From an uncultured Bacteroidales bacterium (GTDB lineage Bacteria > Bacteroidota > Bacteroidia > Bacteroidales > UBA10428), in NCBI GenBank assembly GCA_964392505.1, contig CAYMQP010000003.1, forward strand, positions 1 through 49,171: a DNA stretch of 49,171 bases, written 5' to 3'. How positions within the stretch are numbered: the first letter of the stretch is position 1; each line of letters opens with the position of its first letter. Shown piece by piece: positions 1-49,171 of the stretch. Below the pieces are notes generated by a model. It saw only the letters and a program-made list of their open reading frames with translations. It made no database searches and was not told the origin of the DNA. The position numbers were made by a program, and so were the translations under genes.

Positions 1-237
1 TACCGATGGTATATTCAATCGTGGAATTGCCTGGGTAAAAAATATCCGGTCGCCACCTATTAAGGTTAACTTTTCATCGAATGTCATGAGTGTTAAAATA
101 CTGTCGGCCCATATAGTAGCTTCTTTATAACTAACGGGTGGATGGAATGGCTTTATATTATCAACCGGAGTATCTGATTGACAAGAAAAAAGGTTAAATA
201 AAAAAAAAGCTGCGAATAGTTGAGTAATACCTTTCAT
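1..237 (-). CDS. N-terminal fragment (79 codons, runs off the window) of a lipoprotein resembling GH3 beta-glucosidases
   Basis: Absent from the ORF track because it is open at nt 1. The reverse-strand ATG at 237-235 gives MKGITQLFAAFFLFNLFSCQSD (signal peptide plus lipobox-like Cys). FDEKLTLIGGDRIFFTQAIPRLNIPSV follows and resembles the conserved GH3 N-terminal IPRLGIP region. Confidence 0.5.
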   Translation of the reverse strand, partial: MKGITQLFAAFFLFNLFSCQSDTPVDNIKPFHPPVSYKEATIWADSILTLMTFDEKLTLIGGDRIFFTQAIPRLNIPSV

Positions 238-1068
238 AAATAGTGCTTATCTCGATGAAGCCTACGAAAATAAAAAATTATTTTATGAATGAAAGTTAAT
301 CAAATAGATTCTAATCATATTTGGAGTTTCCTTAAGATTTTCTGGAACTTCCTGAAAAATAGGTGCTTTGGCATACACAAAATGTATTTTTACTATCCTT
401 ATCATATGAGTTATTATATTGGCTATACGGTATATTCAAATGGGTATTAAAAAGTCAATAAAAATCTTGTAATTATTTGCAGCCCAGTCATTTTATCTGG
501 TAATATTTTATATAATATAATTATGTTGGAAGGATTTAATAATAAGTAATAATAACATGTGCTTGGAAAATTTCAATGATATGAAGTTAAGCTGGATTAA
601 CACTTTTTAATATGATGAATATTGATTGATATATCTTATATTATGAAGTTTTCATTTTGCTAAGACTTTATATAGAAAAGTCGTTAAAGATAAAAGAGAT
701 AAAAAACTTAGTTTAATTGTACTGAATTAAATAGAAAATAGTTAATTTGGACTCTAAATAAGGCTAATTTTATTCTAATAGTGGGATAGGAACAAGCTTA
801 CTTGTTAATTGTTAGTTTTCGCAAAGGTTAGATGTAAGCTTCCAATGGTATTTCTTGATTAGTCATTACTGTTAATTGGTTTTCAACGCTAACTTCCAAC
901 GTAGTTAATAAGATTATGCACTTTATAAAAATCAACTTTTTCTGGATAAAGTAAATAGGATTATTTCAGAAATAATAATTGTATACAAACTCAATTTATT
1001 TTAATTAGTTGATGGGTATTATTATAGATACTGACTGATAAAAGTGGAAATAATCAACCGGTATTGAT

Positions 1069-1091
1069 TTATGAAATGCATTATTTCATAA
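1069..1091. promoter_or_regulatory. Palindrome TTATGAAAT-gcatt-ATTTCATAA, 8 nt upstream of the PAS-LuxR start codon; candidate operator or leader hairpin
   Basis: Perfect 9-bp inverted arms with a 5-nt spacer, read directly from the sequence. Its position relative to the ATG at 1099 fits an autoregulatory site. No function has been shown. Confidence 0.3.
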
Positions 1092-1098
1092 CTACATT

Positions 1099-1779
1099 AT
1101 GAAAGAAATTTATAGAGAATATTTTACTACTGTATATTTAAATTATAACAAAACTTCTGACAAGTCTCAATTAACTAGTGGCAATGAAATACCAGAAAAA
1201 AGCCCATTCTTTGTTTTCGATCTGAATTCGGATAAGTGCAAATATTTCAGCTCATCGATTAAGAAAATTACTGGATACAATTTTAATGAATACCTAAATA
1301 AGGGAATAGTGTTTTTTAAAACTTTTATTCATCCTGAGGATTATTCAGATCTTATATGTGAATTGTTAACATACATTTTTATAACCAAAGAGCAAAAACT
1401 ATATGGAATTAAAAATATTCAAATAAAAGACTTGATTTGCAGGATCAGGCATAAGAATGGTTACTATATAGGAACGAGCCTGCATGTTATGTATTTAACT
1501 TCTGCAATTAGTATTAAGTATAATATTTTAATAGGTATTATAGAAGAATTTGAACATCAAAAATATGAGCTGCTGGAATGTAATAATAATATCACTAATC
1601 GAGAAAAAGAGGTATTACAATTAATAGGGAATGGCGATTCATCTAAAATTATAGCTGATAAACTTAATATCAGTGAAACAACAGCGATTACACATCGTAA
1701 AAATCTCATCCAAAAGTTGAACGTAAAAAATACTGCAGAGCTGATTAAAGAAGCCGTTAAAGCAAAAATTATTGAGTAA
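1099..1779 (+). CDS. PAS-like sensor / LuxR(GerE)-family HTH transcriptional regulator
   Basis: The C-terminus ITNREKEVLQLIGNGDSSKIIADKLNISETTAITHRKNLIQKLNVKNTAELI is a canonical LuxR/GerE HTH. The N-terminal FFVFDL...ITGYNFNEYLNKG...FIHPEDYSDL is PAS-like. Confidence 0.8.
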   Translation: MKEIYREYFTTVYLNYNKTSDKSQLTSGNEIPEKSPFFVFDLNSDKCKYFSSSIKKITGYNFNEYLNKGIVFFKTFIHPEDYSDLICELLTYIFITKEQKLYGIKNIQIKDLICRIRHKNGYYIGTSLHVMYLTSAISIKYNILIGIIEEFEHQKYELLECNNNITNREKEVLQLIGNGDSSKIIADKLNISETTAITHRKNLIQKLNVKNTAELIKEAVKAKIIE

Positions 1780-1789
1780 TGCATTTAAA

Positions 1790-1809
1790 AATCCTCATAA
1801 ATGAGGATT
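1790..1809 (+). terminator. Weak stem-loop after the regulator gene (AATCCTC-ataaat-GAGGATT)
   Basis: 7-bp inverted repeat 11 nt after the stop codon. No U-tract follows, so termination is only plausible. Confidence 0.3.
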
Positions 1810-2066
1810 GAAATCCCACAATATTTATTAGAAATTGTCAATTGTTAGATCCTGCCTATAAGCTTTATCTTATTTGATCCTATGGGACTGACGGGGCGGA
1901 GCTGTAAGTAATTGATACTTTTTAACTAATTTTTTTCTCATATTTCTTTTTCAAATTGAGGTTGTCGTTTAATCTCCAACCTAGTTTATTCTTCTTAATA
2001 TTATTCAAAGAACCAAATATTACAAAAATTTATCATTGAATAAAATAATAGTAATAACAATAAAAT

Positions 2067-2072
2067 AGGAGG
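2067..2072 (+). promoter_or_regulatory. Perfect Shine-Dalgarno AGGAGG, 5 nt upstream of the sheath ATG
   Basis: aaaatAGGAGGtaattATG read directly. I saw no comparable SD before any other eCIS gene in the locus. Confidence 0.5.
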
Positions 2073-2077
2073 TAATT

Positions 2078-3652
2078 ATGCCAACACAACCAACTTATCC
2101 GGGTGTTTATATTGAAGAAATACCCAGCAGCGTACGTACCATTACAGGTGTCGCTACATCTATAACTGCTTTTATCGGACGAACATTACGAGGTCCGGTA
2201 AATAAACCTACATTAATCACCAGTTTTAGCAATTTCGAACGCCTGTTTGGTGGGCTCTGGACAAAAAGTATGATGTCTTATGCTGTAAAAGATTTCTATT
2301 TAAATGGTGGTAGTTCAGCAATAATAGTTCGTATTGAAAATGGTGCAAGTGCTGCAACCATATCATTGCCCACAATAGGGAGTCCCCTTGGTACTTTAAA
2401 CCTGGTCGCATCTAGCGCCGGTAGTTGGGGAAGCAAATTAAAAGTGCTTGTTAATCATGATACAAAAGATACGAGTGATACAAATCTTTTTAACATGATT
2501 ATTTACGAAGATATCGAAGGAGGATTAAAAGAAAGTTTTTTAAATGTTTCTGTCAGTGAAGACGATCCGCGCTATTTACCACGCGTTTTGAAACAAAGTT
2601 CATTGCTGGTAAGCGTAAGCGGCAGTATGCCTCAAAATCGTCCCGCCGAAACGGAAGCACCTGGCTCTCCTCCTTCCAGTTCATCAATAGATACGCCGGT
2701 TTCATCTGTCGGAGGAAGTGACGGAATCGATCTAACCAGCATAGAATATTTGGGAAGCGAAAGTGCAAAAACAGGAATATATGCTTTAAAGAAGGCCGAC
2801 CTGTTTAATTTATTATGTATTCCCCCGGCAACCCGAGATGGTAATACCGATAATTCAGTTTATCAAGCAGCAATGAAACTTTGCGCTGATGAAAGGGCTA
2901 TGTTAATTGTTGATTCACCGGCCGCATGGGGAGCATCTTCAGCTACAGCAGCATCCAATGCCAAGGCTGGATTAAGTACTTTGGGATTATCTGGTAATTA
3001 TGCAAGAAATGCAGCATTATACTTTCCGAGAGTTCTTATATCTGATCCTGAACGGGACAATCAGACGGAAACATTTGTACCATGTGGGATAGTTGCAGGA
3101 GTTATGTCAAGAACCGATAGAAACAGAGGCGTATGGAAAACACCGGCAGGCATGGATGCAGCATTAAATGGAATCCAGGGCTTACAGGTAAATCTTAATG
3201 ATGAAGAAAATGGCCGGCTAAATCCCCTTGGCATCAATTGTCTGAGGTCGTTTCCAATAACAGGCCTTGTAATATGGGGTGGCAGAACATTAAGAGGAGC
3301 CGATCAGTTAGCTGACGAATACAAATATGTTTCAGTTCGCCGAATGGCTCTCTTTATTGAAGAAAGTTTATACAGAGGTACTCAGTGGGCTGTTTTTGAA
3401 CCCAATGATGAGCCTCTATGGGCACAATTAAGGCTTAATGTAGGTGCATTCATGCATAACTTGTTCAGGCAGGGAGCATTTCAGGGATCAAGCCCGAAAG
3501 ATGCTTACCTGGTTAAATGTGATAGTGAAACCACTACACAAAATGATATTAACTTAGGAAAAGTTAACATACTGGTTGGTTTCGCACCTCTAAAACCGGC
3601 CGAATTCGTCTTTATTAAAATTCAACAACTTACAGGTAAAATAGAATCATAA
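2078..3652 (+). CDS. Contractile tail sheath protein (Afp2-4/Pvc2-4-like; the only sheath gene here)
   Basis: The N-terminus PTYPGVYIEEIPSSVRTITGVATSITAFIGRTLRGPVNKPTLITSFSNFERLFGG is the hallmark start of the phage tail sheath family. The C-terminal GINCLRSFP..G.VIWGGRTL block also fits, as does the position directly before the tube gene. Confidence 0.9.
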   Translation: MPTQPTYPGVYIEEIPSSVRTITGVATSITAFIGRTLRGPVNKPTLITSFSNFERLFGGLWTKSMMSYAVKDFYLNGGSSAIIVRIENGASAATISLPTIGSPLGTLNLVASSAGSWGSKLKVLVNHDTKDTSDTNLFNMIIYEDIEGGLKESFLNVSVSEDDPRYLPRVLKQSSLLVSVSGSMPQNRPAETEAPGSPPSSSSIDTPVSSVGGSDGIDLTSIEYLGSESAKTGIYALKKADLFNLLCIPPATRDGNTDNSVYQAAMKLCADERAMLIVDSPAAWGASSATAASNAKAGLSTLGLSGNYARNAALYFPRVLISDPERDNQTETFVPCGIVAGVMSRTDRNRGVWKTPAGMDAALNGIQGLQVNLNDEENGRLNPLGINCLRSFPITGLVIWGGRTLRGADQLADEYKYVSVRRMALFIEESLYRGTQWAVFEPNDEPLWAQLRLNVGAFMHNLFRQGAFQGSSPKDAYLVKCDSETTTQNDINLGKVNILVGFAPLKPAEFVFIKIQQLTGKIES

Positions 3653-3663
3653 ATTATAAAAAT

Positions 3664-4191
3664 ATGGCACAATTCACAGTAAATGCACAACGTTTTGACC
3701 CATATAAAAATTATAAATTCCGTATAAAATGGGATGGTAAATATGTGGCAGGAGTAAGTAAAATAGGAACACTTAAAAGATCTACCGAGGCGGTCGAGCA
3801 TCGTGAAGGTGGTGATCCGAGCACAGTACGTAAAAGTCCCGGACAAACAAAATACGAACCTATTACCCTTGAGCGTGGTGTAACGCATGACACCGAATTC
3901 GAAAAATGGGCCAACAAGGTTTGGAATTTTGGAAGTGGTCTTGGTTCGGAAGTTTCGTTAAAAGATTTTCGAAAAGACATTATCATTGAAATGTACAACG
4001 AAGCCGGTCAAAAAGCTATTGCTTACAAGGTCTATCGTTGCTGGGTTTCAGAATTTCAGGCATTACCGGAACTCGATGCTAGCGGAAATGCAGTAGCTAT
4101 AGAAACCCTTACCCTTCAGAATGAAGGATGGGAACGCGACTATGAAGTAACTGAACCTACCGAAGCTTCGTTCACTGAACCTGCCGATTAA
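3664..4191 (+). CDS. Inner tube protein (T4 gp19 / Afp1 / Pvc1-like)
   Basis: YKFRIKWDGKYVAGVSKIGTLKRSTEAVEHREGGDPSTVRKSPGQTKYEPITLERGVTHDTEFEKWA matches the conserved phage-tail-region tube pattern. It lies immediately after the sheath gene. Confidence 0.85.
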   Translation: MAQFTVNAQRFDPYKNYKFRIKWDGKYVAGVSKIGTLKRSTEAVEHREGGDPSTVRKSPGQTKYEPITLERGVTHDTEFEKWANKVWNFGSGLGSEVSLKDFRKDIIIEMYNEAGQKAIAYKVYRCWVSEFQALPELDASGNAVAIETLTLQNEGWERDYEVTEPTEASFTEPAD

Positions 4192-4253
4192 TTAGATTTC
4201 GATAATCAAGGTAAGATTTCGAATTCATTACTCATCTTTAAGAAATCTGATAG

Positions 4254-4994
4254 GTGTTAAAATTATCACAGGCTCAGTTATTGGATTTATGGGAAATTGG
4301 ACAAGTCCAGTCTCCCCTTCAGTTTTCTATGAATTTACTGTGTGAGGCATTACCCTCTCTTAATCTTGCACAGGCAGCATTGTTACCTGTTGGAAAACGC
4401 GATAGTATTTTATTAAAACTTCGGGAATCGATTTTTGGCCCGTATTTTTCTAATTTGGCTATCTGCCCATCCTGTGAAGAAAAAGTAGAATGGGAAATGA
4501 ATATCGATAATTTTATGCTTCCGGAATTATCCGAACTGATACTTAAAAAAACTTATGAATTAAAAAAAGGCAGTTATTTCATTACTTTTCGATTACCAAA
4601 TACACGTGATATAATTAATGCATCATCAGCAAATAATAAAAAAGATGTATATAGGTATATACTATCCGAATGTATTCATGATATTAAATATAAAAGAAAA
4701 TCTCTTGAAATTGAAAAATTGCCGGAAGAAGTTGTCAATTCAATATCAGAACAAATGAATATAGAGGATAAACATGCTGATATACAAATATCTTTAACTT
4801 GTCCGCATTGTTTATACATATGGAATATTACGTTTGATATTATCAGTTATTTATGGGATGAAACAAATGCGTGGGCCTATCATGTTTTAAGAGAAATTGG
4901 CATAATTGCTACAAATTTTGGATGGAGTGAGGAAGAGATTTTAAATTTATCGTCGATTCGCCGGCAAACATATCTTGAAATTTTAGAAGCATGA
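4254..4994 (+). CDS. eCIS accessory protein with a split CxxC...CxxC zinc-ribbon; function unknown (possible assembly factor)
   Basis: GTG start. Contains ICPSCEE and LTCPHCLY. Its stop overlaps the next start as ATGA. Placed between the tube and the putative tape measure. Confidence 0.6.
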   Translation: MLKLSQAQLLDLWEIGQVQSPLQFSMNLLCEALPSLNLAQAALLPVGKRDSILLKLRESIFGPYFSNLAICPSCEEKVEWEMNIDNFMLPELSELILKKTYELKKGSYFITFRLPNTRDIINASSANNKKDVYRYILSECIHDIKYKRKSLEIEKLPEEVVNSISEQMNIEDKHADIQISLTCPHCLYIWNITFDIISYLWDETNAWAYHVLREIGIIATNFGWSEEEILNLSSIRRQTYLEILEA

Positions 4995-6058
4995 GTAATT
5001 ATATTCAAAATATAATAATGCGGTATAAAGGGGAAAGTAATGTTGTAAAACCCAGAATTAATGGAATCTTTGAAAATCAGGTTAATTTTCCTTCTAATCG
5101 TTCAATAATAAAAAATGAAACAAATATTAATGAATATGCAAATAACAATAGTTTAGACGGATGGCAACATAAGTATTCAAATTCCAAAATATCAAATGAT
5201 AATTTTATTGATGAGAAAAAGAAAGACATAATTAACCAAAAAGATGAAATAAATCAGAAAGAAAATGATAAATCCCAGTTAACAGAAAAAAAGTATATAA
5301 ATGAGCAAAGTTTGAAGAAAAACATAGATTTACCTTCAGTTAATAATGATAAAAAGTTAAAATTAAAAAGGGAATCTCATAAAGATAAAAAAATTGATGT
5401 TAAACAAGAAAAGGAGATCGAATTTAATAATTATGTAACTGAAGAAATACAAGAACCATTTAATGCATCATCTGAACATCAATTTAAAAATTCAGATAAG
5501 TCCTTTATTATTAACGGAAGCAATATTAAAATAAACACAGATTCTGATATTTTAAGAAAGAAGACCGATGATAATCTTATACCGAAAACAATAAGCAAAT
5601 CTGATCTTAAAGAAAAAGACCGGGTAAAAAAGATTTCTAATTCTGATTTATCAGCAGAAAAAAAAGTCTTTCCGTCTTCCGTTCATCAAATCAAAATTCC
5701 TGAAAAAAATAAAACATTTCTTAAAATCAGGAGACCTTTCAAAAAAAAAGAAAATTATTTAAACGAAACAAATAAAAACCAAGGGATACACTCTCAGGAT
5801 AATAGTGTGACCGATTCGGATCAGAACTTTAAAAAAACAGAGATATCAACATTAGATTTATCCTCTGATTTGTCTGACATTAATCCTCTAAAAATTCCGA
5901 AAAAAAAAGTCAATACAGGAGACCATCAGATTATCAGGATAAACATTGGGAGAATTGAAATTAAAGCGGTTTCATCTGAAAAACAAATTGTAAACAAACC
6001 AGCTAAAGAATATCACCCGAAAATCTCCCTCAGTGATTACCTTGAAAATAGTAAATAA
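4991..6058 (+). CDS. Lys/Asn/Ser-rich low-complexity protein; putative tape measure (Afp14/Pvc14-like by position)
   Basis: 355 aa, strongly biased and probably disordered or helical. The only ordered-looking segment is the C-terminal HQIIRINIGRIEIKAV. Translationally coupled on both sides. The role is inferred from position only. Confidence 0.45.
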   Translation: MSNYIQNIIMRYKGESNVVKPRINGIFENQVNFPSNRSIIKNETNINEYANNNSLDGWQHKYSNSKISNDNFIDEKKKDIINQKDEINQKENDKSQLTEKKYINEQSLKKNIDLPSVNNDKKLKLKRESHKDKKIDVKQEKEIEFNNYVTEEIQEPFNASSEHQFKNSDKSFIINGSNIKINTDSDILRKKTDDNLIPKTISKSDLKEKDRVKKISNSDLSAEKKVFPSSVHQIKIPEKNKTFLKIRRPFKKKENYLNETNKNQGIHSQDNSVTDSDQNFKKTEISTLDLSSDLSDINPLKIPKKKVNTGDHQIIRINIGRIEIKAVSSEKQIVNKPAKEYHPKISLSDYLENSK

Positions 6059-6069
6059 TAAATTTTAGA

Positions 6070-7419
6070 ATGAGCACTGCACTTGCTATTGCATCTGTAA
6101 CCCACGTATTAAAAGATCTGTTAAACAATGGCCTAATTGATCAAAATGTATCAGGTGCAACAGGTGGAAATGTTAATGTAACCGCCCTTGCACCGGATCG
6201 TATTGATGTATCAGCCACTGGTCAAAGTCAGCTCAATCTTTTTATGTACCGTGTAAGTCCCAATTTAGGTTGGAATAATACAGAACTTCCCTCCCGCAAT
6301 GCTCAAGGCCAGAGATTAAGTAATCCTCCTTTAGCTCTGAATCTTCATTATTTGCTTACAGCATACGGTGCAAGCGAATTACATGCAGAAATTCTTCTGG
6401 GATATGGCATGCAATTGTTCCATGAAACACCTATACTGGATCGTGAAGCAATACGTTTTTCATTACTTCCGGCAAGTGCCGGATCTGCCGGAGGATTACC
6501 AAATGATTTGCAAGCACTGGCATCTTCCAATCTGGCCAATCAGTCCGAATTAATAAAAATTACACCGGAACAAATAAACACTGAAGAGATATCAAAACTT
6601 TGGGCTGCATTTCAGGCTAAGTATCGTCCCACAGCAGCTTATATAGTTACCGTGGTTTTAATCGAAAATGAATTATCAACCAAAGCATCATTGCCGGTTG
6701 CCGGAGAAGATAGTACCGGAAATGATGGCCGGAAAATTCATTCCTTTCCTTATAACCAAATTATAATTGAAAATTTACTATCCCGACAAGATCCAACCAG
6801 CCCCATTCTTAAAAACCAAAAGATCTTAAGCGGATACCAGGTGGTTGTCAAAGGAAAAAATCTGTATTCCAATAATGTTGAAGTTACATTAAATGATATT
6901 CCGGTACAAATATTGGATATTATTGAATATGAAGAAATAATTTTTACTATACCAAGCAACATATCAGCAGGTATTCAGGCTTTACAAATAGCACATAAAA
7001 CCTTAATAGGAAGTCCACCCCAATTGCTTCGATCAGCAGAATCAAATATTGAACCTTTTGTACTTTGTCCAAATATAATATCTGCTTCTGTTCTGAATCC
7101 TCACGTAAATAATAATTTAAGATCAGGGAATATTCAAATCCAGGTTAATCCGGCAATTGGTGAAAAGCAAAAAGTAATATTATTTTTAAATGAGTATAAT
7201 CCTGCGGCGGGAGCTGACCAGTTACGTGCTTATAGTTTCAATGCTCCATTGGTATCTCCTTTAAGCCCGCCGGTTTCATCCAACATCATTACAATTCCTT
7301 TTAAAGACGTAAGAGCTGGCACTTACATCTTAAGATTGCGCGTTGATGGTGCAGAAAGTCCTCTTGGAGCCCGCGATGCAACAGGATATTACTTCGAACC
7401 CAACATAACCATCAATTGA
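6070..7419 (+). CDS. DUF4255 (Pvc16/Afp16 N-terminal domain) tail cap/terminator protein with a C-terminal Ig-like (IPT/TIG-like) extension
   Basis: The N-terminus MSTALAIASVTHVLKDLLNNGL...QLNLFMYRVSPNLGWNN...PPLALNLHYLLTAYG is typical of DUF4255. The C-terminal half (YQVVVKGKNLYSNNVEVTLNDIPVQILDI...) looks like a beta-sandwich. Confidence 0.8.
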   Translation: MSTALAIASVTHVLKDLLNNGLIDQNVSGATGGNVNVTALAPDRIDVSATGQSQLNLFMYRVSPNLGWNNTELPSRNAQGQRLSNPPLALNLHYLLTAYGASELHAEILLGYGMQLFHETPILDREAIRFSLLPASAGSAGGLPNDLQALASSNLANQSELIKITPEQINTEEISKLWAAFQAKYRPTAAYIVTVVLIENELSTKASLPVAGEDSTGNDGRKIHSFPYNQIIIENLLSRQDPTSPILKNQKILSGYQVVVKGKNLYSNNVEVTLNDIPVQILDIIEYEEIIFTIPSNISAGIQALQIAHKTLIGSPPQLLRSAESNIEPFVLCPNIISASVLNPHVNNNLRSGNIQIQVNPAIGEKQKVILFLNEYNPAAGADQLRAYSFNAPLVSPLSPPVSSNIITIPFKDVRAGTYILRLRVDGAESPLGARDATGYYFEPNITIN

Positions 7420-9416
7420 GTAAGAAAAATCTGATAAATTGGTACGAGGCAAACCAGCAATACTTGATGGCAGCGATAAAAACTGTCAGGGTTGAGTTGG
7501 AAAGGTATAAAAATTCTTGTAATAAAATTAACAATTTTAATTACGACGAATATTCTGCCCAAGCTTGGAAAGAATTAAATATGGCTAATAAAAAAATGCC
7601 TGCACCGGCTGCACTCGATATATTATGCTCTACTTTCGGTCTCTCCTCTTTTGAAAGAAATTTACTGTTATTGGCCACCGGTATCGAACTGGACTCTGAA
7701 TTTGAAACGCTGGTTTCATCCATTCAGGGAGAAAAAAATTACTTTAATCCAACGTTCAGTCTCGCTCTTGCTGCTTTACCAGAAGCTCATTGGAATGCTA
7801 TCACGCCAAACTCACCGTTGCGTTATTGGCGTTTAATTGAAGTGATTCATAAGCAATCCATTACTAAAAGTACATTCAGTATTGATGAACAAATACTAAA
7901 CTACATTGTTGGTTTGCCACAAATCAACGAAACATTATCAGGTATTACAGATATTTATCTTAAACAAATTGAACCGGTACCATCGCAAAATGAACTGGCT
8001 AATCATATATTAAATATATTGTCCGGATCAGATAATAATAATTTTTTACCGGTTATTCAGCTCTCAGGTAATGATTTGCATGATAAACTGCACATTGCTT
8101 CAAAAGTATGCAGGGTTTCAGAATTGTTACTTTACACAATGTCTGTATATTCAATTCCTGATACTATAAAAGATATAACAGAATTAACCAGATTGTGGAA
8201 CCGTGAGGCATACCTGGGATCAACCGCACTGTTTCTGGAATGTAGTGATGTTGATACAAATGACAATACCCGGTTGCAAAAGATAATTAAATTTTGTCAA
8301 AATATAAATGGATTACTATTTTTAGGATGTCAGCACTGGTCCCCTGTTCTGAACAGGCAAAAATATGTTTTTAATGTAAACAAACCTACCACAGAAGAAC
8401 AATTCATACTCTGGCAGCAGCAACTGGGAATAGATGCAGTTAAACTAGATGGTGAACTCTCCAGGATTGTATCGCAGTTTAATTTAAGCACACAAAGTAT
8501 ATACGAAACAACCGATATAATTAGAAAAAACAAAAAACTTAATCTTTCAAAGGACAAAAATCTGGAACAAATTATCTGGAAGGAATGCTGCAAACAATGC
8601 CGGCCTCGTCTCGATGATCTGGCACAACGCATTGAACCGGCAGCAGATTGGGAGGATATTGTGCTTCCTGAATTTCAGAAACAAACACTTCTCGAAATTA
8701 CATTCCACGTTAAACAACGAATTAAAGTCTATGAAGAATGGGGATTTGCAAATAAGAATACAAGGGGTCTCGGTATCAGCGTGTTGTTTACTGGTGAAAG
8801 CGGAACAGGTAAAACCATGGCCTCTGAAATTCTGGCAAAGGAACTGCAGCTTGACCTGTACAGGATAGATTTAAGTCAGGTTGTAAATAAATATATAGGT
8901 GAAACCGAGAAAAATCTGAAAAAAGTATTCGATGCTGCTGAAGCAGGCGGAGCCGTGCTTCTCTTTGATGAAGCCGATGCCCTGTTCGGTAAAAGAAGTG
9001 AGGTAAAGGACAGTCACGACAGGTATGCAAATATTGAAGTAAGTTACCTTTTGCAGAGAATGGAGGCTTACCGTGGACTGGCAATTCTGACAACTAACCT
9101 GAAATCTGCAATGGATAAGGCTTTTTTAAGAAGAATACGTTTTATAGTACAGTTTCCTTTCCCCGATGAAGAACAAAGGGGTGAAATATGGCGCAAAATG
9201 TTTCCTCCGGCCGCTCCTATTGAAAATATTGATGTTAAAAAACTGGCAAAACTGAATATAACCGGAGGTAATATCCGGAATATTGCGTTAAATGCCGCAT
9301 TCATAGCAGCTGAAACCAATAGCGCCATAAAAATGGAACACATTGAAAGAGCGTCCCGATATGAATATACAAAGCTCGAGAAACCTATGAGTACCATTGA
9401 AAACAGTACCTGGTAA
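7416..9416 (+). CDS. AAA+ ATPase (Afp15/Pvc15-like)
   Basis: Walker A GESGTGKT, Walker B VLLFDEADALFGKR, and ILTTN (sensor-1 region) in the C-terminal third, with a long non-ATPase N-terminal region as in eCIS ATPases. The TTG start overlaps the upstream stop (TTGA). An alternative ATG lies at 7464. Confidence 0.9.
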   Translation: MSKKNLINWYEANQQYLMAAIKTVRVELERYKNSCNKINNFNYDEYSAQAWKELNMANKKMPAPAALDILCSTFGLSSFERNLLLLATGIELDSEFETLVSSIQGEKNYFNPTFSLALAALPEAHWNAITPNSPLRYWRLIEVIHKQSITKSTFSIDEQILNYIVGLPQINETLSGITDIYLKQIEPVPSQNELANHILNILSGSDNNNFLPVIQLSGNDLHDKLHIASKVCRVSELLLYTMSVYSIPDTIKDITELTRLWNREAYLGSTALFLECSDVDTNDNTRLQKIIKFCQNINGLLFLGCQHWSPVLNRQKYVFNVNKPTTEEQFILWQQQLGIDAVKLDGELSRIVSQFNLSTQSIYETTDIIRKNKKLNLSKDKNLEQIIWKECCKQCRPRLDDLAQRIEPAADWEDIVLPEFQKQTLLEITFHVKQRIKVYEEWGFANKNTRGLGISVLFTGESGTGKTMASEILAKELQLDLYRIDLSQVVNKYIGETEKNLKKVFDAAEAGGAVLLFDEADALFGKRSEVKDSHDRYANIEVSYLLQRMEAYRGLAILTTNLKSAMDKAFLRRIRFIVQFPFPDEEQRGEIWRKMFPPAAPIENIDVKKLAKLNITGGNIRNIALNAAFIAAETNSAIKMEHIERASRYEYTKLEKPMSTIENSTW

Positions 9417-17731: not shown

Positions 17732-18243
17732 GTGAATCAAAAAATTTTTACGGAAAATACAGAGGAACCGTAGTAAATAACATTGATCCCTTACAAAGAG
17801 GCCGAATACAGGTAATGGTTCCTGACATATCAAATATTGCTTTGTCAAGCTGGGCTATACCATGTTTGCCTTTAGCAGGAAAGCAGATGGGTACATATGC
17901 TGTCCCGCAGATAGGATCAGGAGTATGGATAGAATTTGAACAGGGCAATCCTGACTATCCTGTTTGGGTCGGCGGCTATTGGGGTTCACCAGCAGAAGTT
18001 CCGGCACTGGCCCTGGCAGGTAATCCGGCTAATCCAAGCATTGTTTTTCAGTCAACTTTACAAAATGCCCTAGTAATTAGCGATCTTCCGGGTCCCACTG
18101 GTGGAGTAATGTTAAAAAGTACAACCGGAGCTTCAATAATAGTGAATGATACAGGAATTTATATTCAGAACGGCAAAGGAGCAAGCATTGTAATGGCAGG
18201 GCCTACTGTAACAATCAACAATGGGGCACTGGTGATAACATAA
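17728..18243 (+). CDS. gp5/VgrG-like spike (Phage_base_V OB-fold; Afp8-like)
   Basis: FYGKYRGTVVNNIDPLQRGRIQVMVPDI...WAIPCLPLAG...GTYAVPQIGSGVWIEFEQGNPDYPVWVGGYW is the classical baseplate V / gp5 N-terminal motif. Confidence 0.85.
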   Translation: MSESKNFYGKYRGTVVNNIDPLQRGRIQVMVPDISNIALSSWAIPCLPLAGKQMGTYAVPQIGSGVWIEFEQGNPDYPVWVGGYWGSPAEVPALALAGNPANPSIVFQSTLQNALVISDLPGPTGGVMLKSTTGASIIVNDTGIYIQNGKGASIVMAGPTVTINNGALVIT

Positions 18244-18253
18244 TTTTAAAAAT

Positions 18254-18577
18254 ATGCCAGGATTTTTATTACATGTAGGAGCCACGGTTATGTGTGCTCA
18301 CTCAGGTCAGGCTCAGCCAACTTCGCCAAATCCACGAGTAATGGTCAGTGGTCAGCCAATAGTTACTCAGCCCGCTCCATATGCTATTGCAGGATGTCCT
18401 TTCACCACTCCTGCAGGTGTTCCACTTCCTTGTGTAACAGCCCAGTGGGTAAGTGGAGCCACACGTATTACCTCTAACGGAATGCCAGTCTTGTTAATAG
18501 ATAGTCAGGCTATTTGTGTGCCAAATGGAACTCCTTTAATAATTTCTGTTACACAAACCCGGGTAACCGGAATGTAA
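18254..18577 (+). CDS. PAAR-like spike-tip protein (Afp10-like)
   Basis: ~107 aa, with GATVMCAHSGQ..., AGCPF...PLPCVTAQW and a QAICVP cysteine pattern typical of PAAR-like tips. Lies directly after the spike gene. Confidence 0.7.
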   Translation: MPGFLLHVGATVMCAHSGQAQPTSPNPRVMVSGQPIVTQPAPYAIAGCPFTTPAGVPLPCVTAQWVSGATRITSNGMPVLLIDSQAICVPNGTPLIISVTQTRVTGM

Positions 18578-18618
18578 ATAAAAATATCCACAGTAGTTTA
18601 TACCCAAAAACACCACAA

Positions 18619-18972
18619 TTGAACATCCGATTTCCATACCAGTATAACAACCAGGGAAAAACTACCTCATCAGCATCTGAGGCTCATATAAAGGATATGA
18701 TAGAAATGGTTCTCTTTACTATTCCCGGAGAACGTCCGAACCGACCAACTTTTGGGTGTGGATTAAGACAACTGCTCTTTCAACCAAACAGTGATGAATT
18801 GGCCACAACAGCCCAATTTTTGATACAGGGTGAACTTCAACAATGGTTGGGTGATCTTATAGAAGTAGAGGAAGTAGTAGTTGAAAACCAGGATACCATA
18901 TTACAGGTTACAATACGATATATTATTCGGACAACACAAAAAGAAACGACTTACACTTTTGTAAAACAATAA
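18619..18972 (+). CDS. GPW/gp25-like baseplate wedge protein (Afp9-like)
   Basis: HIKDMIEMVLFTIPGERPNRPTFGCGLRQLLFQPNS is the gp25 signature. The start is uncertain. The ATG at 18514 overlaps the PAAR gene by 64 nt and adds a non-conserved-looking leader. The in-frame TTG at 18619 gives LNIRFPYQYNNQGKT, a typical gp25 N-terminus. Confidence 0.75.
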   Translation: MNIRFPYQYNNQGKTTSSASEAHIKDMIEMVLFTIPGERPNRPTFGCGLRQLLFQPNSDELATTAQFLIQGELQQWLGDLIEVEEVVVENQDTILQVTIRYIIRTTQKETTYTFVKQ

Positions 18973-18978
18973 ATATTT

Positions 18979-21576
18979 ATGATTTATAAGTGCTGTAGTG
19001 AAGAACGACGAAAACTGGTAAAAGAGCATCCGTGGCTTAACGGAATTGATTTTATAGAGGTTTTGGATAATCCGTCAGACCCACCTGAGGTTCGCCAGAC
19101 AAATCTGCTGGTTCATTTTATAAAAGATATTTCATCTTTAGCGCTTACAAAAGAGAATATTATTATTGAAGGTGGTGAACGAATTACTAATATTAAAGTG
19201 TTAGAAGTAAACACTTATTTGACAGAGTCTCCTCCAACATCACCTCCATTGTCATCACCAATAGGAGATTTGACAAAAATCCTGAAAGTAAAAGTTCATT
19301 CAACAGGCGATTTTTCAATTTATAAACTTCAACTTGTAAAAAATTTACAGCATAAAACACCACCGGACGGCTTCGATCCAGTGCTTTCATCAGTAGAATT
19401 TTCTTTTAAAGTATCTTGTCCAAACAATTTTGATTGTAAAACAACGAACGAGTGTACCACATTACCAGATGAAATTCCAGATATCAATTATCTGGCAAAA
19501 GATTATAATAGTTTTCGTCAGATAATGCTTGACAGGCTGTCGCTGTTGTTACCAGACTGGCAGGAAAGCAGTCCGGCAAATTTGGGCATAACCATTGTGG
19601 AATTACTTGCCTATGTTGGGGATCATCTGAGTTATCAACAGGATGCTATCGCGACAGAAGCTTATATCGGAACTGCAAGAAAAAGAATATCTGTAAAACG
19701 CCATGCAAGACTGGTTGATTATTACATGCATGACGGTTGTAATGCCAGGGCCTGGGTACAAATAGTTATTAATCCTGCAATAGACAACATCAACTTGCAA
19801 AGTGGGCAAGGTATGTCAAAAACGAAATTTGTTACTTACATTCCGGAAAAATCAACTGTTATCAATTATAATTCAGAAGATTATGAAGATATTCTGCATG
19901 AGGATGTTCAGTTTTTTGAACTTATGCATAACAGCAAACTTTATAGTGAACATAACACTATAAAATTTTATACCTGGGGTGAAAAAGAGTGTTGCCTGCC
20001 TAAAGGAGCCACTGCTGCAACACTTTTGGGAAATCTTAGTAATCTGAAAGTTGGAGATGTTCTGATATTTACTGAGGTGAAAGGATCTGAAACAGGAGCA
20101 ACCGAAGACGCTGACCCTTCACACAGACATGCTGTACGTCTGACAGAAATTAATTTATCCTTCGATCCTATCGGATCAACAGTCCTACCTTCTCCGCTTA
20201 GTTCACCACCGGGCGATGGTTCCATTCCGGTAACAGAAATAAAATGGCACATTGATGATGCTTTACCTTTCCCGCTATGCATATCTTCATGCAATGGAAA
20301 TGTTCATTACAATGATGTGAGTATTGCCCTCGGCAACATCGTTCTGGTTGATCATGGGCTAACCTGGGTGGATAGTAATAGAGCATACTCTTTAAAACCT
20401 TATGTTGTGCCCGCTGCTAATCCAATCCTTTCTCAAAAATCATTAACTGATTCAGAACCTTGTGAAACTCCTGAAAATAAGGTCTCATTACCTCGTTATC
20501 GTCCTGTTTTAACAGTTAGTCCTCTTACTCATACTGCTATTTACAAACATCAACAACCCTTCCCATCTGCAAAATCAGTTATGAAATGGCCTTTAACAGA
20601 GGTACGACCTGAAATAATTCTTATTCAGGAAAATGATAATTCCATATGGGAAGCTAAACGCGATTTATTGAATAGTAACCACGATTCCAAACATTTTGTG
20701 GTTGAAATAGAATCGGATGGAGTAGCACATTTACGATTCGGTAATAATTTTCATGGAGCCATGCCGATATCCGGTAAACGGTTTAAAGCGATATATCGAT
20801 TGGGAAATGGAACTATTGGAAACATTGGTGCAGAAAAACTGGCTCATATTGTAAGCAACGATTCTAATATTTACTCAAATTCTTCATATATAACTAAAAT
20901 CTGGAATCCGTTACCTGCAAAAGGTGGGCAGGAACCTGAAAATATTGAAGAAGTACGTCAAAAAGCAGGATATGCTTTTCAGCAACAGGAAAGAGCTGTT
21001 ACTCCTGAAGATTATGCCTATCTGGCAAAAAAATCGGATAGCAGTGTGCAACGGGCAACGGCGAATTATCGATGGACGGGAAGTTGGTATACATCTTTTG
21101 TAACCTTTGATCGCTTTGGAGGAAAAAAAGTAAATAAGACCTTTGAAGATAAAATGATAAAAAAACTGAATTTATATAGAATGGCCGGACAGGACCTTAA
21201 AATAGATAATCCTTTGTTTGTGCCACTTAAGATAGAAATGGAAGTATGCCTGGAAAAAAATTATTTCGCAAGCGATGTAAAAAAAGCAATTTTGTCTGTA
21301 TTCACTAATAGTATTATGAAAAATGGAAAGCCAGGATTATTTCATCCCGACAATTTTACTTTTGGACAAACTTTATATTTAAGTACTTACTATGCTGTTG
21401 CCCAGGCAATACCAGGAGTAAAATCTGTTAATATCACCAAATTTCAGCGCCAGGGTATAACAAATGATGAAGCCCTTGAAACTGGTAAACTTTCCTTAGG
21501 CCTCCTTGAAATTGCCCGTTTGGATAACGATCCGAATTTTAAGGAAAATGGTATTCTCAATATAATTATCAGATGA
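18979..21576 (+). CDS. Baseplate J-like wedge protein (Afp11-like)
   Basis: CCSEERRKLVKEHPWLNGIDFIEV at the N-terminus. The central DYNSFRQIMLDRLSLLLPDWQESSPANLGITIVELLAYVGDHLSYQQDAIATEAY is gpJ-like. Size and position also fit. Confidence 0.8.
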   Translation: MIYKCCSEERRKLVKEHPWLNGIDFIEVLDNPSDPPEVRQTNLLVHFIKDISSLALTKENIIIEGGERITNIKVLEVNTYLTESPPTSPPLSSPIGDLTKILKVKVHSTGDFSIYKLQLVKNLQHKTPPDGFDPVLSSVEFSFKVSCPNNFDCKTTNECTTLPDEIPDINYLAKDYNSFRQIMLDRLSLLLPDWQESSPANLGITIVELLAYVGDHLSYQQDAIATEAYIGTARKRISVKRHARLVDYYMHDGCNARAWVQIVINPAIDNINLQSGQGMSKTKFVTYIPEKSTVINYNSEDYEDILHEDVQFFELMHNSKLYSEHNTIKFYTWGEKECCLPKGATAATLLGNLSNLKVGDVLIFTEVKGSETGATEDADPSHRHAVRLTEINLSFDPIGSTVLPSPLSSPPGDGSIPVTEIKWHIDDALPFPLCISSCNGNVHYNDVSIALGNIVLVDHGLTWVDSNRAYSLKPYVVPAANPILSQKSLTDSEPCETPENKVSLPRYRPVLTVSPLTHTAIYKHQQPFPSAKSVMKWPLTEVRPEIILIQENDNSIWEAKRDLLNSNHDSKHFVVEIESDGVAHLRFGNNFHGAMPISGKRFKAIYRLGNGTIGNIGAEKLAHIVSNDSNIYSNSSYITKIWNPLPAKGGQEPENIEEVRQKAGYAFQQQERAVTPEDYAYLAKKSDSSVQRATANYRWTGSWYTSFVTFDRFGGKKVNKTFEDKMIKKLNLYRMAGQDLKIDNPLFVPLKIEMEVCLEKNYFASDVKKAILSVFTNSIMKNGKPGLFHPDNFTFGQTLYLSTYYAVAQAIPGVKSVNITKFQRQGITNDEALETGKLSLGLLEIARLDNDPNFKENGILNIIIR

Positions 21577-21590
21577 TATAAAAATAAAAA

Positions 21591-24287
21591 GTGACTGAAG
21601 AAAAAATAAACAATAATATGGATAATTGTGCCTGTTGTAAGGGCATATCTGTGAAAGTTCCCACAGAAATTTACAACCGGCCGGGACTTGAGAGCATTTC
21701 ATACCGTATCGGGAATCATGAATTATTTAAAAAAGCATTAATATCCCGGTTAACCGGATCAAGACAACATGTATTGAGAAAATTGACATCCAGGGATAGT
21801 AATGATTTTACAATAGCTTTATTTGATGCCTGGTCAGTAATGGTAGATGTTTTAACCTTTTACCAGGAGCGTATAGCTAATGAATCGTATTTAAGAACGT
21901 CTACCGAAAGATTGTCCATGCTTGAACTTGCTCGTTTATTAGGTTATGAATTAAATCCGGGAGTGGCAGCAAGCGTATACATCGCTTTCACCCTGGAAGA
22001 TACGCCTGGCGCACTTTCTTTTAACCAAAACATTACATCTGCCGAAATAATTCCCCCGATAACCCTGGAAGAAGGAATAAAACTGCAAAGTATTCCGGGA
22101 CCGGGAGAAAAAGCACAAACTTTTGAAACAATAGAAGAAATTGAAGCCCGGCCACAATGGAATGAGATTCAGCCCAGGTTATATCAGCCCCAATTGATTT
22201 CTTCAGGGAGTGATCTTATATACATTCGGGGAATTACCAGCGGGTGCAGCAAAGGCGATATTATTCTTCTTTATGAGAATAATACATACACACTTAAAAA
22301 AATCGTTGATATAGAAAAAAATACTGATGACGATACTACTTGTTTACTTTTTGATGAGGATGCTTCGGTACCGGCATATCATAGTCCAACCTCTTTAACC
22401 CAAGGAAAAATATCAGATTACGAAAATAATACAATATTAGACACAACTGTAGTTACAGATATCCTGTCGAAAGAATGGTATAATGATGACTTATCAGTTT
22501 TATTGAAAATTAAAAACTGGTCGGAAGATGATTTAGTTAAAAGTGTCGAAAACCTTTTATCAGATGATGACAATAATGAATCCGGTGCATATGTATATCG
22601 AAGGCAGGCGTTTGTTTTCGGACATAATGCCATGAAAATTACTTTTGATACTACAAATAATACACCATTAGCACAATCTCAATGGACCGAATGGGATTTA
22701 GATGAATCAGCAGGAAATATATACCTTGATGATTCTTACAAAGAAATATTACCGGATGGTTTTATATCTATTCAATCAGGAAATACTGATCTATCGAGTG
22801 TTAAAACATACTCCGTTCAGGATGTAATATTGCAGTCGAGAACGGAATATGGAATAAGTGCGAAAACAACATGGGTTGTTTTCGAACCATCCGAACAATG
22901 GTGGATATCAAATGAAAGCGGAACAGATAAATTATCTGATATTAGAAATACCGTTGTATTTGCACAAAGTGAAAAAATTGAACTGGCTGAAATTCCAATT
23001 ATCGATACTGTTGCTGGTGATACCATAACTTTAAACGGATTGTACCTGGGCATAAAAAAAGGGCAAAAAGTTATTGTTCATGGAGAAATTATTGATCCGG
23101 CAGGAGTAATATCCAGCGAACTGAAAACTATAAAGCAGGTGGTTATTAAAAAAGGATATACAGAGATTCAGTTCAGCAAATCACTGTACTATGAATATAT
23201 CAGGGAAGAACTTGTTATTTACGCAAATGTTGCGTTAGCTACCCATGGAGAAACTGTTGAAGAAATTCTTGGTAGTGGTAATGCAGCAAAAACATTTCAA
23301 AAATTCACTTTAAAAAATACACTGCTCACTTTTGTTAGCGCTTCCACACCAAGTGGCACCAAATCAACTTTAGAAATCCGGGTTAATGATATTTTATGGA
23401 AAAATGTTAATACATTTTACGGATATGGGCCTGATGATCGCATTTATGTTACCCGCATTGATAATGAGGGATATACCACAGTTATTTTTGGTGATGGAGT
23501 TACAGGGGCACGATTGCCCGGAGGTCAGAATAATATTAAAGCAAAATACAGAAAGGGATTGGGATTAGACGGAATATTGAAGAAAGATCAACTGTCACAA
23601 CTTATGACCAAACCATTGGGCGTTAAAAGTGCAACAAATCCCATTGAATCTTCAGGCGGTGCTGATCAGGAAAACCTGGTCAATGCTAAAAAAAATGCTG
23701 CCTTAAGTGTACTGACACTCGATCGTATAGTTTCTTTACAGGATTTTGAGGATTTTGCCCGTGCTTTTGCTGGTATTGAAAAATCCCTTGCCGTTTGGAG
23801 CTGGAGACATGGAAGAAGATGTATTTTCATTACGGTTGCAGGACCAAAAGGAGTCTTAATTAAAAAGGACAGCACAGTTTATGGCAATCTAATAAAAGCT
23901 CTAATGAATTCAAGTAATCCTAATACCCATGTTATTGTTGAATCATATCGGCCAAGATATTTTACATTATCTGCAAAAATCAAAATAGATCCGGAATATG
24001 AAGCAAATTTGGTAATTACTGAAATAGAATCAGAATTGCGTTCAGAGTTTGCATTTGATAAACGTGAATTTGGACAACCAGTGATATTAAGCGAAATTGT
24101 ATCGGTAATCCATAATATATCCGGTGTTACAGCCATCGATATGGATGAATTATATTATTCAGATGAAACGGCTTCACTTAACCAGGAACTAAAGGCCTCA
24201 ATGCCCCTTCCGGGGGATGAAACCACCCTTTCGGCAGAATTACTGACCCTTGATTCACGACCTGTTAACCTGAGTCAGATGTTATGA
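21591..24287 (+). CDS. P2 gpI-like baseplate/tail protein (Afp12-like)
   Basis: NCACCKG...IYNRPGLESISYRIGNHELFKKALISRL...FDAWSVMVDVLTFYQERIANESYLRTSTE matches the conserved N-terminus of eCIS Afp12-type proteins as I recall it. GTG start at 21591, with an alternative ATG at 21618. Confidence 0.7.
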   Translation: MTEEKINNNMDNCACCKGISVKVPTEIYNRPGLESISYRIGNHELFKKALISRLTGSRQHVLRKLTSRDSNDFTIALFDAWSVMVDVLTFYQERIANESYLRTSTERLSMLELARLLGYELNPGVAASVYIAFTLEDTPGALSFNQNITSAEIIPPITLEEGIKLQSIPGPGEKAQTFETIEEIEARPQWNEIQPRLYQPQLISSGSDLIYIRGITSGCSKGDIILLYENNTYTLKKIVDIEKNTDDDTTCLLFDEDASVPAYHSPTSLTQGKISDYENNTILDTTVVTDILSKEWYNDDLSVLLKIKNWSEDDLVKSVENLLSDDDNNESGAYVYRRQAFVFGHNAMKITFDTTNNTPLAQSQWTEWDLDESAGNIYLDDSYKEILPDGFISIQSGNTDLSSVKTYSVQDVILQSRTEYGISAKTTWVVFEPSEQWWISNESGTDKLSDIRNTVVFAQSEKIELAEIPIIDTVAGDTITLNGLYLGIKKGQKVIVHGEIIDPAGVISSELKTIKQVVIKKGYTEIQFSKSLYYEYIREELVIYANVALATHGETVEEILGSGNAAKTFQKFTLKNTLLTFVSASTPSGTKSTLEIRVNDILWKNVNTFYGYGPDDRIYVTRIDNEGYTTVIFGDGVTGARLPGGQNNIKAKYRKGLGLDGILKKDQLSQLMTKPLGVKSATNPIESSGGADQENLVNAKKNAALSVLTLDRIVSLQDFEDFARAFAGIEKSLAVWSWRHGRRCIFITVAGPKGVLIKKDSTVYGNLIKALMNSSNPNTHVIVESYRPRYFTLSAKIKIDPEYEANLVITEIESELRSEFAFDKREFGQPVILSEIVSVIHNISGVTAIDMDELYYSDETASLNQELKASMPLPGDETTLSAELLTLDSRPVNLSQML

Positions 24288-26476
24288 GTTTCGATATAGA
24301 ACAATTATACAAACTTTTACCGGCCTATCATAGGGAACGTGATACCAAGCTTGGTAACGAACTGCTAACTTATTATCAGAAATCGGTTTTACAGCAATTA
24401 ACTGAAAATTACAATAATCTTTCAGATAAAGAAAGTGCCGAAGCATTGCGTTTAAAAAAACTTATTGATGAAACTGAAAGAGGTCCCCTTAAAGCAATTC
24501 TTTCATTATTTGCTGAACAAATTGCCATGCTTGAAGACAATTTGGAGCAACTATATGATGATCAGTTTATAGAAACCTGTGCAGAGTGGATTGTTCCATA
24601 CATAGGTGACTTAACCGGAACACGAGGACTACTCGATTTTCCGAATATGACGTTCAGTCAGAGAGCCCAGGTTGCCAATACTATTGCATATCGAAGAAGA
24701 AAAGGAACAGCAGCAGTAATTGAACAATTGGCTTGCGATGTAACCGGATGGGTTGCGAACGTTGTTGAGTATTTTCAGTTAATAGCTACAACCCAATATT
24801 TGAATCATCTTCGCTTAAACAATCTGGTTACATTAAATCTAAGAGACAATGATAGCCTGGAAAAACTACATTCACCATTCGATAATGTAAGCAGAAATGT
24901 TGATGTGAGAAATATTCAAAATAAACGGGGAAAATATAACATACCTAATTTAGGAATTTTTTTATGGCGGAATACAAGTTTTTCATATACTCAATCACCG
25001 GCCTGTAAAATGGATGACCGAAGGTACATGTTTGATATAATAGGTTATGAAGTCCCTTTATATAATAACCCTGTTACAGAAGAAAAAATAACCGACCTGG
25101 CCAAACCTGAAAATGTTCCTCACCGGATTAGTCGATATTTATTGTATAAATATTTCGATAAATATTATGGTAAAGGAAAAAGCATATTACTATACAAAGA
25201 TGGTAATGAAATTATCCCGGATTCAAACACAACCTTGTCTGACTTATTTACTGTATGTGATTTAAGTGATAAAAAAGATATAAATGACGTTATTATCGGC
25301 TGGAATAATATGCCACAGCACAAGATTGCAATTGATCCTGAATTAGGCAGAATAGCCTTTCCTGCTTCTGCGACACCTCCCACAGAGGTTAAAACAACAT
25401 ACTATCGCGGTGCATTGGCAGAAATCGGTGGAGGCGAATATGGAAGATCAGATACATTTCAGGTTAATACTGGTAAAATTGTTAAAGTGCCTAATAATGA
25501 AATAACTGTACAGGCAGCGGTAAATGCGTTGGTTGCCGAGGGTGGAATAGTTGAGGTCCAAAATAATGAATGTTACAATGAAAATCTGGTAATTGATATC
25601 CCTGCAGGAAAAAAAATAGAATTAAGAGCAGCCGATAAAAAAAGACCCGTTCTGTTTTTAAACGGAAGTTCCATTGTGAGTGGAGGAGAAAATGCCGAAT
25701 TCAGTATAAATGGTTTTCTTGTTGCCGGAGGTAATTTCAGGGTACCTGAAAAAAACAACCTTAATATTGATAATAAACTTAATAAATTCACGATTCAGCA
25801 TGCAACAATCCGAAGCGAAAAGGAACACAATGTTTTATCACCGCCATTACAAAGCGGTCAACCTGTAATCATTGTCGAATGCTCGGATACATCTTTAGTA
25901 ATAAGTAACTCCGTTTTGTGCAGTATTCGTTGTATTGACACAGCTAATATTAAAATAAACGATAGTATTATTGATGCCGCTTCTTCAGTAAACGAGGCAA
26001 TCTCCGGTATTGAAAACCAGAAACCGTCTGCCATCCTTGAAATTAAAAATTCAACAATTATAGGAAAAGTCCATACCCTAATGATGAAAATGGTTTCAAA
26101 TACCATTATTATGGCGGATCTGACGAATTTCGATAGTTGGGAATATCCTGTTTGGACTGACAGAATACAAAAAGGCTGCATTAGGTTTTCATATGTTTCT
26201 ACCGGTTCTAAAATTCCAAAACCCTATCATTGTGTTCCTTCAGGTTCCGATGAAGACAGCAATATAAAACCAGTATTTAAATCATTACAATTTGGTAGTT
26301 CGGGATATTGTCAGCTCAGTTCCAAATGTTCATCGAAAATTATGGAAGGTGCAGATGATAGTTCCGAAATGGGTGTTTTTCACGATATATATCAATCCCA
26401 GCGTATTAAAAACCTAAATGCGCGATTAGAAGAATATCTTCGCTTTGGCCTTGAAGCGGGAATATTCCTGGTTTGA
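24284..26476 (+). CDS. eCIS distal baseplate-associated protein with a probable right-handed beta-helix region; function unknown
   Basis: ATGA coupling to the gpI-like gene. Repetitive short strands such as NSVLCSIRCIDTANIKINDSIIDAAS / IKNSTIIGKVHTLMMKMVSNTIIMAD suggest a beta-helix. Confidence 0.55.
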   Translation: MSFDIEQLYKLLPAYHRERDTKLGNELLTYYQKSVLQQLTENYNNLSDKESAEALRLKKLIDETERGPLKAILSLFAEQIAMLEDNLEQLYDDQFIETCAEWIVPYIGDLTGTRGLLDFPNMTFSQRAQVANTIAYRRRKGTAAVIEQLACDVTGWVANVVEYFQLIATTQYLNHLRLNNLVTLNLRDNDSLEKLHSPFDNVSRNVDVRNIQNKRGKYNIPNLGIFLWRNTSFSYTQSPACKMDDRRYMFDIIGYEVPLYNNPVTEEKITDLAKPENVPHRISRYLLYKYFDKYYGKGKSILLYKDGNEIIPDSNTTLSDLFTVCDLSDKKDINDVIIGWNNMPQHKIAIDPELGRIAFPASATPPTEVKTTYYRGALAEIGGGEYGRSDTFQVNTGKIVKVPNNEITVQAAVNALVAEGGIVEVQNNECYNENLVIDIPAGKKIELRAADKKRPVLFLNGSSIVSGGENAEFSINGFLVAGGNFRVPEKNNLNIDNKLNKFTIQHATIRSEKEHNVLSPPLQSGQPVIIVECSDTSLVISNSVLCSIRCIDTANIKINDSIIDAASSVNEAISGIENQKPSAILEIKNSTIIGKVHTLMMKMVSNTIIMADLTNFDSWEYPVWTDRIQKGCIRFSYVSTGSKIPKPYHCVPSGSDEDSNIKPVFKSLQFGSSGYCQLSSKCSSKIMEGADDSSEMGVFHDIYQSQRIKNLNARLEEYLRFGLEAGIFLV

Positions 26477-26722
26477 TAAAGTTAAGAAACTATTTACTGA
26501 GAAAGCGGTTATAATTTGAGCCTAATAGGTTCATTGAATCAGTAATTACAAAAAAATGGAATAATTGAATGTTGGGATCTTATATAAAAACTTCGTGGTT
26601 TACTACTTCCATTATTCCAACATTATTAAATTAAAGGCAAAGCTTACAGCAGATCACCACGGCTATAATGACGTGGAATTTCAAATATTATCAAAATTGT
26701 TAACCTTTTAAACCCAAAATAA

Positions 26723-29700
26723 ATGTCAGGCGATTATTCACGTAAAACGTTCGATAATAAGAAACATTACAGTACTGTTCAACAACAACAGGGACGGGCA
26801 TTACTCGATTCAGATTGGAATGAATATTCTGATATTTTAAAATACAGGAGTCAGACCACAATTCAGGATATAATAGGTCCATCAGGTGTTCCAAAGGATG
26901 AAAATGGTTTTCAAATCAGTATTTCTCCCAATGGTAATGATTTAAACATCACACCTGGTGAAATTTATATAGAAGGCATTTTATGTGAACTGGATGAAAA
27001 TACATTACCAGTTTCTTATTTAAAGCAACCTCATTACCCCAATCCTGATATATCTTACTTTATTACAAGTCCATTGATAAGCCCGCCGGCAAGTCCCCCA
27101 TTAAGTCCACCTTCAAGCCCGCCGGCAAACTATTCATCAATAAATATAAAAGATGGGATATTTATTATATATCTTGACGCCTGGGAAAGAGAAATCAATT
27201 ATCTGGATGATAAATTAATAAAAGAAATTGCTCTGGGTGATGCCGATTCGACTACAAGATTGCAGGTAGTATGGCAGATCAAATTATTGGAGGTAACACC
27301 GATTCAGGGATTAGAGTCAATATGTGAAGGTCAATATATTGAATGGATTGAAAAAACAACTCCTCCTACCGGAAAATTAAATGCACGAACTGTTGAGGAT
27401 CAAAATCAGGAAGGACCATGTATAATTCCCCCAACCACAGGTTATCGCAGACTTGAAAACCAACTATACAGAATTGAGATACACAAAGGAGGAACCAGAG
27501 ATCATGCAACTATTAAATGGTCGCGCGACAATGCTTCCGTGCAGACCAAGATTATTAAAATTGACGGAACAATAATTAGCGTAGCTGATTTGGGTAAAGA
27601 TGAAGTTCTGGGATTTGCAGCTGATCAATGGGTGGAAATAATTGATGAAGAAGCCGCATTAAATTGCTCATCAAATTCTTTATTTCAAATTGATAAAATC
27701 ACACCGAAAACAAACGAAATCACATTAAAAAGTTCTGCGGATTCATTTAAGAATAAGAAAAATCTTAAACTCTGCCGGTGGGACCAGTCAGGAATATTAG
27801 CCACAGCCGACGGAATGACTATGAAAACAACCTGGATGAAAATTGAAGATGGAATTGAAGTGTGTTTTAGCGATGGTAATTATTGTGACGGTGATTATTG
27901 GCTGATACCTGCTCGTACTGCAACCGGTGAAATAGAATGGCCCCCTTATAAAATTCCAAATCTTAATCCCGAAGAACAATTGCCATCAGGAATCAAACAT
28001 CATTTTTGTAAACTGGCAATACTGGAAGTTCAAAACGGGCAGGGCAAGCTAACCGATTGCCGTATGATTTTTCCGGAATTAACAAATCTTACAGCAGAAG
28101 ATATCAAATATGATCATAGCTACTGCAACATCAACAAAGCCGATAATGTACAGGAAGCTATTGACATGCTGTGCGCTTTAAATGACATGCGCGATCATAA
28201 TAAATTTATTCATGGTTATGGAGTGGTTTGTGGAATGAAGGTAATTTGCGGTGGAATTCGTACCGATGTAATGGTGGAAAAAGGTTATGCACTTGATTGT
28301 GAAGGAAATGTTATCCAGGTTAAATCTCAAAATGAAGTGCCTTATAATATTGTAGCCCAGGCTGCTGCCGCAAATCTTCTCGATAATAATGGAGATGGTG
28401 AAGTAGCTTTATATATAACAGGATGTACTTCAACCGGCCCTGATTTGTTGATAGAAGAATTTATTAAAAAAGATTTTTGGGATGAGGTACTTGAGGGCAC
28501 TTTATTGAAAAACTTTTACGACGGATGTATAAAAAATCTTTTTGACTTCCTAAAAAGAAATTTTCCAATAAATTTTTCCGATACTGTTCCGGTTCCTCTT
28601 TCTCAAAGAAGATTTACTGCTCTGACTAACCTGTTATTTCAATTTGTAATGTCTGCCAGCGGACCATATGCTTTTATGTCAGGGATTAACGTTCAGAATC
28701 GTGATACCGATATTGATTGCAGCGATGAAGAAGAGATAGGAAAATATGAAGATCATATCTTATGGTGTTTGTATAAAGAATTAAAGGTTCTGCTAAATAG
28801 TCAAACATTTTGTGGTATGTTCGATGGTGATGCTCTGTTTCCTTCTTATGAAATATCCGAAGGGCTGGATACGATTTTTGGACCGGTATTTCGCCTGCAT
28901 CATAAATTTAAACTCAATCCAAAAGGAAGTTACGGATATACTAGTGGTTTAGATAATAAAATATACGTTTACAATCTCGATAACAAAGAATTTATTCAGG
29001 CAGTGGTATTTCCTGCCAGCGCAAAAATATTAGTACAGGATTTTGTAATAAACTCAGCTGGTACTGAATTATATGCACTTGGTTTATTGGATGATAGGGA
29101 TTCGGTTTTTGCCAAGGCAGAAATTGATACAGATGGAAAATTAACCTGGGAAAATTCTTCGGTAAGATGTGGAGAAAGGTACAAAAGCTTGGCTATTAGT
29201 CCTTCAGACAGAATTTATACTATTCAGATTGCAACCGGTTTATATGAAGTTACCAATATAGGGCTTCCATCTTTCTCACTAACACAACAAAGAGCATTTA
29301 ATGCTACCGGAAAGCTTATTATTTCGGAAGATGGTGCCTATGCATTCGCGGCAGAATATCAAACAAATAATAACGAATCAGCTGCATTTACCCATATCAC
29401 GCGGTTTGATTTAGCTAATAATGCTATTCCTCCAGATTCATATCATTACCTGGGTTATGATTTTAGCGACGACATTGCTCATGTTGACGATATTATATAT
29501 ATCACAGGTTATGTACAGGCTAATCCCGGACAAAGGGTTCTCGGAGGATATGATTTAACTACCGGTAATCCTGCTTTTCCAACCATTGATTTGGAAAATA
29601 GCTGGTTGATACGATTGGCTCCATTCACCGATATAAACGGCGATGAATTAATGCTCGTTTCCCTGGCAGATAAATTTAAAATTATAACAGTTGAATTAAA

Positions 29701-30187
29701 TACCTACACACGGGTCAATAATTTCCGGATACCGACACAAATCTTCCCAATGGATATGGTTGTTGATCAAGATAATCAAATAGCATTTGTTATCAATATT
29801 CTTGTTAATACCCTTACACAAATAGATCTTAGTGCAGCCTTCGATGTTGTTAATCCGCCAAACTTTGCTAATGATCCTCCAAACATGATAGCAACATACC
29901 GGGATGGAGTAATAGATGCCTTTAAAGATTTACTCAGTCACTTCCTGCAATATCTTAAAGATTGTTTCAGTGATAAATTTTTGGTAGATTGTCCCGAGTG
30001 TGCCGAAAATGATAAGGTATACCTCGCAAGTATAGAGATAAAAAACAATAAAGTATACAATATCAATAATTTCAGCAAACGAAAATATGTGAAAACTCCG
30101 GAATTATGGGAGTACTGGTTGTCAACAATCCCAATACTGCCAATTTTTAAAGAAAAATTTAAGGAATTTTGCGGAAAAATACTATAA
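26723..30187 (+). CDS. Large (1154 aa) eCIS-associated protein, DUF6519-like N-terminus, probable beta-propeller-like region; candidate target-recognition component
   Basis: The N-terminus SGDYSRKTFDNKKHYSTVQQQQGRALLDSDWNE resembles what I recall of DUF6519 starts. NKIYVYNLDNKEFIQAVVFPASAKILVQDFVINSAGTELYALG looks like a YVTN-type propeller blade. There is a 245-nt gap upstream. Confidence 0.5.
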   Translation: MSGDYSRKTFDNKKHYSTVQQQQGRALLDSDWNEYSDILKYRSQTTIQDIIGPSGVPKDENGFQISISPNGNDLNITPGEIYIEGILCELDENTLPVSYLKQPHYPNPDISYFITSPLISPPASPPLSPPSSPPANYSSINIKDGIFIIYLDAWEREINYLDDKLIKEIALGDADSTTRLQVVWQIKLLEVTPIQGLESICEGQYIEWIEKTTPPTGKLNARTVEDQNQEGPCIIPPTTGYRRLENQLYRIEIHKGGTRDHATIKWSRDNASVQTKIIKIDGTIISVADLGKDEVLGFAADQWVEIIDEEAALNCSSNSLFQIDKITPKTNEITLKSSADSFKNKKNLKLCRWDQSGILATADGMTMKTTWMKIEDGIEVCFSDGNYCDGDYWLIPARTATGEIEWPPYKIPNLNPEEQLPSGIKHHFCKLAILEVQNGQGKLTDCRMIFPELTNLTAEDIKYDHSYCNINKADNVQEAIDMLCALNDMRDHNKFIHGYGVVCGMKVICGGIRTDVMVEKGYALDCEGNVIQVKSQNEVPYNIVAQAAAANLLDNNGDGEVALYITGCTSTGPDLLIEEFIKKDFWDEVLEGTLLKNFYDGCIKNLFDFLKRNFPINFSDTVPVPLSQRRFTALTNLLFQFVMSASGPYAFMSGINVQNRDTDIDCSDEEEIGKYEDHILWCLYKELKVLLNSQTFCGMFDGDALFPSYEISEGLDTIFGPVFRLHHKFKLNPKGSYGYTSGLDNKIYVYNLDNKEFIQAVVFPASAKILVQDFVINSAGTELYALGLLDDRDSVFAKAEIDTDGKLTWENSSVRCGERYKSLAISPSDRIYTIQIATGLYEVTNIGLPSFSLTQQRAFNATGKLIISEDGAYAFAAEYQTNNNESAAFTHITRFDLANNAIPPDSYHYLGYDFSDDIAHVDDIIYITGYVQANPGQRVLGGYDLTTGNPAFPTIDLENSWLIRLAPFTDINGDELMLVSLADKFKIITVELNTYTRVNNFRIPTQIFPMDMVVDQDNQIAFVINILVNTLTQIDLSAAFDVVNPPNFANDPPNMIATYRDGVIDAFKDLLSHFLQYLKDCFSDKFLVDCPECAENDKVYLASIEIKNNKVYNINNFSKRKYVKTPELWEYWLSTIPILPIFKEKFKEFCGKIL

Positions 30188-30237
30188 TAAGAATTTATTC
30201 AAATAATTATAAATTTATATTACAAATAATTTAAACT

Positions 30238-31236
30238 ATGAATTACCCTCAATTTAATATATCAGGTCGTGTAATTAACTCAAAAACAGAAGAAGGTATT
30301 TATAACCTCAGAGTTGAAGCATGGGATAAAGATGCGAAATATAATGACCTTGTTGGTGTTGTTCAAACCGGCAGGGATGGCAGATTTGAAATTTCTTTTG
30401 ATTTATCGTATTTCAGGGAATATTACCCGGATAATGCTCCAGATCTTTTTTTCAAAGTTTTTAAAAGCAAGAAGTTGCTAAAAAGTACTGAAGATTCAGT
30501 GATCTGGAATGCAGGGCAGAAAACTGATGTAACCATACGTATTGAAATAACCGAAGAACAAAGAGAAGGAAAAGATTATATCAGCAGTGAGCACATTTTT
30601 AAATATGCAAATTTCTTTGTGAAATCTGATTTTAAAGGCATCTACAAACAAACAAAAGCTAAAGCCTTTAGATCTGCTACTTTTGCTAAAGATATGTTTA
30701 AGAATACACTGAACAACTTGAACATAGAACCAATAAGTGTTGAAGGACCAAGAATTGATGAAATTGTTAACCAGGATTTAAATGTTGCCCAAAATAATTT
30801 GGAAGCAAGACAGATAACAGTGAACGAAGTAAAGGAATATAATCCTGAAATCAATAAAAATTCACTAAGGGACATAACTTCTCTCCCTCTTAATCTTAAA
30901 GCAGGACAAAAAGTGAATTTATACCAGGAAAACGGAAAAGTGCGATATTATTCAGTTATAAAAACTGAAAAAATATCAGATACTAATATGGCCGATCAGG
31001 TAATAGACCAACAGAAAGAAATAGGAAACCTGCGTGAAGAAATAAAACAAGCCAGGATCAAAGAAGAAAAAAAGGATGAAGAAATCCTGCAACTTCAAAA
31101 AACGGTAAAATCCCTTCAAAAAGAACAATCAGAAATTAAACAAATAATACAGAAAAATCCTGATATCAAACTTACCGATACAAATAATATTCCGGTTTCT
31201 AAAAAAACAAGGAAAAAGCCTAGTACGGAAAAATAA
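30238..31236 (+). CDS. Transthyretin/carboxypeptidase-regulatory-like N-terminal domain plus C-terminal coiled coil; function unknown
   Basis: ISGRVINSKTEEGIYNLRVEAWDKDAKYNDLVGVVQTGRDGRFEISF is a CarboxypepD_reg-like pattern. The C-terminus QQKEIGNLREEIKQARIKEEKKDEEILQLQKTVKSLQKEQSEIKQ has a heptad-like charge pattern. Confidence 0.5.
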   Translation: MNYPQFNISGRVINSKTEEGIYNLRVEAWDKDAKYNDLVGVVQTGRDGRFEISFDLSYFREYYPDNAPDLFFKVFKSKKLLKSTEDSVIWNAGQKTDVTIRIEITEEQREGKDYISSEHIFKYANFFVKSDFKGIYKQTKAKAFRSATFAKDMFKNTLNNLNIEPISVEGPRIDEIVNQDLNVAQNNLEARQITVNEVKEYNPEINKNSLRDITSLPLNLKAGQKVNLYQENGKVRYYSVIKTEKISDTNMADQVIDQQKEIGNLREEIKQARIKEEKKDEEILQLQKTVKSLQKEQSEIKQIIQKNPDIKLTDTNNIPVSKKTRKKPSTEK

Positions 31237-31286
31237 AGAATTTTGAAAAGGTAAGTTTTTCGGAAGAAGAAAATCACACAGATAAC

Positions 31287-31324
31287 GTCAGGTATGTTTT
31301 CTCAAAAGAGAAAATGATGCTGAC
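31287..31324 (+). terminator. Composite stem-loop after the last eCIS-linked gene
   Basis: Outer GTCAG/CTGAC (31287-91 with 31320-24) and inner TTTTCTC-aaaa-GAGAAAA (31297-31314). No U-tract follows. Confidence 0.3.
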
Positions 31325-31427
31325 AATGTCAGGAAATGATTGAAGACATTTGATCACTTAAATAATCAACAACATATATTTACAGACTGCTAAAAAGTTT
31401 TCCATATAAAATTAGTGTATATTGAGC

Positions 31428-33656
31428 ATGCAAGAACTACCCTTAGTTTCATGTATTATGCCAACTTATAACCGGCGTGAGTTTATCCCTCACGCCATTC
31501 GTTATTTTATACGTCAGGATTATCCCAATAAAGAATTAATAATTATTGATGACGGCACTGATCCTGTTGATGACCTTATCCCGGAAAACTATGATATAAG
31601 TTATTACCGACTGGATCAAAAAATAACACTAGGTGAAAAACTGAACCTGGCATGTGAATATGCTTCAGGTCCAATAATTGCTCACTGGGATGATGATGAC
31701 TGGTATGCCCCATGGAGATTAACCTATCAGATAAATGAATTGCTTAAAAACCAGACTTCTATTTGTGGTATTAATAACCTGTTATACCTGGATATCCGAA
31801 GTAAAACGGGTTATAATTATATTTATCCATCCAATCAGAGAACATGGCTCCTGGGAAGTTCTCTTTGCTATAAAAAGGATTTTTGGAAGACTCATCATTT
31901 TGCTCATATTAATGTTGGAATGGACGGATTATTTGTCTGGAGCACAACTTCTGAACATATTACTGTTCTCCCCGATCCCACTTTTTCAGTTCATATTATA
32001 CATAATGATAATATAAGCCCGAAAATCACATCGGGAACTTGGTGGCATCCTTGCCCGGTTGAAAAAATAAAAGGATTATTAAATGATGATTGGAAATATT
32101 ATCAAAATGGAAAAATTATTTCGAATATTGATATAAAAGCTCCGATTGTTAATTTCAAATCTTCATACAGTTATAAGAAAGAAAATACAAGGCAATTAAA
32201 AAATATATTTGCTTGTCTGGTACATGAAAATGAAGATTGTGTTATCGACTTGGTACGAAATCTCCACTATCACGACCCTACATCTGTGATCATTCTTTAC
32301 AATGGAAGTGAAATCCAAAATTTAATTCAGAAAGATTTTCCTTATGAAAAATTTAATACCCGGATCCATCCGTCCCCTACGCCTCAAAAACATGGGTATC
32401 TGCATAACTTCGCTTTGGAGTGCATGGAATATGCCCTTGAAAACATCCTATTCGATACTCTAACGATAGTCGATTCTGATCAATTGGCTATTCGATCAGG
32501 ATATACTGAATTTTTAAGTAATTACTTTGCTGAAACATACAATGTTGGAATGCTTTCCTGTAATCCCGAACGAATCCTTCAAAATAATAAAATCAATCAT
32601 GTAGCAGCTCAGGCATTTAAAGAATATAATCTTTGGATTCCCTTACTAAAGCAATTCCCTGACGGTGAAAATAAATTTGTGCATTGGACCTTCTGGCCAT
32701 CAACAGTCTTTACTTTTAATGCCGCTAAGGATCTCGTGAATTTGTTCAAAAAAAATAAGACTCTTAAAGAAATTATGAGAATCACGAAAATCTGGGCCAC
32801 GGAAGAGGTAATACTTCCCACACTGGTAAGACTTTTGGGGTATGATATTAAAGAAAATCCTTGTAGCTTTAATTATGTCAAGTACAGAAAACAGTTTACT
32901 AAACAAGATATCGAAAATGCTTATACTATTGATGAGGTATTTTGGGTGCATCCTGTTGCACGGGAGTATGAAAATGAAAACAGACAGTTAATACGAGAAA
33001 GATGCAACGGGTATATAAAAAATGGCAAAGAAGTAAATTGGGAGAAAATACAGTCTACCTTTTTAATTTACAAAACCGATTTGATCAATAAAATTAGAAA
33101 AATCCCAGGGTGGTTAAGTGATAAGGAAGCTGAATTACTTATCGAAACAACTTTGATGAGCCTCCACCGATGCCCACAATATAATAATATCGTGGAAATC
33201 GGTAGTTACTATGGGAAATCCACTATCATCTTCGGGACTGTATTGAAAAAAAGCCAGATTCCCGGAAAAGTATACGCAATAGACCTCCATGATGGAAAAC
33301 TTGGCGCTGTAGATCAGGGATTAAAAACTTATCCTCCTTCTCTGGCTGGATTTAAAAAAAATATAATAGACACAAAACTGGGAGAGTTTATCGAAATAAT
33401 TATAGATAAAGCAACCAATGTAAAATGGAAAAATCCCGTATCATTACTATTTATAGATGGTCTTCATGATTATCCGAATGTCGTTGCAGATTTTAATCAC
33501 TTCGACGGCTTTTTAATCCCTGATAGCTATATTGCTTTCCATGATTATGCAGATTACTTTCCTGGTGTTAAAAAATGGGTGAATGAATTGTTAAGTACCG
33601 GCTTTTACAAAAAAATCGGGCAAATGGATAGTTTAATAGTCATTAAAAAAAAATAA
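31428..33656 (+). CDS. Multidomain glycosyltransferase family 2 / unknown central domain / class I SAM-methyltransferase fusion
   Basis: The N-terminus PLVSCIMPTYNRREFIPHAIRYFIRQDYPNKELIIIDDGTD and the DDDD stretch in HWDDDDWY are GT2 features. The C-terminus IVEIGSYYGKSTIIFG...LLFIDGLHDYPNV is Methyltransf_24-like. The ATG at 31428 is preferred over the TTG at 31422. No signal peptide. Confidence 0.75.
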   Translation: MQELPLVSCIMPTYNRREFIPHAIRYFIRQDYPNKELIIIDDGTDPVDDLIPENYDISYYRLDQKITLGEKLNLACEYASGPIIAHWDDDDWYAPWRLTYQINELLKNQTSICGINNLLYLDIRSKTGYNYIYPSNQRTWLLGSSLCYKKDFWKTHHFAHINVGMDGLFVWSTTSEHITVLPDPTFSVHIIHNDNISPKITSGTWWHPCPVEKIKGLLNDDWKYYQNGKIISNIDIKAPIVNFKSSYSYKKENTRQLKNIFACLVHENEDCVIDLVRNLHYHDPTSVIILYNGSEIQNLIQKDFPYEKFNTRIHPSPTPQKHGYLHNFALECMEYALENILFDTLTIVDSDQLAIRSGYTEFLSNYFAETYNVGMLSCNPERILQNNKINHVAAQAFKEYNLWIPLLKQFPDGENKFVHWTFWPSTVFTFNAAKDLVNLFKKNKTLKEIMRITKIWATEEVILPTLVRLLGYDIKENPCSFNYVKYRKQFTKQDIENAYTIDEVFWVHPVAREYENENRQLIRERCNGYIKNGKEVNWEKIQSTFLIYKTDLINKIRKIPGWLSDKEAELLIETTLMSLHRCPQYNNIVEIGSYYGKSTIIFGTVLKKSQIPGKVYAIDLHDGKLGAVDQGLKTYPPSLAGFKKNIIDTKLGEFIEIIIDKATNVKWKNPVSLLFIDGLHDYPNVVADFNHFDGFLIPDSYIAFHDYADYFPGVKKWVNELLSTGFYKKIGQMDSLIVIKKK

Positions 33657-33731
33657 GCCGATTCGAATTAATGCTATGTACAAATTCAACGCACCTAACG
33701 CACCTGTAATGGTTTTGATAATTCAAATATA

Positions 33732-34331
33732 ATGAAGCATAAAGATGAAAACAAAAATCAAAAAGAAAACAAAATTCTTGAAAAAGTCATAAGAATAGGG
33801 CTTTCTTTTGTTATCATTAGTATTGTGATCTTATATATATGGGCAATTATCTTTGGGAAGATTCAGGACGACAATAAACTGAAAATTACTGATTTGGCAA
33901 CTATTGTTCTTGCATCAATAATCATTCTTATGATACTATACCCGGAATTTACGGACAAGATAAAAACATTTTCATTTGGAAGTTTAAAATTTGAATTGAA
34001 GGAGGTAAGAAAGAAACAGGCTGAACAGGAAAGTAAACTGGACGATATTACCCTGATATTGCCATTGTTGTTACCAAAATCTAAACAAGAGCTACTTATC
34101 AATTTAGCGGACCATAAAACGGAAAATTACAAATGGGATCATTCAATAAGATCAGACCTGAGAGAACTACGAAACACCAAGTTGATAAAATCTTTGCCAG
34201 GAACCCAAATTGGTGAACTTAGAGAAAACCCCCAAAAGGATATTTATACATTAATAGCCTTGACTGATCTGGGAGCACAATGGGTTAAAAGAATTAAAGA
34301 GATTAATCAACCTGAAGTAACTAATATATAA
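33732..34331 (+). CDS. Membrane protein, unknown function (two N-terminal TM helices)
   Basis: VIRIGLSFVIISIVILYIWAIIFG and LATIVLASIIILMILYPEF are hydrophobic segments. The soluble C-terminal half carries no recognisable motif. Confidence 0.5.
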   Translation: MKHKDENKNQKENKILEKVIRIGLSFVIISIVILYIWAIIFGKIQDDNKLKITDLATIVLASIIILMILYPEFTDKIKTFSFGSLKFELKEVRKKQAEQESKLDDITLILPLLLPKSKQELLINLADHKTENYKWDHSIRSDLRELRNTKLIKSLPGTQIGELRENPQKDIYTLIALTDLGAQWVKRIKEINQPEVTNI

Positions 34332-34572
34332 CAAATAAAATGCCGGATAATATTTATGAACCAAATGGAACAGAATCTTGAAGGGAAGAAATAGGCTGAT
34401 ACCGGCTGGGAAACAATATTAAAGATTTTCAGTCATATTATATTCATAATACTCATTTTTTTAAAATCATTGAAACGATTTATAAGCGCATATAATTTTT
34501 AATCTCACAAGTATTTAAATCAGATTAACTAATGTTTTGTTATAAACGTCAGTTTTAATATTGAATTAAGTT

Positions 34573-35826
34573 ATGTCACGAACAGACCTAATCAATTACC
34601 TGATTTGGTTACGAAATTTCAATAACTACCTTGAAATCAGTATTCACGATGAACAAATTAATTTTACTACTGTTAAGTGTCATAACAAGCTGATCGTTAA
34701 TGGATATCAATCCAACCAATTTTTTAAAAAAAACAACAAGCAGTTCGATATTGTTTTTATTGATGGCGTTCACACTGAAGAACAGGCATTAAAGGATATT
34801 AAACATGGATTATTTTGTTTAACCAAAGAAGGGATAATCGTTATCCATGATTGTTTACCTCCCGATGAATGGCATCAAAGGGAACTTGAAAAATATAATG
34901 CGGGAGAAAATTGGAATGGTACTGTTTGGAAAGCCGCATTAAGAGTTTTTAATGATTCGAGGTTTCATTGTGTCCTGCTAGATACTGACTGGGGATGTGG
35001 GATAATTGATACCTCTAAAACGAGTAAATCGCTATCGATAAAACTCCCTCAAAAACTGAATTACAAATTACATTTCTCTTATTTGCTTAAATACAAAAAA
35101 TCTGTTCCCACTTACCTTCGAGATAATTTAAAGGTATTTTACCATCTCGCATGTATGGGTAATTGGATGGATATATATCAGGAACAAATAACACATCTTA
35201 AATCAAATGGATTTCAGAAAATCAGTTTGACAATACTGGGTAATAAGAAAGATATTTTCATTGCAAATGATCTACTTAAGGAACTGGATTTTCAATATAA
35301 TGTTCTGTTTACTGCACCAGAGCTTACTCATTTTGAAAAACCAGCATTAATGGCCATTGAAAATTATGCAAAGCAAAACAATGGCTATGTATTGTATCTT
35401 CATAGTAAGGGTGTGAGTGCTCCTTCAAACGATATAAAGACAAAATGGCGACGTCTAATGATGAGGGAACTGGTGGAAAACTGGGAGAGGTGCGTAATGC
35501 AATTACTGAACTATGATGTTATTGGAGTAAATTGGAGAGATATGGATGACGCTTCACATTATAGCGGTAATTTCTGGTTTGCATCAACAAGTTATATTAG
35601 ACAACTTGAAGACTTTAATCATTATTATGAAAATCCAAGATATAAAATCTGGGATGCTGTTAATGACAAACGACTAGGCTGTGAATTTTGGATTGGCTCA
35701 GGCAGTAAAAAGCCACGATTGCTATCACTTTACTGTAGAAATGTAGATTTCTGTAATCAGAATTACTGGAGAAATAAGGATATTCGATTAAACATAAGTA
35801 CCAAGATGCCATGTTTGATGACCTGA
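34573..35826 (+). CDS. Class I methyltransferase-like N-terminal domain fused to an uncharacterised (possibly sugar-transferase) C-terminal domain
   Basis: FDIVFIDGVHTEEQALKDIKHGLFCLTKEGIIVIHDCLP is Methyltransf_24-like. The C-terminal LYLHSKGVS...KWRRLMMRELVENW...HYSGNFWFASTSYIRQL is unassigned. Confidence 0.6.
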   Translation: MSRTDLINYLIWLRNFNNYLEISIHDEQINFTTVKCHNKLIVNGYQSNQFFKKNNKQFDIVFIDGVHTEEQALKDIKHGLFCLTKEGIIVIHDCLPPDEWHQRELEKYNAGENWNGTVWKAALRVFNDSRFHCVLLDTDWGCGIIDTSKTSKSLSIKLPQKLNYKLHFSYLLKYKKSVPTYLRDNLKVFYHLACMGNWMDIYQEQITHLKSNGFQKISLTILGNKKDIFIANDLLKELDFQYNVLFTAPELTHFEKPALMAIENYAKQNNGYVLYLHSKGVSAPSNDIKTKWRRLMMRELVENWERCVMQLLNYDVIGVNWRDMDDASHYSGNFWFASTSYIRQLEDFNHYYENPRYKIWDAVNDKRLGCEFWIGSGSKKPRLLSLYCRNVDFCNQNYWRNKDIRLNISTKMPCLMT

Positions 35827-36578
35827 CATTAGTTATATGCTCATATAACACACCAAAAATACTGGATCTTTGCCTCAAAAGTTATGTTTACCACCATAAT
35901 AGAGGTCCGCATAAGATTGTAATCGTGGAAAATTCTACCGAAGAGGCAACTAGACAGTTTTTAGATAGCAATCAAATTACCTACTTAAAAAACCCTGGGG
36001 GTACCCATTCACTTTCTATTGATAAAGGACTTAATATTGTGGATACCAAATATTCACTTTTGATTGATACCGATATTGTTTTTAGAAAAAATATTGGCGA
36101 AACATTTGAAATTTTCAAAGACGGTAAATATACATTGATGGGAGAGATTCAGGCAAATAGAGGAGGGTTCCTATTATACCCAAGAGTTGCGCCATATTTT
36201 TGTTTTATCAATATGAAGAGTATTCGATCAAGCAACATAAGATTCCATAATGAACAGAAGATTGCGAAAACCAATTCGACTGATTTTTTTCAAAATATCC
36301 CTATTAACCATCAAAACGAGAATAAAAGGTTTTATGATGTTGGTTCTACCTTCTTTGAGGAAATTCAAAAACATAATTTTAGAATTTCGAATTTGGAAAG
36401 CATTGATAGTATTGTTTTCCATGCAGAATCGTTAAGCTGGGCCATACAATCCGGAATCGAGGAGTACATGAATATAGGTAAAGAAAGGCGGGATCGTTTT
36501 TACAATATTGCTGGAATGTATGATAAAATAAATATTAAAGGCTGCTATGTAAGCTCATTACATCAGGGTATTATCTAA
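35811..36578 (+). CDS. Glycosyltransferase family 2
   Basis: LTLVICSYNTPKILDLCLKSYVYHH...IVIVENSTEEATRQFL...LLIDTDIVF (a DxD-type motif). 16-nt overlap with the upstream gene. Confidence 0.7.
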   Translation: MFDDLTLVICSYNTPKILDLCLKSYVYHHNRGPHKIVIVENSTEEATRQFLDSNQITYLKNPGGTHSLSIDKGLNIVDTKYSLLIDTDIVFRKNIGETFEIFKDGKYTLMGEIQANRGGFLLYPRVAPYFCFINMKSIRSSNIRFHNEQKIAKTNSTDFFQNIPINHQNENKRFYDVGSTFFEEIQKHNFRISNLESIDSIVFHAESLSWAIQSGIEEYMNIGKERRDRFYNIAGMYDKINIKGCYVSSLHQGII

Positions 36579-36617
36579 GAAGAATGCTTTGATTTGTAAC
36601 AGGAGAAATTTAATTAT

Positions 36618-36899
36618 TTGTTACTAAATAACTGGCATGAGATTGAAGTATTACATGTACGTCGAAGAAAATTTGCAGTCAGACTCAGGTATGGTTCAAA
36701 AGGAGAACTTGTGAGCGAAGTACAGAAAAAATTAAAGACTACTGATTACTATCAGGGTAATATTGATCAGGATTTTGGTCCAGGGATCCTGCGTGCGGTA
36801 CTTCAATTCCAGACAGATTATTTTGGTGACGATGCAGATGACGGAATTGTGGACTCAATGACAGCATCGGTGCTTGGGATAAACTGGATTAATATTTAA
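36618..36899 (+). CDS. Stand-alone peptidoglycan-binding (PG_binding_1-like) domain protein
   Basis: LRYGSKGELVSEVQKKLKTTDYYQGNIDQDFGPGILRAVLQFQTDYFG...DGIVDSMTASVLG matches the PG_binding_1 pattern. It has only a TTG start, with AGGAGA 11 nt upstream, and no catalytic domain is attached. Confidence 0.45.
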   Translation: MLLNNWHEIEVLHVRRRKFAVRLRYGSKGELVSEVQKKLKTTDYYQGNIDQDFGPGILRAVLQFQTDYFGDDADDGIVDSMTASVLGINWINI

Positions 36900-37012
36900 T
36901 AAAAATTATTAAAAGATAAAGCTTTAAATATTTGATATTTGAATATTCAAAAATCACATAGCTCGCGGATATCCTCTATATAAATTGCAGATTAGAGTAT
37001 TATATTCCTCCT

Positions 37013-37040
37013 GCCTCATTGATCAATGGGGCTTTTTTAT
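37013..37040 (+). terminator. Rho-independent terminator closing the plus-strand block
   Basis: GCCTCATT-gatc-AATGGGGC (8-bp stem including one G-U, 4-nt loop) followed by TTTTTT at 37033-37038. Confidence 0.55.
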
Positions 37041-37654
37041 TGCTAAAGCTAATTATTTATGAGAAACCAGTTATACTTAAATGATGTGGTTCTGTACATG
37101 CGTTATACTGATCAGGCTATATGAAAATTCATTGCTCCATTCACTAATTTATTTTATACAGATGTAGATGAAATATATATTACAGTAAATCCTGATATCT
37201 CTAAACCTGCCCGCAGGATTATAATACGGAATGGCAAATACGAACTTTTTTATAATACATCTGAACAACTATTTGATATAAAACTTGAGGACTAACCGCA
37301 AGTCATGTTAAACTACAAGTACATGCTGAATTATATATCCACTATTAACGAGAACATCTTAAATACATAGTAAAATAACAGCCTGGAACTTAATATTAAT
37401 CGATGATTCTCTTCCAAGATATATAAGGTTTTATTAAAATAATCATAATAGAACATCAGGTGAATGAGCTGCACATTAAATTATTATTTCAGTGTTTTTA
37501 CCATATTAGATCCTAGAGAAAAAGTATAAGCATTAGCAATATAGATGAATATATCGTTTTCAGGAAAATATGGAAAAAGACTCTGTATTGATATTACAAA
37601 GCTTGCAGCATAAGGATTTCCTTGAAATAATTTAGTTATGTTTTACCAACTTAT

Positions 37655-37688
37655 AAATAATAAAACCGGGATTTCTGAAAGTCCCGGT
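37655..37688 (-). terminator. Terminator downstream of the tRNA (minus strand)
   Basis: On the minus strand, ACCGGGA-ctttcagaaa-TCCCGGT (plus-strand 37665-37688) is followed by TTTTATTATTT. It begins 9 nt after the tRNA 3' end. Confidence 0.55.
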
Positions 37689-37696
37689 ATTCGTAG

Positions 37697-37769
<73 letters not shown>

Positions 37770-37805
37770 ATATATTGTGAAAGAGTGTTTGGTTTCAGGT
37801 GGGTG

Positions 37806-37813
37806 CAAATATA
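37806..37813 (-). promoter_or_regulatory. Candidate Bacteroidota -7 promoter box TAnnTTTG (TATATTTG) for the tRNA
   Basis: The plus-strand caaatata at 37806-37813 reads TATATTTG on the minus strand, ending 36 nt upstream of the mature tRNA 5' end. A TTTG lies 17 nt further upstream, slightly short of the usual -33/-7 spacing. Confidence 0.35.
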
Positions 37814-37991
37814 CATAAGATTTTAGTTATCAAAAAATTTTACCATTATTTCTCAAGTCACTTTATACAAGGAGATTGGGAAAAGTAACAGTTTAATTTA
37901 AAATGTCTGCCACATTGGCATATTTTATTTCACGAACTGGATTGGTAAACATTTTGTTATAGTATATCCGAATTACAAAAAGAGAATTACA

Positions 37992-38696
37992 ATGATTGGA
38001 ATGGGATATATTGTCATAATTATCGTATTTGCAATTTTCAGTATGATTGTTGGGAATCGGTTAAAATCAAAATTCAGAAAATATTCAAAAATCCCTGTTA
38101 ACTATGGTATGAGTGGGAAGGATGTCGCAGAAAAAATGCTACATGAGAATGGAATTTATGATGTGCGTGTTGTTCCGACTCGTGGTCAACTTTCCGATCA
38201 TTATAATCCGGCTACAAAAACAGTAGCTTTAAGTCACAATGTATATTATGGTCAGAATGTTTCGGCAACAGCTGTGGCTGCTCACGAATGTGGTCATGCC
38301 GTGCAACATGCCAAAGCCTATGCTCCGCTTAAATTGCGTACTGCGCTTGTACCATTACAAAATGTTAGCGCTCAGATTCTGAATTTTGTTTTTGGTTTAA
38401 TGATATTCGGAACTCTCTTTGCCGGACAAATACTTCCACCCAATCTTGCACTTACAATATTCGTTGTTGCATACGGAGTATTTACACTTTTTGCTTTTGT
38501 AACCCTTCCGGTTGAAATTAATGCCAGCCGAAGAGCACTCGCTTGGATTGGTAATGCCGGCATCACCAATTACAGTAACCATGCACAAGCCAAAGATGCA
38601 TTAAAATGGGCCGCATATACTTATGTTGTGGCAGCAATCGCTTCTCTGGCAACTTTCCTTTACTTTTTACTAATGCTTCTCGGTAGAAGGAATTAA
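37992..38696 (+). CDS. Membrane-associated zinc metallopeptidase, YugP / Zn_peptidase_2 family
   Basis: The N-terminal TM helix plus NRLKSKFRKYSK, MSGKDVAEKML, LSDHYNP..K.V.LS and HECGHAVQH (HExxH), together with the C-terminal TM helices, are characteristic of the family. Confidence 0.85.
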   Translation: MIGMGYIVIIIVFAIFSMIVGNRLKSKFRKYSKIPVNYGMSGKDVAEKMLHENGIYDVRVVPTRGQLSDHYNPATKTVALSHNVYYGQNVSATAVAAHECGHAVQHAKAYAPLKLRTALVPLQNVSAQILNFVFGLMIFGTLFAGQILPPNLALTIFVVAYGVFTLFAFVTLPVEINASRRALAWIGNAGITNYSNHAQAKDALKWAAYTYVVAAIASLATFLYFLLMLLGRRN

Positions 38697-38750
38697 GCTT
38701 AAAAATATTCAATTAAATTAGCCCCTTAAATAAACACTAAGAGGTTTTTT

Positions 38751-40619
38751 ATGAAATTGCATTACTTATTTATCGTTGCATACTTATTATTTGCCGATAT
38801 TTTAGCAGCACAGGGTACTGACTATATAAAAAAACACTATTCCAAGCGCGAAGTATATATTACTATGCGCGACGGTGTCAGGCTTTTTACCGCCATTTAT
38901 TCACCTCGCGATACATCAATAAACTATCCAATTATGATAGTTAAAACACCATATGGAATTAAACCTTATGGCAAAGAAAATTATCCTGAAACTATAGGAC
39001 CATCTCTTTACCTGGCGCAAGAGAAGTATATTTTTGTATACCAGGATGCTCGTGGTATGTTCATGTCAGAAGGATATATGGACCAAATGACACCTCATTT
39101 ATTTGAAAAACCCGATTCCACATATGTTGATAATAGCAGCGATACTTTCGATACTGTGGAATGGCTGCTGAAAAACACAAATAATAACGGGAAAGTCGGA
39201 CTATGGGGAATATCATACCGGGGCTTTTATGCTTCTTCGGGAATTATTAATGCTCATCCAGCTATTGTTTGTTCCAGTCCACAGGCTCCAATTGCCGACT
39301 GGTTTATTGGTGATGATTTACATCATAATGGCGCTTTTTCTCTTATGTCGACTTTCGATTTTTTTGAAGCTGTAGGTCAAAATCGTGAAGAACCATTTAC
39401 AGATTGGTCTCCGAATTTTAATTTTCCTGTTCGCGATGCGTATAATTTTTTTCTGAATCTGGGACCGCTTTACAAAGTGAATTCAACTTACTTTGAAAAT
39501 AAGGTACCCGTTTGGGATACACTTATGGCTCACCCCGATTACGATGAATACTGGCAGAAACGAAATATTTTACCGCGATTGAAAAACATTAAACCTGCAG
39601 TATTAGTAACTGGCGGACTATTCGATCATGAGAATCTTTATGGAAGTCTGCAAACCTATAAAGCTATTAAGGAAAACAATGACAACAATACACGACTCGT
39701 TTTAGGACCATGGATCCATGGAGGATGGGCTAGAACCACCGGTGAAAGTTTTGGAATTCTGGAGTTCGGTCAATCAACATCTGATTTCTATCAGCAATCA
39801 ATTGAAACCCCCTTTTTTAACTATTACCTAAAAAGAAAAGGATTGCTTGATGATCTTGCTCCGGTATCGGTATTTGTCACAGGAATTAATACATGGAAGC
39901 AATTTAAATCCTGGCCGCCGGAGACAACACAGGCAATTGACTTGTATCTAAATAAAGATTTTTCTCTTACCAGTTCAATGCCATCAGTTTCAGGATTTGT
40001 TTCTGATTATTATGTTTCCGATCCTTCTCATCCGGTTCCCTATACACAAATCTTTCATCCCGTGCGATTGTTTTATAATAAGGAATATATGGTAGAAGAT
40101 CAGCGGTTTGCATCAGCCCGTCCCGATGTATTAACCTATCAATCAGAAATACTTATCGATACCATGATTTTTACCGGTCCTGTTACAACAACTTTATTTG
40201 TTTCTTCCACCTCAACCGATTATGATATTATCGTAAAGCTTATCGATGTATATCCAGATACTGTTAAAACCGAATATTTCCGTGAAACTTTTACAGAAAC
40301 TGCAGGTTATCAATTACTGATAAGAGCTGAAATTCTACGAGTGAAATACCGTAGCAGCTATTCAAATCCTGAAGCTGTAATTCCGAATAAAATAGAAGAA
40401 CTGACTATTCACCTTAACGATATCAGTCATGCTTTTCTTCCAAATCACTGTATAATGGTTCAGATACAGAGTAGCTGGTTTCCGTTGTATGATAGAAATC
40501 CCCAACAATTTATGAATATCTATGAGGCAAGCGAAGATGATTTCAGGAAGGCTGAAATAAGGATTTACCGCTCGAAAGAATATCCATCATATCTAAGGTT
40601 TACGCTTTATAATGATTAG
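38751..40619 (+). CDS. CocE/NonD-family (peptidase S15, Xaa-Pro dipeptidyl-peptidase-like) serine hydrolase with a signal peptide
   Basis: VYITMRDGVRLFTAIYSP, the GISYRGF nucleophile elbow (GxSYxG), and the C-terminal IRAEILRVKYRSS...IQSSWFPLYDRNPQ typical of the CocE/NonD C-terminal domain. Confidence 0.85.
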   Translation: MKLHYLFIVAYLLFADILAAQGTDYIKKHYSKREVYITMRDGVRLFTAIYSPRDTSINYPIMIVKTPYGIKPYGKENYPETIGPSLYLAQEKYIFVYQDARGMFMSEGYMDQMTPHLFEKPDSTYVDNSSDTFDTVEWLLKNTNNNGKVGLWGISYRGFYASSGIINAHPAIVCSSPQAPIADWFIGDDLHHNGAFSLMSTFDFFEAVGQNREEPFTDWSPNFNFPVRDAYNFFLNLGPLYKVNSTYFENKVPVWDTLMAHPDYDEYWQKRNILPRLKNIKPAVLVTGGLFDHENLYGSLQTYKAIKENNDNNTRLVLGPWIHGGWARTTGESFGILEFGQSTSDFYQQSIETPFFNYYLKRKGLLDDLAPVSVFVTGINTWKQFKSWPPETTQAIDLYLNKDFSLTSSMPSVSGFVSDYYVSDPSHPVPYTQIFHPVRLFYNKEYMVEDQRFASARPDVLTYQSEILIDTMIFTGPVTTTLFVSSTSTDYDIIVKLIDVYPDTVKTEYFRETFTETAGYQLLIRAEILRVKYRSSYSNPEAVIPNKIEELTIHLNDISHAFLPNHCIMVQIQSSWFPLYDRNPQQFMNIYEASEDDFRKAEIRIYRSKEYPSYLRFTLYND

Positions 40620-41766
40620 CTGGAGAAAAAGATTTTTTCCCTTGAATCCATAAACGTATAATTGAATTAGCACAACGTTCCAGTAATTGTGGTGCTATTA
40701 TAAGTGCTTCATCAAGAGACATGGGTTTATCAATAATCGAGAATATCGCATCGAAACCATACGTACAGAGCTCCTGATAACCTTCACCTAATGTTCCGGC
40801 TATAGCAATAACAGGTTTATCATATTTCTTGGCAATTCTGGAAACTCCCACTGGTGTTTTTCCAAATTGTGTCTGGTAATCCATTTTACCTTCTCCGGTA
40901 ATAACCAGATCGGCCCATTGCATATGATCTTCCAAACGAGTTTCCCTACATATTATTTCAAACCCTGGTTTAAGGATAGCGTCTGTAAATGCAATAAATC
41001 CAGCGCCTAATCCACCTGCAGCTCCTGCTCCGGGTATATTATCTACTTCTTTCCCTAACTGCTTTTTTACCACTTGTGTAAAATGCTTCAGGTTATTATC
41101 AAGATGTTTTGCCATTTCTTTATCTGCACCTTTTTGTGGGGCATAAATTATAGCTGCTCCTTCCTTCCCTATAAGTGGGTTAATTACGTCGCACGCGATA
41201 ATTATCTTACAGTTTTCAATTCTTGGATCAATACCCGATAAATCAATTCTGTTGATCTTGGATAATTCGCCACCACCCTGACCAACAGGTTTCTCATCTT
41301 TATCGAGTAACTCAACGCCGAGAGCCTGTGCCATGCCTATTCCGGCGTCGGTTGTAGCGCTGCCTCCGATACCCATTATAATCCTGTTGCATCCGTTATC
41401 AAGTGCAGCTTTAATTAGTTGGCCCGTACCGTAAGTGGATGTTATCCAAGGATTTCTTTCATCAGGCGAAAGCAATTCAAGCCCCGAAGCAGCAGCCATT
41501 TCAATTACGGCTGTTTTCCCGTCGCCCAAAATTCCCCATCGGGCAAGAATCGTTCTCATTAATGGATTGTAAACCTCTGTATCAAGAAATTTCCCACTGG
41601 TGGCATCGACCAACGCTTCTACTGTACCCTCTCCTCCATCGGCCATGGGTATAATACGGATATTCCAATCCCCGGGAATATTTAGTATACCCTTTTGAAC
41701 GGCTTCACCTACCTGTTTTGCGGACAAACTGTCCTTAAAAGAATCCGGAGCAATAAGTATATTCAT
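40600..41766 (-). CDS. Glycerate kinase
   Basis: MNILIAPDSFKDSLSA..., PMADGGEGT, GIGGSATTDAGIGMAQALG and VITGEGKMDYQTQFGKTP are hallmark glycerate kinase (GlxK/GarK family) blocks. Its 3' end overlaps the convergent peptidase gene by 20 nt. Confidence 0.9.
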   Translation of the reverse strand: MNILIAPDSFKDSLSAKQVGEAVQKGILNIPGDWNIRIIPMADGGEGTVEALVDATSGKFLDTEVYNPLMRTILARWGILGDGKTAVIEMAAASGLELLSPDERNPWITSTYGTGQLIKAALDNGCNRIIMGIGGSATTDAGIGMAQALGVELLDKDEKPVGQGGGELSKINRIDLSGIDPRIENCKIIIACDVINPLIGKEGAAIIYAPQKGADKEMAKHLDNNLKHFTQVVKKQLGKEVDNIPGAGAAGGLGAGFIAFTDAILKPGFEIICRETRLEDHMQWADLVITGEGKMDYQTQFGKTPVGVSRIAKKYDKPVIAIAGTLGEGYQELCTYGFDAIFSIIDKPMSLDEALIIAPQLLERCANSIIRLWIQGKKSFSPANHYKA

Positions 41767-41901
41767 TCTCTGGATAATTTATATAAAGATATACTATACA
41801 AAATAATACCTGATATTCTATATCATCAATTTTCGATAAGCAATATCATCTAACACAAAAATCGCAAATGCGTATATTGTAAAAAGTTGCCATAAAAACT
41901 G

Positions 41902-42411
41902 ATGGATATGAAGGTAAGGAATTTGTTAATAGTGGTATTTTTGTTTACTGGTTCGTTGAGTAAAGCACAGAACAATCTAGCTACTTCTCAGGCAATATAT
42001 GTTTATAATTTCCTTCGTTACATCAAATGGCCTGATAACAGTATCGGAGATAAATTTGTAATCACAGTATATGGAAACAGTCCAATTTATAGTGAACTTG
42101 TAAACTTCACCAGAACCCGAAAATTCGGAGCAAAACCCATTGTCATTAACCGCACCAATAATCCGGATGAAATAAAGGGAAGTCATGTGGTTTTTGTATC
42201 ATCCGAAAAAACCAATTCCATAGCAAGTATAAAACAAGAAATAGGTAAGTCCCCATTGTTAATAATTGGTGAGATGGAAGGTAGTAAGGATATGGGAGCT
42301 ACAATTGAATTATTGCTGTTGAATAACCGGCTTAATTTTCGGATTGATGAAATATCGGCACAGCAACAGCAATTAATTGTAAGCAAAGAATTACTTAAGT
42401 TATCGATTTAG
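41902..42411 (+). CDS. YfiR-family (DUF4154) periplasmic protein, paralogue 1
   Basis: Signal peptide, then AIYVYNFLRYIKWPD...FVITVYG..., ...LLIIGE and a C-terminal LNFRIDEISAQQQQLIVSKELLKLS pattern typical of DUF4154. Confidence 0.7.
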   Translation: MDMKVRNLLIVVFLFTGSLSKAQNNLATSQAIYVYNFLRYIKWPDNSIGDKFVITVYGNSPIYSELVNFTRTRKFGAKPIVINRTNNPDEIKGSHVVFVSSEKTNSIASIKQEIGKSPLLIIGEMEGSKDMGATIELLLLNNRLNFRIDEISAQQQQLIVSKELLKLSI

Positions 42412-42494
42412 ACTGCATAAATTCAAAATATTGATTAAAAAGCATTTGGTCCTGTAGGCTTGGGCATACTTAAATACTCTATATGTTAACGCTG

Positions 42495-42526
42495 AACCGC
42501 TGGATATTTTTTATCACAGCGGTTCA
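42495..42526 (+). terminator. Perfect 9-bp inverted repeat GAACCGCTG-(14 nt)-CAGCGGTTC downstream of the first YfiR-like gene
   Basis: Read directly. The T-run lies in the loop rather than after the stem, so a terminator function is uncertain. Confidence 0.3.
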
Positions 42527-42794
42527 TTATGCGAATAATCATAAAAACCTCATTCTTGAATACAGTTTATTTACTATTTTTTAGAAATCTTCCAGCATTA
42601 TTTCCTCATAATTTCATTAGTTAATACACCTTATAAATATACAGGTTGAATATCCCGGTTTTTTCTGAACTTAATCTTACTCCACGTATAAAAGTTATTT
42701 TTAAAATGACTATAAGTAACCTTTTTTATTTTTTTACCGTATAGTCGGGGAATTCCTGCTGACAATTATTTATTAAAAATAACTAAAAGAACAC

Positions 42795-43310
42795 ATGAGT
42801 ACTAAAATCAAATCTCTTTTTATAGGTCTGTTTATAATAGCCTTTTTTGATATGGGGGCGAAAGCAACAAGAAATTTAGCTAATGTTGAAGCTATGTTCA
42901 TTTACAATTTCCTCCGTCATGTAAATTGGCCCGAAGGAAGTGGAAGTGATGTATTTATAATTGGAGTATACGGTGCTTCCGATATTTATGACCAGTTGGT
43001 TCAGTTTACCGCTAATCGAAAAGTAGGCACCAAATCAATTGAAATCCGAAAGATATCATCAGCATCAGAAGCAGTTTCGTGCCAGTTGATTTATATTCCT
43101 GCTGCACATATAACCAGTATTACCTCAATAAAAAATAAACTTGGTAATAAAGCTTGTCTTATTGTAGGTGAAAAAGAAGGATCAAACGCTTATGGTTCAA
43201 CAATTGAGTTTGTTTTAAAAGATAATACACTCAAATTCAGAATCGACCAAGAAAGGGCCAAACAACAAAATTTACTTGTAAGTCGTTCATTAATTGATAT
43301 GTCGATCTAA
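42795..43310 (+). CDS. YfiR-family (DUF4154) periplasmic protein, paralogue 2
   Basis: AMFIYNFLRHVNWPE...FIIGVYG...CLIVGE...LKFRIDQERAKQQNLLVSRSLIDMS is collinear with the 41902-42411 product. Confidence 0.7.
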   Translation: MSTKIKSLFIGLFIIAFFDMGAKATRNLANVEAMFIYNFLRHVNWPEGSGSDVFIIGVYGASDIYDQLVQFTANRKVGTKSIEIRKISSASEAVSCQLIYIPAAHITSITSIKNKLGNKACLIVGEKEGSNAYGSTIEFVLKDNTLKFRIDQERAKQQNLLVSRSLIDMSI

Positions 43311-43330
43311 ACAGGATATAAAATTACAAT

Positions 43331-43365
43331 AAAGGCTGGTAACTTATGTTATCAGCCTTTTTTTA
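43331..43365 (+). terminator. Rho-independent terminator between convergent genes
   Basis: AAAGGCTG-(14 nt)-CAGCCTTT followed by TTTTT. The 3' arm contains the stop codon of the minus-strand gene. Confidence 0.6.
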
Positions 43366-45079
43366 TCCAGCAAACCTGATAGGGTTTAAGGATAAAAGGT
43401 TGCTCACCTATTTTACATCCTCCTAAAAGGTCAAAAGCTCCTTTTTTTGGTATGATAAAATTCGCGGGATTAATTTTTTTTAAATTTCTTGAAAGATTTG
43501 CCAAAACCAGAAGTTCTCTATTTTTTCCTCTTTCTAATATAAATAAATCCGGATCATATATAATTACTGCTTGCGGTAAATCAGGATGAAACATTGATTC
43601 TTTCTTTCGGATTGATATTCTACGAAGTAATTCTGATAATATCAATGAATGTTCTGTGTTTTGTTTGAGTCTGCTAAATAAATCGTCTGCGTTCCATTTA
43701 TGCCGGTTTATGGATCGATACATTCCAGTGTGTGCAACACTATCATGATCGTTATGAGTACCAAGTAGATTATGAATATAAAATGCGGGAATACCATTGA
43801 ACGACATCATCAGAGTTTGTGAACAGAGAAATCGTTCATGCTGAAATTCGTCCGGACCCTGTATAGTATTTTTAAGCGCATCAATATATGTAATGTTCAT
43901 TTCGTAAGGACTATCGGTATTATCTTTATTTCGCCGTGTACTTATATATCCCCCCTGAGCTTCCATGGCATGGGCAAGAGTAACAATTTCTTCCTGAGGC
44001 AAAAGCCCTTCAAGAGGTCTTACTCCTATCCCATCGTGCGAAGCAGTGAAATTAAAAAAAGTACAACCTGCAGGTATATCTGAAAGTGTAGTAGCCCACT
44101 GATTCAGATAGGTTGAATTGGAAGTATAAAGGGCATGTAACAGCAAAGGAGGAAGGCTGAACTGGTAAACTATATCGGCTTCGTCGCCGTTGCCAAAATA
44201 ACTGAGGTTTTCTTTATTCGGTACATTGGTTTCAGTAATTAAAATAATCGAGGGATTTATATATCCGGCGATATCGTGCATTAGTTTAACTATCTCATGC
44301 GTTTGTGGTAGATGTAAACAATTAGTACCTACCTCTTTCCAAAGAAAAGCTATGGCATCGAGCCGAATAATCCTGGCTCCTTTATGCAGGTAAAATAAAA
44401 ACACTTTCAAAATTTCGAATAGCACTGTTGGATTACTGAAATTAAGATCAATTTGATCGGCACTGAAAGTAGTCCATACATGCCTGGAACCAATATCTGT
44501 TTTAAAATTTGTAAGCAATGGCAAACTTCGCGGACGTACTACAGCCGAGAGATCGGTATCAGGATCGACTTCAATAAAATAATCCTTCCCGGGATTGACT
44601 CCTTTGCAGTAATTCTGAAACCATTCGCTTTGTTGGGAAACATGGTTAATAACTAGATCGAACATAAGTTGATAATCTTTACCTATATTCATAATGTCAT
44701 TCCAGCTACCCAAACTCGGATTTACCTTGCGATAATCTATAATAGAAAATCCATCGTCGGAGCTATATGGAAAAAATGGCAAAATATGGATATGACTAAT
44801 AGCTTTTCCGAGGTATTTCAGAAGAAACCGATGCAGTGTAACCAGTGGTTTTTCATCATTCTTTCTGATACTATCGCCATACGTTATTAAAAAAACACTT
44901 TCCTCACTCCATTTTTTCTGATCGGGAACAATCGATACTTTAATCTTGTCGATTTCGTCAATCAGTTCTTTTAGCTGTTTTTCTGAATAAGGAACAGTAT
45001 TATAGATTCTTTTTAACCTCAGTTTTATTTTTTCCGATATGGTTTTATTCTGCATATAATTATCGATCAGGCTTCTCAA
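43352..45079 (-). CDS. GH13 sucrose-phosphorylase-family sugar phosphorylase (sucrose or glucosylglycerate phosphorylase-like)
   Basis: ARIIRLDAIAFLWKE (nucleophile Asp region), LITETNVPNKEN (acid/base Glu) and NFTASHDGIGVRP are GH13 sucrose-phosphorylase-type blocks. The ORF-track start is TTG, and the first ATG is at 45055. Confidence 0.8.
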   Translation of the reverse strand: MRSLIDNYMQNKTISEKIKLRLKRIYNTVPYSEKQLKELIDEIDKIKVSIVPDQKKWSEESVFLITYGDSIRKNDEKPLVTLHRFLLKYLGKAISHIHILPFFPYSSDDGFSIIDYRKVNPSLGSWNDIMNIGKDYQLMFDLVINHVSQQSEWFQNYCKGVNPGKDYFIEVDPDTDLSAVVRPRSLPLLTNFKTDIGSRHVWTTFSADQIDLNFSNPTVLFEILKVFLFYLHKGARIIRLDAIAFLWKEVGTNCLHLPQTHEIVKLMHDIAGYINPSIILITETNVPNKENLSYFGNGDEADIVYQFSLPPLLLHALYTSNSTYLNQWATTLSDIPAGCTFFNFTASHDGIGVRPLEGLLPQEEIVTLAHAMEAQGGYISTRRNKDNTDSPYEMNITYIDALKNTIQGPDEFQHERFLCSQTLMMSFNGIPAFYIHNLLGTHNDHDSVAHTGMYRSINRHKWNADDLFSRLKQNTEHSLILSELLRRISIRKKESMFHPDLPQAVIIYDPDLFILERGKNRELLVLANLSRNLKKINPANFIIPKKGAFDLLGGCKIGEQPFILKPYQVCWIKKG

Positions 45080-45174
45080 ATTTCATCAAAGTATCCATAA
45101 CAGAGAATTAGCAAGAATAATCAGTTTATGGTAGAACCATTAATAAGTATTTCCGGTGTAATAATTTCTGTAAA

Positions 45175-46386
45175 TCAGGCATTATCTACTTCAACTGCTT
45201 CCAGCAACCGATTATAAAAATCGGGGATGGCACTTATAACACGTTTCCAACTGGGAATGGTCGGAACCTGCATAGGATTATCGAGAAACATTTCACCTGC
45301 CCTGTAAACATTAGTAGTAAACAGATCAATGGCCTCCTCCTCTCTGTGCCTGTCGAGATTGAGCCCGTTTAATATCGCATCAGAATAATACTGATCGAGT
45401 ATATCGAGTGCAATACGATAATAGGTTGCTTTGATCGAGCGTATAAGCCCTCTTGAAAATACAATTCCATTGGTAGCTAGCTTGGCAAAAATAGCTCTTG
45501 AGATTTCGGTACTCATTTTAGATAATCCGGCGTTCGGATCATCCTCTGAAAGCACCTGATGCTTGTGATCATATCTGTCGGCAATATCAACCTGGCAAAT
45601 ACGTCCTATTGCATTTGTTCTAATTACTTCAGACAAGATACCAATTTCCAGACTCCAGTCGCTAGGAATACGGATGGTTTTGGTTACATCGGCTCGCATA
45701 CTGAATTCGCCTGCCAGAGGATAACGAAAACTGTCGAGATAATCAAGAAAGTAATCATTCCCAAAAAACTTCTTTAATGTGCGAAGTAAAGGAGTAACAA
45801 GCAATCGTACTACTCTCCCGTTTAACTTTTCATCATCGGCTCGAAAATAATAACCTTTGCAAAATTTAAAATTGAATGTTGGATCAACCACAGGATAAAA
45901 TAACCTTGCCAGCATATGGCGCGAATAGGTTAGAATATCACAATCGTGCAGAGCTACTGCCTCAGAACGATCGGAAGCATTAAAATATCCAAAACAATAC
46001 CATGCGTTTCTTCCTTTTCCCATCTCGCGTGGAGCAATATTTCGATCGATAAGTAACTTATCAAGCGCTCTCATTCGGGGTCCGTCGTTCCATAATATCC
46101 TGTAATGCTGGTTAAGACGTCCGAAGTACTTTTTTGCATGTTCAAACTCCTCCTTATTTGCCTTATCTAATCCTATTATTATTTCCTGCAAATAAGGTAC
46201 TTTCATTAATTCATTAATAATATTTTCTAATGCAGGACCTTCCAACTCAGAATATAAGCAGGGAAGAATAAGTGTCATAGGTCTGTTTTTAGAGAAATAC
46301 AGAAGTTTTTCTTCCAATTCCTCATAAGGTCTTTTGCGTAAGTTATGAAGTGTAGTTACTACTCCATTTTGATAAAAATCGCCCAT
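45175..46386 (-). CDS. Retaining glycosyltransferase resembling glucosyl-3-phosphoglycerate synthase (GpgS-like)
   Basis: The N-terminus MGDFYQNGVVTTLHNL resembles the start I recall for GpgS-type enzymes. HDCDI is a DxD-type motif. The context (phosphorylase, HAD phosphatase, glycerate kinase) supports the call. The family assignment is unverified. Confidence 0.5.
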   Translation of the reverse strand: MGDFYQNGVVTTLHNLRKRPYEELEEKLLYFSKNRPMTLILPCLYSELEGPALENIINELMKVPYLQEIIIGLDKANKEEFEHAKKYFGRLNQHYRILWNDGPRMRALDKLLIDRNIAPREMGKGRNAWYCFGYFNASDRSEAVALHDCDILTYSRHMLARLFYPVVDPTFNFKFCKGYYFRADDEKLNGRVVRLLVTPLLRTLKKFFGNDYFLDYLDSFRYPLAGEFSMRADVTKTIRIPSDWSLEIGILSEVIRTNAIGRICQVDIADRYDHKHQVLSEDDPNAGLSKMSTEISRAIFAKLATNGIVFSRGLIRSIKATYYRIALDILDQYYSDAILNGLNLDRHREEEAIDLFTTNVYRAGEMFLDNPMQVPTIPSWKRVISAIPDFYNRLLEAVEVDNA

Positions 46387-46420
46387 TTGATTGGATTATG
46401 AAGTTTGACATTAATTGGAT

Positions 46421-47878
46421 TTATTCCACATTTAATATCCTTGTAAACATTTTAATTACAAGTGGTTTAAGTTTCTCGGAAATAATTCTGTGATCGAGTT
46501 TTTCTTTCAGCACTCCCAGGTTATGACGTACGATTTTATTTCTTACCTTATAGTTGGTCAGAATTTCATATGCCTTATTCACAACATCATCAGTCAGTTG
46601 GCAGTTTTCAATAGTTGGAAATTTAAAACCCAACCCTTCAATATCGGATCGGAATACTTCGTACTTATTTATAACCACAGGCAGACCGAATGAAACCATT
46701 TCGAGCAAATTATTGCCAAAACCTTCAATCTCGCTGAAATAGGTCCCTAAGCCACCTAAAGATGCTATTATGGCTGGTATTTCATAAAAATTATAGTATT
46801 TCTTATCGACAATAATATCGCGATGACTTAATATTCGGCTCTCACCAAAAATCATAATAACATCCGATTTGGAATTTTCACTCAATTTCTTCTCGTAATA
46901 GTCGCTAAGGAACTTCTTATACTCAACCTGTTCATCACCAGAATGCCCACTAATAAGCAATACAATACATTTTCTCTTTCCTTTCTTTTTAAAGCGCTTT
47001 TCCAGTTTAAATGCAAAATCGATAGCAATTTCAATCTTCTTTCGGGGTACAATCCTGGTATGCTGTAATAATATTATCGTTCCATCAAGAGCAAAACCTC
47101 GCTTTTCAATTTCACTAAGTAATCCTATATCCCGAAGAAAAGTATCGTTGTAATTATCGAGTGGAGGTGCTATCAGGTGGTCATCGTTCCAGGGTAATTC
47201 TTCCCATTCCCAATCGATACTGCTGGTATTGGGTACAACAATAACACGATTTTCGAAAAACCTATCGATTTGAGAATAATTTAGTTGGCTAAAAAGTTTC
47301 CTAGCAATTGCAGGTTGCGATTTATTAACAAATGCAATTCCATCAATTTCGATTCCTGGCAAATATTTAAGGTATTTTTTAATAACTGGATTAGGATTGT
47401 TGAATTGTACCCTTTCGAAAAAGGAATCGTGCCACCATACCATAATTTTTGGCCATATGATACCTTTATCTCTTAATTCTTCAATGAAATAACCCAGCCC
47501 AACTGCAGTAATAAAGTTAAACGGATGTGAAGTATTATGTGCAATAAGCAGATCGATACTATGCTTATTAACAAATTGTTTGATTATATCCTTTGCATAA
47601 AGAGCTTTCTCATGAATAAGCTCATCAAATCCTTCGGGTGGATTGTTACTGAAATTCCTCAATATAGCTTTATGAATATCATTTTTATGCCAGAAAATAT
47701 CGTTGGTTTCGGCATTGAAACGAGGTGAAGTATGCGCTGCCAGAAAAAAAATATTTCCTAATCCGATCTTCATATCATCTACCATAGCATGCACGGTTTG
47801 ATCAATTACAATAGAAACACCATCATTCTTCCCGATAAGTGAATGAATAATACCAATATTCAAATGCGAAATATTCAT
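46421..47878 (-). CDS. GT-B fold glycosyltransferase (GT4-like)
   Basis: The C-terminal YFSEIEGFGNNLLEMVSFGLPVVINKY is the E-x7-E type GT4 motif. ATGA coupling with the upstream HAD gene. Confidence 0.65.
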   Translation of the reverse strand: MNISHLNIGIIHSLIGKNDGVSIVIDQTVHAMVDDMKIGLGNIFFLAAHTSPRFNAETNDIFWHKNDIHKAILRNFSNNPPEGFDELIHEKALYAKDIIKQFVNKHSIDLLIAHNTSHPFNFITAVGLGYFIEELRDKGIIWPKIMVWWHDSFFERVQFNNPNPVIKKYLKYLPGIEIDGIAFVNKSQPAIARKLFSQLNYSQIDRFFENRVIVVPNTSSIDWEWEELPWNDDHLIAPPLDNYNDTFLRDIGLLSEIEKRGFALDGTIILLQHTRIVPRKKIEIAIDFAFKLEKRFKKKGKRKCIVLLISGHSGDEQVEYKKFLSDYYEKKLSENSKSDVIMIFGESRILSHRDIIVDKKYYNFYEIPAIIASLGGLGTYFSEIEGFGNNLLEMVSFGLPVVINKYEVFRSDIEGLGFKFPTIENCQLTDDVVNKAYEILTNYKVRNKIVRHNLGVLKEKLDHRIISEKLKPLVIKMFTRILNVE

Positions 47879-48786
47879 GCGATAATATTTAATATCTGTT
47901 CTATTTCGGTAATAATATAATCAGGTCGCAGATCTTTTGTCCTCTCATCCTCTTCATGCATCCGTAACGAACGTTTATCACCCGCAAACAGCACTGCCTT
48001 AAATCCAACCTGTTTACTAGCATAAATATCTTTCAACATATCGTTACCAATAAATAAAACTTCGGATGGAATAATTCCATACTTCCATTTAAGAGTAGGA
48101 ACCAGTTCTTCAAATAAGGTATGATCTGGCTTACCTTTTCCGAATTTATATGAAAAAACCGTCAAATCCTGATCAAAGCCTTTGACTTTTTCGTTCATAC
48201 TGATAACATCGTTCAAATAATAGTTCATAAGCACCGGTGTATAAAACTGTGCATTTGATACCATTCCAAGCGGTAAATTTATTTTGTGAAGTTTTGCAAT
48301 AGTATTCTTTAATCCGGGCATAGGATACACCTGGTTACTTAAAAACTCAAAAACACAGGTCATGAGCATGATATCGACATCGTCGGTAAACTGTATTAAG
48401 CCCTTTCTTCTTGAATGAATCAGTACAATTTTCCATATACTCAAAATATCAATTTCAGGATAGGGAACCTGGTTCATTCTTGCTGCCTCATGGCAGATCC
48501 TAATAGTATATTTAAAATCATTAAGAACGCTGTCAAGCACATTCTGTACACCATCAATTATTTTTATTCCTGCAGCATTAAGTGCGGTTTTAAGGTTTTT
48601 ATCGGATATTTCGGCCTGATCAACATCGCCTGAAGAGGAAATTAACATAGTTCCATATACATCGAATATAACCGCCCTTATTGCTCCATCTTTCTGAAAG
48701 CTTGGTCTAACGCCGGTTGGTAAAGGATCCATCGGGTCCAGATTATCGAGTAATTTTTTGATATATTGTTTCGAGTCGCTTTGCAT
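47875..48786 (-). CDS. HAD-superfamily hydrolase (candidate sugar-phosphoglycerate phosphatase)
   Basis: Motif I AVIFDVYGTML, motif II GMVSNA, motif III/IV KGKPD...FIGNDMLKDI. An alternative start at 48732 would remove the 44-nt overlap with the upstream gene. Confidence 0.75.
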   Translation of the reverse strand: MQSDSKQYIKKLLDNLDPMDPLPTGVRPSFQKDGAIRAVIFDVYGTMLISSSGDVDQAEISDKNLKTALNAAGIKIIDGVQNVLDSVLNDFKYTIRICHEAARMNQVPYPEIDILSIWKIVLIHSRRKGLIQFTDDVDIMLMTCVFEFLSNQVYPMPGLKNTIAKLHKINLPLGMVSNAQFYTPVLMNYYLNDVISMNEKVKGFDQDLTVFSYKFGKGKPDHTLFEELVPTLKWKYGIIPSEVLFIGNDMLKDIYASKQVGFKAVLFAGDKRSLRMHEEDERTKDLRPDYIITEIEQILNIIA

Positions 48787-49171
48787 AATTTTCCAATGAA
48801 AATTCCTGTAATATAATGGCCTTATTCTTATCTATCAAATTTTGATCAACTGAATTTAGTAATTTCCCGAGAAATTTGTTTTGCGAAAATAACTCTTTAC
48901 TCATCAGGGGATGTGCAATCAGGTCAGAAATATACTGCATTTGTTCAGAAGCTTGAAGTGTTGCAAAATCTGTTTCCTTACCATTCCAAACAACGTTTAT
49001 TGAATCGTAAAGTAGCGGAAATACAACACCTGCATGTCGAAGGTCGGGAGTGATATTATTCAAGTTTCGTCCGATAACGGGAGTACCTAACAACCAAGGT
49101 TCCAGGTACACCATACCAAAACCTTCCATAATACTGGTTGTAAAACAATAATCACTAACCCTGATTAAGGA
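48743..49171 (-). CDS. C-terminal part of a GT4-type glycosyltransferase (the N-terminus lies beyond the window)
   Basis: EGFGMVYLEPWLLGTPVIGRN is the GT4 EX7E region. The reading frame stays open to the window edge. Confidence 0.7.
   Translation of the reverse strand, partial: SLIRVSDYCFTTSIMEGFGMVYLEPWLLGTPVIGRNLNNITPDLRHAGVVFPLLYDSINVVWNGKETDFATLQASEQMQYISDLIAHPLMSKELFSQNKFLGKLLNSVDQNLIDKNKAIILQEFSLENYAKRLETIYQKITR

Follow-up and report, generated by a model that had tools for sequence, protein, structure and literature searches.

Ser-Pro-Pro repeats in eCIS proteins of an uncultured Bacteroidales bacterium as candidate sites of Ser-O-glycosylation

Described systems with related features

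Mycobacteriophage virion proteins are glycosylated by phage-encoded glycosyltransferases (Freeman 2023, as cited in PMC11256854 and PMC12582341). In Che8 and its relatives, as these two papers present them, cytoplasmic glycosyltransferases are encoded beside the structural genes, and a glycan shield is proposed on exposed structural proteins. Both features recur in our proposal for the eCIS locus studied here, which lies in a 49,171-nucleotide stretch of DNA (analysed as a whole and hereafter called the window) from an uncultured Bacteroidales bacterium. Mycobacteriophages, however, are true phages of Actinobacteria with virion glycans, whereas the window encodes a tail-like injection system whose glycosylation is predicted from sequence; the motifs of the window are internal loops in five proteins, and the candidate enzyme is a GT2-GT2-methyltransferase (MT) fusion. 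In chlorovirus PBCV-1, the GT-GT-methyltransferase A064R extends the capsid glycan and methylates its terminal rhamnose (PMC7826918). Like A064R, the window enzyme unites a methyltransferase with two transferase domains in a single soluble polypeptide. A064R modifies a structural protein of the element that encodes it, and the same is proposed for the window enzyme. The substrates of A064R, by contrast, are N-linked glycans of a eukaryotic virus. No sequence relationship between the two enzymes was detected, the PDB search with the window enzyme giving other GT2 proteins (5HEA GalT1, chondroitin synthase, and others), and the resemblance is architectural only.

Flagellins and serine-rich repeat adhesins (such as Fap1) are modified in the cytoplasm, ahead of export or assembly, by soluble GT-A/GT2-type enzymes acting on Ser residues of exposed segments that are extended and repetitive, as is proposed here, and the enzymes are encoded in linkage with their substrates, as in the window. 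The window substrates differ in being phage-tail-like structural proteins, with a short SPPx unit in place of long SxSx repeats. General O-glycosylation is widespread in the phylum Bacteroidota, where it is periplasmic and uses the sequon D-(S/T)-(A/I/L/V/M/T); loci related to that of the window are likewise present in Bacteroidota genomes (Chitinophagaceae, Danxiaibacter, and Hanamia). This sequon was rejected for the SPP sites, as no SPP of the window follows Asp, and Pro is barred at +1.

SPP patches in five proteins of the window

Of the 18 eCIS proteins encoded in the window, five contain SPP, with eleven tripeptides in total; all remaining window ORFs of at least 100 aa are free of it. 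The sequence-only reading had listed six Ser/Pro patches in these five proteins, and all were present in the places it gave; one cap SPP, GSPPQLL at nt 7012, was missing from its list. The sheath protein (524 aa; 2078..3652, +; Pfam Phage_sheath_1 and Phage_sheath_1C) carries APGSPPSSSSIDTPVSS at aa 194-210 (nt 2657-2707), where the inserted surface domain meets the conserved core of the sheath. The cap protein (449 aa; 6070..7419, +; Pfam Pvc16_N) contains the SPP at aa 315 (nt 7012-7020) and PLVSPLSPPVSS at aa 393-404 (nt 7246-7281). Two patches were located in the gpJ-like baseplate wedge protein (865 aa; 18979..21576, +; weak Baseplate_J match), namely ESPPTSPPLSSP at aa 83-94 (nt 19225-19260) and LPSPLSSPPGDGS at aa 403-415 (nt 20185-20223). 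The beta-helix-like distal protein (730 aa; 24284..26476, +) has one VLSPPLQS, with its SPP at nt 25838-25846, and the DUF6519 distal protein (1154 aa; 26723..30187, +; Pfam DUF6519) has TSPLISPPASPPLSPPSSPPANYS at aa 115-138 (nt 27065-27136), a tandem of four SPPx units. The patches of the cap and beta-helix proteins proved weaker than the sequence-only reading had presented them, being single SPP or PP sites of loosely conserved position. The consensus motif is (S-P-P-x)n, usually with at least two units and with a fixed four-residue period.

As a genome-wide control, a stand-in proteome of 2,932 non-overlapping ORFs of at least 150 aa was employed. SPP occurred at 1.20 per 1000 residues within the eCIS and at 0.063 outside, and the 11 tripeptides observed compare with an expectation of 0.58 at that outside rate (P ~3e-11, or ~3e-6 with the seven patches counted as single events), in agreement with the earlier claim of an excess over chance. 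SPP was present in 5 of 18 eCIS proteins and 69 of 2,914 others (P = 6e-5); the pattern SP.{1,3}SPP was seen seven times in the eCIS and not once in the other 1.13 million residues; and at least three SP inside 14 residues were found, genome-wide, in the gpJ and DUF6519 proteins only. SPP is thus not equally frequent in unrelated proteins, and the enrichment is eCIS-specific. The DNA strings that the patches had been noted to share do exist, but 13-mers that recur in the window number 80, and codon choice differs from patch to patch; the strings are therefore uninformative by-products of coding. The difference in codons points to selection on the peptide.

The best PDB match of the sheath was Cis2 of Streptomyces coelicolor (E 7e-78, full length), in which surface domain 3 is not resolved. 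The S. coelicolor system (CIS-Sc; PDB 8BKY, 8BL4, 9GTP, and 9GTS) bears this surface third domain on its sheath (PMC10066040). Like CIS-Sc, the window encodes a single sheath protein, and its patch occupies the end of the insert equivalent to the CIS-Sc third domain, at the edge of surface domain 3 when mapped onto this closest solved sheath; unlike the window, Cis2 has at the aligned position of the pairwise alignment a Pro/Ala-rich segment without SPP. In the AF2 model, the patch forms short strands with pLDDT 72-84 and, as modelled, is not a free disordered tail. We infer that the sheath patch is exposed on the particle surface and, by analogy with eCIS of solved structure, the five SPP-bearing proteins would all be exposed parts of the particle.

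Motif and enzyme gene in related loci

The candidate modifying enzyme is encoded at 31422..33656 (+; 742-744 aa) and consists, according to Pfam, of a GT2 domain, a second GT-A-like domain, and Methyltransf_24. No hydrophobic or membrane segment was found in it, suggesting a soluble protein. Its motifs DDG.D, WDDDDWY, VDSDQL, E.GS..G..T, and DGLHDY are kept at 97% or more among 119 homologues, so that its DxD and SAM-type catalytic motifs are retained. All eight homologues that were looked up belong to eCIS loci, among which at least four layouts are represented. The best PDB match of the N-terminal GT2 domain was GalT1 (5HEA; E 8e-8, a weak and generic GT2 match), which we take to belong to the Fap1 pathway, and the MT domain matched the rhamnosyl O-methyltransferase/CmcI family below threshold (E 0.0063; 16.7 bits, cut-off 23.2). 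A second methyltransferase (417 aa; 34573-35826, +; Pfam Methyltransf_24 and DUF8361) and a further GT2 (255 aa; 35811-36578, +; Pfam) are probably additional parts of a glycan module. Homologues of the 417-aa protein recur in five loci, all with the enzyme gene (L022, L028, L031, L136, and L139), and GT and MT proteins were the only accessory enzymes recurring with the motif in the related loci examined.

SPP was present at the loop of the window's sheath patch in 62 of 121 sheath homologues (identity 64-80%), with sequences of the ASPPTSPP or SSPPSSPP type recurring there; the patches are therefore not inserts private to the lineage of this genome, as had been considered. Their assignment to loops holds, and these loops vary by insertion and deletion. 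Relatives have (S-P-P-x)n motifs in these five protein families, often in the same loops and sometimes in different ones. In the cap, SPP occurs close to the two loops in relatives that have the enzyme gene (aa 333 in G440 and G442, aa 408 in G442, and aa 315 in G445), and relatives without it have none. The loop of the first gpJ patch is a Ser-Pro repeat in six enzyme-gene loci (L020, L021, L022, L025, L028, and L030), and that of the second in L020, L021, L022, and L028; most loci that lack the gene have a short loop or a gap at both places. The DUF6519 loop holds a Ser-Pro repeat insert of roughly 10-45 residues in enzyme-gene relatives and is short or absent in others. Ser-Pro repeats at the gpJ and DUF6519 loops are found in Chitinophagaceae-type relatives, and the position of the beta-helix SPP is not conserved. 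Other lineages carry the motif at non-homologous sites (sheath aa 93, 136, and 212-224; gpJ aa 332-383; DUF6519 aa 74, 164-175, and 678). Many SPP sites are inserted within conserved domains, in their loops, and not between domains, and the motif is kept over GC contents from 37% to 60%.

To examine co-occurrence, 37 related loci could be judged for the motif and for a GT/MT gene after that of DUF6519, the last structural gene. The motif was present in 14 of 16 loci with the GT/MT gene and 1 of 21 without (Fisher 2.7e-7), at densities of 1.15 and 0.016 per 1000 residues, respectively, and in sheaths from 7 of 7 enzyme loci compared with 0 of 4 loci lacking it. Pfam revealed no GT in the downstream ORFs of loci scored as enzyme-lacking, and the enzyme was absent genome-wide from four genomes so scored, in a search with a working positive control; in metagenome contigs so scored, a GT gene may lie elsewhere, e.g. 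upstream of the sheath. In the outer set of proteins (gpJ, gpI, beta-helix, DUF6519, sheath, and cap) of enzyme loci, 69 SPP were observed against 9.4 expected from composition (7.3-fold), with no enrichment of TPP (1.1-fold), APP (1.0-fold), or GPP (0.6-fold) and with the same S + P content in loci with and without the enzyme. Pro/Thr/Ser-rich interdomain linkers (Pfam PT repeat, cellulase-type) are, like the window patches, short, Pro-rich, exposed, and variable in length, but the SPP motif shows this lack of Thr enrichment and a fixed four-residue period. Locus proteins beyond the outer set held one SPP against 7.9 expected. SPP counts with the enzyme gene were 14 against 1.6 expected in gpJ, 14 against 2.1 in the beta-helix family, and 38 against 3.4 in DUF6519; without the gene they were 3 against 4.3 and 1 against 4.9 in the latter two.

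The association is confounded by ancestry. Only four to five independent pairs in the DUF6519 tree differ in the enzyme gene, the motif following in two to three and opposing in none, and with so few pairs a sign test is unable to reach significance; with the AlgoCIS-type contrast added by hand, about five of five pairs agree (p = 0.06). AlgoCIS-type sheaths adjoining the enzyme have inserted Ser/Pro-rich loops that are absent from 50-54% identical homologues of enzyme-lacking genomes, and AlgoCIS-type loci hold one degenerate site each, or none (L140 sheath). The motif is nearly absent from equally close enzyme-lacking loci (L023, L024, L043, and L055). In three enzyme loci (L079, L080, and L142), the part of the locus that was seen showed no motif, and L137, where the enzyme is present, has a single SPP.

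Candidate functions of the motif

Judged from these comparisons, the SPP patches appear to be repeated instances of one surface motif, (S-P-P-x)n, that is under selection and specific for Ser. The reading we favour, to which we would give about an even chance, is that exposed particle proteins are O-glycosylated at Ser, with SPPx as the acceptor motif. SPPx could instead be structural or adhesive in itself, serving as a rigid spacer in polyproline-II conformation, as a surface loop resistant to proteases, or as a ligand of the target surface or of a particle component, while the GT-GT-MT enzyme co-travels by ancestry and acts on cargo, envelope, or self-protection. This possibility, which we consider less likely, agrees with the insertion and deletion of motif loops, partly at domain junctions, with the extended strands modelled at moderate to high confidence in the sheath patch, with the motif-free enzyme loci, and with the small number of independent contrasts. 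However, the enrichment is strictly for SPP, and there would be no need for Ser in a mere spacer or linker. The motif also originated in loops that are not homologous, in separate lineages that all have the enzyme, and is nearly lacking in the four equally close loci without it.

Another bacterial modification or processing of the motif, such as phosphorylation of its Ser by a kinase of the bacterium, hydroxylation of its prolines, or X-Pro peptidase trimming, seems improbable: although S-P is a minimal kinase motif, and an X-Pro dipeptidyl peptidase is encoded about 2 kb beyond the locus (38751-40619), the peptidase lies outside the conserved locus in relatives, kinases and prolyl hydroxylases were found neither in the window nor in the related loci examined, and only GT/MT enzymes recur with the motif. 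Eukaryotes are targets of some eCIS, and Ser-Pro-rich sequences look like eukaryotic motifs, so that mimicry in or on the target (proline-directed phosphorylation, SH3/WW ligands, or extensin-like SPPPP) was also considered; we rate it lower still. Phosphorylation in the target, as the sequence-only reading had suggested, is unlikely because sheath, cap, and baseplate proteins of known eCIS do not enter it, and its extensin-like alternative is contradicted by the absence of SPPP or longer runs from the five window proteins; PPxY and PxxP patterns are absent from the consensus, and mimicry leaves the co-occurrence with the GT/MT gene unexplained. Strongly disfavoured, and the least probable of all, is a functionless product of chance, composition, or slippage. 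The DUF6519 patch is indeed a short tandem repeat, and loops tolerate low-complexity inserts, but the excess of SPP, the equal S + P content of loci with and without the motif, its differing codons, and its retention across the GC range all speak against this.

The proposed O-glycosylation by the adjacent GT/MT enzymes thus gained comparative support from co-occurrence, Ser specificity, and an eCIS-linked enzyme family, although the fusion enzyme could act on another substrate, e.g. cargo or cell envelope. Under Ser-O-glycosylation, the soluble GT2-GT2-methyltransferase from the end of the locus would glycosylate the SPP-bearing proteins, with the Ser of SPP as the putative attachment site and with the second methyltransferase and extra GT2 assisting. 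The reaction would take place in the cytoplasm, the site of particle assembly, and the particle would gain a coat of short, partly methylated glycans. If so, such a coat may serve in shielding, stability, solubility, or target adhesion.

The eCIS cluster and its SPP patches

The window carries a complete co-directional eCIS cluster (2078-31236), in which the sheath gene is followed by genes for a tube protein, a T4_baseplate-like zinc protein, a low-complexity protein, a Pvc16-type cap, an AAA+ ATPase, three eCIS_core (DUF4157) cargo-type proteins, a second tube-like protein, two small proteins, a VgrG-like spike, a PAAR-like tip, gp25, a gpJ-like wedge (865 aa), a gpI-like protein (898 aa), a beta-helix-like protein (730 aa), a DUF6519 protein (1154 aa) and a 332-aa protein. 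Immediately past these structural genes comes a fusion of GT2, GT-A-like and Methyltransf_24 domains (31422-33656; the GT-GT-MT enzyme), and beyond it a small membrane protein, a second methyltransferase (34573-35826) and a GT2 (35811-36578). As expected of an eCIS of the Afp/PVC/AlgoCIS/CIS-Sc kind, Pfam recognises each of its parts: sheath, inner tube, Pvc16 cap, AAA+ ATPase, spike with a VgrG-like OB domain, PAAR-like tip, gp25 and gpJ-like wedge. The ORFs of the 49-kb window include no capsid, terminase or portal gene, so the cluster is, within this stretch, not a prophage. Among solved relatives the nearest is CIS-Sc, which is cytoplasmic (PMC10066040). A PAS-LuxR gene (1099-1779) lies upstream of the sheath gene, and in AlgoCIS-type loci a LuxR-type (GerE) regulator immediately precedes the eCIS, or the GT gene that leads it (L135, 8484-9119; L140, 2006-2680). 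Between 10001 and 12000, within the first eCIS_core cargo gene, GC content rises to as much as 0.50 compared with 0.37 for the genome, which suggests a foreign C-terminal module.

The Ser/Pro-rich patches that the sequence-only reading had listed were all found in the sheath, cap, gpJ-like, beta-helix and DUF6519 proteins, and a further SPP was detected in the cap (aa 315). The source genome (4.14 Mb, 515 contigs, 37% GC) was represented by a stand-in proteome of 2,932 long non-overlapping ORFs. SPP occurred 11 times in 9,136 eCIS residues and 71 times in 1.128 million residues elsewhere (expected inside, 0.58; P ~3e-11), and the excess persisted when the 7 patches were taken as single events (P ~3e-6). 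SPP was carried by 5 of 18 eCIS proteins compared with 69 of 2,914 others (P = 6e-5). In the same ORF-based set, the doubled form SP-x(1-3)-SPP was present seven times in the eCIS locus and nowhere else, and three SP dipeptides within 14 residues were confined to gpJ and DUF6519. Because of this excess, the possibility that SPP is equally frequent in unrelated proteins of the genome could be set aside.

DNA strings shared between patches do exist. AGCCCGCCGG occurs six times genome-wide, of which the three copies within the locus all encode S-P-P, and a 13-mer common to the sheath and cap genes encodes P-V-S-S in both. They are a by-product: SPP codons differ among the patches (TCT CCT CCT, AGC CCG CCG, TCA CCT CCA, AGT CCC CCA and others), and recurring 13-mers are common in the window (80 different, compared with ~51 after shuffling). 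The varied codons indicate that the likeness is kept at the peptide level and does not stem from recent DNA copying; together with the frequent 13-mer repeats, they led us to reject an origin at the DNA level by gene conversion, a small mobile insert or the shared strings.

Conserved loops and a moving motif in related loci

Close homologues of the sheath number in the thousands and span several phyla; when the best 120 (64-80% identical) are aligned, length varies in a stretch flanked by conserved R-P and G-x-D-G motifs. SPP falls exactly in this stretch in 62 of 121 sheaths, most commonly as ASPPTSPP, SSPPSSPP or ESPPSSPV, which contradicts the suggestion that the patches are lineage-specific inserts; more distant homologues have a short gap-filled loop there. 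The GSPPSSSS of the window sheath is a slightly decayed version. Orthologues are nearly absent from genomes of the same genus or phylum (3 of 401 in the phylum); the locus is rare in its own phylum, and its relatives are spread across other taxa. A scan of viral contigs gave one distant locus, which was left out of the analysis.

Ten related genomic loci (from Puia, Danxiaibacter, Hanamia, Chitinophagaceae MAGs and others) were compared for the remaining patches. gpJ patch 1 (aa 83-94 in the window protein) reads FSPPVPSPP, ESPPASPLSPPP or TSPLSPPASPP in relatives, gpJ patch 2 (aa 403-415) reads ASPVASPLGSPLSP or SSPASPLSS, and the DUF6519 patch (aa 115-138) reads ASPPDSPLSPPASPLSPPESPLSPP or a similar repeat. 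All three are present together in L021, L022 and L028 and jointly missing in five other loci; L020 has both gpJ patches and its sequence ends before DUF6519, and of the three patches L025 lacks only gpJ patch 2. The cap and beta-helix sites are weaker, with a single SPP or PP, and the same families still carry SPP in relatives. In a second enzyme-bearing lineage (L026 and L027), the window-type loops lack the motif, which appears elsewhere in the same proteins: LSPPTKPPPFSPPLP and LSPPSSPS in the sheath, SPYSPLSPPES and GSPLSPPEL in gpJ, and ISPLASPLE and TSPPSSPV in DUF6519. The Danxiaibacter sheath has ASPLSPPAPDP in yet another loop. L044 and L045 have at least five TSPPxSPP sites, and their close relative L043, with no downstream GT gene, has lost the DUF6519 and gpJ patch-1 motifs. 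That the motif turns up repeatedly in loops that are not homologous speaks for selection acting on it directly.

To examine co-occurrence with the enzyme gene, 80 further metagenome loci around DUF6519 were kept of more than 575 found, and 8 genomic loci were completed from the sheath to well beyond the last structural gene; 37 loci, including the window, were assessable, having at least 4 kb after the DUF6519 gene. As in cytoplasmic O-glycosylation systems with a linked GT, a glycosyl/methyltransferase gene directly follows the distal structural genes, after DUF6519, in 16 of the 37; it is mostly a homologue of the window fusion, or of its first GT2 domain within other multi-domain GT/MT proteins. 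None was present in the other 21, where Pfam searches of downstream same-strand ORFs gave no GT; metagenome contigs among them were scored downstream, and may have a GT gene upstream. Whole-genome searches found no enzyme homologue in four of these genomes (G446, G447, G076 and G433), and the same search, as a positive control, returned one copy, at the locus, in five enzyme-bearing genomes.

The strict motif SP[PLVIA]-x(0-2)-SP[PLVIA] was used together with plain SPP relative to composition; a looser SP-x-SP count was dropped since it catches unrelated SPS-type sites in L081 and L083. The strict motif was present in 14/16 loci with the enzyme and 1/21 without (Fisher 2.7e-7, with few independent contrasts in the DUF6519 tree), at densities of 1.15 and 0.016 per 1000 residues, respectively. 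Sheaths contained SPP or SPxSP in 7/7 loci with the enzyme and 0/4 without. The DUF6519 tree offers only 4-5 independent pairs differing in the enzyme gene, with the motif concordant in 2-3 and discordant in none, too few for the test to reach significance; adding the AlgoCIS-type contrast by hand gives ~5/5 concordant (p = 0.06). Three loci (L079, L080 and L142) have the enzyme and no motif in the available part.

The enrichment is specific to one tripeptide and one set of proteins. With expected counts calculated from each protein's own composition, the outer set (gpJ, gpI, beta-helix, DUF6519, sheath and cap) of enzyme-bearing loci contains 69 SPP compared with 9.4 expected (7.3x), whereas that of loci without the enzyme contains 11 compared with 18.7 (0.6x), Ser and Pro contents being equal between the two groups. 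TPP (1.1x), APP (1.0x), GPP (0.6x) and PSP (1.2x) show no comparable rise in enzyme-bearing loci, where the SPP excess is carried by gpJ (14 vs. 1.6 expected), the beta-helix protein (14 vs. 2.1) and DUF6519 (38 vs. 3.4); the gpI-like protein was rejected as a carrier (2 vs. 1.5). The 91 SPP sites in relatives show a 4-residue period, with S at -4 and +4 and P at -3, -2, +5 and +6, and with S, A, G, E or L between units. By analogy with the solved Afp, PVC and AlgoCIS structures, for which the arrangement is established, the carrier families would lie on the particle's exterior and the families without the motif in its interior, a split that was first suggested by the window itself and then reproduced in relatives. 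The other proteins of enzyme-bearing loci (tube, spike, PAAR, gp25, p376, ATPase, cargo and the enzyme itself) have 1 SPP compared with 7.9 expected (Poisson 0.003), and those of loci without the enzyme 5 compared with 7.5; the depletion might reflect avoidance of the motif in non-target proteins, the numbers being small.

The enzyme family and exposure of the sheath patch

More than 3,000 homologues match the 744-aa enzyme at E up to 1e-30; the top 120 show 49-60% identity, and almost all of them are ~740 aa in length. All eight that were looked up lie in eCIS loci. Two have the window-type layout: in L136 the enzyme gene immediately follows DUF6519 and a p332-like gene, and L139, whose visible part contains only cargo-type and methyltransferase genes, is probably of the same type. 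Four (L135, L138, L140 and L141) have an AlgoCIS-type layout, with the enzyme as the first gene, just before the cap gene, and two (L137 and L142) have other layouts. An inserted Ser/Pro-rich loop is present in three of the four AlgoCIS-type sheaths next to the enzyme (PSSPPASPV, PSSPPSAPE and SPIEPSPV); the L140 sheath has a Pro-rich insert at the same place, matching neither SPP nor SPxSP. Homologues 50-54% identical to these sheaths, from three genomes of the window's own genus, lack the insert, and the genomes themselves lack the enzyme.

The catalytic motifs are intact: across 119 homologues, DDG.D, WDDDDWY and VDSDQL (DxD-type, from two GT-A domains) and the SAM-type motifs all reach at least 97% conservation. 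The enzyme has no hydrophobic segment (maximum hydropathy 0.99), as expected of a soluble protein. In the PDB it best matches generic GT2 enzymes, with GalT1 (5HEA) at the top, and a protein with a CmcI-like methyltransferase domain. Chlorovirus PBCV-1 A064R, also a GT-GT-MT enzyme (PMC7826918), resembles it in domain order and layout and in nothing more; querying PDB sequences with the 744-aa enzyme (E up to 0.01) did not recover A064R.

The second methyltransferase of the window (34573-35826), a 417-aa Methyltransf_24 and DUF8361 protein, recurs in enzyme-bearing eCIS loci, with homologues in L136 and L139 and in L022, L028 and L031 (the latter three 54-59% identical). In L040 (7367-13114), GT2-GT2-MT is replaced by a 1128-aa Glyco_trans_1_2/3-keto-disaccharide-hydrolase-like/Methyltransf_24 protein (a GT1-type/MT24 fusion), followed by an NB-ARC protein with PT repeats, and the glycan module thus seems to be swappable. 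The enzyme homologues of the second lineage look damaged: that of L026 (genome G444, C11:14929-16521) has one in-frame TGA, and that of L027 (G445, C1:147382-148083) has TAG and TAA stops and a 246-aa open frame. Both loci have few SP motifs (2-3), and enzyme and motif may be decaying together. Cultured strains that carry the locus with its enzyme gene include Danxiaibacter flavus SYSU DXS3180 (L022), Niastella soli, Algoriphagus antarcticus, Rubrolithibacter danxiaensis and, with the broken-looking copy of L027, Hanamia caeni BO-59.

Among solved sheaths, S. coelicolor Cis2 is the nearest (E 7e-78), with only ~350-370 of its 534 residues modelled; according to the authors, domain 3 is located at the surface of the sheath, and its flexibility kept it from being resolved (PMC10066040). 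The window patch lies at the C-terminal end of an insert equivalent to this domain. In an AF2 model of the sheath built from 117 sequences (mean pLDDT 78.8), the patch has a pLDDT of 72-84 with short strands, and is therefore predicted to be an ordered extended segment, not a free tail. From homology, together with the tolerance of insertions and deletions at this place, we infer that the patch is exposed. One 748-aa sheath homologue (P0097) has two extra ~100-residue inserts, one on each side of the Ser/Pro loop, which marks this part of the sheath surface as a hot spot where domains are inserted.

A candidate acceptor motif for O-glycosylation

We propose, at roughly even confidence, that SPPx is a Ser-O-glycosylation acceptor motif on exposed particle proteins, modified by the locus-encoded GT-GT-MT enzyme; the additional methyltransferase and GT2 would shape a short methylated glycan. 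The idea that the adjacent GT/MT enzymes glycosylate the patches thus gains a comparative link (14/16 vs. 1/21 loci; 7.3x), but one with few independent contrasts, a scarcity that also leaves room for the main rival, a structural or adhesive motif merely sharing ancestry with the enzyme gene. We consider this rival less likely, given the Ser-specific enrichment and the reappearance of the motif at new loops in lineages with the enzyme. Another modification at the motif we consider improbable, the only accessory enzymes that recur with it in the loci examined being GT and MT proteins. Chance is the least likely, given 11 occurrences for 0.58 expected.

Comparison with known Pro-rich sequences and glycosylation systems bears on the same question. 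Eukaryotic mimicry would draw on the Ser/Pro richness of the patches, yet extensins and other hydroxyproline-rich glycoproteins have Ser followed by 3-5 Pro (SPPPP); with no SPPP in the five window proteins, extensin-like mimicry finds no footing, and mimicry in general is very improbable. Interdomain linkers mix Pro with Thr/Ser, without fixed residue or period, between domains; the SPP motif differs in its preference for Ser (TPP 1.1x vs. SPP 7.3x), in a dominant SP-to-SP spacing of 4 residues, and in the insertion of the gpJ and DUF6519 patches inside conserved blocks. General O-glycosylation in Bacteroidota uses the sequon D-(S/T)-(A/I/L/V/M/T) on periplasm-exposed proteins. By contrast, DSPP is absent from the window, position -1 is led by L, S, A, G and T at the 91 sites in relatives, the motif by definition places Pro at +1, and the carrier proteins lack signal peptide-like N-termini. 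A precedent for glycosylated particles is provided by mycobacteriophage virions modified by phage-encoded GTs (Freeman et al. 2023, as summarised in PMC11256854); a second, alike in layout only, is the A064R enzyme of PBCV-1. The literature searched contained no report of glycosylated eCIS particles or of an acceptor motif for them.

The broader form of the glycosylation proposal, which we put a little short of even, is that particles of a widespread eCIS group carry a coat of short methylated O-glycans, attached to the Ser of SPPx by a soluble GT2-GT2-methyltransferase specific to eCIS loci. This would constitute a new cytoplasmic system with a portable sequon, gained and lost at surface loops together with its enzyme. 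eCIS-type particles are under development as protein-delivery tools, and a surface glycan could affect particle stability, aggregation, target binding and antibody recognition. If true, the proposal would account for a conserved and unexplained accessory gene family (the >3,000 homologues at E up to 1e-30), would predict which particle surfaces are decorated, and would clearly exemplify the co-evolution of an enzyme with its acceptor motif over many structural proteins.

Follow-up and report, generated by a model that had tools for sequence, protein, structure and literature searches.

The fibre decides which target an injection particle reaches, and in most loci encoding extracellular contractile injection systems (eCIS) the fibres long went unidentified. 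The stretch analysed here, referred to as the window (49,171 nucleotides from an uncultured Bacteroidales bacterium), carries a complete eCIS operon comprising sheath, tube, Pvc16_N, AAA ATPase, spike, PAAR-like protein, gp25 and three DUF4157 cargo genes. An earlier note, made from the sequence alone, had proposed that three genes at 24284-31236 stand in place of the tail fibres, and the question raised by this locus is what those genes contribute to the end of the particle. All three open reading frames are present on the + strand as described: P0001 (24284-26476, 730 aa), P0002 (26723-30187, 1154 aa) and P0003 (30238-31236, 332 aa). They encode a fibre-attachment protein, a fibre of the DUF6519/eBAP5 class and a small protein that is fused elsewhere as the far end of the fibre. 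[quoted passage not shown] The features to which the text refers are as follows.

18979-21576, + strand: J1, first gpJ/gp6-like baseplate wedge protein, 865 aa (TIGR02243, 2.7e-77; phrog_219, 1.8e-26)
21591-24287, + strand: J2, second, paralogous gpJ/gp6-like wedge protein, 898 aa (TIGR02243, 3.4e-62; phrog_219/6)
24284-26476, + strand: P0001, putative conserved baseplate wedge/fibre adaptor, 730 aa (gene position, family matches, model and conservation)
26477-26722, + strand: A+T-rich spacer of 246 nt with an imperfect inverted repeat at about 26558-26578 and 26609-26630 (sequence)
26723-28177, + strand: P0002 residues 1-485, DUF6519/eBAP5 baseplate-anchor region (PF20129; PMC12923769)
27068-27127, + strand: Ser-Pro-Pro tract, P0002 residues 116-135, predicted disordered loop (pLDDT below 50 over 116-133)
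28823-29842, + strand: P0002 residues 701-1040, seven-bladed WD40-like beta-propeller (model, Foldseek and conservation)
29843-30187, + strand: P0002 residues 1041-1154, conserved Cys-rich C-terminal region with CPxC at 1090-1093 (alignment)
30238-31236, + strand: P0003, probable split-off distal fibre module, 332 aa (alignment, PF01060 and fusions)
31428-33656, + strand: fusion enzyme with GT2, a second GT-like region and Methyltransf_24, an accessory gene of the clade (Pfam)

Gene order and the DUF6519 fibre

The genes of interest are arranged in the window in the order gp25, J1, J2, P0001, P0002 and P0003, which mirrors the P2 order W-J-I-H-G and the Mu order 46-47-48-S-U, that is, gp25-like, gpJ-like, gpI-like, fibre and small downstream protein. 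Related loci were retrieved by an alignment-based search of genome contigs; P0002 used as a lone query against genome contigs found no loci. The 85 related loci span more than 12 bacterial phyla plus Methanotrichaceae and keep the order o376-spike-PAAR-gp25-J1-J2-P1fam-DUF6519, with a member of the P0001 family (P1fam) directly 5' of the DUF6519 fibre gene in 79; in the remaining six, either a contig end cuts the locus or open reading frames are merged. DUF6519 itself was detected in 5 of the 401 genomes sampled from the phylum. Lack of co-occurrence with eCIS loci was part of what would have refuted the earlier note, and the three families do co-occur tightly with eCIS cores elsewhere. The assignment of the three proteins to a distal baseplate/fibre module is supported, and these proteins are still the leading candidates for binding the target.

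The suspected likeness of the P0002 N-terminus to DUF6519 was borne out by a match to PF20129 at E 1.5e-56 (192.7 bits; cut-off 22.4), and a six-frame search of the genome gave the same result. DUF6519 has been described as eBAP5, an eCIS tail-fibre baseplate anchor located downstream of Tail_P2_I-type adaptors (Nachmias et al., Nat Commun 2026, PMC12923769), the class itself being a computational assignment. P0002 carries the domain above the cut-off, and its gene lies directly downstream of the J-like gene and the Tail_P2_I-type position in an eCIS locus; judged from its sequence, P0002 is a fibre of the DUF6519/eBAP5 class. The view that the tail fibres are replaced at this locus must therefore be abandoned, as P0002 falls within a class of eCIS fibres that has been published on computational grounds (PMC12923769). 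The locus can now be placed in this newly catalogued class, and the general picture of eCIS is unchanged by these results.

The window agrees with the eBAP5 class of PMC12923769 in the N-terminal DUF6519, the position after the baseplate and Tail_P2_I-type genes, the lack of classical Afp12/Afp13, and a C-terminal part that varies across the wider family. Residues 1-485 of P0002 are the only part common to all 85 related fibres, and the C-terminal part differs between lineages: 29 loci match the full length of P0002, whereas 56 "N-only" loci match just HMM positions 1 to about 485. The examples in PMC12923769 carry macroglobulin, pectin-lyase, lectin or hemagglutinin modules, whereas in the window sub-family a helical stalk leads to a WD40-like propeller, with a Cys-rich end after it. 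In that study eBAP5 correlates with Actinobacteriota, while the window sub-family is found mainly in Bacteroidota and Acidobacteriota. The last module of the window sub-family is, moreover, a separate polypeptide, and PMC12923769 mentions neither a split partner nor glycosyltransferases.

In the proposed arrangement, residues 1-485 would anchor the fibre to the baseplate, and a helical stalk would carry the seven-bladed propeller, a likely ligand binder, followed by the conserved Cys-rich end. Single-sequence PDB searches with P0002, as with P0001, gave nothing useful. The propeller-like repeats seen earlier proved to be a seven-bladed WD40-like fold, modelled confidently over residues 715-1035 (pLDDT about 90), for which Foldseek returned WD40 propellers in the PDB at E 2e-13 with TM scores (target) of 0.65-0.79, among some 1800 matches at E of 1e-3 or less; propeller-bearing proteins of uncultured Caudovirales matched at E 3e-13. 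The propeller is the least conserved part of P0002, with a column identity of 0.53 that falls to 0.40 in the blades at 861-980, and is likely a ligand-binding module. The Cys-rich C-terminus is real and conserved as well, with a column identity of 0.70 and with C1090, P1091 and C1093 invariant in 28 homologues.

The distal module of P0002 shows 26-50% identity across many phyla. This degree of conservation is unlike that of fast-evolving receptor binders and counts against the preferred reading. The long gap noted before the 1154-aa gene measured 246 nt (245 in the earlier note), compared with about 8-40 nt before the fibre gene in related loci. The earlier note placed a probable promoter for the 1154-aa gene in this spacer (26477-26722); neither a sigma-70-like consensus promoter nor a terminator was found there, and the fold of the spacer was not significant (z-score -0.45).

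The baseplate wedge and P0001

J1 matched Cis11 in PDB entry 9GTP (1e-8) and T4 gp6. The 898-aa product of 21591-24287 had been taken for a gpI-like protein; it is J2, which matched TIGR02243 and phrog_219/6 and is thus a second gpJ/gp6-like paralogue, and the two paralogues stand in tandem across related loci. The only gpI/Mu gp48-like signal was found in P0001, whose gene is coupled to the upstream gene by ATGA at 24284-24287 (gttATGAgt), as reported. The baseplate assignment is thereby corrected to two gpJ-like paralogues and a long gpI-like adaptor.

In P0001, an N-terminal region with weak gpI/Mu gp48 likeness (about 61-231) is followed by a predicted beta-sandwich with right-handed beta-helix (232-630), and the C-terminal region (631-730) is again conserved. 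Among 26 members of the P0001 family, 21 matched PF10076 and 12 matched PF09684 at E of 0.05 or less, all below threshold, with best E values of 9.5e-6 and 4e-4 for these two families. The window copy fell under the gathering scores of both PF09684 (17.2 bits versus 37.4) and PF10076 (15.4 versus 20.6). When the family was compared by hhalign, no match to P2 gpI was obtained and the match to Mu gp48 was weak (E 0.09 over 83 columns). The P0001 profile, searched against the PDB, returned no CIS baseplate chain. The recurrent weak gp48/gpI matches lie at the equivalent N-terminal position, in a gene order like gpJ-gpI-gpH-gpG of P2 and gp47-gp48-S-U of Mu. On these sequence grounds, P0001 is a conserved baseplate protein directly preceding the fibre, with a weak gpI/gp48-like N-terminus, and its 730 residues make it four times longer than gpI (about 180 aa), with a predicted beta-helix added. 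The wedges of Streptomyces CIS and R-pyocins are built of two gpJ-like subunits and one gpI-like subunit (PMC12237407); they use two copies of one protein where the window has two distinct gpJ-like paralogues. We infer a stoichiometry in which P0001 would be the third subunit of each wedge, beside the two gpJ-like proteins. Its gpI/gp48-like N-terminal region would be part of the wedge core, the beta-helix would form a projecting platform, and the conserved C-terminus would receive the fibre.

More than 5,678 homologues of P0001 were found at about 50% identity across phyla. P0001 is thus conserved like a core part, unlike a variable receptor binder. Its conservation peaks in 61-231 and 631-730, the parts without a fold in the monomer model, as expected for interfaces. 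In-frame fusions were seen on both sides of the P0001 family, with J2 in locus L086 and with the fibre in locus L062, each on a single MAG contig in which an assembly error is possible.

The beta-helix attributed to P0001 was modelled confidently over 232-630 (pLDDT about 90 for 400-630), and its Foldseek matches, among them pectate and PL6 lyases as well as tailspikes of phages, had a probability of up to 0.99 (7o78, 5gkd and 7dmk). These matches, together with weak matches of the family profile to PL6 alginate lyases (E 0.3-0.6) and the invariant residues E433, E446, R448 and H506 within the helix, could indicate that the beta-helix is an enzyme, such as a tailspike-like polysaccharide lyase or depolymerase, and that P0001 itself binds or degrades the receptor. 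However, every Foldseek E value was above 1e-3 (1.5e-3 or higher) and TM scores reached at most 0.39, no catalytic motif was identified in P0001, and the beta-helix is common as a fold with a purely structural role. Moreover, about 50% identity across phyla is atypical of depolymerases, which track variable glycans. We consider an enzymatic role very unlikely.

The downstream protein P0003

P0003, which is present in a single copy in the genome, begins with a putative transthyretin-like domain (1-105), continues with a conserved middle domain (106-246) that may be PASTA-like, and ends in a coiled coil (about 247-312) followed by a basic tail. The transthyretin-like domain, recognised earlier, is weak in the window copy (PF13620 at E 0.045), but PF01060 was matched by 17 of the 25 family members (best E 4e-6), and in 5ek8 the family profile matched the N-terminal domain (E 2.2e-8); this domain was also the sole useful match in single-sequence PDB searches. 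The coiled coil is present as well, although it extends over about 60-65 residues rather than the 90 or so that had been estimated. PASTA (PF03793) was the only recurrent family for residues 165-240 or thereabouts, with matches at E of 1 or less in 10 of 22 members (best 5.6e-5); the window copy had no match, and the P0003 profile search of the PDB returned no PASTA chain. Transthyretin-only homologues of P0003 occur in unrelated contexts too, and the idea that this domain is an eCIS-specific docking module was rejected for that reason.

Among the 29 loci with a full-length P0002-type fibre, 13 encode P0003 as a separate open reading frame, which begins -25 to +86 bp from the end of the fibre gene. 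In 12 others, from other phyla, the fibre C-terminus continues in frame into the equivalent of P0003 residues 107-310 (the middle domain and coiled coil), with the junction about 20 aa past the P0002-type Cys-rich C-terminal region. P0003 is missing only at contig ends, plus one other case. The in-frame fusions argue that P0003, previously described as an independent third component, is a piece split off from the fibre, and the occurrence of separate and fused forms indicates either a fibre-end module that has become detached or a chaperone that has been kept. We favour the former, in which P0003 would be the detached distal end of the fibre, made separately here and within the fibre polypeptide in other phyla. 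Docking would probably involve its extra transthyretin-like domain, and binding by the propeller and P0003 may trigger firing. Since the small downstream protein is tied to the fibre by gene fusion, the working receptor binder in this widespread sub-family probably consists of two polypeptides assembled together.

It is rather unlikely, in our judgement, that P0003 is instead a fibre-assembly chaperone like P2 gpG, Mu U and T4 gp57A, acting intramolecularly where it is fused, assisting oligomerisation of the fibre and later being released or cleaved. Its gene does occupy the position of those for gpG and U, directly after the fibre gene, gp57A also contains a coiled coil, and the fused and separate forms alternate as do intramolecular and separate fibre chaperones; yet P0003 resembles neither gpG nor U, scans of Pfam, PHROGs and NCBIfam revealed no similarity to tail-fibre-assembly families, the domains present are of the binding type (transthyretin-like and possibly PASTA-like), and no protease or cleavage module was seen in the fused forms. 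Peptidase_S74 has been cited as an intramolecular chaperone in eCIS loci (PMC8213781). Less probable still is that, instead of recognising a target, P0002 and P0003 hold the particle fast to some structure of the cell that produces it. There are known examples of anchored CIS (PMC12237407), the precedents being thylakoid-anchored tCIS and Streptomyces CisA, and both the unusual conservation of the distal module across phyla and the basic C-terminal tail of P0003, with its possibly PASTA-like (cell-wall-binding) domain, would suit a tether. In contrast, neither a transmembrane segment nor a signal peptide was detected in P0001, P0002 or P0003, conservation is lowest in the propeller blades, as would be expected of a ligand binder under diversification, and the DUF4157 cargo of the locus is typical of released eCIS. 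Membrane anchoring of any of the three proteins was rejected by the hydropathy scan.

Ser-Pro loops and the glycosyltransferase gene

The longest Ser-Pro-Pro tract of the locus is indeed in P0002 (SPLISPPASPPLSPPSSPP at residues 116-134), and a shorter one is found at residue 84 of the 865-aa J1. The P0002 tract is a candidate O-glycosylation site. Downstream of the fibre module lies the gene of the glycosyltransferase (GT) fusion enzyme, in which no transmembrane segment was found; 17 loci carry a same-strand orthologue downstream, and in six the gene lies between the fibre module and the DUF4157 cargo genes. Ser-Pro loops in the P0002 fibre and J1 occur almost only in loci with the GT gene (13 of 21 versus 1 of 64, as classified by GT match). 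A phylogenetically controlled pair test of GT against Ser-Pro had no power, with only about one of six independent contrasts informative and none opposite, so that co-inheritance explains most of the association.

We tentatively raise the possibility, which we think has a modest chance of being correct, that the operon-encoded soluble GT2-GT-methyltransferase O-glycosylates the Ser-Pro loops on P0002 (116-135) and J1 to produce a glycosylated particle. Further participants may be the accessory methyltransferase and GT2 genes found in the window, and the particle glycan may carry methylated sugars. A glycosylated injection particle, if true, would be the first for any contractile injection system, and its confirmation would add post-translational glycosylation to the biology of these systems. 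Alternatively, the enzymes could remodel the producer's own surface glycan against self-targeting, which would be of similar novelty.

Mycobacteriophage virions are glycosylated by phage-encoded glycosyltransferases (Freeman et al. 2023, as cited in PMC12363180). The likeness to the window lies in soluble GT genes beside the structural genes of a cytoplasm-assembled phage-type particle and is a functional analogy only. The window enzyme, unlike that of the mycobacteriophage case, is a GT2-GT-methyltransferase fusion, and instead of the particle it could act on the surface of the producer.

A DUF6519 fibre in a complete eCIS operon

The window, one entire contig from a 4.1-Mb MAG, carries a complete eCIS operon on its forward strand, as judged from gene and domain content. 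The operon begins with a LuxR regulator, the sheath, a gp19-type tube and a T4_baseplate-like protein, continues with Pvc16_N, an AAA ATPase and three DUF4157/eCIS_core cargo proteins, followed by CIS_tube, the gpV spike, a PAAR-like DUF4280 protein and gp25, and ends with two large TIGR02243 proteins and the ORFs P0001, P0002 and P0003. The earlier note had described these three ORFs as a module replacing the tail fibres; all were present with the coordinates and lengths it gave, and the ATGA overlap of the 730-aa gene is real. Its observation was confirmed, and its interpretation was supported in part.

Features of the baseplate-fibre region (genes and spacer all on the + strand)
18979-24287, +, two tandem gpJ/gp6-like paralogues, J1 (865 aa) and J2 (898 aa), clearly diverged and conserved in related loci
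19228-19269, Ser-Pro(-Pro) tract in J1, residues 84-97
24284-26476, +, P0001, 730 aa
26477-26722, +, spacer of 246 nt, 5' of the fibre gene
26723-30187, +, P0002, 1154-aa fibre
27068-27127, Ser-Pro(-Pro) tract in P0002, residues 116-135
30238-31236, +, P0003, 332 aa
31428-33656, +, GT2-GT-Methyltransf_24 gene (GT gene), 3' of the fibre module

The N-terminus of P0002 matched DUF6519 at E 1.5e-56, as had been suspected. In January 2026 this domain was published under the name eBAP5, as one of five domains that anchor eCIS tail fibres to the baseplate (Nachmias et al., PMC12923769). Because P0002 carries this fibre-anchor domain, we conclude that the locus has a fibre and does not replace one.

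P0002 was compared across 85 loci (80 genome loci retrieved via the DUF6519 family, plus five contexts read from metagenomes or assemblies). Gene order, o376-spike-PAAR-gp25-J1-J2-P0001-like-DUF6519, was essentially invariant in this set, which includes two Methanotrichaceae archaea, so that the co-occurrence with eCIS cores for which the earlier note had proposed a check was found. A P0001 homologue lay directly 5' of the fibre gene in 79/85 loci, and the remaining six had a contig end or merged ORFs. Phyla were intermingled on the J2 tree, which indicates that the whole system has probably been transferred horizontally. The two archaeal loci (L068 and L080) belong to methanogens and encode DUF6519 fibres of about 700-760 aa.

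Residues 1 to about 485 of P0002 were the only stretch common to all 85 related proteins; the C-terminal part of the fibre was unrelated in 56 loci, and the whole length was shared in 29. Besides the anchor, the predicted model of P0002 (pLDDT 76.6) has a Ser-Pro loop that is disordered (116-133), a small beta domain and a helical region (595-691), a propeller of seven blades (715-1035) and a conserved Cys-rich end. The propeller-like repeats noticed at the outset are therefore a true propeller by prediction (Foldseek E 2e-13, TM about 0.7 against WD40 proteins), and the Cys-rich C-terminus is likewise present; propeller modules in uncultured Caudovirales proteins also matched the propeller, at E 3e-13. 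Within the full-length sub-family the propeller was the least conserved part (column identity of 0.53, with a drop to 0.40 across blades 861-980) and both termini were the most conserved (0.70-0.72), which fits a propeller that would bind a ligand while held between two structural interfaces. Residues 7-97 (window 26741-27013) matched DUF4815 below the cut-off (E 5e-6), and the first ~100 residues also matched phrog_877, a phage family of unassigned role (E 8.5e-6); phage proteins may have this extreme N-terminus in common with the fibre.

The gap ahead of the fibre gene, put at 245 nt in the earlier note, is real and measured 246 nt, whereas related loci have about 8-40 nt at this point. An imperfect inverted repeat, GGAATAATTGAATGTTGG ... 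CCATTATTCCAACATT, lies within it. The separate promoter that the earlier note thought probable here is a possibility: a search of the spacer found no consensus promoter, no terminator and no significant fold.

P0001 and a proposed baseplate wedge

J1 and J2 matched TIGR02243 at 2.7e-77 and 3.4e-62, respectively, as well as phrog_219 and phrog_6, and J1 additionally matched T4 gp6 and Streptomyces CIS Cis11 (9GTP). Since J2 matches gpJ/gp6-like families, the gene previously taken as gpI-like is a second gpJ paralogue. The sole gpI-like signal of the locus lay in P0001 residues 68-195 (Phage_Mu_Gp48 and Tail_P2_I, both sub-threshold). These matches recurred in the P0001 family (Phage_Mu_Gp48 in 21/26 members, Tail_P2_I in 12/26), although again sub-threshold, and hhalign of the family against single sequences gave no match to P2 gpI and a weak one to Mu gp48; we therefore regard homology of P0001 to gpI as likely rather than proven.

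The earlier note had placed P0001 in its distal module; P0001 is not a variable distal component, as shown by its near-invariant gene order and by its family of >5,678 members, which are about 50% identical over their full length and occur in Bacteroidota, Acidobacteriota, Planctomycetota and others. The monomer model was confident at residues 232-630 only, a beta-rich stretch that finishes in a right-handed beta-helix, for which Foldseek returned PL6 lyases, pectate lyases and tailspikes at probabilities up to 0.99, with every E > 1e-3. Residues 61-231 and 631-730 were the most conserved segments, yet the monomer model failed to fold them; they behave as expected for interfaces in an obligate complex.

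Wedges of Streptomyces CIS and R-pyocins are made up of a gpI-like subunit and a pair of gpJ-like ones (PMC12237407). In a Promineifilaceae MAG (L086, 5264-9964) a single ORF runs in frame through J2 and a P0001-like protein, and in a Thermomicrobiales MAG (L062, 6530-14077) one ORF likewise links a P0001-like protein with the fibre; each could be a true gene fusion or an artefact of assembly. The precedents and joined ORFs together support a heterotrimeric J1:J2:P0001 wedge, and the conserved tandem of diverged gpJ/gp6-like paralogues suggests that J1 and J2 take the place of a single gpJ-like protein present twice. The extension of P0001 would then serve as a platform for the fibre, in agreement with the report that eBAP5 fibres come after Tail_P2_I-type adaptors in loci largely lacking Afp12 (Nachmias et al., PMC12923769).

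P0003 and the end of the fibre

Alignment of the P0003 family revealed one fixed architecture: a transthyretin-like domain (residues 1-105; PF01060 in 17/25 members, family profile against the 5ek8 N-terminal domain 2e-8), a conserved middle domain (106-246), and a coiled coil followed by a basic tail. The transthyretin-like domain and coiled coil had both been recognized, but the latter spans about 60-65 residues, not about 90. The middle domain gave sub-threshold PASTA matches in 10/22 members (best E 5.6e-5), none in the window's own copy, and no PASTA chain was matched in the PDB; a PASTA-like fold is a lead only.

P0003 is present in one copy in the genome. Among the 29 full-length-fibre loci, 13 had a separate P0003 ORF beginning -25 to +86 bp after the fibre gene, while in 12 P0003 residues 107-310, that is, the middle domain and coiled coil without the transthyretin-like domain, were fused in frame about 20 residues past the fibre C-terminus; the other four had a contig edge or, in one case, no detectable P0003 match. 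Fused forms occurred in Acidobacteriota, Actinomycetota, Fibrobacterota, Verrucomicrobiota, Gammaproteobacteria, Bacteroidales and Chloroflexota. This alternation is a Rosetta-stone pattern and, at the level of gene architecture, shows P0003 to function with the end of the fibre. We prefer to view P0003 as the detached tip of the fibre, with the extra transthyretin-like domain, the part missing from the fused forms, as the obvious candidate for a non-covalent joint; the alternative is a retained or intramolecular-type chaperone of the fibre. The transthyretin-like domain is not eCIS-specific, since homologues having that domain alone occur in other contexts. One such protein, in Nitrosomonas europaea (L089, 8001-9170), shares only this N-terminal domain with P0003 and sits among IS elements, beside Tc-toxin-like genes (ABC_toxin_N, TcA_TcB_BD).

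The closest known counterpart of the P0002 sub-family is the eBAP5 fibre class, from which it differs by the propeller and Cys-rich distal module, the Bacteroidota/Acidobacteriota distribution and the split distal polypeptide.

The operon glycosyltransferase and the Ser-Pro tracts

Close orthologues of the GT gene (GT domain E 1e-87 to 1e-105) followed the fibre module on the same strand in 17 loci of a Bacteroidota/Acidobacteriota clade, 14 with full-length fibres (the window counted) and three matching the anchor only; three further loci, Scalindua among them, gave weaker matches. In six loci (L003, L011, L012, L013, L020 and L029) the gene is flanked by the fibre module on one side and DUF4157 cargo genes on the other, several of these loci having gaps of <20 nt, and it is thus an operon gene of the eCIS in this clade, not a mere neighbour. 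Two of the six, L011 and L013, belong to the cultured strains Mucilaginibacter aquariorum JC4 and M. flavidus RT5R15, which have the same module.

When any same-strand GT-domain match was scored as GT-positive and a tract was counted at >=3 Ser/Thr-Pro units, fibre tracts were found in 8/20 GT-positive loci versus 2/64 loci without the gene, and J1 tracts in 5/18 versus 1/51. The GT-positive loci cluster on the J2 tree and an independent-contrast test of the association had no power, so shared ancestry can account for it. A passage in PMC12363180, citing Freeman et al. 2023, describes phage-encoded GTs that glycosylate structural proteins of mycobacteriophages, and our literature search found no report of particle glycosylation for any CIS. 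Glycosylation of the eCIS particle by the operon GT at the Ser-Pro tracts is a new testable lead that we consider rather unlikely to be correct; the enzyme may instead modify the producer surface or have an unrelated role. The GT enzymes have no transmembrane segments. Another methyltransferase gene (34573-35826) and another GT2 gene (35811-36578) are also present in the window.
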